Shown here: positions 1 to 64,000 of the stretch, piece by piece
Numbering within the stretch: the first letter of the stretch is position 1
Layout: the number at the start of each line of letters is the position of its first letter
The notes under the pieces: generated by a model
What the model saw: only the letters and a program-made list of their open reading frames with translations
What the model was told of the DNA's origin: nothing
Database searches by the model: none
From: a virus
Virus record (IMG/VR): IMGVR_UViG_3300008952_000005
Span: 1-64,000 of that record
DNA length: 64,000 nt
Direction: 5' to 3' (one strand)
Translations under genes and position numbers: made by a program

Positions 1-371
1 AATTGGTCAACAAATGCGTCAACTTGGTAGTCAACTGGATTTGTTAATCCTTCGTTATCAGTCATATTATTAATACCGTTCATCCATCTTTCAAATGCAT
101 TACGCAATTTGAAATTAGTATCATTTAGTACTTTGATAGTCCAATCCGCTATACTTCTATCTCCAGCGATTTTTATTGCTCTTCCTCTAAAAGGAACTTC
201 AACGGTTGCTATTGCCATTCCTGGTAATTCAGCACCTTGACATAAAAACGCTAGGTCTTCTATTTCTCCACCTAACTGAGCGTAGCCTGGGAAAGGCATA
301 ACCACTTTATACTGGTTACTTCTTGCGCCGCCGCCCGAAAGTTTAGCTTTGAAATCATTTATGTTTGCCAT
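1..371 (-). CDS. gp19: tail tube protein gp19 (partial, runs off left edge)
   Basis: Own translation MANINDFKAKLSGGGARSNQYKV...ELPG...VPFRGRAIKIAGDRSIADWTIKVLNDTNFKLRNAFERW; directly after gp18. Confidence 0.93.
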   Translation of the reverse strand, partial: MANINDFKAKLSGGGARSNQYKVVMPFPGYAQLGGEIEDLAFLCQGAELPGMAIATVEVPFRGRAIKIAGDRSIADWTIKVLNDTNFKLRNAFERWMNGINNMTDNEGLTNPVDYQVDAFVDQ

Positions 372-395
372 TTTATTTCTCCGTTATTCTCTCTA

Positions 396-2315
396 TTAGC
401 CTGCGACTTCCTCAAAGGAAACGCCTGTTCTTGTTGCCACAAATTGAAGTGAGATAAAGTTGATACTTCTAGCAGGTTTAACAAATATTTCTGCTACAAA
501 TTCATTTCTATCAATTACTTCACCTGTGTTGTTAGTTTCATCACAAACTACTAGGTAGTCTGTAATCCCTCTTCGTCCTTGTACTTCTCTTAAAAATGGT
601 TCTACCATATTTCTAAATCCTGCTCTAGTGAATTCATCATTGAATTCAAAAAGTTGGACTTTAGAAGCAGTTGATATTGCCTTTTCTAAAACGATAAACA
701 ATCTTCGTACATTGATTCTGTCAAACGCACTAGGATTTTTTAGTCCAGTTTTATCACCGAATAATACAGTTCCTTGTCCTGGGAACGTAGTCACAGGATT
801 TACTCTTGCTCTGTATAATTCATCTCTTTGTGATTTAGTTGGATTAAATGCCAGTTTAACTGCACCTCTTACTACACCTCGGTTTAATCCTGCAGGTGAG
901 TACCAAGCGTCTGCAACACTATCAGTTCTTGCTGATAATCCTGCCATATCGCCATTTAAAGGTACATATCTAAACACGTCATTATATCTATCGTACATAT
1001 ATTTGTAACCGCTATCAAAAAACACGTAAGAAGATGAGTTGATTCCATTAAAGAATCCTACAACATTATCTTTTTGTGTTGCTGAGTTAGTTACATTAAC
1101 TACATCACTTCTTTCAGGACTTGCAAAAACTACACAGTCTTTTCTGTTTTCAGCAATAGTAATTAAATTGTCTATATGTGTTGAGCTACCAGCACCTGCA
1201 ATTAAAAGTCCAACGTCTGTTGTTTCAGCGTCTTGGAATTTTTCATAAGCAGATTTAGTTTGAGCAACTGTAGCACTTGAACCGTCTGAACCATTTGATA
1301 ATGATACATTACTTACAGAAGTTACATCTGTAAATGTTGTCCCTTGTGCCGCCGTGCCCCAATTGGATCCAGAAGAGTTGTGGTCCATCCAATAAACGTA
1401 ATTACTTGAATTGTAAAGTACGTCTGAATAGTAATTAGTGTCACCTTGAGGACTCTTAGCGTCTGAAGCTTTTGATACTGCTTCAAATCTTTCTAAAATT
1501 TCCCCTTTAGTTCCAATAATTCCACCATCTTCGTCAATGATTGCAATATGCATTTCATCGCCGCTACCACCTCTTGATTGAGCGTAAGTAGATGTTCCTG
1601 GTGCTTTATTAAATAGGTCATAATATCTCCATCTTCGTCTTACATCAGCACCATTTGTAATAGTCTTTTGTAATCCAGAAGAGTCAGAAGTACCAAAATA
1701 TGTTGGTTCTTCTTTTCGCACAATGTTTAAGTCGTTAGTTGCAACACTAATAACTCTATATTCATATTCATCACCAAAATTAACTATATCTCCAGCACTA
1801 ATTCCTGTAGAGGAAGTAACTGAAACTACTGTATCTCCGACACTTGTTGAAGCGTCAGCAACAGTTGTTTTAGCAGTTTCTTCATAAGCAGTAGCAGAAG
1901 CACATTGAGAAACGCTTATATTGTTTCCCCACGCACCCGCTGTTCTACTAGCCCACATTCCTACAGAAGCAGAACCGTCAGCATAATTGTCTTGGTAATC
2001 AGTAGTATTCTTTATAACAAACGCACTACCACTTTCAGTTGCGTTTGAAACAGATGAGTTCTGTACACGAACTACTTTCAAGTTATTTGAATATTGTAAA
2101 AAGTTTGAAGCACTAAAATAACTCTCAAAATTAGAGTTATCTGGTTTTCCAAACGTTGATACCAATTCAGATTCACTACCGATACTCACTGCTTCATCAA
2201 GAGGTCCTTTACTGAATTGTCCAGCAAAAGCTCCAGAAGAAGATGAAACGGCAGGAATAATTCTTGTTAAGTCTTTTTCCTGTACGAGAACACCTGGTGA
2301 TACTTGAAATGCCAT
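396..2315 (-). CDS. gp18: tail sheath protein gp18
   Basis: MAFQVSPGVLVQEKDLT start; WYSPAGLNRG, FDRINVRRLF, FEFNDEFTR, KPARSINFI T4 sheath motifs. Confidence 0.97.
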   Translation of the reverse strand: MAFQVSPGVLVQEKDLTRIIPAVSSSSGAFAGQFSKGPLDEAVSIGSESELVSTFGKPDNSNFESYFSASNFLQYSNNLKVVRVQNSSVSNATESGSAFVIKNTTDYQDNYADGSASVGMWASRTAGAWGNNISVSQCASATAYEETAKTTVADASTSVGDTVVSVTSSTGISAGDIVNFGDEYEYRVISVATNDLNIVRKEEPTYFGTSDSSGLQKTITNGADVRRRWRYYDLFNKAPGTSTYAQSRGGSGDEMHIAIIDEDGGIIGTKGEILERFEAVSKASDAKSPQGDTNYYSDVLYNSSNYVYWMDHNSSGSNWGTAAQGTTFTDVTSVSNVSLSNGSDGSSATVAQTKSAYEKFQDAETTDVGLLIAGAGSSTHIDNLITIAENRKDCVVFASPERSDVVNVTNSATQKDNVVGFFNGINSSSYVFFDSGYKYMYDRYNDVFRYVPLNGDMAGLSARTDSVADAWYSPAGLNRGVVRGAVKLAFNPTKSQRDELYRARVNPVTTFPGQGTVLFGDKTGLKNPSAFDRINVRRLFIVLEKAISTASKVQLFEFNDEFTRAGFRNMVEPFLREVQGRRGITDYLVVCDETNNTGEVIDRNEFVAEIFVKPARSINFISLQFVATRTGVSFEEVAG

Positions 2316-2409
2316 TAGGTTTTCTCCTTATAATTAACTAATTAGTTTGTATCTTTTCGCATATTCCGTATGTTTTCATACGACCATAGTCAAATTTCAT
2401 AACTATGGA

Positions 2410-2417
2410 TATTTATA
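2410..2417 (-). promoter_or_regulatory. T4-type late promoter TATAAATA for gp18
   Basis: Exact TATTTATA on + strand in intergenic region. Confidence 0.8.
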
Positions 2418-2428
2418 TAATACTTAAT

Positions 2429-4063
2429 TTAGAGCCCTTTTCTGACAACTGGATACCAGACTGTTCCATATTCATCTACTTCTGTTTTCTCCCAATCAGG
2501 AGTACCATCATCTACAAAACCAAAAGGAGCCATATCTTGCTCTATTAATTTTTCTTGTTCTTCATATAACTGTTGTCTAGCATTTGTATTAGTCATTTCT
2601 TTAAAGTAAGGTTGATTAGACAACCAACCAAATAATACAAGACAAGTCATTAAATCATCATTACATCCTTCTTCCGCTTGCCAAGAATTTCCTTTACGAG
2701 CATAAGTTGACATTTCTTCTATGATATTGAAGTCATTAATAATAACTTTATCTCCTTCAATCAATGTCTTAATGTTAGAACAACCAACTTTTTTAATCTG
2801 TTTTGTCATACGAACACCAAAACCAGAACCTCTTCCACTATATCCTGCACCCAATATCTGACCTGCTCTACCTCTTTGAGTAGTCATTAATAGATTAGGA
2901 TATTCTAATTCATAGTTTAATGATTCACCTATTTGTTGACCTATATCATTTGTTTCACAAAGAATATCTGCCGTATTATAACCCTTACACGCTTTTTGTA
3001 TTAAGTGTGGAAATAGAATTGGTTTAACTTCATTACTTCTATATTTGGCAACAACTCTATAAGGCATTTGAGTTACATCAAACATTAAAAATGCTGAATA
3101 ATCTCTATCTACACCTCTCGCTACATCAACACAACAAACATAATTTCTACCATTTACAACCTTTTCAAATACATCTAAACCACCACTTGAAGTTAATGGT
3201 GTCATATAAGGTGTTTGTTTAATCTTAACTGGTGAAATTAATGTATCTACTGACCCTAAAAATTCACACTCAAACTCTTGTTGAAATTGTGCTGCTGATG
3301 TATTACGTATAGTTGTTTCTTTCCATTTTTCATCTCTACCTGGAACTTCTGACCAATGTACTTCAATAGGTTTATAATCATTTCTTCCATTTTCAGCGTC
3401 TGTCCATAATTTATAAAATTGATTCATTCCGTGAGGTGTTGATACGATAATAACCTTTGAAGTTTTACCAGATGTAATAGTAGGATAAACTGAACTAAAA
3501 AACATTTCTGCTATATTAGCAGGTACGAAAGCAAACTCATCAAGAAATATTATATTATATGTACCACCTCTTATTGCACTTGAAGATGTAGCGGCAGCAA
3601 TAATAGTAGATTTATTTTCTAATTCTATATTACCTTTGTTCCAATTAATAACTCCTTGTTGCAACCATTTAGGCAAATTTTCATATGCTAATTGTAATCT
3701 TCCTAATATATCTCTAGCAGTAGAAGATTTATTAGCAAGAATTGCTATGTTTGAATTTGGATTAAATATTGCATAGTGTAAAAGATATGCAATTGTTGTT
3801 GTTGATTTACCTGATTGTCTAGGCAATTTGCAAATAGTAAATCTTTCTTTATCTATTGTAGTTACAATCTTCTTTTGGAAATCATATAGTTTAAAAGATA
3901 TAAGTCCTTCATCAAGAGAAACGATTTTCATCCATTTCTCCATAAAATATATTGGATCTGTTTTACACTTTTGAAATTCTACAATTTGGTCTTTAGTAAA
4001 TTCAACTGGTATATTTACTTTTTTTAAATTAGGATTTCCTAAATATGCGTCTGTTGCTGGCAT
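2429..4063 (-). CDS. gp17: terminase large subunit gp17
   Basis: YLGNPNLKK start, Walker A RQSGKST, Walker B IIFLDEFAF, STPHG, QEFECEF, nuclease DVARG; start moved to ATG 4063 just downstream of a late promoter. Confidence 0.97.
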   Translation of the reverse strand: MPATDAYLGNPNLKKVNIPVEFTKDQIVEFQKCKTDPIYFMEKWMKIVSLDEGLISFKLYDFQKKIVTTIDKERFTICKLPRQSGKSTTTIAYLLHYAIFNPNSNIAILANKSSTARDILGRLQLAYENLPKWLQQGVINWNKGNIELENKSTIIAAATSSSAIRGGTYNIIFLDEFAFVPANIAEMFFSSVYPTITSGKTSKVIIVSTPHGMNQFYKLWTDAENGRNDYKPIEVHWSEVPGRDEKWKETTIRNTSAAQFQQEFECEFLGSVDTLISPVKIKQTPYMTPLTSSGGLDVFEKVVNGRNYVCCVDVARGVDRDYSAFLMFDVTQMPYRVVAKYRSNEVKPILFPHLIQKACKGYNTADILCETNDIGQQIGESLNYELEYPNLLMTTQRGRAGQILGAGYSGRGSGFGVRMTKQIKKVGCSNIKTLIEGDKVIINDFNIIEEMSTYARKGNSWQAEEGCNDDLMTCLVLFGWLSNQPYFKEMTNTNARQQLYEEQEKLIEQDMAPFGFVDDGTPDWEKTEVDEYGTVWYPVVRKGL

Positions 4064-4068
4064 ATTAC

Positions 4069-4076
4069 TATTTATA
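4069..4076 (-). promoter_or_regulatory. T4-type late promoter for gp17
   Basis: Exact match just upstream of ATG 4063. Confidence 0.7.
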
Positions 4077-4653
4077 ATTGATACCCAAACCAACCAGTTA
4101 TGATATATTTTTCGTGGGTCTTGGAAATTTGTCCGCTATGTGTATGTGTAAAGTCAGTCGGCCAAATCAAAGTCAAACCTTTTTCAGCAGGAGTTGTTGT
4201 ATTCTGATATTTAAAATGTGTACCACCGTTAGGAACATCATTTAAATAAGTCATCCAAACAAGACAACGGTTTTCGTGCCTGGAAGTTCTTTCACAATGC
4301 TTAGTAAAATAACCTCCACCTGGTGGATAATATTGTAAATTTCCTCCTTCAATCATTCCATATCTTTCAAACTCTTTAACTTCAGGATATTTCTCTTCGT
4401 ATAGACCAACACATTGTTTCAACACATTTTTATATTTCATAAACCGTGGTTCTTCCCAATTTGGATCTAATCCAATATCTATAGAATCTTTTACTTCTTT
4501 ATTAATTTTTGAAGTGAAACCTACAACACCTGGTTTTTGTGCTTGTTTATTCTCTTTAAATAAATTTATAAGTCCATCACAAATACCAGAAGGAATATAC
4601 CAACCTCCTATACAAGAAGTTGTTGGTATAATATATTCTCTATGTTTTGGCAT
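4072..4653 (-). CDS. 2OG-Fe(II) oxygenase (prolyl-4-hydroxylase-like)
   Basis: QYYPPGGGYFTKHCE, WMTYLNDVPNGGTHF, LIWPTDFTHTHSG, KYIITGW; typical of marine phage 2OG oxygenases. Confidence 0.85.
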   Translation of the reverse strand: MPKHREYIIPTTSCIGGWYIPSGICDGLINLFKENKQAQKPGVVGFTSKINKEVKDSIDIGLDPNWEEPRFMKYKNVLKQCVGLYEEKYPEVKEFERYGMIEGGNLQYYPPGGGYFTKHCERTSRHENRCLVWMTYLNDVPNGGTHFKYQNTTTPAEKGLTLIWPTDFTHTHSGQISKTHEKYIITGWFGYQL

Positions 4654-5857
4654 TACTTTGTATTGCACTTTTACCTCCACATTTTTTCATAGCCGCTTTT
4701 AGTTTTACTACCATATCAAAGATTAATGCGTCTGTATGAAATGGTGTAGGAGTAAATCTTAATCTTTCAGTACCTACAGGAACAGTCGGCCAATTAATAG
4801 GTTGTACATAGATACCTTCTTTATATAAAAGTTCATCTGATATTGCTTTAGCTCTTTTAGGGTCTCCAATAATTACAGGAACAATATGACTATCATTTTT
4901 CATAACTTCTATACCTTGTCTAGCAAGTTCTAATTTAGTTTTATTTGCTCTTTCGTGTATTTGTTCTCTTAATTCAGGATGGTCTCTAACATATTTAATA
5001 CTTGTTAAAGCACCAGCACAAATTACTGGACTTAAACTAGTTGTAAATATAAAAGCACTTGCCAAACTTCTTATGGCGTCAATAAAATCTTTTTTTCCTG
5101 CAATGTATCCACCTTGTACTCCAAATGCTTTTGCTAATGTTCCATTAATAATATCTACTTCTATATTATCTCTTTCAGTAATACCACCACCTGTTGCACC
5201 ATATAAACCAACAGCGTGTACTTCATCTAAAAATGTTATTGCATTATATTTTTTAGCTAGTTCTACTATTTCTTTTACTGGTCCAATATCTCCGTCCATA
5301 GAATATACACTTTCAAATACTACACATTTTGGACCTTCGTATGATTTTAAAATTCTTTCTAAATCTTCTACATCATTATGTTTAAATATTTCTTTCTTAC
5401 ATCTACTATGCCTAATGCCTTGTATAAGAGAAGAGTGATTTAATGAATCTGATATATACAATAATTCAGGTATAATTTTTCCTAAAGTTTCTAAAGTTGT
5501 TTGATTAGCATTATATGCTGAAGTAAATATTAATGCCTTTTCTTTTTTATGAAAATCTGCTAATTCTTCTTCTAAAGCATTATGATAGTGAGTAGAACCA
5601 GATATGTTTCTTGTACCTCCAGCACCTGCCCCACTTGATTCTAATGCTGTTTTCATTGAGTCTATAACATAAGAGTGTTGTCCCATACCTAAATAATCGT
5701 TAGAACACCAATTAACTATTTTTTTAATTGAGTATTTTGAATACCAAATAGCGTGAGGAAAGTTTCCTCTAGTCCTAACTATATCATTAAAGACACGGTA
5801 TCTTCCATCTTCTTTATATTCATTTATTATTTTTGTAAATTCTTCTAAATGTTTCAC
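4640..5857 (-). CDS. hemA: 5-aminolevulinate synthase (C4/Shemin pathway)
   Basis: WCSNDYLGMG, GAGAGGTRNISG, SDSLNHSSLIQG, FESVYSMDGD, DEVHAVGLYG, PLP-lysine GTLAKAFG, YVQPINWPTVP, ERLRFTPTPFH. Confidence 0.95.
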   Translation of the reverse strand: MKHLEEFTKIINEYKEDGRYRVFNDIVRTRGNFPHAIWYSKYSIKKIVNWCSNDYLGMGQHSYVIDSMKTALESSGAGAGGTRNISGSTHYHNALEEELADFHKKEKALIFTSAYNANQTTLETLGKIIPELLYISDSLNHSSLIQGIRHSRCKKEIFKHNDVEDLERILKSYEGPKCVVFESVYSMDGDIGPVKEIVELAKKYNAITFLDEVHAVGLYGATGGGITERDNIEVDIINGTLAKAFGVQGGYIAGKKDFIDAIRSLASAFIFTTSLSPVICAGALTSIKYVRDHPELREQIHERANKTKLELARQGIEVMKNDSHIVPVIIGDPKRAKAISDELLYKEGIYVQPINWPTVPVGTERLRFTPTPFHTDALIFDMVVKLKAAMKKCGGKSAIQSNAKT

Positions 5858-6144
5858 TTAACTATTACTCCTTCTATATGTGTATAACCTAATTGTTTAG
5901 CTGCCTGCACTCGTTGACTACCTCTCCACACACTATATTCTTTTTCTATATAGGGTATACCCATTGCACCGTATCTAGGTACTTCGGATACAATGTGTTC
6001 TTTTACTTCTATTGGATAATTTAATGATTCACCATCTAATAATTCTTTTAGTGGTGTCATTGACTTAATATAGATTAAGTCTTTTAGCTCTATAGGAATT
6101 TTATTCGCTATCTTTTGATTTGCCGTCAATAGTTTCATTTTCAT
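5854..6144 (-). CDS. hypothetical protein, ParB/Srx-like C-terminal motif
   Basis: VWRGSQRVQAAKQLGYTHIEGVIV resembles the ParB-N GxxR..AA..LG motif; overlaps gp16 and hemA. Confidence 0.5.
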   Translation of the reverse strand: MKMKLLTANQKIANKIPIELKDLIYIKSMTPLKELLDGESLNYPIEVKEHIVSEVPRYGAMGIPYIEKEYSVWRGSQRVQAAKQLGYTHIEGVIVK

Positions 6145-6607
6145 TTTTCTTTTCCATTTTTGTTTCCATAGTTTGCTTATTTAACATCTTCTGTAATTCA
6201 GCAGTTGACCCTACAAACAATGCATTTTTAATATTTGCATTTGTTCTATTAGGTAATTCTTTTAAGTCTTTAAATTTCTTTTGTAAATCTTGTAATTTAT
6301 CAACTGTAGTACCAACTTGTCCTATCAATTGACCAACAACTTCATAAGCTCTAGGGTGTTGTCCTTCTTTTGCAATATCTAATATACCTTGTATTGCTTC
6401 TTGTCCTTTTTCTATTATACTATAATAACTTTCTCTACTATAATCATAATCAGTATTAATATCTTTTTCAACTTTTAAAGGAACTTCTCCATTCTTTCTA
6501 GGAACAGGAACTTTAAACCCCTTTTGTGGTTCAAGGTTCTCTGGTATAACTTTATCTTTACCTTCCAAACCTAATATCTCATTAACACTTTCTTCCAATT
6601 TACTCAT
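6101..6607 (-). CDS. gp16: terminase small subunit gp16
   Basis: DYDYSRESYYSIIEKGQEAI, HPRAYEVVGQLI, NALFVGSTAELQKML as in marine T4-like gp16; follows gp15. Confidence 0.9.
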   Translation of the reverse strand: MSKLEESVNEILGLEGKDKVIPENLEPQKGFKVPVPRKNGEVPLKVEKDINTDYDYSRESYYSIIEKGQEAIQGILDIAKEGQHPRAYEVVGQLIGQVGTTVDKLQDLQKKFKDLKELPNRTNANIKNALFVGSTAELQKMLNKQTMETKMEKKNENETIDGKSKDSE

Positions 6608-7410
6608 TATTCATCTTCTCCTGTTACTGGATTATATTTCTTTGTATCATCATAGAAACTAATCTTTGTTGTAAATCCAAAATCATCATCTGCGTCTGCA
6701 CTTTCAGGATTTGGTATTACTATAATTCTTTCTTCTCTTGATAAAGGAGCATCCGTAGATGTTCCTAAATCTGCTTGTGATTTTCTAATAACTTTACTTT
6801 GTGCCATAGGTCCATATAAGTAAGTTTTAGCAGTAAACTGTAAAGTATATATAACAGCTCTACGCTTATTAAATTCACCATCATATGTATCTTCATATTG
6901 TACTTCATCTAAAACAATAGGCACGTCCCTTTTAATATTTAATTCTGGTATTGCATTAATAGTAACTGTATAGTCTGGTGCAAAATATGGTAATATTTGT
7001 TCAATTATCTGTAGTCCATTTTCTGCTGTAGCCGTAAAAGAATAAAGACTAAAACTTATATCATAGGGTACTGGTGAATAATTAAAATTATGTACAGTAG
7101 AATCAGAAGTTTTAACTCTAACTGTTTTTTGAAGTTTGTTTAGTTTTCTAGTGGCGTCATACTTTAAACCTGTTAATTCAAATCCCATTCTAGGTAATAC
7201 AATAGCAAACGTTTTACCTTTTTCTAAACTTGCTTGTTGGTCTATTCTGGCTATAAACTTTTCTTTAGGAGCGTATGCTAAAGGCACACGTATTCTTTTA
7301 GTAATAGCACCTGTACCAGATTTTTGTTGAATAATTATATTATTAAAAATCTGTCCAAATGCAATAGTTAGTCTTCTTAAACTTTGATTATAAAAGTGTG
7401 TTCCAAACAT
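6607..7410 (-). CDS. gp15: tail completion/sheath stabilizer gp15
   Basis: FYNQSLRRLTIAFGQIFNNI, VPLAYAPKEKF, LPRMGFE, QIIEQILPYF, YTLQFTAKTYLYGP. Confidence 0.95.
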   Translation of the reverse strand: MFGTHFYNQSLRRLTIAFGQIFNNIIIQQKSGTGAITKRIRVPLAYAPKEKFIARIDQQASLEKGKTFAIVLPRMGFELTGLKYDATRKLNKLQKTVRVKTSDSTVHNFNYSPVPYDISFSLYSFTATAENGLQIIEQILPYFAPDYTVTINAIPELNIKRDVPIVLDEVQYEDTYDGEFNKRRAVIYTLQFTAKTYLYGPMAQSKVIRKSQADLGTSTDAPLSREERIIVIPNPESADADDDFGFTTKISFYDDTKKYNPVTGEDE

Positions 7411-8243
7411 TATTCATCTATCTCCCCAAAAGGATTTCTTTCTGTAAAGTCAAGTATATCATCCGCTGTTGAAACAGTATCATATCCTGCCTCTTTATTC
7501 AAGTCTAAATTATCTGCATATGGAGATTGTGTCTGTATATTAGACTCTGTAAAATCTTCGTTCATTAAAAGTGCTGGTTGACCAGTTGAATAATCGTGAT
7601 AACTTTCTAATTGTACTGAACCTTTACCTGTCATAACTTCTTGTCCATATTCTAAAGTAAACTTATATGCTAATTGGTCTAGTGTATGTGTATCTTCGTG
7701 TTGGTCAATAGTAGATAAACCAGTATCAAGTTTTTCACTTGCATACTCCCAACGAGTTACTTTTAATTTATAAACTGGCAGATTGCCTAATTGGAAAAAT
7801 GGTTCTTGGTCTTCTACAAATAAAATTTCAAAAAAAGATTTCATCAAAGGCACATATATAATATCACCTTCGTTTGGTCTTCCTGTAACTGATAAAGAAG
7901 AACCAACCTGTGTTGCCTTATTACCAACTAAATTTGTCCAACTTCTTTTTGAAACCATTAATGATGTATCATCACGAATTTCTAATCCAAACTTACTTAT
8001 GATTTCTTGTTCACCAGCAAATCCTGTATTATTTTCAAAATACATTTCTATCAAATAAGAATCATCAAATCTACTAGATACATCTTCTCCTAGTATTAAA
8101 TCTTTATTGACTAATGTTCGTGGTAAGTAATAGACATCCTGACCGTAAATTTTAAGACCTTCAACTATTATATCTTCGTGTAGTCTTTTTTCGGCAGCAT
8201 TACCTATGCCTTTTCCACCTGAAAAGTAATGATTAACTGGCAT
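7410..8243 (-). CDS. gp14: neck protein gp14
   Basis: EGLKIYGQDVYYLPR, SKFGLEIRDD, RPNEGDIIY, EDQEPFFQLG, DFTERNPFG. Confidence 0.95.
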   Translation of the reverse strand: MPVNHYFSGGKGIGNAAEKRLHEDIIVEGLKIYGQDVYYLPRTLVNKDLILGEDVSSRFDDSYLIEMYFENNTGFAGEQEIISKFGLEIRDDTSLMVSKRSWTNLVGNKATQVGSSLSVTGRPNEGDIIYVPLMKSFFEILFVEDQEPFFQLGNLPVYKLKVTRWEYASEKLDTGLSTIDQHEDTHTLDQLAYKFTLEYGQEVMTGKGSVQLESYHDYSTGQPALLMNEDFTESNIQTQSPYADNLDLNKEAGYDTVSTADDILDFTERNPFGEIDE

Positions 8244-8247
8244 AGCA

Positions 8248-9069
8248 TTATCCTATCTGTAAAGGTAGGGGTTCCTCAAAATCGCTCCTTAATTTTATTT
8301 CTAATTTATCTAAAGCTTCTAACGCTTCACTATAAATTTGTTGACCGTTTAATGTAACTCCACCAATCATTGCAACACCATTAAATTTAGACAAATTAGC
8401 TCCCCATTGTTTTTTGAATAAAGCAGTTACGTATCTTTTTAACCAAATATCATTAAAGACATCTGTATATTGGTTAGGGTCTAATTTTCTCCAGCATTCT
8501 ATTACAAGAAATTCATCTACTTGTAAATCATTTTTCCAATCCATATCAACATAAAGTCTATTATCTAATTGGTTAAATCTATAAGGTTTTTCTCCGACTA
8601 ATATATGGTCTAAAAAATCTAAATGTCTTAATACAACATCATAGTTAATAACAGACGTTGAAGAAAAATCATATAGGTCATTTAATCTTAATTGATATCT
8701 AACATCAAATAAATTTAAATTACCTTTGTTTGAAAATGGAAATATATTAATTACAGATAAAACAGATTCAGGACATACAATATATCCATTACCTTCTTTC
8801 CATTCTGTATTTACTACAGAAGAATCACCATACGTTTTAGATTCGGTTTCAGTAGTATCTGCTAAAATTCTAGCTTTATCTGCTGATGTATACTTGTACT
8901 TTAAATAGGTTCTTTTAACACCATCATAGTGGTATTGAGAAAAATATTGTAATGCTTCATCTATTCTATCTTCTAGTTGGTCGTCATCAACATTGATTTC
9001 AATTACAGGTTTACCTAATGCTCTTAAAGCGTATTGTTTTATTGTTTCTCTGGATGCTGGTTTTGCCAT
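8248..9069 (-). CDS. gp13: neck protein gp13
   Basis: YALRALGKPVIEINVDDDQLEDRIDEALQ, KKQWGANLSKF, GGVTLNGQQIY. Confidence 0.95.
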   Translation of the reverse strand: MAKPASRETIKQYALRALGKPVIEINVDDDQLEDRIDEALQYFSQYHYDGVKRTYLKYKYTSADKARILADTTETESKTYGDSSVVNTEWKEGNGYIVCPESVLSVINIFPFSNKGNLNLFDVRYQLRLNDLYDFSSTSVINYDVVLRHLDFLDHILVGEKPYRFNQLDNRLYVDMDWKNDLQVDEFLVIECWRKLDPNQYTDVFNDIWLKRYVTALFKKQWGANLSKFNGVAMIGGVTLNGQQIYSEALEALDKLEIKLRSDFEEPLPLQIG

Positions 9070-9087
9070 ACTGGTTCCTTTATTGTA

Positions 9088-9095
9088 TATTTATA
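9088..9095 (-). promoter_or_regulatory. T4-type late promoter for gp13 operon
   Basis: Exact match, intergenic. Confidence 0.8.
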
Positions 9096-9102
9096 ATAAC
9101 AA

Positions 9103-9780
9103 TTATATCTTCGGAAACAAATTATCAGTACAGAATAGTTTTATATCATCTTCAGGCAGTCCAAGAGTTTTCATTACTCTAGGGGTGTGTGGATTTTGTT
9201 GTTGGTGTTCGCAATAAAAATTTTGTGCTCTTATTACATCTTCTTCCTTTGAATCGCTATTATAATGACCAATTTTGTCAAGATAATTTTCTAAATTAGA
9301 CGTAGCAAGAGTACATATTTGGTTTAATTCTTTCTCTTCTGTTATTCTTCCAGCGGCAATCATACCTGGACTAAAGATAGCCTTTGCCCAATCAGGCAAT
9401 TCTCTCACTTTAGATGGTTTAAACCACTTTGTTTCTTCTATGAAATACTTTGTTAAGGGATGTTCTTTTAATAATAGCGGACTATAATCGTGGAAAGCAC
9501 CTGTAACTTTATTCTTACCTGCAATAACATCAAAACCATAAATTGGACCACCATTAGTTAACATTGGAAATAAACATATGTGTGCCATCCAAAGACCTTT
9601 TGTTTCTCTAGCATCCACTACGTCTACGTGAGCACGTCTTACACTCATATTAGACCAAGTACGGTTAACCCAAGTATCATTATTAAATCTATCCATACCG
9701 TCTTCGTTGTATTCTTTACAACGTCTATCAAGTATAGCGATTATATCTTTTTCTAATTTAATTAGTCGTTCCCAAATCAT
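9103..9780 (-). CDS. pcyX: ferredoxin-dependent bilin reductase, PcyX/PcyA-like
   Basis: LWMAHICLFP, PIYGFDVIAG, GAFHDYSP, RELPDWAKAIFS, AQNFYCEHQQQNPHTPRVM; coupled to heme oxygenase. Family confident, PcyX vs PcyA subfamily less so. Confidence 0.82.
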   Translation of the reverse strand: MIWERLIKLEKDIIAILDRRCKEYNEDGMDRFNNDTWVNRTWSNMSVRRAHVDVVDARETKGLWMAHICLFPMLTNGGPIYGFDVIAGKNKVTGAFHDYSPLLLKEHPLTKYFIEETKWFKPSKVRELPDWAKAIFSPGMIAAGRITEEKELNQICTLATSNLENYLDKIGHYNSDSKEEDVIRAQNFYCEHQQQNPHTPRVMKTLGLPEDDIKLFCTDNLFPKI

Positions 9781-10378
9781 CTTTAACCTCGTTAGTTAAT
9801 ATTAAAGGTTTTGAATAATCCATATCGTTCATTTCTTTGAACAATTGTGTAGCAGTTGCAAAACAAAATTTAACTTCATTTAGAATATTAAGTTTATAAA
9901 CATTTAAATAACTGTTTATCATTTCTCTTACTATTCGTTTATACTCTTTTATTTCTTTATGTTTAAACTTGTAATAACGATTAGGTCCTGGTGTTTTTCT
10001 CATTATCATTTGACCACCAGATATATCTCCTAAATGTCTAGTATAGATATGACCATATAATTTTTCTGCGTCTTCTTTGATTGTTTCAATATGAGCAACA
10101 TAATCTTTAGTACTTTGAGTTACTGTTGGAAGGTCTTCACTTGTCCATAATGCTTTAAAATCATAATGTAAATGTTCTGCTCTAGGTAAATTAGGAGTTG
10201 TACGAAATAGAGAATTTTCTATTCCATATTTTTCTAATATAGCATAACATTGTAATTGATTGTAAAGATAGGTTGCATAAAGTCTAGGTTCAATAGAACC
10301 TGACATAAGAGTTTTGACAAACTCTTGTCTTTCTGCGTTTTGGTGTATATCTTTGGTTAATTCTTTGATGTCATACAT
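9758..10378 (-). CDS. hemO: heme oxygenase
   Basis: Proximal His in TKDIHQNAE; distal helix HIYTRHLGDISGGQMI; EVKFCF; upstream of bilin reductase. Confidence 0.92.
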   Translation of the reverse strand: MYDIKELTKDIHQNAERQEFVKTLMSGSIEPRLYATYLYNQLQCYAILEKYGIENSLFRTTPNLPRAEHLHYDFKALWTSEDLPTVTQSTKDYVAHIETIKEDAEKLYGHIYTRHLGDISGGQMIMRKTPGPNRYYKFKHKEIKEYKRIVREMINSYLNVYKLNILNEVKFCFATATQLFKEMNDMDYSKPLILTNEVKDDLGTTN

Positions 10379-10414
10379 AATAAAATACTTATCATAATAA
10401 AATCACTACATAAA

Positions 10415-10735
10415 TTAAGCTAGACCAGCGTCTGAAAGTCTTTTTGCTTCTGCAATTTTAGCTTTATTTAAATCATCAGCTTTTGTTTTCTCAGCAGCGT
10501 TTTCATCTGTTTGCGCTTGTTCTTTTGCTGTTAGAGCAGCCGCTTCATCACCGTCAGCTCCGCCAACTATTGTTAATTCTTTTGTTTCTGGATTAATTGA
10601 CATTCTCCACGATTCAATGTTATCAGGAACGTCATCAACTTTGATTGCTTGTCCTTTTGCTACTGCGTCATCTCCAGTTTCAGCATTTGGTGAAAAAGGT
10701 TCGCCTGCTAGTGTAAAGTAATATGTTCTTGCCAT
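10415..10735 (-). CDS. hypothetical protein
   Basis: Intact ORF with GGAG-type RBS, Ala/Lys-rich helical C-terminus. Confidence 0.7.
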   Translation of the reverse strand: MARTYYFTLAGEPFSPNAETGDDAVAKGQAIKVDDVPDNIESWRMSINPETKELTIVGGADGDEAAALTAKEQAQTDENAAEKTKADDLNKAKIAEAKRLSDAGLA

Positions 10736-10747
10736 CTCTATAATCTC

Positions 10748-12244
10748 CTATGTTCCGTATTTTCCACCGTAAGTATTTTCGGCATTTCCGTACTGACCCC
10801 ACCAGTCAATTTGCATTAATAGTGGATAGTTAGTTGAGTAGAAACCTCCGTGTAGCCAAGTTCTAGCAGCGAATAAACCGTAATTTCCAGTTTTATTAGT
10901 TACTGTAGTTCCAACGTGTGCGTTAGAATTAGGTACAACTTCATCTCCTGAAGAACCACCTTGATAAACAAGTGTACTTGTAGTTTCATCTGAATCCGTA
11001 GGATCAAAAGACCAAGCATATGTTCTATGAGACTCTGAATCGCAGTTGTCTGACCAACCTCCGTGGAAACCTGTACGTCCCCAAGCGAAATAAGGATTTC
11101 CTCTACTTGATTTAGTTTGGTTTATACAAATAAATTTTCTAGGGTTTTCTATATTCATACAGAATGCATTGATACCAACTCCGTAGTAGTAATATGGTGA
11201 ATAAATCATTCCCCAAGTACCATCCCAAGTCGTCATAAATTTACTGTAGTATTGGTGTCCGTTATTAGCACCGTAAGATGTAGTTGTTGATCCTGTAAAA
11301 TCTTGCCAAGTTGACCATTGTCTACTTGCACCAGTTTGGTGAGCAGTTCCGCCTTTGACTGAACAATCAAATACACCGTATCTTTTACTATTACTTTGTT
11401 TTAATCCAAATCCAACATAGTCATTATTACCAACAACAACGCACCAATCTTTAACATTTTGATTAGTCCAAGTGTCAGTAAAGTGTTCAGTTGAAGTTAA
11501 GTTATCAAAGTATTCTTTAATTCTGTCTATTTTATTTAAACATTTAGCAGATTTGAAAATGTGAATAGTTTTTGAAGTATTTCCACCTTCGTCACCAGAG
11601 TGAACCATAACTAAAGTTTTTGTTTTCTCATTGTATCCAGTACCAGTTGAATATGTTTGAGATGTTGCTAGTAAGTGAGAAGTATAATCATACGTGTCTA
11701 CATTCGGAGCACCGTGTTGACCTGGATATCTTTCTCTTAACGTAAATCGTCTATTAACAAACATACGTCTAGGTCTAATTCCTTCTGGAAGAACCATATT
11801 TATTTTTGTCCATCCATTTTGATATTCAAAAGAAGATGTGTATTGGTGGTAAGAATGCCAAGATACGAATCCATCTCTTGAAGATGTATAATATTGTGCG
11901 TGTGGATATTGGTCACATTGGTATATTGATTTATTCCAATATGTCCAAGATGTATAATCTTGTGTTGTTAAATTTTCGTGAGATACGTGTTGACCGTGGT
12001 CATTATCTGTATAAGCGTGAGAAGCATCCGACAACATACCAAATCTATAGTTTGTTGTTGAGTTACATACAGCACCCCAAGGAGACCCTACGTTTTGAAA
12101 ACCAGAATCAAAGACTCTGTAGTTTACGTTATGATTACCGTCGGAGTTATCTCCCCACATACCGAATAACGGAAGACCTTCTTTTCTGTGGTCTATTGCA
12201 CCAGCTGAACTACCGCCGCTTAAAAGTGTTGTTAATGAACTCAT
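10748..12244 (-). CDS. putative virion structural/receptor-binding protein
   Basis: 498-aa Tyr/Trp/Gly/Thr-rich ORF downstream of a late promoter in the fibre cluster; function inferred. Confidence 0.55.
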   Translation of the reverse strand: MSSLTTLLSGGSSAGAIDHRKEGLPLFGMWGDNSDGNHNVNYRVFDSGFQNVGSPWGAVCNSTTNYRFGMLSDASHAYTDNDHGQHVSHENLTTQDYTSWTYWNKSIYQCDQYPHAQYYTSSRDGFVSWHSYHQYTSSFEYQNGWTKINMVLPEGIRPRRMFVNRRFTLRERYPGQHGAPNVDTYDYTSHLLATSQTYSTGTGYNEKTKTLVMVHSGDEGGNTSKTIHIFKSAKCLNKIDRIKEYFDNLTSTEHFTDTWTNQNVKDWCVVVGNNDYVGFGLKQSNSKRYGVFDCSVKGGTAHQTGASRQWSTWQDFTGSTTTSYGANNGHQYYSKFMTTWDGTWGMIYSPYYYYGVGINAFCMNIENPRKFICINQTKSSRGNPYFAWGRTGFHGGWSDNCDSESHRTYAWSFDPTDSDETTSTLVYQGGSSGDEVVPNSNAHVGTTVTNKTGNYGLFAARTWLHGGFYSTNYPLLMQIDWWGQYGNAENTYGGKYGT

Positions 12245-12278
12245 TAAATGTTCTCCCCTAAAATTTTGTTTGTAATAC

Positions 12279-12286
12279 TATTTATA
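12279..12286 (-). promoter_or_regulatory. T4-type late promoter
   Basis: Exact match upstream of the 498-aa gene. Confidence 0.8.
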
Positions 12287-12302
12287 TAGTTTATATCTTT
12301 CA

Positions 12303-12929
12303 TTATGAAATTAACCATCCAATAAAAGATGAAGTTACATCTGGTATTGTTTTAAATGTTAATCTGAAATTAGCATATTTTTTATCTACTGTTAAATCTG
12401 TAGCACTTCCTGCTATATTATTTCCGTTTCTATCAACTGTAAGATTTTTTGTATCAAAAACTCCCATACCATCATTGATAATAACAAAGTCGTTATCTAC
12501 TGGTGTAGCAGGTAGTGTCATTGTAAATACACCGTCTGTTGTATTGCATATATATGCACCGCCAGAAACAGCAGTAAAATTAGCTGTTTTAGTTTCCCAT
12601 AAAATTGAAGTTGAAGAACCCCAAACAGGATCAGCACTAGCACCTTTAGTCATTAACATTTGATTTGCTGTGCCTGCCGCTAATCTTTGTACACCACTTG
12701 CATCCCTAAACAGCAAATCGCCGTGGGTAGTAAGTTGTGTTACGTCATCACCTTTTTTGGCTATTTTAGACCAATAGGTTGCATTTGAAGTTGCGTTTCC
12801 AGTTGAAGCTAAAATGCAAATAAAAGTTTCGCCTCCAAAAGTAGCAATATCATCCACTACATAAGCAGTAGCAGCATTATATGCCCCTTGAAATACTGGT
12901 TTAATTCTTCCTAAATTTATAGTTGCCAT
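12303..12929 (-). CDS. short tail-fibre-type protein
   Basis: N- and C-terminal modules shared with the 2429-aa protein (LGRIKPVFQGAYNAATAYVVDD; TLPATP...LTVDRNG). Confidence 0.65.
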   Translation of the reverse strand: MATINLGRIKPVFQGAYNAATAYVVDDIATFGGETFICILASTGNATSNATYWSKIAKKGDDVTQLTTHGDLLFRDASGVQRLAAGTANQMLMTKGASADPVWGSSTSILWETKTANFTAVSGGAYICNTTDGVFTMTLPATPVDNDFVIINDGMGVFDTKNLTVDRNGNNIAGSATDLTVDKKYANFRLTFKTIPDVTSSFIGWLIS

Positions 12930-12944
12930 AATTCTCTTGATCCT

Positions 12945-12958
12945 TATTTATATTTATA
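12945..12958 (-). promoter_or_regulatory. two overlapping T4-type late promoter motifs
   Basis: TATTTATATTTATA contains two exact copies. Confidence 0.75.
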
Positions 12959-12998
12959 ATAGTTCTCTTCTATCATTTTAGTTAATTCAAATAATTTT

Positions 12999-14432
12999 TT
13001 ATCCCATTTCTATGGTTAGGTTTCCGTTGACTACTGTAAAGTCCAACCCTCTTTTCCATAGTACGCTATCCTCAAAAATATCTTCTTGATGTTTAGTTTT
13101 ATATCTAGTTTCAATATCATCAATTCCATTTGTGTAAGTTATCTGTAAATTGCCTTTCCATTCAGGTGTAAAAATTTCACCACCTTGACTTGGATGTTCA
13201 CCATTATAATAATACAACTTATCTACAGCACTTCCTGGGTCTGTACTTGGTGTTTTACTTGGAACAATAATTGTTGTTGTCGCACCAGGAGTTCCAGGAG
13301 AACCAGATGAACTTACTCCTGTTATATATTCAGTTCCACCTGCTTTATGTGTACCATCAACTGTTGTTGAGAATTTTAATGAGTGTCCGACTAAAGCAGA
13401 TTGAGAAACATCAAACACATACGTATTTCCTTCAAGAAATGTCATAGTGTTTTGACTTCTAGCTACGTGACTATATGGTAATTCATCATCACCACCATCA
13501 ATCATTAACGTACCAGCAGTTCCTATAACATACAGTTTTGTTCCATCAGCATTAAAAGTTAAACCACGTGGGTTCATTGTTGGTGCTGAAGGAGCATTAG
13601 TTAAACCAACTTCGTGTGTAAGTGCTTGTGTAGTTGAAACATCAAAACCTGTTACTAATGGATATTGTATAACATCATCTCCATCTGTTCCTGCAATAAA
13701 CATTCTTGTTCCATCTGTATTAAAACCTAAACCAGCTGGTGCTGTTTCTTGAGCGCCGATAGAAAAAGCATCTACGAAAGTTGCTGTAGAAACATCATAC
13801 GCTGTACTTAAATCATATTCATTAACATCATTACCAGTATCGCCAAGAACAATTAATAAAGTTCCATCAGCATTAAATTGCATATCACTAATAGCAGTAT
13901 CTTGAGCAAGACAAGAAAATAAATCTGTATAAGTTGCTGTAGTTATATCCCAAGCTGTACTTAATGCATATTCATTAATATTACAAGCAGCTATACCTGC
14001 ACTTGGTACACCATCTCTACCCACAACATACATTTTAGTTCCTGTTGGATTAAATCTTACTGACCTTGGATTATCATCTTGAGCAGATACATCTTTATGT
14101 GTTCTCCAACTTGCTGTAGAAATATCAAAAGCTGTAGTCAATGTATATTCATCAACGTGTTTATCTGCATTGCCCATAGTATACATTTTTGTTCCATCAG
14201 TACTAAACGTTGTGTTTAATGGATTTGAATCGTGAAACCCTACGTAATAAGATGTTGTATATGCCATTGTAGAAATATCCCAACCTGTTCCTAATGTATA
14301 TTCATATACACTTTCATTACCAGTAATTAAGGTAAGGGTTCTATGTATCGTTTGAGAAGGAGCAACTCTATGGAATCCATAAAAGTCATCTTTCTCAGCG
14401 GATGTGACTGTAAAATCTGTTAATTTACTCAT
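12999..14432 (-). CDS. virion protein with beta-propeller-type repeats
   Basis: About five to six repeats of P..l.Fn.DGT.mYv.G...d.v.eY.LsTa.DiSTA. Confidence 0.65.
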   Translation of the reverse strand: MSKLTDFTVTSAEKDDFYGFHRVAPSQTIHRTLTLITGNESVYEYTLGTGWDISTMAYTTSYYVGFHDSNPLNTTFSTDGTKMYTMGNADKHVDEYTLTTAFDISTASWRTHKDVSAQDDNPRSVRFNPTGTKMYVVGRDGVPSAGIAACNINEYALSTAWDITTATYTDLFSCLAQDTAISDMQFNADGTLLIVLGDTGNDVNEYDLSTAYDVSTATFVDAFSIGAQETAPAGLGFNTDGTRMFIAGTDGDDVIQYPLVTGFDVSTTQALTHEVGLTNAPSAPTMNPRGLTFNADGTKLYVIGTAGTLMIDGGDDELPYSHVARSQNTMTFLEGNTYVFDVSQSALVGHSLKFSTTVDGTHKAGGTEYITGVSSSGSPGTPGATTTIIVPSKTPSTDPGSAVDKLYYYNGEHPSQGGEIFTPEWKGNLQITYTNGIDDIETRYKTKHQEDIFEDSVLWKRGLDFTVVNGNLTIEMG

Positions 14433-14458
14433 TTATAATTCTCTTCTATATTTATTTA

Positions 14459-17400
14459 TTACGCTACTTCTACTAATTTCCAACCATTTGTTGATCCAGT
14501 ATAAACTAAAGTGAATCCTGCGTGGTTGATATCAGCAATCATATCTTGTTGTAAATTCATAATATCTTGACCATTTCTATCAACAGTTAAAGGTCTTAAT
14601 TGAAATGATCCATTTAAATCTAAAAATACAATTGAATCTCCTACTAGTGGACTAGCAGGCAATTTAACTGTCATTGCAAATAAACTTGTATCTATTAATA
14701 ATCTTTGTCCACCTATTGCTACAGGTACAGTTGAACCATCTCCAACTAGAGTTGTCCAAGGAGTTCCTCCAGCTAGACCTGTCCAACTTGTTCCGTTATA
14801 ACCTTCCCAAGAAATTATTGAAGAATTGTATCTTAAAGCGCCTGCAAATAATTCACCGCCTACAGGTCTTTGTGCTGTTGTTCCTGTTGGTGGAACCCAC
14901 GCACCTGTACCTGCATTATCTCTTGTCATATAACCGACAACAGCATTTTCAGTAGGTATGGCTGTATTTGAATTACCGCCTAAAGTTGCGTCTGTACTAA
15001 ATTCATTTATGGCAGCACCTAATTCTGCACCAATAGAACCAAGTTTTAATTCACTTAATCCTGAAAGGTTAAATGCGTCTGCGTTTAATGTTGCACTACC
15101 AGTCGCTTGTTCAATTTTGAATAAATCACCAACTCTAAAGTCACCAGTTTGGTCAGTTGATACCCAATATACACGACCACCGTTAACTTCAGTTACTTCA
15201 TCTGACTGGTCAGCCGCTTGTGTAGGTGTTAATGGATAGTTAGTTGTAGTAAAATCACCAGTACCTATATCCAAGAAGTCGTGACCTGTTAAACGAATAT
15301 TTGAGTATAATTGTGTTATGTTATTAACTGTATCCTCATTTTTGGCTTTACTCAAACCAATATTTTGAGTTAATCTTATTACTGCTGTTCCAGCAACCGT
15401 ATCTTCTTCTGATACTAACCCTACTCTATAAAATGTATTATCATTAGGGAATTTAACATTACTTGCTAATGCTATCATATCAACAGCATTTAAAGTTGTT
15501 GTACCTGATTTCATTGCAATCAAAGGACCCCTTTGTCCTTGTTGAGCAGCAGCTGTTCTGTTGAAAACAAAACCTGAAACGTTAACACTAGAACTTGAAG
15601 CGATGGTAACTTTTTGTGAAGTACCACCAATTACATAAGTATGAGCAATTGCTGATTTATCAACACCAAAGATATATGTATTTGAGTCAGGCACATCATA
15701 AACTTTAAATATTCCTGAACTTAATATATCATCAGGATATGCTTTACTACCTGTTGAACAAGTGAATTGCATTCCTTGTACTTGTACTAAATCATTAACT
15801 ATTAAACCGTGACCAGTTGATGTTATCGTAATAAGTCCTGTTACATTATCATAACTAGCAGCAGTAATTTCAGTTGCACTACCAACACTAGTTGGTGTTG
15901 CGTGTTTAACTGTACCACCACTAACATAAGTATGTTCAATATCACTTGGTGCTAAAAAGAAATTTAATTTAGTAGCTGCCGAAGATGATTTAACATTAAA
16001 GATTCCTGAAGTAGGTACTTGTGGATATATTTTAACTCCATATACACAACTTGTTTTAATTCCGAATAAATTTACAGTATCACTCGCTGATAATCCGTGT
16101 GTTGGTGTAGTAATTATTGCTTTACCAGTTGCTATATCATAAACAAAATTTGAAATTGATAATCTAGTACCACCAGTTTTAAGAAGTGTTCCACCACTAA
16201 CATAAGATTGTGCTGTATTACTTGTTCCTAAATCAACTTGGAATGTTGTTGCTGTTAAATTTGCTGCCTCTACAGTAAATTGTGTAGTAGTAGATGTTAC
16301 AGGATATGTTTTATTTCCTATAACTGTTGAATCAGAAGCAAGACAACTCAATACTACATCTGATACTTCAATTAAATCTCCAGAAGTTCTTCCGTGAGCA
16401 AGTGCTGTAGTTACATCTGCGCCTGTAGAACCTGATTGACCACCAAAGTAAGAATCCAAATCAACAGTAAATGTTGTTGAATCTTCTTTTGTAATTGTAA
16501 TTGTTTCACCTTGTTTAAAGTTACCAGTAATATTTTCTATATGTAAATATAGTAATGATACATTATATCTGAAAAGTGTAGCAGTTGCGCCAGATTCACT
16601 ACCTACTATTGTAGCTGTACCTTGACCTTGTACTGCAATTGAATTTTCTATATCTGAAGCAGTTGCTGTTCCACCAAAAGTATCTTTGTCCCATTGCAAC
16701 ATCATACCACGAGTTTTAAGATTGACAGGAACTTCTGCTTCGTTTGTACCTGAAGCAACAACACCTTGTTCTCCATATGCGTGTGAGCAGTTTAAGGCAC
16801 GAATAAATCCACCTGATTCTGCATAAACGGCTTTGTCGCAATAGTATACGAATACTGACACCGCTTCAACACGTCCATATCCTAAAATGTGAATACCAAT
16901 TCCATCTTCATTAATTTGTGTAAAGTCATTTGCCAACATTGATTTATAACTTCTTGGGAAAGGACGTAAGTGGAGATTACCGTCAATTTGAACTCCACAA
17001 GCACCTGGATTTAAAGATGTACAGTTTTGTACATAAGGTGAAGTAAGATATATATTACCAACTGGGTCTAAAGATGTAAGAGCTTGTTCGTAAGGACCAC
17101 TTGGATAAACTTTTTCTCCTAAATCACATTCAAATTTCATTTTACCTAAAGTAACCCAATCACCTGTAGTTAAACTGTGAGCATTGCTTGTAGTAACTGT
17201 AACCTTACCGTTGGAGTTATTGTAAAGAATATTAGATAATCCTAATTTAACTGATTCATTACCAACTGCTATAACGTGACCACCACTCTTATACGTATGT
17301 ACAAAAGTTGATGTTCCCATTTGAACTGTAAATTCTGTTCCTGATGTTACTGTTACTTGATATAATCCTCCTGACTGTTTCTTTTCATTAAGATCCAAGA

Positions 17401-20400
17401 AAGTCATATTTCTTATATTATTTTTTTCGTTAAGTAATAACCAGTTACTAGCTTTGTTATTTTCTAATTTTTTAACTTTTAATGTTAAGTCACCACCGTT
17501 ACCAATATCTGCCGAGTTTAATGTAATTATATCATTAACTTCAAAATTAATACCACCGTGATAAGTTATAATTTGTGTTGCCACACCACCTGATATCACT
17601 ACGTTCCATACTGAAGCATCCCCATTTTCTGGATAAACTTTTTCTCCTTCATCACAATGATATTTTAAACCTGATAATTTGATACTATCACTTGCTGATA
17701 ATCCGTGGTTAGATGAAGTTGTAATTGTAATAACACCTGTACTATGAACATATGGAGCATTTGTTACCGTAAATTTACCAAAAGCGGCATTTGAAACTAT
17801 ACCACCATCAACATATGTGTGTTCTCTAGCATCAGTACCTACATTGATTGTAAATGAATCACCAGTTGGTACATCTAAAACTGTATAACTTCTTTCGGAT
17901 CTTCCTTGGTGAATATAATTGTAAGTACCATCTGTTGCACCACTAGTATTATTAACTAATTCTACTGTTGCAATTTGAGAACCTGTTCCAGGTGCTGGAT
18001 GTATTCTTGTATTTCTTAAACTTTCTCCAACTATTGAAACACCTTCTCTTACTCTCATTGGTAATTGTTCTGTGAAAGTACCGTTTTTAAGTCTGATTGT
18101 ATCTCCTGCAGTACTCTTAACTTTAAAGTTTAAAACATTAGAACCACCAACTCGTTTATAAGTGAAAGCGTCAACAGATTTCTGTTCGCTTGTTACATAG
18201 GTAACTTTTTGAGAAGTACCACCACTTACATAAGTATGTGCAAATCCTGATTTGTCAGTACCAAAAATATATGTATTGGCGTCAACTACATTATAAACTT
18301 TAAATATTCCTGAACTAAAAGTATTATCAGGATATGTTTTACTTCCCATAGAACAAGAGAATAATATACTATCTAATTTAACTAAATCGCCATTTGCTAA
18401 TCCGTGTAAAGTAGCTGTTACTGTAATAAGTCCTGTTAGATTATCATAGACAGCATTAGTAACTGCTGATGAACTGCCAACATTTGAAACTGTTGCTAAT
18501 CTAACTGTACCACCACTAACGTAAGTATGTGCAACATTACTTGGTGGTAAAAAGAAATTTAATTCTGTAGCTGATTTTGTTGATACAACAGGATAAACTC
18601 CTGAAACTGGAACTTGTGGATATATTTTATCACCAAATTCGCAATTTGTTTTAATTCCAAATAAATTAACTGTATCACTTGCTGATAATCCATTCGTTGC
18701 TGTAGTAATTACAGCTTTACCTGTTGCTATATTATAAACAAAATTTGTAACTGCTAGTCTACTGTTATCTGATTTAACAACTTCACCACCACTTACATAA
18801 GTTTGTGCAGTAGTACTTGTTCCAATATCAACTTGAAATGTTGTTGTTGTTAAATTTGCTGCTTCTACTGTAAATGCTGTATTCGTTGAAATTACAGGAT
18901 ATGTTTTATTTCCTGTAGGACAACTTACTAGTAAATCTCTTATTTCAACTAAATCTCCAACACTTCTAGCGTGAGGAATTGCTGTAGTTACATCTCCACC
19001 TGTAGGACCTGTAAACCCTATATCATTACCATCAATTCTAACGCACTCATCTACTTTATGGTTAGCTGAACCGTTAACTATATCAACTTTAACAGAACCA
19101 CCTTTAGTATTAACTCTATAGAGTGATGGACCACCAACTTCTGGATATGTTTTTGCACCGTTAGCACAAGTATAATTTAATCCCCATAATCTTACTTTAT
19201 TACCTGCTAATAATCCGTGAGCTGTAGAAGTGTGAATTGTAATAACACCTGTACTATGAACATATGGAGCATTAGTTATTGTTAAAGTAGTATCATCTGC
19301 TTTTCTAACTGTACCACCACTTACATAAGTATGAGCATTGGTGTCAGTTCCCATTTGAATTTCAAAAGTATTAGTAGTTATATTGTATTGACTAACTTCA
19401 AACTCTCTTGAAGAAATTCCACGAATATTATTATAAACGTCTTCCGTACCACCGATACCACCAGACTGGTCTTTTATTTCTCTAATAGCGTGGTGTTTTG
19501 CGTGTTTAACAGCATATGCTAATGTTTTATAAGGTTGACTTTCTGATCCTGAATCACCATCTACTCCTGTTGGAGAAACCCATATAACATTTTTAGCAGA
19601 ATTACCAGACCATAGAACATCAAAACCATCATTAGTTAATACTGAACCTGGAAGACCTATAGGTAATCTAGCAGTACCAGCTTCGGACTGCGTAATCATA
19701 TCACCACGAGTCTGTAATACAGCACCAGAGTCACCTAAAGCAATTCCTTGCCAAACTGTTCCATCTGTACCTGGTTCTATATTAAGAACTTGGTCTTTTA
19801 AATTTACATAAGAGTTAGAAAGATATCTAACTGTTTCACCAATATTATAAGTTGTAGATGTACTATATGCACCTGTCCATTTAAATCCTTCAACTACTAA
19901 AGACCAATAAGTTGTATTTACAACACCAGTATTTAATGAAGGTCTTTGACTTTGAGCGTCTAATACGCATACATAAGAATTACCACCATACTGAACTGTA
20001 TCACCAGTTTTGTATAATGTTCCGTGTACATAAACACCTTGTGCTTTAAAACCTGTAGTTACTACATCCCAAAACTTTTTATTTGACCGATTATAAATAA
20101 AGTTTGAAATATTTTTATCTGCGCTTGTAGTATATGAAATCTTTTGAGAAGTACCACCACTTACATAAGTATGAACAATTGCTGATTTATCAGTAGCAAC
20201 AACATATGTACTTGAATCAGGTACATCATAAACTTTAAATATTCCTGAATAGTTTGTAGTATTAGGATATGTTTTTTGTCCTGTTGAACATTCAACTACT
20301 ATACTATCTAATTTAACTAAATCATTTCTACTTAATCCGTGAGTAGCAGATGTTACTGTAATAAGTCCTGTTGCATTATCATAAGAAAAACCAGTAAGAG

Positions 20401-21748
20401 CAGTTGAACTTCCAACATTTGAAACTGTTGCTAATTTAACTGTACCACCACTTACATAAGTATGGTCAATATTACTTGGTGCTAAAAAGATACTTAATTT
20501 TGTAGCTGATGGACTTGCTTTAACAGGATAAAGTCCTGAATAAGGTGCTTGTGGATAAATTTTAGTACCAAAAGCACAAGTTGTTTTAACTCCAAATACA
20601 TCTATTGTATCACTTGCTGATAATCCGTGCGTTGCTGTAGTAATTACTGCTTTACCAGTTGATGTATTATAATTAAAACCTGTAATTGCTAATCTAGTAC
20701 CATTAGATTTAAGAACCGTACCACCACTTACATAAGTTTGTGCAATAGCACTTGTTCCTAAATTAATTTGTAAATCAGTTGCTGTTAAATTTGTTGCCTC
20801 TACTGTAAATTGGGTAGAAGTTGAGTGTATTGGATATGTTTTCTGTCCTGTATCACATTGTACTACTATATCTCTTACTTCAATTAAATCGGAAACACTT
20901 CTTCCGTGAGCAGTTGATGTAGTAATATCTCCACCTGTTGTTTCTTGTACAGCTGGAGTTCCTGGTGTATTGCCAGAAGATTCATTTGATTGAACATAAA
21001 CATAAGAATACCCACCATAAGTTACTACATCACCTTGTTGGTAAACTGTAGCAGCGTTATAAGAATCTTCAAATTGTAAACCTTCTGAATAAACTGAAAA
21101 ATTTTCTTCAGCAAAATCTGATAGAGCACCGCCCGAAGTATGAGCAACAATACATTTATATTGATATGCACCAAATTTAACAACATCATCTAATTTGTAA
21201 TATGTGTTAACTTGGAAGTCGCCTTTAAATGCTAAACCTTCACTATAGATATCAAAGTTTCCTAAAACTATATTGATATCTCCACCAGCCGCTGATGTAT
21301 GTTCAGTAGTACATCTATATGTTCTACCACCATACTTAACTAGGTCGTTTAATTTGTATTGTGTACTAGAAGCATAATCACCTTTAAAAATAATACCATC
21401 ACTAAATTGTTCAAATTTAGACTGGTCTAAAACTGTGCCTGATGATGTGTATTGAGTAGTACAACGGTATTGTTTACCACCATAAGAAACTAGGTCATTT
21501 AATTTGTACCAAGTTCCATCAGCATATGCACCTTTAAAGTAAAGTGATTCTTGGTGTAATTGCCAATATTCTGTAAATGTTCCAGGACTTGTATAAAAAT
21601 CTTGTTCTGTTGCTGGTGACGTGTGGTTTTGAATACACACATAAGCATTACCACCATATTTTGCGATATCATCAATAACGTAGCCAGTTGTTCCTGCCCA
21701 ATCGCCTCTCCATTTAAACTTTAATCGTCCTAATTTGAAATCTGCCAT
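14459..21748 (-). CDS. giant tail fibre/adhesin (2429 aa) with internal repeats and pectate-lyase-like beta-helix signature
   Basis: N-terminal FKG.Y...T.Y..nD.V.YGG..Y.C repeats; VIWVSPTGVDGDSGSESQPYKTL and GDTIRLKNGTFTEQLPM...IVGESLRNT; many HG(L)...C..G.K.YP / HTYVSGG units. Confidence 0.75.
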   Translation of the reverse strand: MADFKLGRLKFKWRGDWAGTTGYVIDDIAKYGGNAYVCIQNHTSPATEQDFYTSPGTFTEYWQLHQESLYFKGAYADGTWYKLNDLVSYGGKQYRCTTQYTSSGTVLDQSKFEQFSDGIIFKGDYASSTQYKLNDLVKYGGRTYRCTTEHTSAAGGDINIVLGNFDIYSEGLAFKGDFQVNTYYKLDDVVKFGAYQYKCIVAHTSGGALSDFAEENFSVYSEGLQFEDSYNAATVYQQGDVVTYGGYSYVYVQSNESSGNTPGTPAVQETTGGDITTSTAHGRSVSDLIEVRDIVVQCDTGQKTYPIHSTSTQFTVEATNLTATDLQINLGTSAIAQTYVSGGTVLKSNGTRLAITGFNYNTSTGKAVITTATHGLSASDTIDVFGVKTTCAFGTKIYPQAPYSGLYPVKASPSATKLSIFLAPSNIDHTYVSGGTVKLATVSNVGSSTALTGFSYDNATGLITVTSATHGLSRNDLVKLDSIVVECSTGQKTYPNTTNYSGIFKVYDVPDSSTYVVATDKSAIVHTYVSGGTSQKISYTTSADKNISNFIYNRSNKKFWDVVTTGFKAQGVYVHGTLYKTGDTVQYGGNSYVCVLDAQSQRPSLNTGVVNTTYWSLVVEGFKWTGAYSTSTTYNIGETVRYLSNSYVNLKDQVLNIEPGTDGTVWQGIALGDSGAVLQTRGDMITQSEAGTARLPIGLPGSVLTNDGFDVLWSGNSAKNVIWVSPTGVDGDSGSESQPYKTLAYAVKHAKHHAIREIKDQSGGIGGTEDVYNNIRGISSREFEVSQYNITTNTFEIQMGTDTNAHTYVSGGTVRKADDTTLTITNAPYVHSTGVITIHTSTAHGLLAGNKVRLWGLNYTCANGAKTYPEVGGPSLYRVNTKGGSVKVDIVNGSANHKVDECVRIDGNDIGFTGPTGGDVTTAIPHARSVGDLVEIRDLLVSCPTGNKTYPVISTNTAFTVEAANLTTTTFQVDIGTSTTAQTYVSGGEVVKSDNSRLAVTNFVYNIATGKAVITTATNGLSASDTVNLFGIKTNCEFGDKIYPQVPVSGVYPVVSTKSATELNFFLPPSNVAHTYVSGGTVRLATVSNVGSSSAVTNAVYDNLTGLITVTATLHGLANGDLVKLDSILFSCSMGSKTYPDNTFSSGIFKVYNVVDANTYIFGTDKSGFAHTYVSGGTSQKVTYVTSEQKSVDAFTYKRVGGSNVLNFKVKSTAGDTIRLKNGTFTEQLPMRVREGVSIVGESLRNTRIHPAPGTGSQIATVELVNNTSGATDGTYNYIHQGRSERSYTVLDVPTGDSFTINVGTDAREHTYVDGGIVSNAAFGKFTVTNAPYVHSTGVITITTSSNHGLSASDSIKLSGLKYHCDEGEKVYPENGDASVWNVVISGGVATQIITYHGGINFEVNDIITLNSADIGNGGDLTLKVKKLENNKASNWLLLNEKNNIRNMTFLDLNEKKQSGGLYQVTVTSGTEFTVQMGTSTFVHTYKSGGHVIAVGNESVKLGLSNILYNNSNGKVTVTTSNAHSLTTGDWVTLGKMKFECDLGEKVYPSGPYEQALTSLDPVGNIYLTSPYVQNCTSLNPGACGVQIDGNLHLRPFPRSYKSMLANDFTQINEDGIGIHILGYGRVEAVSVFVYYCDKAVYAESGGFIRALNCSHAYGEQGVVASGTNEAEVPVNLKTRGMMLQWDKDTFGGTATASDIENSIAVQGQGTATIVGSESGATATLFRYNVSLLYLHIENITGNFKQGETITITKEDSTTFTVDLDSYFGGQSGSTGADVTTALAHGRTSGDLIEVSDVVLSCLASDSTVIGNKTYPVTSTTTQFTVEAANLTATTFQVDLGTSNTAQSYVSGGTLLKTGGTRLSISNFVYDIATGKAIITTPTHGLSASDTVNLFGIKTSCVYGVKIYPQVPTSGIFNVKSSSAATKLNFFLAPSDIEHTYVSGGTVKHATPTSVGSATEITAASYDNVTGLITITSTGHGLIVNDLVQVQGMQFTCSTGSKAYPDDILSSGIFKVYDVPDSNTYIFGVDKSAIAHTYVIGGTSQKVTIASSSSVNVSGFVFNRTAAAQQGQRGPLIAMKSGTTTLNAVDMIALASNVKFPNDNTFYRVGLVSEEDTVAGTAVIRLTQNIGLSKAKNEDTVNNITQLYSNIRLTGHDFLDIGTGDFTTTNYPLTPTQAADQSDEVTEVNGGRVYWVSTDQTGDFRVGDLFKIEQATGSATLNADAFNLSGLSELKLGSIGAELGAAINEFSTDATLGGNSNTAIPTENAVVGYMTRDNAGTGAWVPPTGTTAQRPVGGELFAGALRYNSSIISWEGYNGTSWTGLAGGTPWTTLVGDGSTVPVAIGGQRLLIDTSLFAMTVKLPASPLVGDSIVFLDLNGSFQLRPLTVDRNGQDIMNLQQDMIADINHAGFTLVYTGSTNGWKLVEVA
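15600..20945 (-). repeat. internal module triplication in the giant fibre gene
   Basis: Three ~270-aa copies (about 20135-20945, 18195-19005, 15600-16430) plus single units; a 39-bp identical stretch at 17723-17761 and 19235-19273. Confidence 0.85.
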
Positions 21749-21783
21749 TTTTCTCTCTATTTACCTACTAATTTTGTCCATTT

Positions 21784-22404
21784 TTAAACAGCACTTTGAT
21801 AAGTCGTTGTATTAACCGTTGCCGTTAAATCTTCAAAAGTATTAAAGTCATCAATTGCTAATTTTGACCTTACTGCTTCTTGCTTACTTCTTCTAACTAA
21901 ATCTCCACTATCACTATTTATAAGAAAAGTAGTTGTTATATCATCTGAATATTTAATTTGTTGGTACCTATCGCTATCATTATTATAATATCTTTTATTA
22001 ATTTGACCAACCACAATACTAGCTCCTGCCGCTGGAATTAATACGAAATTTAGTGATGTTCCACCTGTTAATGTATAGGTTGAAAATGCTTCTTGTCTAA
22101 CACCATCCATAAAACAAGCTATTCTTGTTTCATTTAAAACTGGTGTTGATATTGTAAATTGTTTGGTAGCACCGTCACCTGTGAAATATTGAACTTCAAA
22201 CATCTCTAATCTTTCTTCAAGGTAATCTCCTTCATCTCTAGCAACACTATCAGATTTACCATCTTCATAGTACTTTGATACTTCTATTGGTTGAGTAGTA
22301 GAGTTTGGATTGATAGAAGATAGATAACACATACCCTCTTTAGTACGTCTTATACCATTGAATACTTTTTGTTTTTTTATTTCTCCAGGAACTATATAAG
22401 CCAT
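21784..22404 (-). CDS. virion structural protein
   Basis: Contains FTGDGATKQFTI...FMDGVRQ...YTL..GTSLNF module also at the C-terminus of the gp9-like protein. Confidence 0.6.
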   Translation of the reverse strand: MAYIVPGEIKKQKVFNGIRRTKEGMCYLSSINPNSTTQPIEVSKYYEDGKSDSVARDEGDYLEERLEMFEVQYFTGDGATKQFTISTPVLNETRIACFMDGVRQEAFSTYTLTGGTSLNFVLIPAAGASIVVGQINKRYYNNDSDRYQQIKYSDDITTTFLINSDSGDLVRRSKQEAVRSKLAIDDFNTFEDLTATVNTTTYQSAV

Positions 22405-22426
22405 TTTATTTCTCTATATTTATTTA

Positions 22427-22774
22427 TTAAGTTATTGCCAATATACTTGCTACTGCCTCAACATCAACAGAAGTTGAATCAGGAGAAGGATCAGCGACCA
22501 CTCTTAATACGTCATTGTTCTCCAAATTTACTGGTTTATCTAAAGTTAATGTATTGTTAGCAGGAACTTCTAAATTTTTACCTATATGTCTATAAGTTGT
22601 TCCACCGTCAGTAGTAACTTTTACATTAACTTTTGCTGTACTGTACCCACTTTTATTTGAAATATATAATGCGTGAATTACAGCAGTTTCAGAACCGCCT
22701 GCTGTATATAAATCTGCTGAGGAATTATCTAAAACCCCTACAGTTATTCCTGCATTTTTAAATGTTGACGGCAT
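22427..22774 (-). CDS. small virion structural protein
   Basis: FKNAG...LYTA...VIHALYISN...VPANNTL...VNLENNDVLRV beta-rich pattern common in marine T4-like fibre clusters. Confidence 0.6.
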   Translation of the reverse strand: MPSTFKNAGITVGVLDNSSADLYTAGGSETAVIHALYISNKSGYSTAKVNVKVTTDGGTTYRHIGKNLEVPANNTLTLDKPVNLENNDVLRVVADPSPDSTSVDVEAVASILAIT

Positions 22775-22789
22775 AATCTTTCAACAAAC

Positions 22790-23170
22790 CTATGAACCAA
22801 AAACTACAGAATATGCTAATGCGTCATCCGAAGTACCAATAGTACCTGAAGTGTTAGGTAATTTTAATATTCTATCTGCTGTTGGTTCTTCTACTGATAA
22901 AGTAGTTTCAAACGCATTTTCTAAATTCCCTTCAAATATAAAATTTGATCCATTCATAGTAATATCTCTATTTGTAATAGAACCATTACTAGTTGCGTCT
23001 TGCAAAGTTACCGAACCTGCACCACCAATTTCTTTAATTTGTCCAGCTGATTTTTTTATATAAAATTTACCATCTGTTACATTAACAGCCAACTCTCCAA
23101 CATCCATATTATTTGCGTCTGGAATACGAGTTGCTACTTCTGTACGGTATGGTTTTATTTTTGTTGCCAT
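22790..23170 (-). CDS. small tail-fibre-type protein
   Basis: IPDANNMDVGELAVNVTDGKFY (Mtd-N-like) plus FEG....FETTLSVEEPTADRILKLPNTSGT module. Confidence 0.6.
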   Translation of the reverse strand: MATKIKPYRTEVATRIPDANNMDVGELAVNVTDGKFYIKKSAGQIKEIGGAGSVTLQDATSNGSITNRDITMNGSNFIFEGNLENAFETTLSVEEPTADRILKLPNTSGTIGTSDDALAYSVVFGS

Positions 23171-23173
23171 AGT

Positions 23174-23395
23174 TTATTTCTTCCTTCTTAATTTCGCTCT
23201 AAATTTAATTCTGTTTACTAATTTTGCTTTAGATAATCTTCTATCTAATTCAATTCCAAGTTTTCTACCAATTCTCTCTAATTCTTTTTTTGTTTTGTTC
23301 TTTAAATCTTTTAATGCTATAACTTCTGTTTTTGGTTTAACTGGTTCATAAGACTTAACTGTTCTATTAATAAATCTTTTAATCCAACCAAACAT
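23174..23395 (-). CDS. small basic protein, Rho-N/HeH-like helix-extended-helix
   Basis: DLKNKTKKELERIGRKLGIELDRRLSKAKLVNRI. Confidence 0.55.
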   Translation of the reverse strand: MFGWIKRFINRTVKSYEPVKPKTEVIALKDLKNKTKKELERIGRKLGIELDRRLSKAKLVNRIKFRAKLRRKK

Positions 23396-25104
23396 TAGAA
23401 AGTTCCTCCATCTACTGTAGTAACCTCAACGTCACCAGAGGTAACTGTAAAGTTATCAGTAGAAAAAGAAGCAACACCAATGTTTGATGTACTTGCTAAT
23501 TCTCCAACTATTTGTAATGAATTACCATTTGCAATAGTATTAATTCCTTCTCCTGCTAAAAATTCTAAAACACCACCGACTCTTACTTGTCCTTGTGTTG
23601 AAGACTCATCTTTAAAATATAAAGGATCAGCAAGTTTATCACTTGCAATTGCACCTGCTAACATATTACTAGTAACACCTAATGCTTTAACTCTTAATTG
23701 GTCTCCACTAACTTCAATTGAACTATTGTCAGGATTTGTATCTATCGTATTACCATCTTTAACTAAACCTGCACCTGCAGTAATTTGACCTGCACCAGAA
23801 AATTGTGATACATCTAAATCAGTTGTTCCAAATACTGGTTGTCCTGTATGTGTAAATGTATATCCATTGTTAGAACCAATAGTTCCTTCTTCTACAAATA
23901 CAAATGAACCACCACTTAATTCAGATGGTTGGTCTTCTGGAGTTGCTCTTGTTAATACAAAATCAGTTGATCCATCACCAACAGTTGTAACTTTATAAAT
24001 ACCGTTTTCGGTTGCGTCTGTTTGGTCTTTAACTAAAACTCTATCGTTTAAACTTAATGCTATATCGTCAACTGATATTGCACCGTTAACATCTGCTGTT
24101 AATGTTGCACCGACACCTGCTGTTCCATTATTATAAGTTGCTGATAAATCAGCAGTTGTTGCTGCTTTACAAGATGGTTTAGTATCTAAACCTTGAGCAA
24201 CTTGGTCAACGTATGCTTTGTTTGCAACTGATTGATTTTGAAATCCTGCTCTATCTTCATAACCACTTGGTAAAATAACTGTACCTGTTCCGTGTGGTGT
24301 TAAATTAATATTTTTATTTGCCGCTGTTGTTGTAACTGATTGACCGTCAATTGTAATGTCATCAATTACTAAAGAAGTTAATCCTGCAATATCTGTTTCA
24401 GTAGCACCTAAAGTTAATACTGAACTACCTATTGTTGTTTGAGGATTTGCTAAATTAGAATTTGATATACCTGCACTACCCGATAAATTTGAATCTGTTA
24501 ATGTGTTCGCCTGAATTTCTATATTGTTATCGGTAACAACTGTATCCATACCTGCGCCACCAGCGAAAGTTAATGTTTCAGCTGTATTGTAAGTATCTGT
24601 TCCTGTATCACCTGCTAAATCAATATATTGATTAACAGTCATAAACTCTAAATTACCAGCACCGTCAGTTTTTAAGAACTGACCAGCAGAACCATCAGCG
24701 CCTGGTAATGCAAATGTTGTTGTAGCTGATAGTGAGTTAGGAGCTTTAAGTCCTACAAAGTTTGCACCATTATTTGTGCCTTCATTAAATTTTATTGTTC
24801 CACCTACACTAGTAGAATTACCTACAATGAATTCGTCTACTGCTTTATTTGTGTCTACTATTACAGCACCGCTTGCTGTTAATGTTCCAGCAACGTGATC
24901 CAACATTTCAGCGAAATATTGTCCACCGATAACTGATATATTATTTGCGTCACCATTTCCATCAACTCCACCTTCCCCAATGAATAATCTATCTCCTAGA
25001 TTTCCTTGAGTTCCTGTTCCATAAGTAAATGCTAATTCCCCAAGTTTTAATGTAGCTGGTGCTGAAGTACTTGATGAACGTTTTATCTGTATTACTGTTG
25101 CCAT
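23395..25104 (-). CDS. tail fibre protein
   Basis: IQIKRSS...LKLGELA N-terminus; NDRVLVKDQTDATENGIY motif; Thr/Gly/Ser-rich. Confidence 0.7.
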   Translation of the reverse strand: MATVIQIKRSSSTSAPATLKLGELAFTYGTGTQGNLGDRLFIGEGGVDGNGDANNISVIGGQYFAEMLDHVAGTLTASGAVIVDTNKAVDEFIVGNSTSVGGTIKFNEGTNNGANFVGLKAPNSLSATTTFALPGADGSAGQFLKTDGAGNLEFMTVNQYIDLAGDTGTDTYNTAETLTFAGGAGMDTVVTDNNIEIQANTLTDSNLSGSAGISNSNLANPQTTIGSSVLTLGATETDIAGLTSLVIDDITIDGQSVTTTAANKNINLTPHGTGTVILPSGYEDRAGFQNQSVANKAYVDQVAQGLDTKPSCKAATTADLSATYNNGTAGVGATLTADVNGAISVDDIALSLNDRVLVKDQTDATENGIYKVTTVGDGSTDFVLTRATPEDQPSELSGGSFVFVEEGTIGSNNGYTFTHTGQPVFGTTDLDVSQFSGAGQITAGAGLVKDGNTIDTNPDNSSIEVSGDQLRVKALGVTSNMLAGAIASDKLADPLYFKDESSTQGQVRVGGVLEFLAGEGINTIANGNSLQIVGELASTSNIGVASFSTDNFTVTSGDVEVTTVDGGTF

Positions 25105-25114
25105 ATGCTATTTT

Positions 25115-25393
25115 TTAAAAACTCCCACAATTAAATAATAGTGTTCCTGTTGTAGTAACTATTTCGGTTCTAGTTACAAATTTATTATCACTAGACCTAT
25201 ATTGAATCATTGCGCCATCATCTAAATTTGATGTGTCAACATCACCAAGAAGAGCGAATTTTAGGGAAGAATTTTGTACTGCTACCGTAGATGGTAAAGT
25301 TACCGAAACTGCTTCTGGACCATCACCAGTATTTACATTTATATTTGCTGTTGTAGTAGTTTTTTGCCCTACCGTGGCTGTAATATCTGCCAT
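25115..25393 (-). CDS. small structural/hypothetical protein
   Basis: LLGDVDTSNLDDGAMIQYRSSDNKF fibre-type motif; downstream of a late promoter. Confidence 0.6.
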   Translation of the reverse strand: MADITATVGQKTTTTANINVNTGDGPEAVSVTLPSTVAVQNSSLKFALLGDVDTSNLDDGAMIQYRSSDNKFVTRTEIVTTTGTLLFNCGSF

Positions 25394-25411
25394 CCAATTC
25401 TCTCCTGTGAA

Positions 25412-25419
25412 TATTTATA
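25412..25419 (-). promoter_or_regulatory. T4-type late promoter
   Basis: Exact match, intergenic. Confidence 0.75.
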
Positions 25420-25427
25420 ATATTTAA

Positions 25428-25763
25428 TTAGACAGTAACCTGTGGTCTTACAGTTATAATGCCTTCAATTACTCTAGTGACTCCAGCATCCTTTGTAATT
25501 TCAAGGTCATATACATATCTCTCAGCATCCAAAGCACTTGTTTCGGTTGCTGTTAATGAGAGAGTAACTACTCCTGTGGTAGCGTCTGCTGCTATTGAAG
25601 TAGTCATATTAATTCGTGTTCTTGTAGAAGCAAAACCTTTAGCCATCTTCGCCGCTGCCGTATAACCAGTTAGGTCAAACGCCTGACTATTAGCATCCTT
25701 TACAGTTACGTCTGAACTGAAGGTTGCGCCTTGGTCTATCGTTAGATTAGCTATTGCTGCCAT
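25428..25763 (-). CDS. small Ig-like virion protein
   Basis: NLTIDQGATF...FDLTGYTAAAKM...GVVTLSLTATET..L...RYVYDLEI...RVIEGIITVRP, common in phage tail clusters. Confidence 0.65.
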   Translation of the reverse strand: MAAIANLTIDQGATFSSDVTVKDANSQAFDLTGYTAAAKMAKGFASTRTRINMTTSIAADATTGVVTLSLTATETSALDAERYVYDLEITKDAGVTRVIEGIITVRPQVTV

Positions 25764-25967
25764 TTACTTTTTCTCGGATTCTGGTACTTCTTTTTTAATC
25801 AATTTGACTATTTTTTCGTTGTAATATTTAGTTAAAACATCTATCTTTTCAATCTCAATTAAATGTCTAGTTTTGCTTACCTGTATCTCTTGTCTTACTG
25901 CTATACAATTCTGTAATTCAGGACTAAACTTCGTTTCATCATACTCTTTTTTGTCAATTGTTATCAT
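25764..25967 (-). CDS. hypothetical protein
   Basis: MITIDKKEYDE... small helical ORF with RBS, downstream of late promoter 25999. Confidence 0.65.
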   Translation of the reverse strand: MITIDKKEYDETKFSPELQNCIAVRQEIQVSKTRHLIEIEKIDVLTKYYNEKIVKLIKKEVPESEKK

Positions 25968-25998
25968 ACATTTATCTCCATTTTTAAATTCATAATAC

Positions 25999-26006
25999 TA
26001 TTTATA
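25999..26006 (-). promoter_or_regulatory. T4-type late promoter
   Basis: Exact match, intergenic, divergent from the tctC promoter. Confidence 0.8.
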
Positions 26007-26026
26007 TAGGTTATAAGCAAGCAACA

Positions 26027-26055
26027 TTGACAAATCCACTAAATAATGATATATT
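26027..26055 (+). promoter_or_regulatory. sigma70-type promoter for tctC
   Basis: TTGACA-17 bp-TATATT with TGn extension. Confidence 0.7.
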
Positions 26056-26081
26056 ATTATATAACAAAAGGATTGAAATAT

Positions 26082-26846
26082 ATGAAAAGACTAATATTAA
26101 CGGTGATGTTGTTATTATTGCCAATCTCAGCATTCGCTGGAACAACAACAATCGTAAATGCAGGATCAAATGATGGTGCATTTAGAACCGTACTCACAAT
26201 GATTGGCGACAAAATAAATCACACTTTTGTACAAGCAAATAATCCAGTAATAGCCGAGAAACATTTTAACAAGAAAAATGTTCTTACTATGTGGAGTACA
26301 GAATGGACAGATGAAACATTACCAACAGTTGAAATGAACGAGAATACAATCGTTGCTGTTACAGCATACGAAACTATACTTTGTAGTAGAACTTACTCGT
26401 CTGTTAGTGAAATGTCTGGTCAAACAATTAAGATAGCAACGTGGGGTGATTCTCCAGTTGTTAAAAAGTTTCTTGATAACTATGGTACAGCAAATAATAT
26501 AACTTTTGAAATTGTTCCATATGACGGTAGTGGTGCTACTACTAGAGGTTATCTAGGTAAAGACGCTGATACAATTTTTACAATTCAAACTAAACAAGAT
26601 AAAGTAGAGGTAGACGGTAAATGTATTGCCTTTAGTGCTAATGGTGATTTAGACTTTGCGTTTGTTGATGTCCTAGTAGCAGTTAATGCTTCAAACGGTG
26701 CTCTTGAAGAATATAGAAATATAGTAAAAGAATTATCAACAACAGAAGCGTGGTTATCAGCAGTACCTACTACGTATGTTTTAAATAATGAAAATGCGGA
26801 ATCTTTAGTTTATAAAGTTAACGCTGCTATTGAGTTGAATAAGTAA
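26082..26846 (+). CDS. tctC: TctC/Bug-like periplasmic substrate-binding protein
   Basis: Signal peptide MKRLILTVMLLLLPISAFA; EIVPYDGSGATTRGYLGKDAD resembles Bug/TctC VPYxGgg.a...llgg.vD; sigma70 promoter upstream. Confidence 0.6.
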   Translation: MKRLILTVMLLLLPISAFAGTTTIVNAGSNDGAFRTVLTMIGDKINHTFVQANNPVIAEKHFNKKNVLTMWSTEWTDETLPTVEMNENTIVAVTAYETILCSRTYSSVSEMSGQTIKIATWGDSPVVKKFLDNYGTANNITFEIVPYDGSGATTRGYLGKDADTIFTIQTKQDKVEVDGKCIAFSANGDLDFAFVDVLVAVNASNGALEEYRNIVKELSTTEAWLSAVPTTYVLNNENAESLVYKVNAAIELNK

Positions 26847-27963
26847 TACAATCCTGCAATTGAGAATTAACAGTCTGGTATGTTTTTAGCATATCAGACT
26901 CGTTAGTACCTTCTATAACAAAAGCTTGACGAACTCCACCCATTAGTAAATGTTGAAACTCTGGAATTATCATTCCAGGGTTTAATTTCCAATTATTCTT
27001 TGCTAGATATTTGATATGTGAAGTATCACTTACACTTTCAATCTTACCTGGTTTTAAAGTAGAAATTTTCCATAAGTATTGTTTTTTAAATATCATAGGA
27101 TTTTCTAATAATATATTACTAACAATTTTATTATTATGAATATCATCTAATATTTTTAATCCTTGACCTATTCTTGGATTAGCGTCTATAATCTTTAAAT
27201 GATAATCCCATTTATAAAAATCAGGTCCTGAAAAAAACATATTCTTTATGTTTAATTTTTTAATCATAGTATTCATAAAATAAGAAGATTTGTCTTGTAC
27301 ATCTATAGGCACTTCACTAGTAGGAACACTCATCCATTCTATAGGTTTATATTGTTTAATTTTACCTTTACTCCAAAATAAACATTTTGTTCCATAATAA
27401 TAAGGACCCCAAACTTCTGCTTCGTCAGGTAATTGTTCCTGCGCCATATATCTATTAAGTCTGTTATTAAACTTTTCATCTCTAAACCCTTTTTGATTAT
27501 CAGTAAAAAAGGAACTATCGCCAATTGAAAGTAAAAAATCTTTTTTATTATTAAAAGATATATAATCAAACTTTTTTTGATGTTTTATACCAGAACCTAT
27601 TATAGGTTTCGTTATAAAAGGTCTATCTTTAAATATATCTAAATCTTCTGGTTTTGTAGGTATGACACTATCGGGTATAAACTCTTTAAGACCTATATCA
27701 ATACAAAAATCATCCATCCTTTTTTTATCAGATAAAATATCAGCTGCTTCTGGTGATAGATTAGTTAAACCATACAGTTGTTCCAATTCAGCTTGTATAG
27801 GTAATAAACTTTCTGCAACTGTAAAAATTCTATCATAAGGTCCTACAATTTTATCAAAGTCTTCGGTAATTACATCCACTTCCTGACCAATAGATTTCAA
27901 TGCTCTTGAAAGGCATTCCCATTTATTCCAACCTCTCTTATATCCTAGTATTAAATTTTTCAT
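26827..27963 (-). CDS. ATP-grasp domain protein
   Basis: ADILSDKKRM, PFITKPIIGSG, YMAQEQLP, KIIDANPRIG. Confidence 0.78.
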   Translation of the reverse strand: MKNLILGYKRGWNKWECLSRALKSIGQEVDVITEDFDKIVGPYDRIFTVAESLLPIQAELEQLYGLTNLSPEAADILSDKKRMDDFCIDIGLKEFIPDSVIPTKPEDLDIFKDRPFITKPIIGSGIKHQKKFDYISFNNKKDFLLSIGDSSFFTDNQKGFRDEKFNNRLNRYMAQEQLPDEAEVWGPYYYGTKCLFWSKGKIKQYKPIEWMSVPTSEVPIDVQDKSSYFMNTMIKKLNIKNMFFSGPDFYKWDYHLKIIDANPRIGQGLKILDDIHNNKIVSNILLENPMIFKKQYLWKISTLKPGKIESVSDTSHIKYLAKNNWKLNPGMIIPEFQHLLMGGVRQAFVIEGTNESDMLKTYQTVNSQLQDCITYSTQ

Positions 27964-29228
27964 CCGTATATTACCATTACTCTCATTAAGTTATCCCAAA
28001 ACAAATCTGTTAAAAAATATCCATATAGTATTGGAAAAGTATCTACTCTCTTTAAATAATAACCTATTATACTTAATACAACCAATGATATTAACAACCA
28101 CTCTCTTACTGGATATATAATAATACTCATTAAAGAAATAAAAAGTAATATAAAATAAGTCAATACATTTTTATGTTTCTTCAAGTGATATGCTACCATA
28201 CCTAATAAATTAAAACACTTCCAAGATAAGAATAAACATATTGCTAATATGATTGGTATGTAATAGAATATATTAGTAAAGATAGATAGATTATCTACAT
28301 TAAAAACAAATCCTTGTGCTAGTATTAAATAGTAAATTAATACTTCACTACCAACAATAGGTATACCAAGTACTATTAAAGGTATCAAAGAACTTAACGC
28401 ACCACTATTGTTTGCTGATTCTGCTGCCGCTATTTTCTTTATATCTGTTTTAACTAAATTAGCACTTAAATAACTTCCTAAAATATTAGTTACTCCTGGT
28501 ACAAGACCACACCAAAAACCAACAAAACTTCCTACACCAGTTGCAGGTAATGTACTCTTTGCTATACCAAATTTTCTAATTGATTTTTGTTTAGACATCT
28601 TTAAATCTCTAAACTTTAATATTTCAGGTACAATATATAACCCTATCATTACAGCACTAAAAGGAATACCTAGAGTTAAATAGTCAAAACCAAATGTTCC
28701 CCAAGATTGAAAAGTTATATTATCAAATCCTATCTTTGCTAATATACCACCAAATAAAAATAGAAGTATAGTCTTCCATATCTTTTGTTTTGATAATAGA
28801 GTTAATAATAAAACTGCTAAACAAACAATAGATAGTTGTATAGTACTATTATAAAATTGAAATATACTATAGATACTAGGTAGAAATATTAAGAATAAAC
28901 CTATTGCAAATATAGAACCTAATGTACTTGAAATAGCATTAGTACTTACAGCAAGATGTCCTTCTCCCTTTAAGAATAGATTATGTCCGTGTCTAGCAGT
29001 AGTTACAGCGGCAGCGTCACCTGGTATTCCATAGAGAATACTTGTAACTGAATTTGTATAATTCGTTGTAAGAATAAGTGAAATATAAAATAGTAATATA
29101 TTAAAAGGGTCTAAAAAAAATAGTAAAGGATAGATTGTTGCAACTGCTAAAAAAGGTCCTGCACCAGGTATAATTCCGAAGACAACACCTGTCAATATTC
29201 CAATCAAACACCATACTAAACCAAACAT
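27960..29228 (-). CDS. tctA: tripartite tricarboxylate transporter large subunit TctA-like
   Basis: GILTGVVFGIIPGAG, ILYGIPGDAAAVTT..HG..L...GEG, GFWCGLVPGV, IAAAESANNSGALSSLIPLIVLGIP; multipass hydrophobic. Confidence 0.85.
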   Translation of the reverse strand: MFGLVWCLIGILTGVVFGIIPGAGPFLAVATIYPLLFFLDPFNILLFYISLILTTNYTNSVTSILYGIPGDAAAVTTARHGHNLFLKGEGHLAVSTNAISSTLGSIFAIGLFLIFLPSIYSIFQFYNSTIQLSIVCLAVLLLTLLSKQKIWKTILLFLFGGILAKIGFDNITFQSWGTFGFDYLTLGIPFSAVMIGLYIVPEILKFRDLKMSKQKSIRKFGIAKSTLPATGVGSFVGFWCGLVPGVTNILGSYLSANLVKTDIKKIAAAESANNSGALSSLIPLIVLGIPIVGSEVLIYYLILAQGFVFNVDNLSIFTNIFYYIPIILAICLFLSWKCFNLLGMVAYHLKKHKNVLTYFILLFISLMSIIIYPVREWLLISLVVLSIIGYYLKRVDTFPILYGYFLTDLFWDNLMRVMVIYG

Positions 29229-29713
29229 AACTGGTTATCAACGTCTATGGAAGATAAAGACTGGGTTTGATATGCTCCAACAATATGAATACGGTCTACT
29301 TTTGAACAATTTAAAGCAGTATGTTTTTGTGTTGTATCTATAACATACGCCGTACCATCAGCAGGTAAATGAACCATTTTACCATTTAATAACAACCAAC
29401 AATGTTCGTGTGTTTGTATTGGTATATGAAGTCTTTTAGTTTTATCATTATGCCAATAGTAGCAAGTTTTAGGTTTCATTTTCATTAATCTTGTTCTTAC
29501 AATATTATTAAATTTAATAATTGAATTAATATATGGTATATCAAATAGTGGAATATTAAAGTTTTTTTCAGTTTCATCAACAATTAAATAATTTTGACCA
29601 ATAGTAGGTGCAATAGGATTCATATCTTTAGTGTCACCTTGTAAATATATTTGATAATCATATTCAGGCAATGTTGATAATTCTTTTTTAATTCTTTCTA
29701 AATCGTATTTCAT
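29216..29713 (-). CDS. aspartyl/asparaginyl beta-hydroxylase-like 2OG-Fe(II) oxygenase
   Basis: RTRLMKMKP, WHND..KRLHIPIQT, HLPADGTAYVIDTTQKHTALN, DRIHIV. Confidence 0.8.
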   Translation of the reverse strand: MKYDLERIKKELSTLPEYDYQIYLQGDTKDMNPIAPTIGQNYLIVDETEKNFNIPLFDIPYINSIIKFNNIVRTRLMKMKPKTCYYWHNDKTKRLHIPIQTHEHCWLLLNGKMVHLPADGTAYVIDTTQKHTALNCSKVDRIHIVGAYQTQSLSSIDVDNQLCLV

Positions 29714-30282
29714 TTTACTCCTATCACCATATATCTATCACAATTTTCCAATTTCAAAGTACCCCTATATAATATTTTTTCTAATTTTAAAGTCTTCTCA
29801 AATTCTATTACACTATTATGACAATTAATATGTTCTTTTATTTTAAAATAATTGTTTGATTGTAATATAACTAACGCACTCTTTTTTATTCTTTTCAACA
29901 TATCATCAATAACCTTTTGTTCAAGGTGTTCGCAAGAAGTACATACAACTACATCATATGTTTTAAAATTAAAGTATTCTATTTTAGCAGTTGCAAAGGT
30001 AACACCTGGATAAAGTTGATGTCCTATGGTTTTACATTGTGGGTCCTTATCAAAAGAAATAACTACATTTTCTACAAGTCCTGATTTTATTTTATTCGCT
30101 AAATTACCATACCAACCAGCAGCCACACATATTTTAGGATTATCAAAAAATTTAAAGTATTCTATTGACTTTTCTATAAGCCAATCTTTGCTTTTTTCCT
30201 GGTTATCGTTTATTGAGTTTATGATAGACTTGACTTGTTTGTCCGTGGTCACCCTATCAATCACCTGTAATATTGTATCCAT
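29710..30282 (-). CDS. class I SAM-dependent methyltransferase-like protein
   Basis: KICVAAGWYG motif I, SFDKDP motif II, YDVVVCTSCEH, VILQSNNY. Confidence 0.6.
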   Translation of the reverse strand: MDTILQVIDRVTTDKQVKSIINSINDNQEKSKDWLIEKSIEYFKFFDNPKICVAAGWYGNLANKIKSGLVENVVISFDKDPQCKTIGHQLYPGVTFATAKIEYFNFKTYDVVVCTSCEHLEQKVIDDMLKRIKKSALVILQSNNYFKIKEHINCHNSVIEFEKTLKLEKILYRGTLKLENCDRYMVIGVK

Positions 30283-30306
30283 AATCTTTACTAAATAGTC
30301 TAGTAA

Positions 30307-30314
30307 TATTTATA
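30307..30314 (-). promoter_or_regulatory. T4-type late promoter for methyltransferase-hydroxylase-tctA-ATP-grasp operon
   Basis: Exact match, intergenic. Confidence 0.75.
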
Positions 30315-30328
30315 AGAGTATGAGGATG

Positions 30329-31213
30329 ATGAAAAGAGTAATTTATAGTATCTATGTTGATGTACCAGCGAAAGAACATTTTGGTAAACTAGAGCCAGCT
30401 AGAATTGGTAGTTATAATAAACTTGCAAAAGCTAATAAAGTAAGAAACGCTTTTAAAAAGCATTACAACAAACTACTTGAATCTAAACAACGCTATAGTA
30501 AAGCTATAGGTGTACCTTTCTTAATGTATGAGTATGATAAACAATATCAAACCTTTGAAAAGAATTTACTTAAAGACTTTCCAGAAATAACAGGATATGA
30601 AGTAGTCAATTTCTACAAGATACATTTACTTTGTCAATTAGCAAAAGAATATGATGAAATTTTGTATTTAGATTTTGATGCTATACCTGTGACCAAAGAT
30701 TCCTTTTTTGACGCTTGGGATTTATCAAAAGGTATTTGTGTCTATCATAATAATCATATGGTTAATGTTAACCGTGTTCCTATTGATGACCTTGTAGAAA
30801 GTACCAGAAGTCCATCAGCAAAATATTATAATTGCCAAGCTATGCTTCTTGAAAAAGGACATCAACCAGATAATGATGTAATCAATACTGGTATCATTGG
30901 AGCTAGAAAAGAAGATATACTTAAACTAAATTATTTTGCTGAGTTTAAAGATACAATAGATTTAATGACTAAATTAAAAGATGAAAAAGATGGTATGTAC
31001 CCTAGTAATATTACCAAAATGTTTCGCTATGATAATGAAACAATCTTTTCTTATAAACTAAAAACAAATAATGTTAATGTACAATGGTTTGATAACAAAT
31101 GGCATTACTTTTTTGATAGACAACACTTTATAGAAAAAGGAACAAAAATAGTACACGCTGTCTGTAAAGAATTTGATGTTGTATGGAGGTTTGATGAAAA
31201 ACATAATTTATAG
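30329..31213 (+). CDS. glycosyltransferase (GT-A fold, DxD)
   Basis: YDEILYLDFDAIP, INTGIIG, YDNETIF, KIVHAV; start set after GAGG RBS. Confidence 0.65.
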   Translation: MKRVIYSIYVDVPAKEHFGKLEPARIGSYNKLAKANKVRNAFKKHYNKLLESKQRYSKAIGVPFLMYEYDKQYQTFEKNLLKDFPEITGYEVVNFYKIHLLCQLAKEYDEILYLDFDAIPVTKDSFFDAWDLSKGICVYHNNHMVNVNRVPIDDLVESTRSPSAKYYNCQAMLLEKGHQPDNDVINTGIIGARKEDILKLNYFAEFKDTIDLMTKLKDEKDGMYPSNITKMFRYDNETIFSYKLKTNNVNVQWFDNKWHYFFDRQHFIEKGTKIVHAVCKEFDVVWRFDEKHNL

Positions 31214-32072
31214 TATCTATATAGAAAATGATGATACGAATTTAATGGATAGACACCAGGTTACCAAAGTCCAATTAAAAAAACATTTTCAAAAACTATT
31301 AGATGTTAAGAAAGAATATGCTAAGCATTGCAATGCTGAATATAGACTTTATGAAAATGATACCTACTGGCAAAAATTTAAAAAGAAATATAATGTTTAT
31401 CAATTTGATACCATCAATCTATACAAGATACATTTATGGGAAGAGTTAGGTAAGGAATATGATAATGTTCTTTACTTTGATTTTGATGTAGTACCTAACA
31501 CAACTGAATCCTTTTTTGAAAAATTTGATTTGAATAAGATATGTGTTCACGCAATTAATTCAACCCAAGAAAATACTTGGTCTCAAAGTGATATTAAAAA
31601 ATTTAAAAAAAATGATGTTGATTTTGAAACTATAATGTCCCATAAAGACAGATATAATATGTATGTTAAAGCAATGTGTAAAAAAGCAATGCTAGCAATA
31701 GACAATAATTATAAAGCAGATTATTTAATTCCTAATACAGCAATATTAGGAGGCAATTCAACCATCATAAAAGAACTAAAATTTACAGAGCGTTTAGATG
31801 ATATGATAGCAATATTAAACCAAGCAAAAGAAGAAAAACTATTTGGAGAGAATATATCAAAACTATTCTTTGCAAATAATGAAGTCTTTTTTCAATATCT
31901 AGTAGATAAATATAAACTACAATGGTATAATTTACCTTACGAATGGCATACTTATATTATGGAAGCTGGAGGTAAATTTGCTAATGATGAAATATCAAAA
32001 GAAATAATATCAAAAGCAAAACTAGTACATTTAATAAACAAAAGATTTGACGAACTATGGGAGGTAATATAA
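31194..32072 (+). CDS. glycosyltransferase (GT-A fold, DxD), paralogue of upstream gene
   Basis: YDNVLYFDFDVVP, NTAILGG, ANNEVFF, KLVHLI; GGAGG RBS before ATG 31194. Confidence 0.65.
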   Translation: MKNIIYSIYIENDDTNLMDRHQVTKVQLKKHFQKLLDVKKEYAKHCNAEYRLYENDTYWQKFKKKYNVYQFDTINLYKIHLWEELGKEYDNVLYFDFDVVPNTTESFFEKFDLNKICVHAINSTQENTWSQSDIKKFKKNDVDFETIMSHKDRYNMYVKAMCKKAMLAIDNNYKADYLIPNTAILGGNSTIIKELKFTERLDDMIAILNQAKEEKLFGENISKLFFANNEVFFQYLVDKYKLQWYNLPYEWHTYIMEAGGKFANDEISKEIISKAKLVHLINKRFDELWEVI

Positions 32073-33214
32073 TGTGGAAATTTCCTATTGACATAATGCT
32101 AGATGTAACTACTCGTTGCAATGCTGGTTGTCCTCAATGTCATAGAACCGATCCAATGGGTTTAAAAAAAGCTAGTTGGTTACCAGATATTAGTTGGACT
32201 TTAGAAGAATTTAAACAAGCTCTTCCTGAAAAATTATGTAAACACATTTATAATTATGATTTCTGTGGAACCTGGGGTGATTGTTTAACCAATCCAGATA
32301 TATTACCTATGGTAAAATATATTAAAGAAAATGCCCATCCCGAAGTTTCTATTTGCATTAATACAAATGGTTCATTGAGAAATGAGGAGTTTTGGTGGGA
32401 TTTAGGTGTAGCAGGTGGTAAAAACCTACAAGTTGTTTTTTGTGTTGAAGGTACAAACCAAGAAATGCACCAAAATTATAGACAATTTACTTTCTTGAAA
32501 AAAATATTTGACAATATGGATACACTTGCACTTACGAAAGCAGTAATAAGAACACAAACTTTAGTGTGGAAACATAATGAAAAACATTTACCTGAAATTG
32601 AAAAAATGTGTATGGATCACGGTTCAATAAGACACCATTTTGTTGCAACTGATAGATGGCACGAAGGAGATAATTTAAAATTTTCTATTAAAGGTAAACC
32701 AGGAATTTTAGAAGCAACCTCACCAGATTGGCAAAAAGTTTTTAGACAAACACACCAAGAACTTTCCAATACACAAGCAAGAAGTGAACTTGATAATAGA
32801 CCAAACTATACCAGAATAGATAGAAGAAGATTTACAACACAAAAGATTAAAGTAGGTGTAGGTGAACATAAATTAATGAAAAAATTAGAACAAAAAGCAA
32901 AAACTTGCCCGATTAACTGTGAATGGGGAGTTAGAAACAAAGTTGTAATTAATCCAGATGGTCAAGTTTTACCTTGTTGTTATTTCTGTAATCCTCATTA
33001 CTATCATAAAAACGACCCAAAAATGAGAAAACGATTTATAGAACATCCAATTATGCAAGAATATCAAAAACACCAAAAAGAACTTAATGTATTTTCTGCT
33101 AATTTAATGGATATAATTTCTCACCAATGGTTTCAAAAAACATTACCAGATAGTTGGAACACACCTAATCCAGTATCTCAATGTTCCAAATATTGTCAGA
33201 ACTATAAATTATAA
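32072..33214 (+). CDS. radical SAM protein with C-terminal SPASM/twitch domain
   Basis: CNAGCPQC; FCGTWGD; INTNG; CEW...INPDGQVLPCCYFC...CSKYC. Confidence 0.9.
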   Translation: MWKFPIDIMLDVTTRCNAGCPQCHRTDPMGLKKASWLPDISWTLEEFKQALPEKLCKHIYNYDFCGTWGDCLTNPDILPMVKYIKENAHPEVSICINTNGSLRNEEFWWDLGVAGGKNLQVVFCVEGTNQEMHQNYRQFTFLKKIFDNMDTLALTKAVIRTQTLVWKHNEKHLPEIEKMCMDHGSIRHHFVATDRWHEGDNLKFSIKGKPGILEATSPDWQKVFRQTHQELSNTQARSELDNRPNYTRIDRRRFTTQKIKVGVGEHKLMKKLEQKAKTCPINCEWGVRNKVVINPDGQVLPCCYFCNPHYYHKNDPKMRKRFIEHPIMQEYQKHQKELNVFSANLMDIISHQWFQKTLPDSWNTPNPVSQCSKYCQNYKL

Positions 33215-34392
33215 TGTTTGAATCTGAAATAAAAAAATTCTATGAAGATAATAAGGCATATTGCACTATGCCCTTTAAAGAAATTTATTCGGATAGTGCT
33301 GGTCGTTATAGACTTTGCTGCCACGCAAAACAATATATACCTATAAACAAATATAATGTTAATAACACTACACCATTTAAATTTTTTAAATCTCCTGAAA
33401 TGGAAGAGTTAAGAAATAAAATGTTAGCAGGTAAACAAGTGGATGCTTGTAGAGTATGTTATAAATTAGAAGAAACAAGTGGCGAATCATATAGAAATGG
33501 AGTAGGGTCAGAAACATTTAGTAAAAATTTAGGAATACTTTTAGAACCTAATAGAGTAGGAATAAAATTAAGAGTACATAGCACCTATTGTAATTTGAGT
33601 TGTTATATGTGTCATCCTTTTAATTCATCTACTAGAAGAAATGAAGTGAAAGAAATTTATGGTCCAAATGCTTTATCAGGTATCGCTGGTGCCACTATGG
33701 GTTGGGCAAATGAATCATTTAAAAGTGTAAATCATAAAGAATGGAATGATATTAAAAAAGATATTTTAGATAATGCTGATTTATTAGGTTATATGAATAT
33801 GACTGGCGGGGAACCTTTACAATTACCAAAACAATGGGAACTTTTAGATGAAATACCAAAAGAACACGCAAAACATATCACTTTATATTTTAATACCAAC
33901 TTAACAGAATTAAGATGGAAAAAGTGGAATATATTTGATTATGTTGATAAATTTGAAAAAATAGAATTTGGAGTATCGTGTGACCACTATGGAAGAAAAT
34001 TAGATTGGATGAGATATCCTATTGATAGAGTAAAATTTGAATCTAATTTAAAAGAGGCAAAAGATTTAATAAAAGAAATAAATTTGACCTCTTCAATATT
34101 AAACATTTTTGATTTAATTGAAATTAGAAATTACTATAGGGACAACTTTGGCATACCTATGACATTTCAAAATATAGTTAGAGGACCTTTTATGTTATCA
34201 ATAAGAAATCTAAAACAAAAAGATAAAGATATATTATTAAAAAAATATGAAAAACTACCTGACTATAGTTATATAAAATCAGAATTATTATTAAAACCTT
34301 TTGATCCTAACCATAAAGAAATGAAAAAATATTGTGATGACTTATCTAAACATAGAAACTTTAACTGGCGTGAACTTTGGAATGAATTTTAA
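33214..34392 (+). CDS. radical SAM protein with N-terminal twitch domain
   Basis: CTMPF...GRYRLCC...CRVCY; CNLSCYMC; MTGGEPL; FNTNLT. Confidence 0.9.
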   Translation: MFESEIKKFYEDNKAYCTMPFKEIYSDSAGRYRLCCHAKQYIPINKYNVNNTTPFKFFKSPEMEELRNKMLAGKQVDACRVCYKLEETSGESYRNGVGSETFSKNLGILLEPNRVGIKLRVHSTYCNLSCYMCHPFNSSTRRNEVKEIYGPNALSGIAGATMGWANESFKSVNHKEWNDIKKDILDNADLLGYMNMTGGEPLQLPKQWELLDEIPKEHAKHITLYFNTNLTELRWKKWNIFDYVDKFEKIEFGVSCDHYGRKLDWMRYPIDRVKFESNLKEAKDLIKEINLTSSILNIFDLIEIRNYYRDNFGIPMTFQNIVRGPFMLSIRNLKQKDKDILLKKYEKLPDYSYIKSELLLKPFDPNHKEMKKYCDDLSKHRNFNWRELWNEF

Positions 34393-35050
34393 AGATAGAA
34401 ATATTAACATTGATTTAACCTTTAGATGTCCTTTAGAATGTCCAAAATGTTTGCGACAAGCTATTAGAGATATAGGATTTAAAATACCAGGTCAAGATAT
34501 GCCATTAGATGACCTTAAAAAAATGGCAAATTACTTTAAAGGATTAATTTTTTGTGGTCAAATTTCTGACCCTATATTTCATCCAAAATTTATAGAAATA
34601 TTAAAGTATTGTTCAGACAATAATATACCGACAATAATTAATACCGCTGCTTCACAAAGACCTATGAAGTGGTATAAAAAAGCATTTGAAGCACACCCTA
34701 AAGCAGAATGGTTATTTGGTATAGATGGTTTACCTGAAGATAGCCATAAGTATAGAATACACCAAGATGGCAAACATCTTTTTGAAATGATGAAATTATG
34801 TGCTAAAATGGGTCTTACTTCTCGTTGGCAATATATTGTTTTTAATTACAATGAAAATGATATAGAAACTTGTAGCAAAATGGCAAGAGATAATGGTATT
34901 CTATTTGATGTAATTTATTCAGGTCGTTGGAGTACAAGAGATAAGTATAAACCTAAACATCCAAATCTATATTTAAATAGTAAACAAAATTCATTGAACA
35001 AGTTTTTCCCAAAAAAATTTAGTAAAGGATTGAAAGAAATAGAATGGTAA
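34382..35050 (+). CDS. radical SAM protein (core only)
   Basis: IDLTFRCPLECPKC; FCGQISDP; INTAAS; FGIDG; WQYIVFNYNE. Confidence 0.85.
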   Translation: MNFKDRNINIDLTFRCPLECPKCLRQAIRDIGFKIPGQDMPLDDLKKMANYFKGLIFCGQISDPIFHPKFIEILKYCSDNNIPTIINTAASQRPMKWYKKAFEAHPKAEWLFGIDGLPEDSHKYRIHQDGKHLFEMMKLCAKMGLTSRWQYIVFNYNENDIETCSKMARDNGILFDVIYSGRWSTRDKYKPKHPNLYLNSKQNSLNKFFPKKFSKGLKEIEW

Positions 35051-36135
35051 AAATTTATCCAAAATGTCTGCATAAAAAAGAACTTTCTTATACAGCAACT
35101 GGTTATTTACTGCCGTGTTGCTGGTTAGATAATCCTATAGGGTGGCAAGAACCTCAAATAAAAAGATTAATGCAAAAACATTTATTACTTAAAAACAATG
35201 AAAAGGTAGAAGATATTATTAATAGTAAAGAATGGAAAGAATATTTTGAAGAATTAAAAACTAATCCATCATTAACTTGTCAAAAATATTGTAGTGTACC
35301 TTTACATCAAGCAATAAACAAAGCAAGAGAAAAATATAACAGAAATTATTATGAACATCAAGATTATAAATCAAATGTTAAAGACCAAAAAATAAAAATA
35401 TGTTGTGTTTATTTTAAAGGAAAATATTCACCTGATTATGTTGCAAAACTTTATAATGGATTAAAAACATACTGTACACTACCATTTGAGTTTATATGTT
35501 ATAGTGATAATCCAAATGTCAAAGCAGATGTAGTAATACCTTTAAAACCTCATAGTGATATAAAATATCATTGGCACAAACTAACTTTCTTCTCACCTCT
35601 ATTTGCATATCAAAAACCAGGTGATGAAATTATTATTATGGATATAGACCAAATTATTACAGGCAATGTAGATGATATGATTGGATGGCCTGTAGCAGAC
35701 AATGAAATAATAACTTACAATAAATGGTGGGGTAAAAGACAAACACCAAAAATTCAAGGAGGTTTTATAAAATTTAAATCAGGAACAGGTACCGTTATAT
35801 GGGATAGTTTTATAAAAGCTGTAGAGTATTGGCAACTATTTTATTATAATAATAATATAGTACATTACAAATATTTTGGTGAACAAAATTTTATCAAAGA
35901 TAGAGCCAATAAAAATAATATAACCATAACATTAATGAATCCAGAATGGGTAGGAGTATATGGTTCAGATAAAAAACAAAATGATATAAACCATAGAAGA
36001 TATATAGAAGATGGTTTTGGAGATTATATGATATTAGATAAACCAAATCCAAAAATAAAGATTGTACATTTTGCTAACCCTCTAACAACTATACATCATT
36101 GTAAAGATGATTGGATAAAGGACTATTGGAAATGA
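35044..36135 (+). CDS. twitch/SPASM domain fused to glycosyltransferase
   Basis: N-terminal CLH...ATGYLLPCCWLD...CQKYC; then ICCVYFKGKYSPDYV..LY, WHKLTFF, IIMDIDQII, FGEQNFI, IVHF. Confidence 0.75.
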   Translation: MVKIYPKCLHKKELSYTATGYLLPCCWLDNPIGWQEPQIKRLMQKHLLLKNNEKVEDIINSKEWKEYFEELKTNPSLTCQKYCSVPLHQAINKAREKYNRNYYEHQDYKSNVKDQKIKICCVYFKGKYSPDYVAKLYNGLKTYCTLPFEFICYSDNPNVKADVVIPLKPHSDIKYHWHKLTFFSPLFAYQKPGDEIIIMDIDQIITGNVDDMIGWPVADNEIITYNKWWGKRQTPKIQGGFIKFKSGTGTVIWDSFIKAVEYWQLFYYNNNIVHYKYFGEQNFIKDRANKNNITITLMNPEWVGVYGSDKKQNDINHRRYIEDGFGDYMILDKPNPKIKIVHFANPLTTIHHCKDDWIKDYWK

Positions 36136-36698
36136 GAATAATTTGTGTAAATACAGGAGATAAGTTTGGTACTTGGTATGTTAAGAATTTAAAACATATG
36201 ATTGATACTTACTCTGGTTTAAAGTATGATGAATTTGTTGTTATATCTTCTGAAAATTACAAAGGTGTTTTTAATAAACTCCAAATGTTTGACATCTATA
36301 GAGATGGAGAAAACTTATATTTTGATTTAGATATTTGTATCTATGGTAAAGTACCTAATTTAATTAGAAAAGACCCAACAGTTTTACACGCTTGGTGGAG
36401 AGATAGAGACCATACAACATTTAATTCATCTATTATATCTTGGACTGGCGACCAATCTTACATCTATAATACATTTAAAAAAGACCCTAAAATGTGGCAA
36501 GAAAAATATAACAAAGGTATTGATGAAATGTTAGAAAAAGAAAAATTGGTTGTTAACACTTATGATAAAGTTTGTTATTCTGTAAAAGGTAATGAATACA
36601 AACCTAAAGATGATAATTATAGTATTATGTTATTTAATCAAAGTCAATATTTAATGGAACAAGGTTGGACTGGTTGGTGGACTAATTACTTTATTTAA
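36132..36698 (+). CDS. glycosyltransferase (GT-A fold)
   Basis: IICVNTGDKF...YVKNL, FNKLQMF, LYFDLDICI, FNSSIISW. Confidence 0.7.
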   Translation: MRIICVNTGDKFGTWYVKNLKHMIDTYSGLKYDEFVVISSENYKGVFNKLQMFDIYRDGENLYFDLDICIYGKVPNLIRKDPTVLHAWWRDRDHTTFNSSIISWTGDQSYIYNTFKKDPKMWQEKYNKGIDEMLEKEKLVVNTYDKVCYSVKGNEYKPKDDNYSIMLFNQSQYLMEQGWTGWWTNYFI

Positions 36699-37228
36699 TT
36701 ATATAAATCATCACCAGCAAATGGTCTTACCAATTCATCTCTAATTTTAAGATATTCTCTAAAAGCAGCTATAGGTGTTTTTGCTCTTCTAATATTACTC
36801 TTTGCTTTTTCATTTTTAGAATGTTTAACTTCTTCTAATTCAAATAAAAATAATTTAAAATTAAATAAACGGTCTATATGTTCCTTTTTAGAACTTAAAA
36901 GAAAATCAAACAATGCATTAAAAAAAACTTCTGATTGAGATTTATTAGTAATTTGTAATACCTTTTTAAAGAGACCCTTCTTTTCTGCTATTTTTATAAT
37001 TTGTTCCTCAAAAGCTTTTGTTTCTTCCTTTTTCTTTTGCCAAGTATTTTCGTGAAGTTGGTCTAAAGGACAAACCTTTAATAATTCTTGACAAGTTGGA
37101 TCATCTGTACTGTATTCAACTATATGAGAAATAACTTTTTCATTTTTTTCATCTCTTAATAAAATCTCAATATTTTTTCTTTCATTATCTATAAAGTTTG
37201 CTGTAATAAAATTTTCTTTTGTTATCAT
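36695..37228 (-). CDS. hypothetical protein
   Basis: Intact 177-aa ORF with RBS, start overlapping the epimerase stop. Confidence 0.7.
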   Translation of the reverse strand: MITKENFITANFIDNERKNIEILLRDEKNEKVISHIVEYSTDDPTCQELLKVCPLDQLHENTWQKKKEETKAFEEQIIKIAEKKGLFKKVLQITNKSQSEVFFNALFDFLLSSKKEHIDRLFNFKLFLFELEEVKHSKNEKAKSNIRRAKTPIAAFREYLKIRDELVRPFAGDDLYN

Positions 37229-37980
37229 TAATTCGTTCTCCTATTTTCTTCTATATATTTTTTTACTTCATATTGAGGTTCCCAACCATAACTTGTCATT
37301 GCTTCTATATTCGCTTTGTTGTCAAGTCTTTCAGTATCACCACCAACTCTTTTTTCAGGAGTAATTCCAAAGTAGTCCATCATATCAGTTAACTTATTTG
37401 TAATACCTGTTCCTATATCTATTGCACCTGTCTTTTCAGGAAATGCTGTAATTGATTTTTGTCTTAATATAGATTCAATCGCTGAACAAATATCATACAC
37501 GTGTATAAAATCTCTACTATGATTTGTATTAATATATGGCACATCATTTTTTAAAATTTTTGGTATCAACATAGTATCTCTTGCACCAGGTCCATATACA
37601 GTAGTAAATCTCATACCTAAACTATTTGCAGGAGCAATTTGTTCCATACTATACTTACTCATTGCATAAGGATTTCTCCAGGGTTCATATGCAGTACTTG
37701 AACTTGCATACAAAATTCTTGTATCTTTAAAATAGTCAAATATTCTTTGACTTACGATAACGTTTTGTTTCCAATAGTCTGTAGGATTTTCAAAACTTTG
37801 TCTGACACCAGATAGACCTGCCAGATGTACAACACAATCAACATCATATTTTAAATCACAGGTAAGTAATTCTTTACCTGTATTACGGTCTAAACCAATT
37901 ACATCAAAATGTTTTTCTGATAACCATACTGAAAGATTTTTACCAATAAATCCATCACTACCAGTTAATAATATTTTCAT
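37228..37980 (-). CDS. NAD-dependent epimerase/dehydratase (extended SDR)
   Basis: ILLTGSDGFIG, VVHLAGLSGVRQS, YASSS, YAMSK, RFTTVYG, RDFIHVYD. Confidence 0.93.
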   Translation of the reverse strand: MKILLTGSDGFIGKNLSVWLSEKHFDVIGLDRNTGKELLTCDLKYDVDCVVHLAGLSGVRQSFENPTDYWKQNVIVSQRIFDYFKDTRILYASSSTAYEPWRNPYAMSKYSMEQIAPANSLGMRFTTVYGPGARDTMLIPKILKNDVPYINTNHSRDFIHVYDICSAIESILRQKSITAFPEKTGAIDIGTGITNKLTDMMDYFGITPEKRVGGDTERLDNKANIEAMTSYGWEPQYEVKKYIEENRRTN

Positions 37981-37995
37981 AATAAAATCTCATTT

Positions 37996-38925
37996 CTAAC
38001 TCTTATTTATCTTCAAATACCAAGTGTTTGCTGCTGACGCTGTTCCATCTGGAAATTCTTGCGCTCTATAATCATCTGCACCCGCTTGATAAGTTTGATA
38101 ATCTCCTGTACCATTTAATATTGTATCTGCCATACCAGAACCTCTATTTAATCCTGTTGTATAACTGTAAGTTATTTTATAACCATCTACTGAAGCAGCG
38201 GCAGTATATTTAATATGACTTGCTAATAAAGTTTCAAAAGCAACTTCTGTATATTCTTGTAAATCATTTCCACCAGTTATATAAACTGGACTTTTTGTTA
38301 TAGTAGTATCAACACCATCTACTCTATGCAAATAATAATTTTGAATTGTTGTAGGTTGGTCTAACGCTTCAGGAATATTACCTGCTGTATAAGCAGTTGT
38401 ATCTGCTTGAGTATTTACAAAAATTGCTGTTGCGTCAACTAAAGTAGAACCTGCAACACTATTTGAACCATTAATATGATATGTTCCAGCTTGTTCGCTT
38501 GTTGTAGTCGCCGCTGTCAATAAATCAATAGCAGGATGTATAAATGTATCTTTAACATCTTGCAACGTCATTGCTTGAATATCATTACCTGCTGTTCTAT
38601 AGACAGGCCAAGTTTTTCCTGAATCAGTTGGAGCTGAACCAGAGGTTACAGTTTGCTCTATTTTATCGTAAGTAATAGTTACCGTTGTAGGTTCTGCTGT
38701 TGTTGCTTCAGATGGAAAAGCTGAAGCGTGAGTTGACATAGCACCCGCTTGTTGTCTTGTATCTGTTATTGATCCAACATTACCACCAGAACCTACTACT
38801 GATAATGCAACAGATGGTGTTTGTGAATATTGATAAATTGCTTGTGCTATTATTTGGTCTACTTCGGCAGAAGACATCTCTTTTAAATAACCGCCGCTAT
38901 AGTATAAAGGAGCTCGTATAGCCAT
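37996..38925 (-). CDS. putative virion structural protein
   Basis: Thr/Ala-rich with repeated (L/I)xEM/AM/EY motif; in baseplate cluster. Confidence 0.55.
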   Translation of the reverse strand: MAIRAPLYYSGGYLKEMSSAEVDQIIAQAIYQYSQTPSVALSVVGSGGNVGSITDTRQQAGAMSTHASAFPSEATTAEPTTVTITYDKIEQTVTSGSAPTDSGKTWPVYRTAGNDIQAMTLQDVKDTFIHPAIDLLTAATTTSEQAGTYHINGSNSVAGSTLVDATAIFVNTQADTTAYTAGNIPEALDQPTTIQNYYLHRVDGVDTTITKSPVYITGGNDLQEYTEVAFETLLASHIKYTAAASVDGYKITYSYTTGLNRGSGMADTILNGTGDYQTYQAGADDYRAQEFPDGTASAANTWYLKINKS

Positions 38926-38936
38926 AATTAAATCTC

Positions 38937-39869
38937 CTATGTAGCACTACCAACAATCGTCTTTTGCGCTACTCCCGCTGAGTTGTATATTATTAAAGTT
39001 GATGAAGCTGTAAAGATATCACCTGTTGCATATGCTGTTGAAGTATCTAAAATTGCAGTTCCAGTTAAATCAGGTAATGTTACTATTCTTTCTGCTGTAG
39101 GGTCTGTAGGTCTTATATATGTTTTAAATGCGTCATTTGTTGCACCTTCAAAATAAATACCTAAATTGCTATTTGCACCTGTTAAGTAAATAGCCCCACT
39201 TGTTGTTATATTATTTGTTGATATATGACTATTACCAAAACTAACACTATCTCCTGTGCGAGCAGACATAGTATTTGTTCTTAATGTTCCTTCAACTTGA
39301 ACATCATCATCAAAATGAATTACAGTAGAATCTGTAGATGAAATTGTATTACCAACTATTAAAATTGTTCCTAATGTACTCGTCCCACCTGTAGTTGTAA
39401 TACTCGGCGCTGTCAGAAGATTTGCTTGTATGTCACCAGTTGTTGTTAAATTTTCATTACCAAAATCTATAGTACCACTTGAATCTGTAATAGAACCATT
39501 TGTTAAAGTTAAATTTCCTGCAACTACAATTGGAGATGTTAATTGAGTTGTAATAGTTACACTATTAGTCAATCCAATTGTTAAAGTATCTGGAACAGTT
39601 ACAACAGCAGTTGTTTGGTTTGAAACACCTTTAAATATAGCAGTTTGACCTGCACCAACTTGCTGTATAGTTGAAGAAGAATCTTCCATCTTCCAACCTT
39701 CAGCGGCACCTACTTGAGCAGACAATTCATTTACAGCACCTATAACACTTGTTGCCGCCAATGAAGAGTCTAACGTTCCTATATCGCCAAAGTCATCTGC
39801 CGCTAACGCATTAAATTGCGTTCTAAACGTTTCTAGTGTATCTGTTATTGCTATATTTCTTACAGCCAT
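38937..39869 (-). CDS. fibre-type baseplate/tail protein
   Basis: TDTLETFRTQFN N-terminus; fibre modules including FEGATNDAFKT...PTDPTAERIVTLPD. Confidence 0.6.
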   Translation of the reverse strand: MAVRNIAITDTLETFRTQFNALAADDFGDIGTLDSSLAATSVIGAVNELSAQVGAAEGWKMEDSSSTIQQVGAGQTAIFKGVSNQTTAVVTVPDTLTIGLTNSVTITTQLTSPIVVAGNLTLTNGSITDSSGTIDFGNENLTTTGDIQANLLTAPSITTTGGTSTLGTILIVGNTISSTDSTVIHFDDDVQVEGTLRTNTMSARTGDSVSFGNSHISTNNITTSGAIYLTGANSNLGIYFEGATNDAFKTYIRPTDPTAERIVTLPDLTGTAILDTSTAYATGDIFTASSTLIIYNSAGVAQKTIVGSAT

Positions 39870-39870
39870 T

Positions 39871-40092
39871 TTATTTTATAACCTTCTTAATTAAATCTTT
39901 TATTTCTCTTAATTCTTTCTTTAAATTATTTATCTCGGAACACATACCTCTTAATTGGTCTGCATTCTCTTCTCTTTGTTTTATTCTTTTCATATAGATA
40001 GCATATTCATTACTTGTTCTAACTATCGCATTAGTATTAATATCTCTAACTAAATTTGAGTGTCCTTCAACTTTCAATACTCCGTTTGCCAT
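39871..40092 (-). CDS. small coiled-coil hypothetical protein
   Basis: KVEGHSNLVRDINTNAI...EINNLKKELREIKDLI, usual neighbour of the DUF4815 gene in marine T4-likes. Confidence 0.7.
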   Translation of the reverse strand: MANGVLKVEGHSNLVRDINTNAIVRTSNEYAIYMKRIKQREENADQLRGMCSEINNLKKELREIKDLIKKVIK

Positions 40093-40096
40093 TTTA

Positions 40097-43000
40097 TTAT
40101 ATTGCTAATGCAATTCCTCTCATATCTTTACAGATTGGTGGATAAGATGATATAGACCCTTTCATTACAATTTTAATTTGAAATGAAGTGAAATCATTTA
40201 ATCCGCTTGCTGTATATTTGTATTCTCTAAATGTACTATCGTCTTCTGCAGGAGGAATTGAAATATCTTCGCTACCATCTGAATTAAATGGCAACCAATT
40301 TATATCTTCAATTTTTCTAGTTTCAGAACCACCAGATGTTCTGTAATAAAGTCTAATTAATGAACTTGAACGAACATTTGCTGATAGTCTTATATCAAGA
40401 GAAGTAGAATTATTTTCTATAACAATAGGTCTAGTTAAGTACACACCTGCTGTTGAACTTCCAGTTGGAGCAGTATCAGCAACAAAGTCTGGTGTATTAC
40501 CAGATGTTGGATTATTTAATCTATTTTGTATTGTGTATGCACTAATTCTTTGTAAATCTATAAGTGGTGATAGTTTAGTACTTGTACTTGTCATTTCTAC
40601 ATTTACATACAAAGATTTTAAACCGTTCATTTCATTTGTTTCATTTATTTGACTTGCAACCATTTTAGGTGAAGTACAATAGATATTATCATTTGCAATT
40701 ATAGACCCAGCGTTTGCAACTGCAACTGTACTAAATTCTGCTTCTGAACCGTGTATTGATTGTCCAGTAGTAGGTCTTAATTTATAAGATATACTCGTAC
40801 CTGGTAAACTCATTGTTGATAAGTTTAAATTCATAACATCATACAATCTATTTTGTGTTGCATAAACAGCATTACTTCCAATATCTCCGTTTGTAGTTGC
40901 GGTTGTTGAACCTGGTATTTGTATATCATAACTATCTAAAGTTATGTTTGATATACTTGTATATGTTCCATTAATTGAACTATGCGCTAATCCGTTGTAT
41001 GTTCCTGAAGGAACTCCAGATATAGTTACATTGTTTGATGTACTATGCATTCCGTGATTTGGATGATAAACTCTAACTACATCTGAACCTTGCGTTGTTC
41101 TAATAGGATTGTTTTTAAGTTTTCTTGCTGGTAATTCGTCATTGCAAAGTGTAACTCTACCAACAGCGTCTGCAAATTCTGCTCTCTTTAATGTAAATTT
41201 AATATCTTCGTTTTGTTCAGCAGTCCAAGTTGAACCATTTTGAGATTTAAACATAACACCAGCATATGGTTGTTGTGATATTGTTCTATCAGAACCTAAT
41301 ACTGTTTCACCTAATCTTCCAACATAAGCATTATACTCATTTGAGTTTGCAAGTACAACAAAACAATACTCAACATTTTCTTGTACATATACAGGACCTG
41401 AAAAAGTAAATGTAGTTGCTACTGTTCCATCAGCACTTGTATTAACTGAACCTGGATTTATTGTTGTTTCACTAAATGGTAATATTGTTGATCCTGGATA
41501 TCCATTTACAACTTCTCTTATTTGAACTGTAATTGGAATATTACTATCTTTAGTACCGAAAAATAAATCAACAGAAGTTAAGAATACACCACCAACATCA
41601 TCAATCATAAATGTTTGTGCTAATGGGTCAACCCAACCAACCGTTCTTTCACTTCGTCTTGTAGATGTTCTTGTAATACTTCTGTTTTCAGTTGTAGCCT
41701 GTCTTTCAAGTCTAGGTTCTCTTGTTGATATAATTGTATTCTGTACAGTTTCTAAAATTCCTCTTGCGACATAATCTGCTTCTCCTGAAGTTTCTACATC
41801 TGTACTTGTATCATTTGTAACTGAACTTGTTAATCTGAATACTCTTTGACCAGTACGCCATCTTGGATTTGAATTATTAGTTGGATCAGGAATTGCAAAA
41901 GTACCTGAACACGCACCATTGGCGTCGGTTACAATATTGCCTCCTAATGAACCGCCAGTTGGTGTACAATAAGTTGCTATTGCAATATTATCAAAGTAAG
42001 GATAAACTCTTGTATTTGGTTTCATCCTTGTTCCACTAAATGATATTGTTCTACTTCTAACAAATGGTACAAAAGCAACATTAACAATTCTATCGCCTAT
42101 TGAATTTCTTACTACTTGAGGAACTAATCTTTGTCTTAATCCTGTTCTTGTTTGTTGAACATTTTGAGCAGTTTCTATTTCATCAACAGCAAATACTCTT
42201 CTTCCTGCTCTTCCGCCACCAACTTGTCTACTTGCGACATCTCTAGTTGAACCAGACCAAAAATCTTGCCAATCATTCCATATTGTTCCTATTTCAACAC
42301 CTTGTAAACCATTGTTTGGAATTCCAGAAACTAACGTATCAAAACCACCAACATTGTTTATAACTAATTCTGGTCTTCGTTCTGTTTCTTTCCACTCATC
42401 ACTTGGTGGAGTTAATTCTATTGCACCTGACCAAGTAAAGACATCAAATGGATTAACATTGACACTCTTACTTGCGAAAGGTTGTGTTATTAAAGCAGTT
42501 TCAGTATAAGGTAATGTTAAACAATCTCCAGTTTTTTGATATGTTCCATCCGTTCTATCTGTTGCTAAAATAGCAGTACCATCATCATCTGCTTCTATTA
42601 ATTGTACTGCGTCCTCATTGAACATAGGTCTTAATTGACCTCTTGCCATATCAATAGATGATTTGTAATCTATATTTCCTACATCACCTATATTGTGACC
42701 ACTAAAGTTGTCTACTATAATTCCGTTTTTAAATCTATCAAAACCATTTGCGTCTTGTATTTGTAAATTTTGTGCTTGTGTTTCTAACAATGATAATTGA
42801 GTATAATATTCCATATTCTCAATTCTAGTTTCTAAATAACCAATATCTCTCATTGTATATCTTCTATTATCAACTGCTTTAACAGTAATATCATCTAAAG
42901 ATAAAACGTAAGATGGCATTTCTAAAGTATATAATAGCATTGCGCCATCTAAAGATTTTGGAACTTGAGGAACCAATGCACTTGCACCTTTAGAAACTTT

Positions 43001-46000
43001 AAAATTTCCTTCTTTATCTAAAAAGATTTTATCTATTCTTGGTAAGTAGTATTCAAAATCAGAAGTAATATCTGATCCAAATTTAACCATATCAACTGTA
43101 GAAGCACCTGTGCCGTCATAAGAACGGTCTTGAATACCTGAATTTATTGTTGAAGAGTCATCTACTCTTGGTCTAAAATCTAAACAATCTCTTAATCTAA
43201 ATATTTTTCCTGTTGTGTCAGAAGAATAATTTGAAATGTCTTCATAGTTAACAACACCTGCATAAGAGTCTACATCAAAATAATCTCCAGAACCGTGAGA
43301 GAAGTAATCAAAATTAACTAGTAATCTTCCTATTGGAGTTATTGCACCATTTTTTAATTTAAGTCTTCCAATGTCATAGAAGTTATCTCTTTGTCCTGTA
43401 TCTAAAGTAAATCTATCTGTAATATCTGTATCACCAGCAATAGCATTTGTAGAAAAATCTGCTGACATATAAACATTATTAATTTTATAAACGTCTGCTT
43501 TACCTAGACCACATACTCCACTTTCTACTTCTGCTTGAGTTGATATCTGTACTGTTTGTGCTGAAGCTAAAGTTTTAGTTTTAGAACCTGCAACACTTCT
43601 ATTAACTGTTGCTAATATTTTTACTTTATGTCCTGCATAATTAGTACCAAAAGTTAATGTTAAAGTTTTACCTGTTGGAGAACCACCTAATGTAAATATA
43701 TCACCCGCTAAATGGTTAGTACCACTTAAACTTAATACAGCGCCAACTTCTCCTCCTGTACCTGCACCCATTGACATAATAGATACAGAAAAATCTTTTT
43801 CTGCTAATCCACTAAATGTTTCATTTGTTCCTGATGTTATAGTTGCGTCACCATTTGATCCTAATGTTGCTGTAAATGCTCTTCGTATAGAAAAGTTTGT
43901 ATCAGTTATTCCTGAATTAACAGTTGTCTTTAATGTCTTAACTGTTTCATTTGGCATTTCAAATATTGAAATATTTTTACTTGGTTCTTTTACTGCACCT
44001 CGTCCTCTAGTAAAAGATGATTTGCTAACATCACCACCTGCACCTAAAGTTACTGCAAAACTTGTATCATTAATAATATAAGCAACTTCATTTGTTTCAG
44101 AAAGAGGTGTATTTGTTGTATATGTAATTTTATCTCCAATTTTTAATTCATCTGTAAATCTTGTACCAAATCCACTAACTATTGTTCCTGCACCTCCGAC
44201 AGATATTGTACCTGTCATACTAGCATTATCTCTCACTACATCAGCAGTATACGTTGGAGAACCTGCCATTGCAACTTGTTTAATATCAGAAGGACCAAAA
44301 ACTGTTGACCCTTTACGTCCTAAAACATCTGCTTGTATAACTGCTGTATTACTTGAAGAACCACCTGTAATTGTTTCACCTGGAAGAAAAGTACCTTGTA
44401 CATTTGAAACTACTACAACTCCGTGTGTTGATGTTCCACCTGTACCTGGATTTGTACAATTAACAGTAGTTATTCCATCTTCTTTGTATAAATTATAATC
44501 TGTAGCATTAATTACTCTAACTGTAAATGTTCCACCAGTTACTACTACTGAATCAATTGCCCAAGAACTTCCAACGCCAGCAATTGTAATTTGTTGTCCA
44601 TCTTTAAAATTATGGGAACTTGCGTGTTGAACTACTGTAGGATTTGCTTGAGTTATATTATTAATTGCTTGTGTTTCTGTAGTTGATGATGATTGAACTG
44701 TACCAGTCGCACCAGATGATGATGTTACAGTTTCACCAGTAGTAAAACCTTGAGCAGTTAGTATGTTTAAATGATTAAACATTTCTACATCAAATAGATA
44801 ATGTTTAAAAACAGAACTTGTTAAACCGCCAAATGAAAAAATATTGTTTGAAGCAGTACCAGATGAATATTCAAATCCTCTTGACTTTGCTCTTCCTATT
44901 AAATTAATACTTGATTCAGCACCATTATTAGGAGTACCTCTAACAGTAGTTGCTGATTTATGTAAAGTAATATTTTTAAATGATTCTGAATCTCCTGAAA
45001 CGAAACCAACATCTGGCGAACCATAAACGTTAGTTACGTTTAAGTAATTACCTAAACTAAATCTTGTTTTGAAATTATTTTCTGTATCAAAATCTCTCGT
45101 CTTCTCAATATCAACAAAAGTTGTACCTATTGTTTCTAATTCATAACCACGAACATATGCTTTACCTGGTCCCATACCAGCAGCAATTTTAGTTGCGTCC
45201 CCACCTTGACCTGATGTATAGATACCTCTATTATCTCCTGATACTAAATGTTCTCTTAAATCTAAATCAAAATCTCTTAATGCATAATCACCTGACTCGT
45301 CATATGTTCTACGAGCAAAAGTATCTTCTATTACAGCGTATTCTGTTGTTCTAACTTGATTTTGAATAATACCATTTTTTAATCTTAACAACTCTACAAA
45401 GTTTGCGTCTGCTGTTGAAGCTAAAGATAGTTTTGTTAATGTTAAAAGTATTTTAAATCTATGAGCACCTGGAGCATTTTGATTTGATGTTCCTTGAGCA
45501 TTATCATTTAAACTTACATCTTCATTTGGAGTTACAAAAGATTCTGTAACTAATAAACCAACTCTATATGAAGGTGTGTTTGTATATTTGTCTAGTACTA
45601 CTGTTTGTTTTGAAACTTCAACGTGATATCCATTAATGTAATAAACTCCTGCTTGAACTTCGGCAGCACTACCTGAATGTGTTGAAGCAACAGTCGCTGT
45701 AGCAGCCAAAGCATTAATTGTACAATCTAAAATTTCTGTATCAGTAAAAGAAACTGCTACATTGTCTGTTCCAGTTTTTGTATATTTTACAAATAATGTA
45801 TCTGGATCAGTTCCATCAGCTACAGATACACCTATAACTTTTGCAACAACGCCTGAAGTTGCACCTGTTAATTCTACTCCGTTATAATCTGCTAAAGTTG
45901 AGTTTGATTTTGCTGAAAGTTTTACTGAAGTGTAATTTAAGTCGTACCCGATTTCTCCAGGTATAACCATAGAACCTTTTTCAAATAGATGGTCACTAAC

Positions 46001-46153
46001 CCTTTCTACTTGGTTTTGTAATTGCGTCTGTGATTGTGTTAACTCTCTCGCCTGTACAGCAAATGCTGGTCTGAAAAGAACTCTATGAAATTTTTTACTT
46101 TCATTAAAGTCATCATAATAGGGCGATAAGTTAAAATCTGTTGGACTTGGCAT
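40097..46153 (-). CDS. large baseplate-associated structural protein (DUF4815-type)
   Basis: PYYDDF...FHRVLFRP..AVQARELTQ.Q, FARRTYDESGDY, YTQLSLLE, DRFKNGIIVDNFSGH, DPLAQTF. Confidence 0.85.
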   Translation of the reverse strand: MPSPTDFNLSPYYDDFNESKKFHRVLFRPAFAVQARELTQSQTQLQNQVERVSDHLFEKGSMVIPGEIGYDLNYTSVKLSAKSNSTLADYNGVELTGATSGVVAKVIGVSVADGTDPDTLFVKYTKTGTDNVAVSFTDTEILDCTINALAATATVASTHSGSAAEVQAGVYYINGYHVEVSKQTVVLDKYTNTPSYRVGLLVTESFVTPNEDVSLNDNAQGTSNQNAPGAHRFKILLTLTKLSLASTADANFVELLRLKNGIIQNQVRTTEYAVIEDTFARRTYDESGDYALRDFDLDLREHLVSGDNRGIYTSGQGGDATKIAAGMGPGKAYVRGYELETIGTTFVDIEKTRDFDTENNFKTRFSLGNYLNVTNVYGSPDVGFVSGDSESFKNITLHKSATTVRGTPNNGAESSINLIGRAKSRGFEYSSGTASNNIFSFGGLTSSVFKHYLFDVEMFNHLNILTAQGFTTGETVTSSSGATGTVQSSSTTETQAINNITQANPTVVQHASSHNFKDGQQITIAGVGSSWAIDSVVVTGGTFTVRVINATDYNLYKEDGITTVNCTNPGTGGTSTHGVVVVSNVQGTFLPGETITGGSSSNTAVIQADVLGRKGSTVFGPSDIKQVAMAGSPTYTADVVRDNASMTGTISVGGAGTIVSGFGTRFTDELKIGDKITYTTNTPLSETNEVAYIINDTSFAVTLGAGGDVSKSSFTRGRGAVKEPSKNISIFEMPNETVKTLKTTVNSGITDTNFSIRRAFTATLGSNGDATITSGTNETFSGLAEKDFSVSIMSMGAGTGGEVGAVLSLSGTNHLAGDIFTLGGSPTGKTLTLTFGTNYAGHKVKILATVNRSVAGSKTKTLASAQTVQISTQAEVESGVCGLGKADVYKINNVYMSADFSTNAIAGDTDITDRFTLDTGQRDNFYDIGRLKLKNGAITPIGRLLVNFDYFSHGSGDYFDVDSYAGVVNYEDISNYSSDTTGKIFRLRDCLDFRPRVDDSSTINSGIQDRSYDGTGASTVDMVKFGSDITSDFEYYLPRIDKIFLDKEGNFKVSKGASALVPQVPKSLDGAMLLYTLEMPSYVLSLDDITVKAVDNRRYTMRDIGYLETRIENMEYYTQLSLLETQAQNLQIQDANGFDRFKNGIIVDNFSGHNIGDVGNIDYKSSIDMARGQLRPMFNEDAVQLIEADDDGTAILATDRTDGTYQKTGDCLTLPYTETALITQPFASKSVNVNPFDVFTWSGAIELTPPSDEWKETERRPELVINNVGGFDTLVSGIPNNGLQGVEIGTIWNDWQDFWSGSTRDVASRQVGGGRAGRRVFAVDEIETAQNVQQTRTGLRQRLVPQVVRNSIGDRIVNVAFVPFVRSRTISFSGTRMKPNTRVYPYFDNIAIATYCTPTGGSLGGNIVTDANGACSGTFAIPDPTNNSNPRWRTGQRVFRLTSSVTNDTSTDVETSGEADYVARGILETVQNTIISTREPRLERQATTENRSITRTSTRRSERTVGWVDPLAQTFMIDDVGGVFLTSVDLFFGTKDSNIPITVQIREVVNGYPGSTILPFSETTINPGSVNTSADGTVATTFTFSGPVYVQENVEYCFVVLANSNEYNAYVGRLGETVLGSDRTISQQPYAGVMFKSQNGSTWTAEQNEDIKFTLKRAEFADAVGRVTLCNDELPARKLKNNPIRTTQGSDVVRVYHPNHGMHSTSNNVTISGVPSGTYNGLAHSSINGTYTSISNITLDSYDIQIPGSTTATTNGDIGSNAVYATQNRLYDVMNLNLSTMSLPGTSISYKLRPTTGQSIHGSEAEFSTVAVANAGSIIANDNIYCTSPKMVASQINETNEMNGLKSLYVNVEMTSTSTKLSPLIDLQRISAYTIQNRLNNPTSGNTPDFVADTAPTGSSTAGVYLTRPIVIENNSTSLDIRLSANVRSSSLIRLYYRTSGGSETRKIEDINWLPFNSDGSEDISIPPAEDDSTFREYKYTASGLNDFTSFQIKIVMKGSISSYPPICKDMRGIALAI

Positions 46154-46162
46154 TTAACTCCC

Positions 46163-47623
46163 CTAAAATTCTATAATCAATTTGATATTTTCGGTTTGGT
46201 CAGCAGCTCTAGTGATTGGCGCTCTATTTTCTACATAAACTATTTCACCTGAACCGTGGTCAATTTCCGAACTAGAATATCCGTTTGAAAATGTTTGACT
46301 ATTAACTGTACCTGTTGTCGTAGCAGGTGTTAAAGTTGCGTTTGTATCTGCACCAGTAATAATATTTGTGCCACTAAATGCTGTCTGATTACCGTTAGTA
46401 TCTATTCCCTCATCATTGTGTCTTGGTTGAATATAATATAATATTTTATTTGTTGGATCCCACTCTACTACTTTACCAACTGCACCTGTGCTTGCTTGTG
46501 AAATTTTTTCATCAACTGAAAATGTTAAATTACTAGACGCACCAACAACTGCTGTAGTTGCTCTCAATGTAGCGGCAGAAGCAGCAGTACCACCTGATTT
46601 CGGGTCTCTTATTAAACTTACTTTTCTAAAATCATTTGCAACAGTTACGTCACCTGAATTAGCTGATTCTGTTCCTTCTAAACTTGTATTCAACATAACA
46701 AAAAATCCACCTAACTCTTGTACTGCATTAAATCCGTGTCCACCTTTTGGTTCAATCATACAATCTAATTCTGTAGTAATTAATGAACCACCACCAGCAG
46801 CATTTATATCTGCAAGTTTAATATATGCGTAAGTATATCCTGTTCCTGGAGTAGTTACGGTTACCGCTGTAACTGCACCTGAAGCAATGGTTACTGAACA
46901 AACTCCACTTGATCCATCTCCTCGTATTGGAACACCTGTATGTGTTCCATCTGTACCAGCAGAACCCGCTGTTTTAATTTTTACTATATTGATTGCACCA
47001 TCTACAGCAGCAGCATTAACTGTTCCATTTGTACCAACTGCCATAAAATCTACTGATAAAAATTCTGCTTGTTGAGCAGCAGTTAAAGTGTAAATATATT
47101 TCCACTTGTATCCATCAGCAGTTGCTAATATTGTTGTTGATGTTCCTGTAGGTTCTACAGTTGAATTCGCACCATTATTATTATCTAAACATTTATATAC
47201 GTTTCTTGCTGTAGTTAGAACATAAAAAGTTGCGTCATATAAAGTACCTGCACCACTATTTGAAGTTTGTACTGTTGTTGTTCCAGTAATGTATTCTCCA
47301 TAATCGTGTCTGTAATAATCATATACAGTAGCAGTCGTCCAATTTCTTCTAGGAATTACAAATCCAGCATTTGTACTTGCTACTTTTTTACAAGCAAGCA
47401 TATCATCATATGTAAAATTTTGTGTATTTTCGTTGTCTGCAGGAGTCACAGGTAATAAATCTGTACCTTCATTATTTGTTCTTCCATCTCCTCTTGTAGA
47501 AGTCGTAAATGCTTGAGGTCTTCCTATACCTAAATAGAAAGTATTTCCTGACGCTTCAGAAAACGCTTCGTGGAATTGTTCCGAGTTGTGTATTCTGAAT
47601 TTATTTGTTATAATTGCTGGCAT
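46163..47623 (-). CDS. gp8: baseplate wedge protein gp8
   Basis: IITNKFRIHN, YLGIGRPQ, IPRRNWT..TVYDYY, VYKCLDNN, DGYKWKYIY, PKGGHG, YVENRAPITR...ENIKLIIEF. Confidence 0.9.
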   Translation of the reverse strand: MPAIITNKFRIHNSEQFHEAFSEASGNTFYLGIGRPQAFTTSTRGDGRTNNEGTDLLPVTPADNENTQNFTYDDMLACKKVASTNAGFVIPRRNWTTATVYDYYRHDYGEYITGTTTVQTSNSGAGTLYDATFYVLTTARNVYKCLDNNNGANSTVEPTGTSTTILATADGYKWKYIYTLTAAQQAEFLSVDFMAVGTNGTVNAAAVDGAINIVKIKTAGSAGTDGTHTGVPIRGDGSSGVCSVTIASGAVTAVTVTTPGTGYTYAYIKLADINAAGGGSLITTELDCMIEPKGGHGFNAVQELGGFFVMLNTSLEGTESANSGDVTVANDFRKVSLIRDPKSGGTAASAATLRATTAVVGASSNLTFSVDEKISQASTGAVGKVVEWDPTNKILYYIQPRHNDEGIDTNGNQTAFSGTNIITGADTNATLTPATTTGTVNSQTFSNGYSSSEIDHGSGEIVYVENRAPITRAADQTENIKLIIEF

Positions 47624-47641
47624 TCTTATTTCCTTTATCTA

Positions 47642-47649
47642 TATTTATA
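47642..47649 (-). promoter_or_regulatory. T4-type late promoter for gp8
   Basis: Exact match, intergenic. Confidence 0.8.
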
Positions 47650-47661
47650 CAAGTTTTCTAA

Positions 47662-48960
47662 TTAGTAATTAATTCCTATTCCGTGGAGTTGTGTTTCTTT
47701 AGTAGTATCTGCCTGGTTCGCCCAAACAGCTTTGTAAATAACTCCTGTGCCACTTGTACAAGTTGTTTCTCCCAAACGGACTTGTTTAACACCAGTACTA
47801 TAGACTGGAGTAATAGTATCATAACTTGACGCTTCAGTCCAATTTGAACCATTATCACAACTGAAATATATTTTTAAATCCGTTCCGATAACTCCTGTTC
47901 CAATACCATCTTTATAAAGCATTGTTCCAGCTACTTTTGTTTTAGCTACATCTACTGTATTAGCTGATTGAATTAATGTTCCTGTTGCTGTTGATGTTGT
48001 ACGTTCTTGTGGAGTAAAAGTTGTTCCATTAGGATATCTACAATTATTTGATATTCTCATTTCATCTAAATAACCGTTAAGAACACCATAAGAGTCAGTA
48101 TAAGCTCTTTTACTTATCCATACTTGACCACCTAAAGCACCAGTCATTAAATGACCACCAGAAGAAGTTGGTACAGAAGCAGAACCATCTTGTACACCAT
48201 CTTTATAAAATCTTATTGTACCTCCATCTCTAACTACTGCCATATGATACCATTGACCTGTTGACATAGCAGTACCAGATTCAAAAGAAAAATCATCTGC
48301 TGTTGTTGTACTATTTCTATGATAAACATTAAATTTTTGTTTCATTCCTGCATTAGGACTAATACCCCAATGCCAAGCACCACCTACATCTGTACTATCT
48401 GTTTTTGCTTGGTTGAATATATCATATCCGTGTGTGCCTGTATTGACGTTCATATATATCCAAGTTTCCATAGTCCAATCACCTGTCCCCCAAATCCAAT
48501 CATCACTATCAGGCATTGATAAAGAGTCATCTGAACCATCAAAGAAAGCAGAAGCACTTCCAAATTTTTTAGTTCCTGTATTTGTAGTAGGTTGATTACG
48601 TCTAGTTATTGTTCTATTGTGTGAAGAACTATCTGTAAATACTGTCCCACCATTAGAACCATTATAATGTAATAATGCTAAAGTATTAGCGTCGCTTACC
48701 CATTCGTCAACAGTTGTTATAGCAGTTGTTATATGACCACTAACTCTATCTACATCTGTTTGTGTTCCTAGATTTGTGTCATCTGAAAACGTATCTATAA
48801 AAGTATTAGGCAAATTGAAAGCAGCAGACGATTCGTTTGTTGCTTCTCTCAAAGCCAAAGCTGTTACATCATCTTTAACTGGTTGCACACTTGCACCTAA
48901 AGTTAAAGGTGTGCCATCTGTATTTACATTGTTAGCTCTATTTCTTGTTCTAATTCCCAT
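47662..48960 (-). CDS. LamG/concanavalin-A-like domain virion protein
   Basis: LALLHYNG, KFGSASAFFDG, DWTMETWIY, WYHMAVVRDGGTIRFYKDG, GYLDEMRIS. Confidence 0.8.
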   Translation of the reverse strand: MGIRTRNRANNVNTDGTPLTLGASVQPVKDDVTALALREATNESSAAFNLPNTFIDTFSDDTNLGTQTDVDRVSGHITTAITTVDEWVSDANTLALLHYNGSNGGTVFTDSSSHNRTITRRNQPTTNTGTKKFGSASAFFDGSDDSLSMPDSDDWIWGTGDWTMETWIYMNVNTGTHGYDIFNQAKTDSTDVGGAWHWGISPNAGMKQKFNVYHRNSTTTADDFSFESGTAMSTGQWYHMAVVRDGGTIRFYKDGVQDGSASVPTSSGGHLMTGALGGQVWISKRAYTDSYGVLNGYLDEMRISNNCRYPNGTTFTPQERTTSTATGTLIQSANTVDVAKTKVAGTMLYKDGIGTGVIGTDLKIYFSCDNGSNWTEASSYDTITPVYSTGVKQVRLGETTCTSGTGVIYKAVWANQADTTKETQLHGIGINY

Positions 48961-48961
48961 T

Positions 48962-50464
48962 TTATGATCCTAAATATCTTATTACTATTTCTGCACTAGC
49001 GGCAGGTGCTGTTATGAAAGTTAATGTTGTTCCAGCATATGTATAATCGTCTGTTGGTACTAAACAAATACCATTTACAAATACTAAAATATTATCTACA
49101 GTTCTACTAGCAAGAATTGTAAATCCTGTTGTTGAACCATCACCTACGTGTGATTTATCTGTTGTGAAAGGTGTAGCACTAGCAGCAGCAGCTGGTTCAA
49201 ATTTTGTAGTTGAAGAATTCCATTGTAATACTTGTCCATTAGTAATTCCTGTCATACTTATATTTGAAATATCATCAGCACTAGAATTTTCTGTTAACAT
49301 TTCAACCCAACCTGAAGTAGTTGCTATATAAGGTTTAAGTGTTGTTTCATCTAAAGCAGGTGTACCTGAATAAGTAGTTGAATTAGGAAAGGCTGCTAAG
49401 TTTGCGTGATTAAATCTTATTGCTGAATTTTGTCCACTAACTGTTATATAAGCAGAACCTATTAGTGATAAACCATTTATTGTTGAAGCAGTTGATCCTA
49501 ATGAAATTGCTGTAGAACCAATAGTAATTGAATCATTTGCTAAATTAGCATTTGTAATTCCAGCAGTACCACTTAATTCTGAATTTGTAAGTCCTCCAGC
49601 TGTTAGTGTAACAGTATCACCACTTACAACTGTTGTTATACCAGTACCACCAGATATTTTAAAAACATCTCCTTGTTCTATGGAAGAAGTTGTTGATGTA
49701 TCATCTGCAATATTGAATAAAGAACCTGTAATTATAGGAGTTAAAATAGTTTTATTTGTTAGGGTTTGAAAACCTGATAATGATACTACATCACCTGTTG
49801 GTGTGTTAATAACTGGACTTGTTAATGTTTTATTTGTTAAAGTTTGTGTTGCAATTTCTGAAACTAAAGTTGAGCTACCCTCTTTTGGTAATAACATTGT
49901 GTTAGTTACACCCTCACTATGAGGTTGTGCTGCTATAGTCTGTCCGTGTGTATTGGCGTAGCAATTAAGTATAATTTTTGCGTCAGCGGAAGAACCATCA
50001 CCTCTAACTTCTAAAATTGCACTAGCTGGTTCTAATTGCATATTACCAGTATCGTTTGTCAATTTACTGCCAAGAGTAGCAGTAGTTAAAGTTTTACTTG
50101 AAAGAGTTTCTGTACCACCAAGTGTCGCAAAATCATCATCTGATAAAGCAGTATTAAATAGTGCTGTAGTACCTGTAATAGTATTAGTTGCTAAATCAAG
50201 TGATTTATTTGTTAGTGTATCTGTTGATGATTCTGTAAGAACTGTAGAGTCAATATCAAAAGTTAAAGTATTACCAACTAAAGTAGTATCAATACCAGTA
50301 CCACCTGCTAAATTAAGTAATCTATTCTGGTCTATAGAACTACCGTCACCTAAAGCAGTATAAATTTCATTAAAGTTATCATTTATAATACCACCACCAA
50401 CACGTAGGTTACTACCTGTTCCGTCATTAGCTGCTGATCCTATATCTATTGATTTTTTTGCCAT
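48962..50464 (-). CDS. gp9: gp9/gp10-like baseplate wedge/tail-fibre connector
   Basis: IDIGSAANDGTGSNLR.G..IINDNFNEIY N-terminus; TxTLTNKTL repeats. Confidence 0.75.
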   Translation of the reverse strand: MAKKSIDIGSAANDGTGSNLRVGGGIINDNFNEIYTALGDGSSIDQNRLLNLAGGTGIDTTLVGNTLTFDIDSTVLTESSTDTLTNKSLDLATNTITGTTALFNTALSDDDFATLGGTETLSSKTLTTATLGSKLTNDTGNMQLEPASAILEVRGDGSSADAKIILNCYANTHGQTIAAQPHSEGVTNTMLLPKEGSSTLVSEIATQTLTNKTLTSPVINTPTGDVVSLSGFQTLTNKTILTPIITGSLFNIADDTSTTSSIEQGDVFKISGGTGITTVVSGDTVTLTAGGLTNSELSGTAGITNANLANDSITIGSTAISLGSTASTINGLSLIGSAYITVSGQNSAIRFNHANLAAFPNSTTYSGTPALDETTLKPYIATTSGWVEMLTENSSADDISNISMTGITNGQVLQWNSSTTKFEPAAAASATPFTTDKSHVGDGSTTGFTILASRTVDNILVFVNGICLVPTDDYTYAGTTLTFITAPAASAEIVIRYLGS

Positions 50465-50485
50465 TTCTTCCTTAAATTACTTTAC

Positions 50486-50493
50486 TATTTATA
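50486..50493 (-). promoter_or_regulatory. T4-type late promoter for gp9-like gene
   Basis: Exact match, intergenic. Confidence 0.8.
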
Positions 50494-50498
50494 ATCAT

Positions 50499-53084
50499 TT
50501 ACGGTGTTGTATCATCAAAAGTTGGTCCTGTTTGAGAGAAGTTAGTTACTGTATTACTGAACTCATTACTACTATAAGTTAAGAATGAAGGAAACGCAAG
50601 AGCCATTTTAACTTTCTGTCCTTCAGGATGTGAAGACATTAAGAATACTCCACCTTGACCATCTAAACTAGTTCTTGTTCCAAATACTTTTAAATTATTT
50701 AATTGTTCAAACGTATGTCCTGTACCACCAATTGAAGTATTAAATATAGTATTTGCATACTTATTAAGTGTTCCCCATTTTGGTCCAGCATATGCGTAAC
50801 CAGCTTTAACAAATTGACCACCTATTGTTGCCCTTTTTCTACTCAAATAATCTATTGTTAATCCAGGTCTTGTTAAAGTTACATCCCTTTGATTTGCTTC
50901 AAAATGTTCATTTGTATTATGGTCTAAATCAATTGCTCCTGGTTCAAGAGGTTTTGCTCTTAAAGATGTTCCATCATCTATCGTTCCTAATCTTCTACCA
51001 AATATCACCGAGAATAAAGTATTAAGAATTGCAATTAATGGTATTTCAACTTCCGTTCTACCAGAAACAGCACCAACTAATGGTAATGATCCTTTAGCAC
51101 TTAATCTATTTGTAATATCTACTTGACCTGTAAAATAGAATCCTGCTGTATGCATTGTCTTTTTAAATGCGTCCCGCCATACTGCAATAGAACTAGCAAC
51201 TTTTAATACATAAGAAAAATCTTGATAGTATCTACTATCTTGTACTTTCATTGTTACTTCAGAAAGTTTACCATCTTCATTAATAAATTGTCCATCTGTA
51301 TCTGAAACTGAAACTACATTGACATTTGCTGTTGCAACATCAATTTTAGCAATAGTTCCTGACCCACCTGAATCTGCTGATAATAATTGACCTTCTGTAA
51401 ATGCACCTGTAATATTTTTAATTCTTAATACATTTGTAGAAGTGTTATATGAAACAATTGTTCCTTGTCCACCTGAAACTGTACAAGATTGCCCTACTGT
51501 AAATGCACCACTAACACCTGTTAATACACAACTGTTATAAAATTCTAATACTGGAGGACTAGGAGCGTCTTGATATTTTTTTCCTAACTCAATTGTTTTT
51601 AATGCAATAATTCTTCCAATTTCATCACCCCACGCATTTACACTTCCAGTTGAACCGCCTGATGATGTTATAGTTACGCCAGGTAAAGAAGTATATCCTG
51701 TACCACTATAAGTTAAAAATACTTTTTCAATTGTTCCTGTGCCTGTTCCTAATTCTTGCATAATACTATTACCAAAATATGGGTCTGCTGCCATAGTACC
51801 ATCTTCTAAAACTATTTGGTCAGAATCTTCACCTGCAATACCACCATTAATAACTCTTACAAATCCAGCAGCATCCCTTCCGTTTGTTCCAGTATTATCA
51901 AATACTAATTTATCACCGACTTCATAATTTATTCCTTTATTATTAATTACAATATCTGTAATTCCACCAGAACCAACTTCATCAATATTAAATATAGCAC
52001 CTATACCACCTGCAATAACTTTAATTGTATCAGTAGTTTCATTTAATGCACCATCATTTGTAAGTGATTTTGTTCCTGGAATACCAGTTATAGTTGCTTT
52101 AATATACCAATCATCTGTATCAGAAGCAGAACCTTGTATTTGTTCTCCAATTTGAAATGTGCCTTGAATAGAATCACTATTTAAAATAAATTCTGTAACT
52201 GTATCTGCACCTATTTGAAAATTGGTAACATTTTCAACAACTGCATAGGCACCACTATCTGCACCTGTAATTGTTCTTCCAACTAATTGTGCTGTATTAC
52301 CAATATCAGCAATAGCTCTTAAAACTTTTAATGTATCATACTTACCATCTGATATTCTTAATATTTGTTCTCTTGGATAAAAGGTTTGTGATTCTTCATT
52401 GAATAATATTCTAAAAAATATTTCGTGTCCTCTATTCGTTCCTTTTGAACGATAAAGTGATTTAACATTTTTTATAAGACTTCTTTTGTCAACTTGATTT
52501 GCTAATGTATCTGGTAATGTTGCAAGAAACTCATCCCTAAAATTTGATAAGAAATTACTAATTACATTATCTGGATCTCTAAAGTTAACTAGGTCAGCAA
52601 TATTATTTACTGGATTTGGTTTATAATTATCTATTGTTGCATATGCATTTGAACTACCACCTACAACTATTTCACCTTTTATAAATTTATCTTGAGCAGA
52701 TATGAATAAACGTCCAGTATCTAAATCTTCTGTTAATACAACAGCAGTTGCACCAGAAGTTTGTCCTGTTATATTTTCTCCACGAGTAAATTTTCCATAT
52801 TCAGTACCAGAATAAGTTTCAAAAATAACTTTATCACCTGCGTCAAGTAATGTTCTTGTACTACCTAAAGAACTTGCATTTAAAACTAAATTATTTGCTT
52901 GGTCTGTTTCTGTTTCTAATAAGATACCTTCTGTAGATTTAACAGAAGTTACTGATAACTCAGCGGACTCTAGTAATTGGTAATAGACTTTAAGAAATTC
53001 AGCAAACTTTGGATGTTCACTAACTACGAATTCAGGTAGTTGACCAGAAAGTATTGTAGAAATCTTATCATTAAATTTTGCCAT
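50499..53084 (-). CDS. gp7: baseplate wedge protein gp7-like
   Basis: QLPEFV...HPKF.EFLKVYY, IKNVKSLYRSKGT, QDSRYYQDFSYV, HTAGF; between gp6 and gp9. Confidence 0.75.
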   Translation of the reverse strand: MAKFNDKISTILSGQLPEFVVSEHPKFAEFLKVYYQLLESAELSVTSVKSTEGILLETETDQANNLVLNASSLGSTRTLLDAGDKVIFETYSGTEYGKFTRGENITGQTSGATAVVLTEDLDTGRLFISAQDKFIKGEIVVGGSSNAYATIDNYKPNPVNNIADLVNFRDPDNVISNFLSNFRDEFLATLPDTLANQVDKRSLIKNVKSLYRSKGTNRGHEIFFRILFNEESQTFYPREQILRISDGKYDTLKVLRAIADIGNTAQLVGRTITGADSGAYAVVENVTNFQIGADTVTEFILNSDSIQGTFQIGEQIQGSASDTDDWYIKATITGIPGTKSLTNDGALNETTDTIKVIAGGIGAIFNIDEVGSGGITDIVINNKGINYEVGDKLVFDNTGTNGRDAAGFVRVINGGIAGEDSDQIVLEDGTMAADPYFGNSIMQELGTGTGTIEKVFLTYSGTGYTSLPGVTITSSGGSTGSVNAWGDEIGRIIALKTIELGKKYQDAPSPPVLEFYNSCVLTGVSGAFTVGQSCTVSGGQGTIVSYNTSTNVLRIKNITGAFTEGQLLSADSGGSGTIAKIDVATANVNVVSVSDTDGQFINEDGKLSEVTMKVQDSRYYQDFSYVLKVASSIAVWRDAFKKTMHTAGFYFTGQVDITNRLSAKGSLPLVGAVSGRTEVEIPLIAILNTLFSVIFGRRLGTIDDGTSLRAKPLEPGAIDLDHNTNEHFEANQRDVTLTRPGLTIDYLSRKRATIGGQFVKAGYAYAGPKWGTLNKYANTIFNTSIGGTGHTFEQLNNLKVFGTRTSLDGQGGVFLMSSHPEGQKVKMALAFPSFLTYSSNEFSNTVTNFSQTGPTFDDTTP

Positions 53085-53090
53085 TTGTCA

Positions 53091-54944
53091 TTAATAACTG
53101 GAAGTAGTTGTGTATCCCACACCTGCCTCAGCACTTCCTCCTACAAAACTATCGGCAGTAACCGTTATAGTTGAATTTGCAATATCCATTTCAACAATTT
53201 GGTCTCTAACTGGAACAACATCATTAGAACTTGGTGTTACTGTTAATTCAACTACTGTTGAAGTTGTGCCTCTAATATTTGATATACTAGCAATGTTTAA
53301 TGAATTAAGTGTTATTGCACCTGTGCTATAATCAATTGTTCCTTGTGTTGAATTTAAATAAGATTTTACTCCACTTGCTACATAATATAAACGAACATTA
53401 CCTGCGCCGTCATCATCAAAAAAGCATTCGTTATCATTACCATCAATTTTAAATCCAGATGAACTTAATATTCCACCTGTACTTGCCATATGTCCAGAGT
53501 GTGGATTATATAATGCATTTCTAAAATAGATATTATATTTTGAAGATGTTAAAAGTATCGGTTGGAAAACTTTTCTTATTTTAACAGTTGTTATGTTTGA
53601 TAAAATACTATCGTCTGTACCATCAATCAAACCTGTTACCTTTGAATATCTGAATACTGAATCAAACTTTTGTAAGTTTTCTAAATTATAATTTATTAAT
53701 GTATCAATAACATCTGCCTTTATAGTATCAGAAGTTTTTGCTGTTGCCTTTGCGTCATACTTAACATTTGAAGTAATTAATACAGAAGTTGTTTCTGGAT
53801 CTTTTATAATTGGTCTTACTGAAGCAACGTTATAAGGTTTTAATTGAGTTACTATATCTGCTTTTGATGTATCTGATAATACTGTTCCTGATTTTGCTTT
53901 AATAGAAATATTTACAACACCGTAAGTTGGAGTTTCGTCATCTTCACCACCCCACGCACTTACTGATAATGCATTTGGATAAATTGATTTAACTATTGTT
54001 TCATAGTCAGTTGCTGTAACTGCTCTATCTTGAGCGGCATAATTTAATGGTGCATTAAATTTTATTGATTGATTTGATTCTGAAACTGAACCACCTTGTG
54101 AATTTGAATCAGTTGTTATAGTTACGTCTGTATAACCACCAATGTTTCCTGATAAATTAAATTTTGAAGCACCGTTTGATTCTTCTTGATTGGTAACAAT
54201 ATATTCTAAAATAATTATATTACCATCATCTAATTTCTTACCTGTTACACCATCACCAAAATAAATTTCAAACTGACCATCTTGACTCTCTTGTATAAAA
54301 TAAACTTTTGAAGAACTTGATACATTATTATAACCACCAGCTAAAGTAAAAACACTTTGTGTTGTATCTGTATTACTATTTTGAACTGTAACTTTTAAAG
54401 TTGAAGTATCTGCACTAATAGATGGTATCAAAAATCTTTGGTCACTATCAGTTGCGTCAGCTGTATATTTAAATGTAACCAATGTTCCTTCATAAAGAGT
54501 TACATTTTCAAATGTATAAACTCCATTTACTGGTGCAATTGTTATATCTGAATTAGTTGTATATTGATAATCTATTTTATCAACTGTAGTTGTGAAAACT
54601 GTTCCCTTCTGCATTGTAACTGAGGAACCTATTGCGCCATTAACAAGAATATCAATAGACGCTCTTGGTGCTCTCGGAGATGATGGAGTATAACCTAACA
54701 TCTTCGCAATTGATACAATATTATTTCTAATATCAGCACTATCCAAATACATTTCATTAGTTGACATATTAGCAATATATGACAAATAGTGAGTGTTGTA
54801 AGATAGTAAATCTATTAGAATAGATAAACCAGAACCTTCAAAATCAAAATCTTGAAATTGTGTTTGACTTTGTAAAAAAGTTTTTAAATTTACTTTAATT
54901 TTATCAAAATCTAATTCTGATACATTTAATTTATGTTGCGACAT
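53091..54944 (-). CDS. gp6: baseplate wedge protein gp6
   Basis: LDFDKIKVNLK, DFDFEGSGLSILIDLLSYNTHY, FGDGVTG, AQDRAVTATDY, WGGED. Confidence 0.95.
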   Translation of the reverse strand: MSQHKLNVSELDFDKIKVNLKTFLQSQTQFQDFDFEGSGLSILIDLLSYNTHYLSYIANMSTNEMYLDSADIRNNIVSIAKMLGYTPSSPRAPRASIDILVNGAIGSSVTMQKGTVFTTTVDKIDYQYTTNSDITIAPVNGVYTFENVTLYEGTLVTFKYTADATDSDQRFLIPSISADTSTLKVTVQNSNTDTTQSVFTLAGGYNNVSSSSKVYFIQESQDGQFEIYFGDGVTGKKLDDGNIIILEYIVTNQEESNGASKFNLSGNIGGYTDVTITTDSNSQGGSVSESNQSIKFNAPLNYAAQDRAVTATDYETIVKSIYPNALSVSAWGGEDDETPTYGVVNISIKAKSGTVLSDTSKADIVTQLKPYNVASVRPIIKDPETTSVLITSNVKYDAKATAKTSDTIKADVIDTLINYNLENLQKFDSVFRYSKVTGLIDGTDDSILSNITTVKIRKVFQPILLTSSKYNIYFRNALYNPHSGHMASTGGILSSSGFKIDGNDNECFFDDDGAGNVRLYYVASGVKSYLNSTQGTIDYSTGAITLNSLNIASISNIRGTTSTVVELTVTPSSNDVVPVRDQIVEMDIANSTITVTADSFVGGSAEAGVGYTTTSSY

Positions 54945-54947
54945 TTA

Positions 54948-55430
54948 TTATCTTAACCTTTGTAATTCTACCGACATTGATTGTGGACCTGGCACTCCAA
55001 TAATATAAAAATGTATTTCAACTACTAATCTATTACTATCAACATCATCACCAAATGGACTGTTAGTTACAAAATTATTATCATTAATAACGATAGATGT
55101 TATACTTATTCTTGGTTCGTGATTTTGTAAAACTTCTTCTATTTTTCTTTTTAAAAATATAGAAGTCATTGGTGTATAATTTTCAAAAAGAAGTTGTCTT
55201 ACACCACACCCCAATTCTGGATGAAAAGGTCTCTCATAGTAATTTGTTAATATCAAATTTCTTACAGACCTCTTTATAGCATTAGCATCCTCAAGTGTAC
55301 CAATATCGTTGGTAATTGGATGCCTAGTAAAATTTAAATCTATATCTTTAAACTTCCTAGATTGCCTCGTACTAGAGCTTTTTACCTCACTAGTATAATC
55401 TGATTTAAATTTCTGATTTTGTTGTCCCAT
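54948..55430 (-). CDS. gp25: baseplate wedge protein gp25
   Basis: DIDLNFTRHP, AIKRSVRNLILTN..ERPFHPELG, LFEN, HEPRI. Confidence 0.93.
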   Translation of the reverse strand: MGQQNQKFKSDYTSEVKSSSTRQSRKFKDIDLNFTRHPITNDIGTLEDANAIKRSVRNLILTNYYERPFHPELGCGVRQLLFENYTPMTSIFLKRKIEEVLQNHEPRISITSIVINDNNFVTNSPFGDDVDSNRLVVEIHFYIIGVPGPQSMSVELQRLR

Positions 55431-55438
55431 ACTGTATA

Positions 55439-55446
55439 TATTTATA
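55439..55446 (-). promoter_or_regulatory. T4-type late promoter for gp25
   Basis: Exact match inside inverted repeat ACTGTATA-TATT-TATACAGT. Confidence 0.75.
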
Positions 55447-55450
55447 CAGT

Positions 55451-55753
55451 TTATCCCGCTCTTACGTTAGATGAACCTTGATACATTGCTCCAAAATCAA
55501 AAGAATCTCCAATTCTTGCTACACCCTTACCTTCAGCACGAACTGTTGTTGACGCCATATTAACTTTAGCTCCACCGTGTGGGACACAATAAATACCTAC
55601 AAGCCACGTATGTGGTAAAGCAGGATCATTAAGTCTAACAATTGGTATACCATTTGCTTTAACTGTAAATTGTGTTGCTTTAACTCCTATAACTGCTGTA
55701 CAAGGATGTCCTGTTGTACCTAAATCTATTGTATCCCTACAAATTTTTGGCAT
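55451..55753 (-). CDS. PAAR-like spike tip protein gp5.4
   Basis: TVKANGIPIVRLND, H...C.PH, VRAEGKGVARIGD, GSSNVRAG. Confidence 0.85.
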   Translation of the reverse strand: MPKICRDTIDLGTTGHPCTAVIGVKATQFTVKANGIPIVRLNDPALPHTWLVGIYCVPHGGAKVNMASTTVRAEGKGVARIGDSFDFGAMYQGSSNVRAG

Positions 55754-55757
55754 TACT

Positions 55758-55862
55758 TTATGCTAATATCCAAATGGCTACTATAACTATTAATACCCAA
55801 TTAGGTACTGAACTTTTAGTAAACCATTCTTTTACTTTTTTCGTGTCTATTGGTTCTATCAT
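55758..55862 (-). CDS. small membrane peptide (34 aa), absent from ORF track
   Basis: MIEPIDTKKVKEWFTKSSVPNWVLIVIVAIWILA; ATGA overlap with bL12 stop, ends 5 nt before PAAR start. Confidence 0.55.
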   Translation of the reverse strand: MIEPIDTKKVKEWFTKSSVPNWVLIVIVAIWILA

Positions 55863-56221
55863 TTTACCTCTATTTTTCCTCCAGCAGACTCAATGTCTGC
55901 TTTTATTTTATCTACTTCTTCTTTTTGTTGGTCTTCTGCAATTACAGAAGGGACTCCTTCAACAAAATTCTTTGCTTCTAGTAATCCCATATCTTTAAAT
56001 GCTCTAATTGCTTTAATTACACTAATTTTTTTATCAGGATCAAAACCTGTTAGTGTAATTTTGAATAAAGACTCTTCTTTTTCTTCTACTACTGCCGCTG
56101 GTGTACTCATTATAGCATTTAAATCTAAACCCCAAGTCTTTTCAAGTTTTTTTGCTAATTCACCCGCTTCAATAACTGTTAATTTTCCCAATTGTTCTAC
56201 TAACGTATCAATATTACTCAT
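55859..56221 (-). CDS. rplL: 50S ribosomal protein bL12 (L7/L12)
   Basis: LVEQLGKLTVIEAGELAKKLEKTWG, KISVIKAIR, GLLEAKNFVEGVP, KADIESAGGKIEVK; both domains present. Confidence 0.93.
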   Translation of the reverse strand: MSNIDTLVEQLGKLTVIEAGELAKKLEKTWGLDLNAIMSTPAAVVEEKEESLFKITLTGFDPDKKISVIKAIRAFKDMGLLEAKNFVEGVPSVIAEDQQKEEVDKIKADIESAGGKIEVK

Positions 56222-56224
56222 AAT

Positions 56225-56431
56225 TTACTTTCCTAACTTGTCTTTTCTACCAATAGGTAGTTTTTGCCACTTGGTCATCTCTTGACCTTTCTTACTTATC
56301 CACTCAATAAAGATTAATGGCGTTTTTACTTTATTTTGGAAAGATTTAACTGCCTTTTTCCAACTCGTAGCAGATATTTCTTGATTTATTTCTTTATTAT
56401 CTGTAAATTTAAACTTTTTTTCTTTTGACAT
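56225..56431 (-). CDS. small basic hypothetical protein
   Basis: MSKEKKFKF...ISATSWKKAVKSFQ...WISKKG; start reset to 56431. Confidence 0.65.
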   Translation of the reverse strand: MSKEKKFKFTDNKEINQEISATSWKKAVKSFQNKVKTPLIFIEWISKKGQEMTKWQKLPIGRKDKLGK

Positions 56432-56570
56432 TCTGTTTATTCCTTTTCGCACTACATTTTTTATCATCACATCTACAATATTTACAGATTTCCAATTTTC
56501 TTGCTTCCATCATTTCGTACTTTGGCTTTCCGCAATGGGATTCTCTCCCACAATTGTTGCAATAAGTCAT
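56409..56570 (-). CDS. small Cys-rich putative metal-binding protein (53 aa), absent from ORF track
   Basis: MTYCNNCGRESHCGKPKYEMMEARKLEICKYCRCDDKKCSAKRNKQNVKRKKV; ATG 8 nt downstream of late promoter. Confidence 0.7.
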   Translation of the reverse strand: MTYCNNCGRESHCGKPKYEMMEARKLEICKYCRCDDKKCSAKRNKQNVKRKKV

Positions 56571-56577
56571 AATATAG

Positions 56578-56585
56578 TATTTATA
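56578..56585 (-). promoter_or_regulatory. T4-type late promoter for Cys-rich/bL12/PAAR operon
   Basis: Exact match, intergenic. Confidence 0.8.
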
Positions 56586-56677
56586 CTAAAAATTACAAAG
56601 ATAAATTGCTTCCCGATTCGGAAATTTGTCTATATCATAGGAAAATCTGCAATTATGAACGTTTCCACAAGAAACTA

Positions 56678-56692
56678 GAACAAAAAGCGAAC
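56678..56692 (+). promoter_or_regulatory. alphaproteobacterial-type LexA box
   Basis: GAAC-AAAAAGC-GAAC (GAAC-N7-GAAC), context TAGAACAAAAAGCGAACA. Confidence 0.55.
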
Positions 56693-56741
56693 ACATAACT
56701 AAAAAAACCTTGATTTTTCTCATTTTTTTTAAATTTTTCCC

Positions 56742-56770
56742 TTGACTTTCCTAAATTTTTAGTGTATATT
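56742..56770 (+). promoter_or_regulatory. sigma70-type promoter
   Basis: TTGACT-17 bp-TATATT upstream of AAGGAG RBS. Confidence 0.7.
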
Positions 56771-56798
56771 TAACGTATAAGTTGAAAAGGAGAACATT

Positions 56799-57005
56799 AT
56801 GAAAAAAATACTTGAATATTTAACAATTATTTTATCAATAGGAGGAACTTTCTGTCTAATCGGCGCTGTCGGCGCAATTGACGGCGGTTATAACGGAATT
56901 CCTATGAACGATAATTGGTTTTTATGTGGTACTTTGTCATTGTTAGGAATTGCTATGTTTATTTTAGCATTATACTCGCAAACGTTGTATTCTGAACAAG
57001 ACTAA
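56799..57005 (+). CDS. small two-TM membrane protein
   Basis: Two hydrophobic helices; AAGGAG RBS and sigma70 promoter upstream. Confidence 0.7.
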   Translation: MKKILEYLTIILSIGGTFCLIGAVGAIDGGYNGIPMNDNWFLCGTLSLLGIAMFILALYSQTLYSEQD

Positions 57006-57880
57006 TTACTAGATTTTAATAAATAGCCTATCTCTAATCCTAGCTCATCTGCTTTATCAATAGTTTTAGATGATTTTGAATAGAATCTATCTTTACCATC
57101 TGGTGAAAATAGTTCTGCTTCAAGATTTATCGTATTACCATCAATATTTGCAAATACACCTACCGCTGTATCACAATCTCCTTCTATAATCTTAAGCACG
57201 TTCCTTTCTGCCTTAACACAATTGTGTGTTTCTGTATGATTAACACTTTCTAATAACTCAATTATCTCTTCATCATTATCTCTACATTGTAAAGCAATAA
57301 CTCCTTGACCAGCACAAGGTATCATTTCACTAGTAGAAAACGTTTGAGAAATCTTGTTCTCTAAACCTAATGATTGAATTCCTGCATAAGACAAAATTAT
57401 AGCGTCAAATAAACCATCATTTAGTTTTTTAATTCGTGTATCAACGTTTCCTCTTATTAACTTATAATTAAGGTCTTCTCTTATTCTTTTTAATTGGAAT
57501 TCTCTTCTAAATGAAGAAGTACCTATAATTGAATTTGGAGCTAAATCTTTTAAGTGTTTATTATCTCTACTAATTAAAATTTCTCTTGGATCGTTTCTTT
57601 CTAAAAAACAGTTTGTTAATAAACCTTCTGTTTCTTCCGTTGGCATATCTTTTAATGCGTGGACGGCTATATCTATTTTTTTACTTAATAATTCTTCTTC
57701 AATCTTTTTAGAAAATAGTCCTTTACCTCCAGCTTCAGAAAGTCTTACATCTTTAAGTTGGTCGCCCTTGGTTTCAATTTCTTTGATAATTACTTCTTTG
57801 TTTAATACTGCTTTAGCTTTTTCAGCATAGATACGTGCTAATTTACTTCCTCTTGATCCTATTATAAGTGATGTCGGCAT
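57002..57880 (-). CDS. hemC: porphobilinogen deaminase (hydroxymethylbilane synthase)
   Basis: IIGSRGSKLA, TKGD, GGKGLFSKKIE, DIAVHALKDMP, REDP-like RNDPRE, IGTSSFRR, IRGNVDTR, cofactor Cys in EGDCD. Confidence 0.96.
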   Translation of the reverse strand: MPTSLIIGSRGSKLARIYAEKAKAVLNKEVIIKEIETKGDQLKDVRLSEAGGKGLFSKKIEEELLSKKIDIAVHALKDMPTEETEGLLTNCFLERNDPREILISRDNKHLKDLAPNSIIGTSSFRREFQLKRIREDLNYKLIRGNVDTRIKKLNDGLFDAIILSYAGIQSLGLENKISQTFSTSEMIPCAGQGVIALQCRDNDEEIIELLESVNHTETHNCVKAERNVLKIIEGDCDTAVGVFANIDGNTINLEAELFSPDGKDRFYSKSSKTIDKADELGLEIGYLLKSSN

Positions 57881-58656
57881 AATCGTCTTGCACCATAAGT
57901 TATCATATAACAAGCACCTGCTCTTTTGAATATGTGATATGTTTCTTCTAAACTACCAGGCGCACCAATACCTAACCATTCTCCAGATGTTTGATATACA
58001 CCTACAGGTTTCTTTGTAATATTTCTTATTGGTTCAATTAAGTCTAAACTTGTCATACCAGGTTTTACCATTAATTCATCTGCGCCATCATCTGAATATT
58101 TTATAGACCTTGCAATTGCCTTATGTCTATCGCTAACATCTAATTGATAGGGTCTATGAATACCTTTTGGTATCTTCATTACATCACGCCAACCTCTATA
58201 AAATGTTGAACGAAATTTTGTACTATAACTCATTACAGGTATCTGACCATTATTAATTGATTTAATATTCTTAACTGTATTGTCTTGACAATCACTTGGC
58301 GCTACTGTAGCACCTGACGCTGTGTAAATCTCTACGGCTGATTGTAGTAATAGGTCATCTGTTTTTTCTTGGTCTCCTGTTACACAACAATGTCCGTCTT
58401 GCGTGTAAGAACATAAACATACATCAACATTTAATTTTATAGGTAACGTTGAAAGACTAGCGGCAGTTAAACAAACTTCCTCAAAGTTAAATAACTTTAA
58501 TTCAGGTATGTAAAATAAAAGAAATTCTTTTACTCCTAAATCAATATCTTTCTTAACACGTTCTTTAACTTCTTTTGCATTAAAGATTTTATTATCTTCT
58601 CCTAGTCCAGTTTCTCTTGTAGTATTACTGGCGAATATCGGTTGTATTAATCTCAT
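57862..58656 (-). CDS. hemB: porphobilinogen synthase (ALA dehydratase), shortened, Zn-type
   Basis: DVCLCSYTQDGHC (CxCx7C), VAPSD, VMSYSTKF (first Schiff-base Lys), YQLD, GADELMVKPG (second Lys), YQTSGE, RAGA..MITY. Confidence 0.9.
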   Translation of the reverse strand: MRLIQPIFASNTTRETGLGEDNKIFNAKEVKERVKKDIDLGVKEFLLFYIPELKLFNFEEVCLTAASLSTLPIKLNVDVCLCSYTQDGHCCVTGDQEKTDDLLLQSAVEIYTASGATVAPSDCQDNTVKNIKSINNGQIPVMSYSTKFRSTFYRGWRDVMKIPKGIHRPYQLDVSDRHKAIARSIKYSDDGADELMVKPGMTSLDLIEPIRNITKKPVGVYQTSGEWLGIGAPGSLEETYHIFKRAGACYMITYGARRLCRHHL

Positions 58657-58660
58657 TATA

Positions 58661-59440
58661 TTATTCTTCCCATATCGCACCTGGTGGCATAGACATTAAT
58701 ATTGCTTCAGGATTTCCTCCACTTCTCAATCCAAACTTTGTTCCTCTATCATACATTAAATTAAATTCAACGTATCGTCCACGTTTTAATAGTTGTGTGT
58801 ATTTATCTTGCTTCGTATATTTTAAATTCATCTTTGGTGTTATAATCTCTTTAAGTAATTGACAAAAGGTTCTACCAACATCTTTAACAAATTCAAAATG
58901 TTTCTTACCATATTTGTAATCAAAGAAGATACCACCTACACCTCTTGTTTCTTCTCTATGGGGTAAATAAAAATACTCATCACACCATTTCTTATATGTT
59001 TTGTAATAAAGTTTATTATGTCTATCACATAATTGTTTTAATCTGTAATGCCATAAATTTCTTTCTACATCATCTTTCAAACACGGTGTCATATCTGTAC
59101 CACCACCAAACCAACTTTTTTCTGTTTCAATATATCTTGTATTAAAATGTATTGCAGGTACTTTAGGATTCTTTGGATGTAATACTACTGATACTCCTGT
59201 TGACCAGAAGTTTCTACTATGTTTTGTACCAGGGATTTCTTTTGCAAAGTCTTTTGGAAACTTACCTACAACATTACTAAAGGTGACACCTCCCTTTTCA
59301 ATCACATCACCTTTAATTGTTTTAAAGTTACCAAATTTCCATTTGTTATCTTTAAATTTTGCTTTAGTTTCTAACTCTTCAATAGTCTGACAAATTAACT
59401 TTTGCAACTCCATAAACCATTGCAACGCTTCTTGTTTCAT
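58661..59440 (-). CDS. hemF: oxygen-dependent coproporphyrinogen III oxidase
   Basis: EKGGVTFSNV, HPKNPKVPAIHFNTRY, WFGGGTDMTP, WCDEYFYLPHREETRGVGGIFFD, RGRYVEFNLMYDRGTKFGL, ILMSMPP. Confidence 0.96.
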   Translation of the reverse strand: MKQEALQWFMELQKLICQTIEELETKAKFKDNKWKFGNFKTIKGDVIEKGGVTFSNVVGKFPKDFAKEIPGTKHSRNFWSTGVSVVLHPKNPKVPAIHFNTRYIETEKSWFGGGTDMTPCLKDDVERNLWHYRLKQLCDRHNKLYYKTYKKWCDEYFYLPHREETRGVGGIFFDYKYGKKHFEFVKDVGRTFCQLLKEIITPKMNLKYTKQDKYTQLLKRGRYVEFNLMYDRGTKFGLRSGGNPEAILMSMPPGAIWEE

Positions 59441-60222
59441 TACTTTATTTCAGCGGCTATTCTTGAAGCAAAGCTACTTTCTTCTTTTTTTAATTTTACT
59501 TCTTCAAGTGTCTTTGATTCAGCTTTAGGATGATTAAAGTATAAATTGCCTGATACACTTATTCTTGTTCCTTTTGTTTTAAAAGGAATTACTTGATGTC
59601 TTAATTGTGCTGGAAATATCCACATACCACCCATTTGAGGATTATAACCATATGAGTGTTCTGCCCAAGTTGGATTAGCTTGTTCACCATAATGAAACGT
59701 AACACCACCTGGACCAAAACTCTTGCCTTTATAATTTTTTCTTTCTTCTGTTAAGTCTGGCGTATTTAAAAAGATAACCCAAGATAACATTCCATCGTGT
59801 GTATGTTCAGGATTAGCTTCGTTCTCTTTCATATAATTAATCCATAAGTTCATAAGTGTAAATTTTGTTGAAAATCGGTCTTCTGTAAAAGGTTGTCCAA
59901 TATAGTTCGCTGACGCTTTAACGTAATCATTAATGTATCGTTGAAACTCTTTTATAAACCATTTTTTATCTTCTAAACCAAAACCTCGTTGGTCTTCTAT
60001 TATCCCTGCTAAGTTTTCATTGACTGAACCTGGTATTAGTTTTTGTCCTCTTTCAGTAAGTCCTTCTAATAACTCTTGATGAACATAATACATTGCCACA
60101 TAAGGACCAAAATTTAAATTACCACCCCTTTGTTCGTCTTCAACAGGTTGCATAAACTCTTTATGTTTACGGTGATTTAAAAAATGTGGATTAAATTTAT
60201 CGTTATTATCTGTCATATCCAA
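59440..60222 (-). CDS. putative 2OG-Fe(II) oxygenase
   Basis: WINYM, NPEHTHDG.LSWVIFL, IFPAQLRHQVIPF, RISVSGN. Confidence 0.75.
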   Translation of the reverse strand: MDMTDNNDKFNPHFLNHRKHKEFMQPVEDEQRGGNLNFGPYVAMYYVHQELLEGLTERGQKLIPGSVNENLAGIIEDQRGFGLEDKKWFIKEFQRYINDYVKASANYIGQPFTEDRFSTKFTLMNLWINYMKENEANPEHTHDGMLSWVIFLNTPDLTEERKNYKGKSFGPGGVTFHYGEQANPTWAEHSYGYNPQMGGMWIFPAQLRHQVIPFKTKGTRISVSGNLYFNHPKAESKTLEEVKLKKEESSFASRIAAEIK

Positions 60223-60398
60223 TAATCATATTCATTTGGTTTAGGTTTGTATCCGTCATTATCAAAATGTTTATCTGCCCATATTGAAAAACATAAGACA
60301 ATCATTGCAAATCCAATTATCAACCAAAGACCCTTTCCTTCTTCCCAATTTGTTAATAAGTACCATAGTACTTGTAGTCCATTCATTTCATCATACAT
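60213..60398 (-). CDS. small membrane protein
   Basis: One hydrophobic helix LWLIIGFAMIVLCFSIW; coupled to neighbours. Confidence 0.6.
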   Translation of the reverse strand: MYDEMNGLQVLWYLLTNWEEGKGLWLIIGFAMIVLCFSIWADKHFDNDGYKPKPNEYDYWI

Positions 60399-60400
60399 AG

Positions 60401-60883
60401 TTATTCTTTCCTTATTTTATCCATTTTTTGTAAAACTGCTTCTTGTTGTCTTTCATTATAAAACCTTTTATGTTCTTCTTCTGTAATCGTTGCTTTTCGT
60501 CCATCACGTACTATTATCTTTAGTTCTGTATCTGTTAAATATATTACTGGTGAGATATAATATATGCCTTGATAACTATAAGGTTTGTTAACATCTGGAT
60601 CCATAACGTAATCATATTTAGTTTCTTTTTTTGGTATCGTATCATAATGCACTCCTTTATCTATGTTCCAACAATGATGGATGATTGGTGTTGCATTGAT
60701 ACTTTCATTATAATTATCAACCAACCAACCTGTAATAAACTTCGTACCAAAGTTTTTTGCTTCTACGACAGACATAGTAATACACTCACGTCTTTGATAA
60801 TTACTATTCGGTCTATGTTCAACCTTTTCTATGTATTGTGCGTTTGGTCTATACTTTAGAAATTGTTGTGTTGCGTTTTTCAT
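60401..60883 (-). CDS. hypothetical protein, possible transglutaminase/papain-like Cys-His-Asp fold
   Basis: REC...ITGWLV...HHCWN...HYDT. Confidence 0.45.
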   Translation of the reverse strand: MKNATQQFLKYRPNAQYIEKVEHRPNSNYQRRECITMSVVEAKNFGTKFITGWLVDNYNESINATPIIHHCWNIDKGVHYDTIPKKETKYDYVMDPDVNKPYSYQGIYYISPVIYLTDTELKIIVRDGRKATITEEEHKRFYNERQQEAVLQKMDKIRKE

Positions 60884-61031
60884 ACTGTAGTTTGTCTTTC
60901 AATGCGAGTTTCATTTTCTTTAAGTCTTTCAATTCTCGCCAAGAAGTAAATGACCTATCGTTCTTTCTTACTGCCTCCTGTAGATTTACTTTTCTTTTTA
61001 AGTCTTTGTGATTTGCTTTTAATTCCGCCAT
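60849..61031 (-). CDS. DUF465/YdcH-like coiled-coil protein
   Basis: ELKANHKDLKRKV...ELKDLKKMKLALKDKL; AAGGAC RBS. Confidence 0.55.
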   Translation of the reverse strand: MAELKANHKDLKRKVNLQEAVRKNDRSFTSWRELKDLKKMKLALKDKLQYEKRNTTISKV

Positions 61032-61392
61032 ATATTGTCCTTTCGTCTATATCGTGTATTCGTGGGTTATATCCTTTCGGCCAATTCAGATTGAGTGTTA
61101 AAGTAGAATCATCTTGACATATTATTCTTATTTGGTGTCCTGTGGGTGTTGAGTTATCCCAATAACGTTCATAGTTATTTAAGTTAATGACTTGATGTTT
61201 TTTCTTCTTTGATTTTTTCTTGACTGAATCAAACATACCCGAGTTGGGTGTGTTGTTTGCGATATCATCTAAAAATTTGGAATCTTTAGGACTTGCGTTA
61301 AAGTCATACGTAGCAGGATAGATACCTGCGTCTTGTTCTTGCGCTATTTTTTGTGCAAAGGTCTCCATAATATTAACATTACTTTTATTCAT
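60955..61392 (-). CDS. hypothetical protein
   Basis: AGGAG RBS and late promoter upstream. Confidence 0.6.
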   Translation of the reverse strand: MNKSNVNIMETFAQKIAQEQDAGIYPATYDFNASPKDSKFLDDIANNTPNSGMFDSVKKKSKKKKHQVINLNNYERYWDNSTPTGHQIRIICQDDSTLTLNLNWPKGYNPRIHDIDERTIYGGIKSKSQRLKKKSKSTGGSKKER

Positions 61393-61411
61393 ACATAATC
61401 TCCTATAATAC

Positions 61412-61419
61412 TATTTATA
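61412..61419 (-). promoter_or_regulatory. T4-type late promoter heading the run that includes hemF-hemB-hemC
   Basis: Exact match, intergenic. Confidence 0.8.
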
Positions 61420-61478
61420 AGACCTGCGCCCACGCTTAGAGGTACTACGATTGATTCAGATTCGCAAAAATTTCAGAC

Positions 61479-61517
61479 TTGACATTACCAGCCAAACCTG
61501 ATAAACTCTTATAAATA
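61479..61517 (+). promoter_or_regulatory. tandem sigma70 and late promoters
   Basis: TTGACA-17 bp-TAAACT (TGn-extended), then TATAAATA at 61510-61517. Confidence 0.7.
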
Positions 61518-61527
61518 TAACTTTAGA

Positions 61528-61803
61528 ATGGTTGTACCGTCTAAAAACAAAATCATCATAGAATCAAGCCATCATAGTCACACCTTTGCTGACGTAGACT
61601 TTATCGTTTACTGCCAAAAAGCCTTATATAGTAAACAACCATTTCGTGTAAGAATTGTAGATTGGGAACCAGAATATTGTATTGCCTATATAAAAACATT
61701 ACGTTTACACGACAGATGGAAACCTTTAACTATTACGTATAAAAGACAAGGACATTATATCTATTTGTGGAATAAAAACTATGTAAAAGGAAAGAGATAT
61801 TGA
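61528..61803 (+). CDS. hypothetical protein
   Basis: 91-aa ORF in an intergenic gap with tandem sigma70 and late promoters directly upstream. Confidence 0.65.
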   Translation: MVVPSKNKIIIESSHHSHTFADVDFIVYCQKALYSKQPFRVRIVDWEPEYCIAYIKTLRLHDRWKPLTITYKRQGHYIYLWNKNYVKGKRY

Positions 61804-61869
61804 AATTTGACGTTTTTGGTGCTTAGGTACTTGGAGCATTCTTGCAGACACTACACGTCTATATATAAT

Positions 61870-61935
61870 TTATAAGTTTCCAAGAATTACAGCCATTATA
61901 ACAAATACAATGAATAGTATATAAACGCTAATCAT
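61870..61935 (-). CDS. possible 21-aa transmembrane peptide
   Basis: MISVYILFIVFVIMAVILGNL; start overlaps stop of upstream ORF. Confidence 0.3.
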   Translation of the reverse strand: MISVYILFIVFVIMAVILGNL

Positions 61936-62284
61936 CCCAAGGAAAAACCTCATCTAATTTATTTCTTGCACGTAGGACAACTTTACGTCCTGGCTTTGTA
62001 TATGGGATTGCTTTAACTTGGTCTTTGGGTTCGCCTTCCCATTCAAATCTGTAATCCTCATTTTCTGGTATCCAATTAACACTTGGTGTTTCATAGGCCT
62101 CTTGTGGAAGTTTAGTCCAGATACTATCAAAGAGTTCTTGCTCGGACATCAACCCCATTTGGTTATACACTTTACCGTGCATTTCTTTGGACATCAACCG
62201 AAGTTTCTCTTTATTGTATTCTATCTTACGTTGAAAGTCCCAGTACTCTTTTAAGTCGGCGTATGATTCTTTTGTGATGGACAT
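61928..62284 (-). CDS. hypothetical protein
   Basis: Intact 118-aa ORF; CATAAATA late-promoter variant just upstream. Confidence 0.7.
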   Translation of the reverse strand: MSITKESYADLKEYWDFQRKIEYNKEKLRLMSKEMHGKVYNQMGLMSEQELFDSIWTKLPQEAYETPSVNWIPENEDYRFEWEGEPKDQVKAIPYTKPGRKVVLRARNKLDEVFPWDD

Positions 62285-62455
62285 TATAGAGATATTTATG
62301 CTGGCCGGTTTTTTTCTGGAAAAGGAAGTGTGTATATTGTTTGTGTCTGTTATTGCATTTATAGTTTAAATTTTTTAATTTTTTAAACAAATGCGTTTTC
62401 TCTGGCCTCGTTTTTCAGATTCCGTTTTGGTTTATTTTTGAGTTGAATATATATG

Positions 62456-63553
62456 TTATTGACCTGGCATACTGCCTGGGTTTAAGTCAATTGTAGACCC
62501 TTTGTGTACGACAGCGCCTGTGGTACTTGATGTCTTCGTGCCTTCAATGATTTCTGATTTATAGCCTTCTATGACAGAAGAGTAGTTGCCTTTTACTTTC
62601 AAATTATAATCACCTCCACTATTGACATTGATGTTGCCTTCTACGGTGACCAAATTGATATTGCCTTTGTCCACTTGTATATTCACATTGGCATTGGGAC
62701 CTATTTGTATATCGTAATTGTTATTGGCTTGTTGGCTTTTGTTAATAAAAATCTTGTGGCGACCATCTATAGTAATGTCACTTTTCCCGCCGATACTGTA
62801 ACGACTGTCACCTGTTGTAATACTGTAAATATCTTTTTTGTTAAGGTAAGTAATGTTGCCTTCAGGATCAATTTCATAAGAGGTGCCTTTTCTATGCGCC
62901 TGATAAATTCTTTCGGTGCCAACTGAATCGTCTATTTCAAAAATATGCCCTTGTTCACTTTCATAAACTTTGTTATGAGGATAAACAGCGTTATAGGTAA
63001 TTTCATTTTCATCCCAGGTGTCACCATCACTTGCAGGCATATCGGAATAATTGCTTGCCTTCGTTGCGTTAAAGTCTGCCGTCGGTACGCCTTTAGTCCG
63101 CAATTCTTTACGCAATGTTAAACTTTCGTGAGGAGTACTAGTACTGTTCACCGCCAGTCTATTGACATCACTCTCACCTATATGTTTAGGATAAATGTCA
63201 TTCGGGTCGGCAAAACCTTTTGTAGAGTCGCCTTTCGCAATGGGATTGCCTGGCATTGAACCAATTACACACGGCTCTTGACAACTTGCGCCATCTCTAA
63301 AATATCCAAAGACCCAACTGCCTTCAACCAAAAAGGTCGGCGAGTGTCCAAGACCGCTTATGCCTGGTGATGTAACAGGCAGTATGACTTGCGCCCAAGG
63401 TAAATCTTCTGTAGACAAAACTTCTTTATCATCTGTATGTATGCCAAGACAACGCACTCGCACTCGGCCAACCTGCATTGGGTCGTTTCTATCTTCAACG
63501 ACACCGTGAAAGTAAATGAAGTTCTGAAATCCTAAAATATTTGTCGTGGCCAT
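62456..63553 (-). CDS. gp5: baseplate hub/spike protein gp5 (OB-fold plus beta-helix, no lysozyme domain evident)
   Basis: FHGVVEDRNDPMQVGRVRVRCLGIH, LPWA, GSWVFGYFRDG, YPHNKVYESEQGHIFEIDDS..ERI..AHRKGT. Confidence 0.92.
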   Translation of the reverse strand: MATTNILGFQNFIYFHGVVEDRNDPMQVGRVRVRCLGIHTDDKEVLSTEDLPWAQVILPVTSPGISGLGHSPTFLVEGSWVFGYFRDGASCQEPCVIGSMPGNPIAKGDSTKGFADPNDIYPKHIGESDVNRLAVNSTSTPHESLTLRKELRTKGVPTADFNATKASNYSDMPASDGDTWDENEITYNAVYPHNKVYESEQGHIFEIDDSVGTERIYQAHRKGTSYEIDPEGNITYLNKKDIYSITTGDSRYSIGGKSDITIDGRHKIFINKSQQANNNYDIQIGPNANVNIQVDKGNINLVTVEGNINVNSGGDYNLKVKGNYSSVIEGYKSEIIEGTKTSSTTGAVVHKGSTIDLNPGSMPGQ

Positions 63554-63584
63554 TTAGTTTTTTCCCATATTGTTTTTCTTTTAA

Positions 63585-63738
63585 TGCGTAGCACTTACGC
63601 AATATAATATTATTTAGTTATCCTTTACGCAACCTTTACGCAGGTTCGTGTGCATTCTGCGTAAACTATTTCCTTTACGCAGGCGAGTTTGCGTACCTTC
63701 CGAGTTCTTTACGCACTCTTTACGCACCTTTGCGTAAA
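63585..63738. repeat. cluster of ~10 TTTACGCA/TGCGTAAA copies in direct and inverted orientation
   Basis: Full octamers at 63624, 63635, 63658(rc), 63674, 63708, 63719, 63731(rc); partial copies at 63585(rc), 63595, 63690(rc). Confidence 0.9.
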
Positions 63739-63870
63739 AGGTATTATTGTACCTAATAGCCAATCCGAACACATCTTGGTTACCGTCGGATGGCTGTGTG
63801 GCTTCGGAGTACAGCCAAGTACGCTTAGGTATACCTGGCGACCTTGCTGTGGTCTGCTCAGTTGGTCTGC

Positions 63871-63899
63871 GTTATACACTATTCCGCTCACATTGTCAA
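63871..63899 (-). promoter_or_regulatory. sigma70-type promoter
   Basis: TTGACA-17 bp-TATAAC on the minus strand. Confidence 0.6.
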
Positions 63900-63917
63900 T
63901 GGGTGAAGTTCGGAGTT

Positions 63918-63932
63918 GTTCTATATTTGTTC
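63918..63932 (-). promoter_or_regulatory. alphaproteobacterial-type LexA box
   Basis: GTTC-TATATTT-GTTC; minus strand TAGAACAAATATAGAACA, 18 bp upstream of the -35. Confidence 0.55.
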
Positions 63933-64000
63933 TAATATGCTGTGTCATAGTTCTGTCATATTCTCTACGTATGCCTGCTGTAGTGGTAGTCTTACACGTC

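What the first reader, a model, noticed from the sequence alone, without database searches (positions are those of the whole stretch)
4640..59440. Phage-encoded tetrapyrrole pathway from ALA to heme and on to bilin (hemA, hemB, hemC, hemF, hemO, pcyX)
Seen: six intact tetrapyrrole enzymes with catalytic motifs, in three loci among T4-like virion genes. Known: HemA, HemB and HemC make hydroxymethylbilane from glycine and succinyl-CoA. HemF acts three steps later, and HemO plus PcyX/PcyA convert heme to biliverdin and a phycobilin. HemO-PcyX pairs are known from marine phages. I am not aware of a phage also carrying this much of the upstream synthesis. Inference: the phage pushes flux from ALA to a bilin in a host that probably has no phycobilisomes, so the product has an unexplained role (light sensing, photoprotection, iron release or a virion chromophore). 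hemD, hemE, hemG/J/Y and hemH were not seen in this window.
Basis: partly seen in the sequence, partly recalled or inferred. Interest (0 to 1): 0.93.

Follow-up and report, generated by a model that had tools for sequence, protein, structure and literature searches.

The report
SAR11 phage heme genes, host gap
A virus of SAR11, the ocean's most abundant bacteria, carries six heme-pathway genes (five already reported in this phage group), and checking its hosts showed that most SAR11 genomes lack both known ways of starting heme synthesis and instead carry an unstudied oxygenase that may be a third way.

Summary
All six genes are real and intact, in a complete 177-kb pelagimyophage (SAR11 T4-like phage). 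The set is less new than claimed. ALAS+hemO+pcyX is published (PMC11480375), and hemF/hemC were noted in a deep-water pelagimyophage (PMC7029224). Other phage contigs carry more steps, and this scan noted such genes on other DNA. HemB is an arm-less Zn-type enzyme from a widespread viral clade that I did not find in papers. HemD/E/J/H come from the host; no bilin-binding protein was found.

The important result is in the host. Of 151 Pelagibacteraceae genomes, 147 have hemB, none has glutamyl-tRNA reductase, and only 21 have ALAS. In 128 ALAS-less genomes an uncharacterised Fe/2-oxoglutarate dioxygenase ('gene X', PF05118) is present, usually in the ALAS slot beside hemB; no genome has both. 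Related phages place X directly after viral hemB or in a hemO-pcyX-hemE-hemC-X cassette. X resembles amino-acid beta-hydroxylases. Hypothesis (untested): X oxidises 2-aminoadipate to 2-amino-3-oxoadipate, which decarboxylates to ALA. This phage's ALAS would then replace an oxygen-dependent host route rather than duplicate a host enzyme. Against: outside SAR11, X co-occurs with ALAS in 7 of 8 genomes.

The parts
4640..5857 (-). ALAS (valaS, Shemin-pathway hemA), between gp16 and gp17
   Evidence: TIGR01821 566 > 339; 53-55% identical to SAR11 clade-III-type ALAS; same position in L250-L259
9088..9095 (-). T4-type late promoter motif upstream of the gp13-gp14-gp15-gp16-orf96-ALAS gene run
   Evidence: 11 of 15 minus-strand motifs lie just upstream of a gene start, p=1.6e-10; consensus match only
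9103..9780 (-). pcyX, ferredoxin-dependent bilin reductase (PcyX type, expected product phycoerythrobilin)
   Evidence: PF05996; E 3e-115 to PDB 5OWG PcyX_EBK42635
9758..10378 (-). hemO, heme oxygenase, overlapping pcyX
   Evidence: PF01126; His12, His115
12279..12286 (-). late promoter motif upstream of the gene run that ends in hemO-pcyX
   Evidence: consensus match only
57002..57880 (-). hemC, hydroxymethylbilane synthase, captured from Pelagibacter
   Evidence: TIGR00212; 75-78% to Ca. Pelagibacter; nested in Pelagibacteraceae, sister to the P. communis/Uisw clade, SH-aLRT 86
57862..58656 (-). hemB, minimal Zn-type porphobilinogen synthase without the N-terminal arm (264 aa), not derived from the host core copy
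   Evidence: PF00490; model pLDDT 95, TM 0.90 to solved PBGS; about 31% to host Mg-type HemB and 42% to an island HemB; viral clade support 99
58661..59440 (-). hemF, O2-dependent coproporphyrinogen III oxidase
   Evidence: NF003727 331 > 297; 57-60% to Pelagibacter HemF
58657..58660 (-). hemF-hemB junction where five close relatives carry a 277-aa U32-like gene that is cleanly absent here
   Evidence: DNA alignment; atlas lead PF01136, 16% of members
59440..60222 (-). 2OG-Fe(II) oxygenase directly upstream of hemF (not gene X)
   Evidence: PF13759; present in most relatives of this locus
61412..61419 (-). late promoter motif heading a gap-free minus-strand run from 61392 to hemC
   Evidence: junction gaps -77 to +4 nt
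29216..29713 (-). distant, short PF05118 homologue of host gene X (24-29% identity), probably not an orthologue

Best explanation
This is a pelagimyophage infecting Pelagibacter, and the six genes are late-expressed auxiliary metabolic genes that keep heme supply and turnover running in the infected cell. SHOWN: the gene identities and intact catalytic residues; no hemD/E/J/H in the phage; Pelagibacter genomes encode HemB, C, D, E, F, J and H but neither ALAS nor the C5 enzymes; gene X (an Fe/2OG dioxygenase) and ALAS are mutually exclusive in SAR11 and occupy the same slot beside hemB. [quoted passage not shown] Phage ALAS does not duplicate a host enzyme. It is one of two interchangeable entry modules that these phages carry (ALAS or X), and it gives the infected cell an O2- and Fe-independent first step that the host lacks, which would fit the deep-water habitat reported for the relative PMP-MAVG-4.
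For: Phage group: DNA polymerase 73.7% to Pelagibacter phage Mosig, next best 50%; HemC nested in Pelagibacter. Host steps present. Host entry absent: ALAS over cut-off in 19 of 151 plus 2 contig-end fragments, GluTR 0 of 151, HemL 0 of 61. Gene X in 128 of 151, none with ALAS; X in the ALAS slot in 31 of 35 hemB loci. Viral hemB-X in 20 loci and hemO-pcyX-hemE-hemC-X in L243; ALAS or X alternate just after gp5 (L269 vs L190-L193). Mosig has X but no ALAS. Two 77-83% complete phages have a bilin reductase and X but no ALAS. Late promoters. Ferredoxin. Published activity of vAlaS, vHemO and a freshwater vPcyA: PMC11480375.
Against: No enzyme was assayed and no expression data were obtained. The host is inferred, not shown. 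HemF and HemO still need O2, so the oxygen argument covers only the first step. ALAS consumes glycine, which SAR11 must obtain from outside (own knowledge). Arm-less PBGS may be poorly active, since the arm builds the active oligomer in cellular enzymes (own knowledge). The SAR11 anti-correlation may reflect only two or three evolutionary events. The viral contigs are fragments chosen by query.
Confidence: 0.65

Rival explanations
1. One reading: the genes form one pathway whose purpose is a bilin with a role of its own (light sensing, photoprotection, virion chromophore).
For: hemO-pcyX is kept across many phages and often sits next to ALAS or hem genes; PcyX costs reductant, which iron release alone does not require; expression is probably late.
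Against: No GAF domain and no phycobiliprotein or globin family among the 25 of 29 Pfam families shown for 65 unassigned ORFs; the synthesis genes come and go independently of hemO-pcyX; the one published relative with hemF/hemC recruits below 200 m.
Confidence: 0.15
2. Most SAR11 are true ALA auxotrophs that take ALA from seawater; gene X does something else and merely sits in the slot; phage ALAS relieves the auxotrophy during infection.
For: No known entry enzyme. Outside SAR11, 7 of 8 alphaproteobacteria with X also have ALAS, and X lies beside a threonine/GntG aldolase in 4 of them, which suggests amino-acid catabolism. Most viral X loci (55 of 79) have no tetrapyrrole gene nearby.
Against: Pelagibacter ubique HTCC1062 grows in defined medium without ALA (own knowledge; the paper was not held; that strain was not searched by name). 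Phages have linked X to a non-host hemB and to hemO-pcyX-hemE-hemC. SAR11 lacks the aldolase (query-based).
Confidence: 0.2
3. The hemF-hemB-hemC genes are short-lived passengers in a hypervariable locus, with little function.
For: Gene content at this locus differs among close relatives; the set skips HemD and HemE.
Against: dN/dS 0.15-0.42; catalytic residues are almost invariant over 58 viral HemBs down to 45% identity; unrelated phages have captured hemB/C/E/F repeatedly.
Confidence: 0.07

Closest known systems
Viral ALA synthase (valaS) with hemO and pcyA/X, Wegner et al. 2024, PMC11480375
   Same: Same three genes, the 'broken cassette' layout (hemO-pcyX together, valaS nearby), pelagiphage origin, about 55% identity to Pelagibacteraceae AlaS.
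   Different: The paper has no hemB, hemC or hemF and states that Pelagibacteraceae use the Shemin pathway, so that vAlaS supports a host AlaS; 130 of 151 genomes searched here have no ALAS.
Deep-ecotype pelagimyophage PMP-MAVG-4, Zaragoza-Solas et al. 2020, PMC7029224
   Same: PMP-A group; coproporphyrinogen oxidase, porphobilinogen deaminase and GMP reductase listed as unique genes; L12 and S21 ribosomal proteins, curli genes.
   Different: Mentioned in one sentence; no hemB, ALAS or pathway analysis. Whether G000 is the same genomospecies was not tested.
PcyX_EBK42635 and HemO of marine phages (PDB 5OWG; Ledermann et al., own knowledge)
   Same: Full-length match, E 3e-115, same residues at the catalytic positions.
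   Different: Here it shares a genome with four synthesis enzymes.
Zn-dependent porphobilinogen synthases (human 1E51, E. coli 1B4E)
   Same: TIM-barrel fold (TM 0.90), three Zn cysteines, two Schiff-base lysines, lid arginines.
   Different: About 60 residues shorter with no N-terminal arm; forms a clade of 263-286 aa proteins whose checked contexts were all viral; host core HemB is the Mg type.
Cpz10 alpha-amino-acid beta-hydroxylase (PDB 7V4F; PMC9814697), closest solved relative of gene X
   Same: Best sequence and fold match (E 5e-15; TM 0.83 by target); His-x-Asp...His and Arg motif of 2OG enzymes.
   Different: 24% identity; Cpz10 acts on a nucleoside-antibiotic intermediate; the substrate of X is unknown.

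Membership tests
5-aminolevulinate synthase (TIGR01821) | score above the curated cut-off; PLP lysine; outranks BioF/Kbl | tested here: met
   566 > 339; BioF and Kbl models below their cut-offs; Lys243
Hydroxymethylbilane synthase (TIGR00212) | cut-off; catalytic Asp and dipyrromethane-binding Cys | tested here: met
   318 > 164; Asp78, Cys236
O2-dependent coproporphyrinogen oxidase HemF (NF003727) | cut-off and conserved motifs | tested here: met
   331 > 297
Porphobilinogen synthase | fold, two lysines, Zn-binding cysteines | tested here: met
Porphobilinogen synthase | N-terminal arm and full length (NCBIfam equivalog cut-off) | tested here: not met
   264 aa, begins at the first barrel strand; 144 < 297 bits
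Porphobilinogen synthase | catalytic activity and oligomer state | not testable with these tools
PcyX (not PcyA) | closer to PcyX_EBK42635 than to PcyA; below the PcyA equivalog cut-off | tested here: met
   386 vs about 44 bits; NF002760 80 < 206
Complete phage heme pathway | hemD, hemE, protoporphyrinogen oxidase, ferrochelatase in the genome | tested here: not met
   hemG/hemY not searched by family
Pelagimyophage (SAR11 T4-like) | core genes closest to Mosig/HTVC008M; host-derived genes from Pelagibacteraceae | tested here: met
Pelagimyophage (SAR11 T4-like) | infection of a SAR11 strain | not testable with these tools
   metagenomic record
Gene X as an ALA-forming enzyme | complementary distribution and synteny with ALAS inside SAR11 | tested here: met
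   128 X only, 21 ALAS only, 0 both, 2 neither with the hemB region cut or missing
Gene X as an ALA-forming enzyme | complementary distribution outside SAR11 | tested here: not met
   7 of 8 alphaproteobacteria with X also have ALAS
Gene X as an ALA-forming enzyme | ALA formation | not testable with these tools
   needs complementation or enzyme assay

The most novel reading that the evidence does not exclude
Most SAR11 bacteria make 5-aminolevulinate by a third, undescribed route using the Fe/2OG dioxygenase gene X. The most plausible chemistry is oxidation of C3 of L-2-aminoadipate to 2-amino-3-oxoadipate, the classical ALAS intermediate, which loses CO2 to give ALA; elsewhere the same beta-hydroxylation feeds an aldolase that releases glycine and succinate semialdehyde. 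Their phages carry either X or ALAS as interchangeable entry modules, and this phage swaps in the O2-independent one. Probability that X is needed for ALA formation: about 0.5. Probability of the aminoadipate mechanism specifically: about 0.25.
Probability: 0.45. Interest if true: 0.95.

Novelty: new variant of a known kind. Interest (0 to 1): 0.76.

Why it matters
Only two routes to ALA (Shemin and C5) are recognised. If the dominant SAR11 lineages use neither, a basic step in the metabolism of the most abundant ocean bacteria is unexplained, and this analysis names one gene and one cheap test (complementation of an E. coli ALA auxotroph). It also changes the published reading of viral ALAS from 'extra copy of a host enzyme' to 'route the host lacks'. 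The arm-less Zn HemB is a natural minimal porphobilinogen synthase, useful for testing whether the oligomer-forming arm is needed for catalysis. The six-gene set itself is an extension of known phage tetrapyrrole genes.

Tried and rejected
Chimeric host insertion: rejected (synteny in independent contigs, matching composition, phage-specific HemB).

Missing steps elsewhere in the genome: none for hemD, hemE, hemH or hemJ. Bilin receptor: none found.

Isolated phages with hemB/C/F or ALAS: hits in the GenBank phage collection were only 28-43% identical, in records that look like host-DNA contamination or transduced bio genes.

Phage HemB as a copy of the host's core HemB: rejected (about 31% identity, different metal site). 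Its join with the island HemB of one SAR11 subclade is flagged as a long-branch meeting, and the tree was the quick version.

My recollection that PDB 7V4F is BelL/HrmJ was wrong; it is Cpz10. A hoped-for HemB-X fusion was not found (P0370 is a primase-like chimera). Three further X contigs gave no informative neighbours.

Literature: ten searches found no report of viral hemB, of the ALA gap in Pelagibacter, or of an aminoadipate route. Two papers I wanted were not held, and subscription journals are mostly missing, so absence from the literature is not established.

Full report
Observation. The window is the first 64 kb of a complete 177,460-bp T4-like phage with terminal repeats. The six genes are present and intact. 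ALAS (4640-5857), HemC and HemF pass their curated NCBIfam cut-offs; HemO and PcyX pass Pfam; HemB passes Pfam but not the equivalog cut-off. Catalytic residues are in place. True starts are 58656 for hemB and 57880 for hemC. Composition matches virion genes, each locus lies in a gene run headed by a T4 late-promoter motif (11 of 15 motifs upstream of genes, p=1.6e-10), the loci are syntenic in independent contigs, and hemB/C/F are under purifying selection. The genome has no hemD, hemE, hemH or hemJ, no GAF domain and no bilin-binding family among the families shown for unassigned ORFs, but it has a 2Fe-2S ferredoxin.

What phage and host. DNA polymerase is 73.7% identical to Pelagibacter phage Mosig. 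HemC is 75-78% identical to Ca. Pelagibacter, the best 80 genome hits are all SAR11 (Pelagibacterales), and it nests beside the P. communis/Uisw clade with moderate support. HemF is 57-60% identical to the host enzyme. HemB is different: a 264-aa Zn-type enzyme without the N-terminal arm. It folds as a porphobilinogen synthase (pLDDT 95, TM 0.90), is about 31% identical to the Mg-type host enzyme, and belongs to a clade of about 70 short-protein clusters found in pelagimyophages and jumbo phages.

Prior art. Wegner et al. (PMC11480375) describe valaS with hemO and pcyA/X in pelagiphage-like contigs and show activity. Zaragoza-Solas et al. (PMC7029224) list coproporphyrinogen oxidase and porphobilinogen deaminase in a deep-water pelagimyophage. 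So five of the six genes are on record for this phage group; I found no paper on viral hemB. The set is neither unique nor the largest. Close relatives swap hemF for a host-derived hemE (80% to Pelagibacter), other lineages have hemE-hemF-hemC with ALAS, and a jumbo contig has hemF-hemC-hemE-hemB, ALAS and a bilin reductase. Earlier notes of this scan report the same theme on other DNA, including a jumbo phage with seven of eight steps.

The host gap. Five Pelagibacter genomes, four of them complete, encode HemB, HemC, HemF and HemH; hemD, hemE and hemJ were confirmed in the loci inspected. None gave an ALAS or glutamyl-tRNA reductase match. Across 151 Pelagibacteraceae genomes, hemB was found in 147, GluTR in none over cut-off, HemL in none of 61, and ALAS in 19 plus two contig-end fragments. 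In most ALAS-bearing genomes inspected, ALAS lies divergent from hemB and upstream of rpiB. In ALAS-less genomes the same slot holds a 195-213 aa PF05118 dioxygenase, gene X (31 of 35 hemB loci). X was found in 128 genomes and never with ALAS; the two genomes with neither have the hemB region cut or missing. One subclade lacks X and has a katG-ALAS-hemCD-hemB-hemE-hemH island instead. These tallies include two unpublished genomes, G038 (ALAS) and G089 (X); removing them gives 20 and 127 and changes nothing. The genomes are related, so the pattern may rest on only two or three events.

Phages repeat the link. Viral orthologues of X (about 45-60% to the host protein) follow the non-host viral hemB, directly or one gene on, in 20 loci of close relatives, where this genome has hemC. 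An unrelated phage has hemO-pcyX-hemE-hemC-X. ALAS or X occupy the position after gp5 in different relatives (L269 versus L190-L193). Among 24 longer contigs, 11 had an X orthologue only, 11 ALAS only and none both; these are fragments selected by query. Mosig has X and no ALAS. This genome has ALAS and only a distant X homologue.

What X may do. Its closest solved relative is Cpz10, an alpha-amino-acid beta-hydroxylase. In other alphaproteobacteria X is rare (8 of 400 outside SAR11), usually coexists with ALAS (7 of 8), and in 4 cases is coupled to a threonine/GntG-type aldolase, the pairing expected for beta-hydroxylation followed by glycine release. SAR11 lacks that aldolase (query-based). 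Oxidation at C3 of 2-aminoadipate would give 2-amino-3-oxoadipate, the ALAS intermediate that decarboxylates to ALA (established chemistry); with an aldolase the hydroxy intermediate would give glycine and succinate semialdehyde. This reconciles both contexts but is pure inference: neither the substrate nor a supply of aminoadipate in SAR11 was tested, and the coexistence with ALAS outside SAR11 counts against a simple replacement rule.

Verdict. The best reading is a late-expressed set of auxiliary genes that feeds and recycles host heme, with the bilin as a by-product. As a phage gene set this is a new variant of a known kind and would merit about 0.5. The raised score of 0.76 rests on the host gap and gene X, which lie outside the window, are supported by comparative genomics only, and are directly testable.

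Noticed in passing
L121:759-1400 (minus); L038:10876-11493; L243:5968-6567: Gene X, a PF05118 Fe/2OG dioxygenase that replaces ALAS beside hemB in most SAR11 and is linked to hem genes in phages; candidate third route to ALA. About 45 genomes carry a second paralogue elsewhere.
   Followed up: yes
L007:7860-8693; window junction 58657-58660: A 277-aa Cys-rich, U32-like (possible Fe-S) viral protein sits between hemF and hemB in five close relatives and before hemB in others; cleanly absent from this genome. Function unknown.
   Followed up: partly
L009:3312-4711: Relatives carry ybaN (DUF454) and a host-derived hemE (80% to Pelagibacter) in place of hemF.
   Followed up: partly
L286:96-7588 (G011; also G023, G028): One SAR11 subclade has a katG-ALAS-hemC/hemD-like fusion-hemB-hemE-hemH island whose HemB is Zn-type, largely arm-less and the closest cellular relative of the viral HemB.
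   Followed up: partly
L030:8564-11372; L032, L034, L036 at 10001: Jumbo phages carry pyrF-hemF-hemB-hemO, or hemB directly after the major capsid gene gp23.
   Followed up: partly
L278, L279, L283, L284: In non-SAR11 alphaproteobacteria gene X is coupled to a low-specificity threonine/GntG aldolase: a likely undescribed amino-acid catabolic pair that yields glycine.
   Followed up: partly
window:55859-56221 (minus): 120-aa ORF at the position where relatives encode ribosomal protein L7/L12 (Pfam hit on the L007 copy); S21-like gene at genome 154639-154842. Both are reported for pelagimyophages.
   Followed up: partly
genome 147603-147941 (L005:3603-3941, minus): 2Fe-2S ferredoxin next to DNA polymerase; plausible electron donor for HemO and PcyX.
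   Followed up: partly
window:26046-36698: Low-GC island with transporter-like, radical-SAM-like and glycosyltransferase-like genes in both orientations, including the X-like gene at 29216-29713.
   Followed up: no
genome 114541-121532: Curli-like secretion genes and a divergent cyclase-like gene (earlier scan notes; curli operon published for this group).
   Followed up: no
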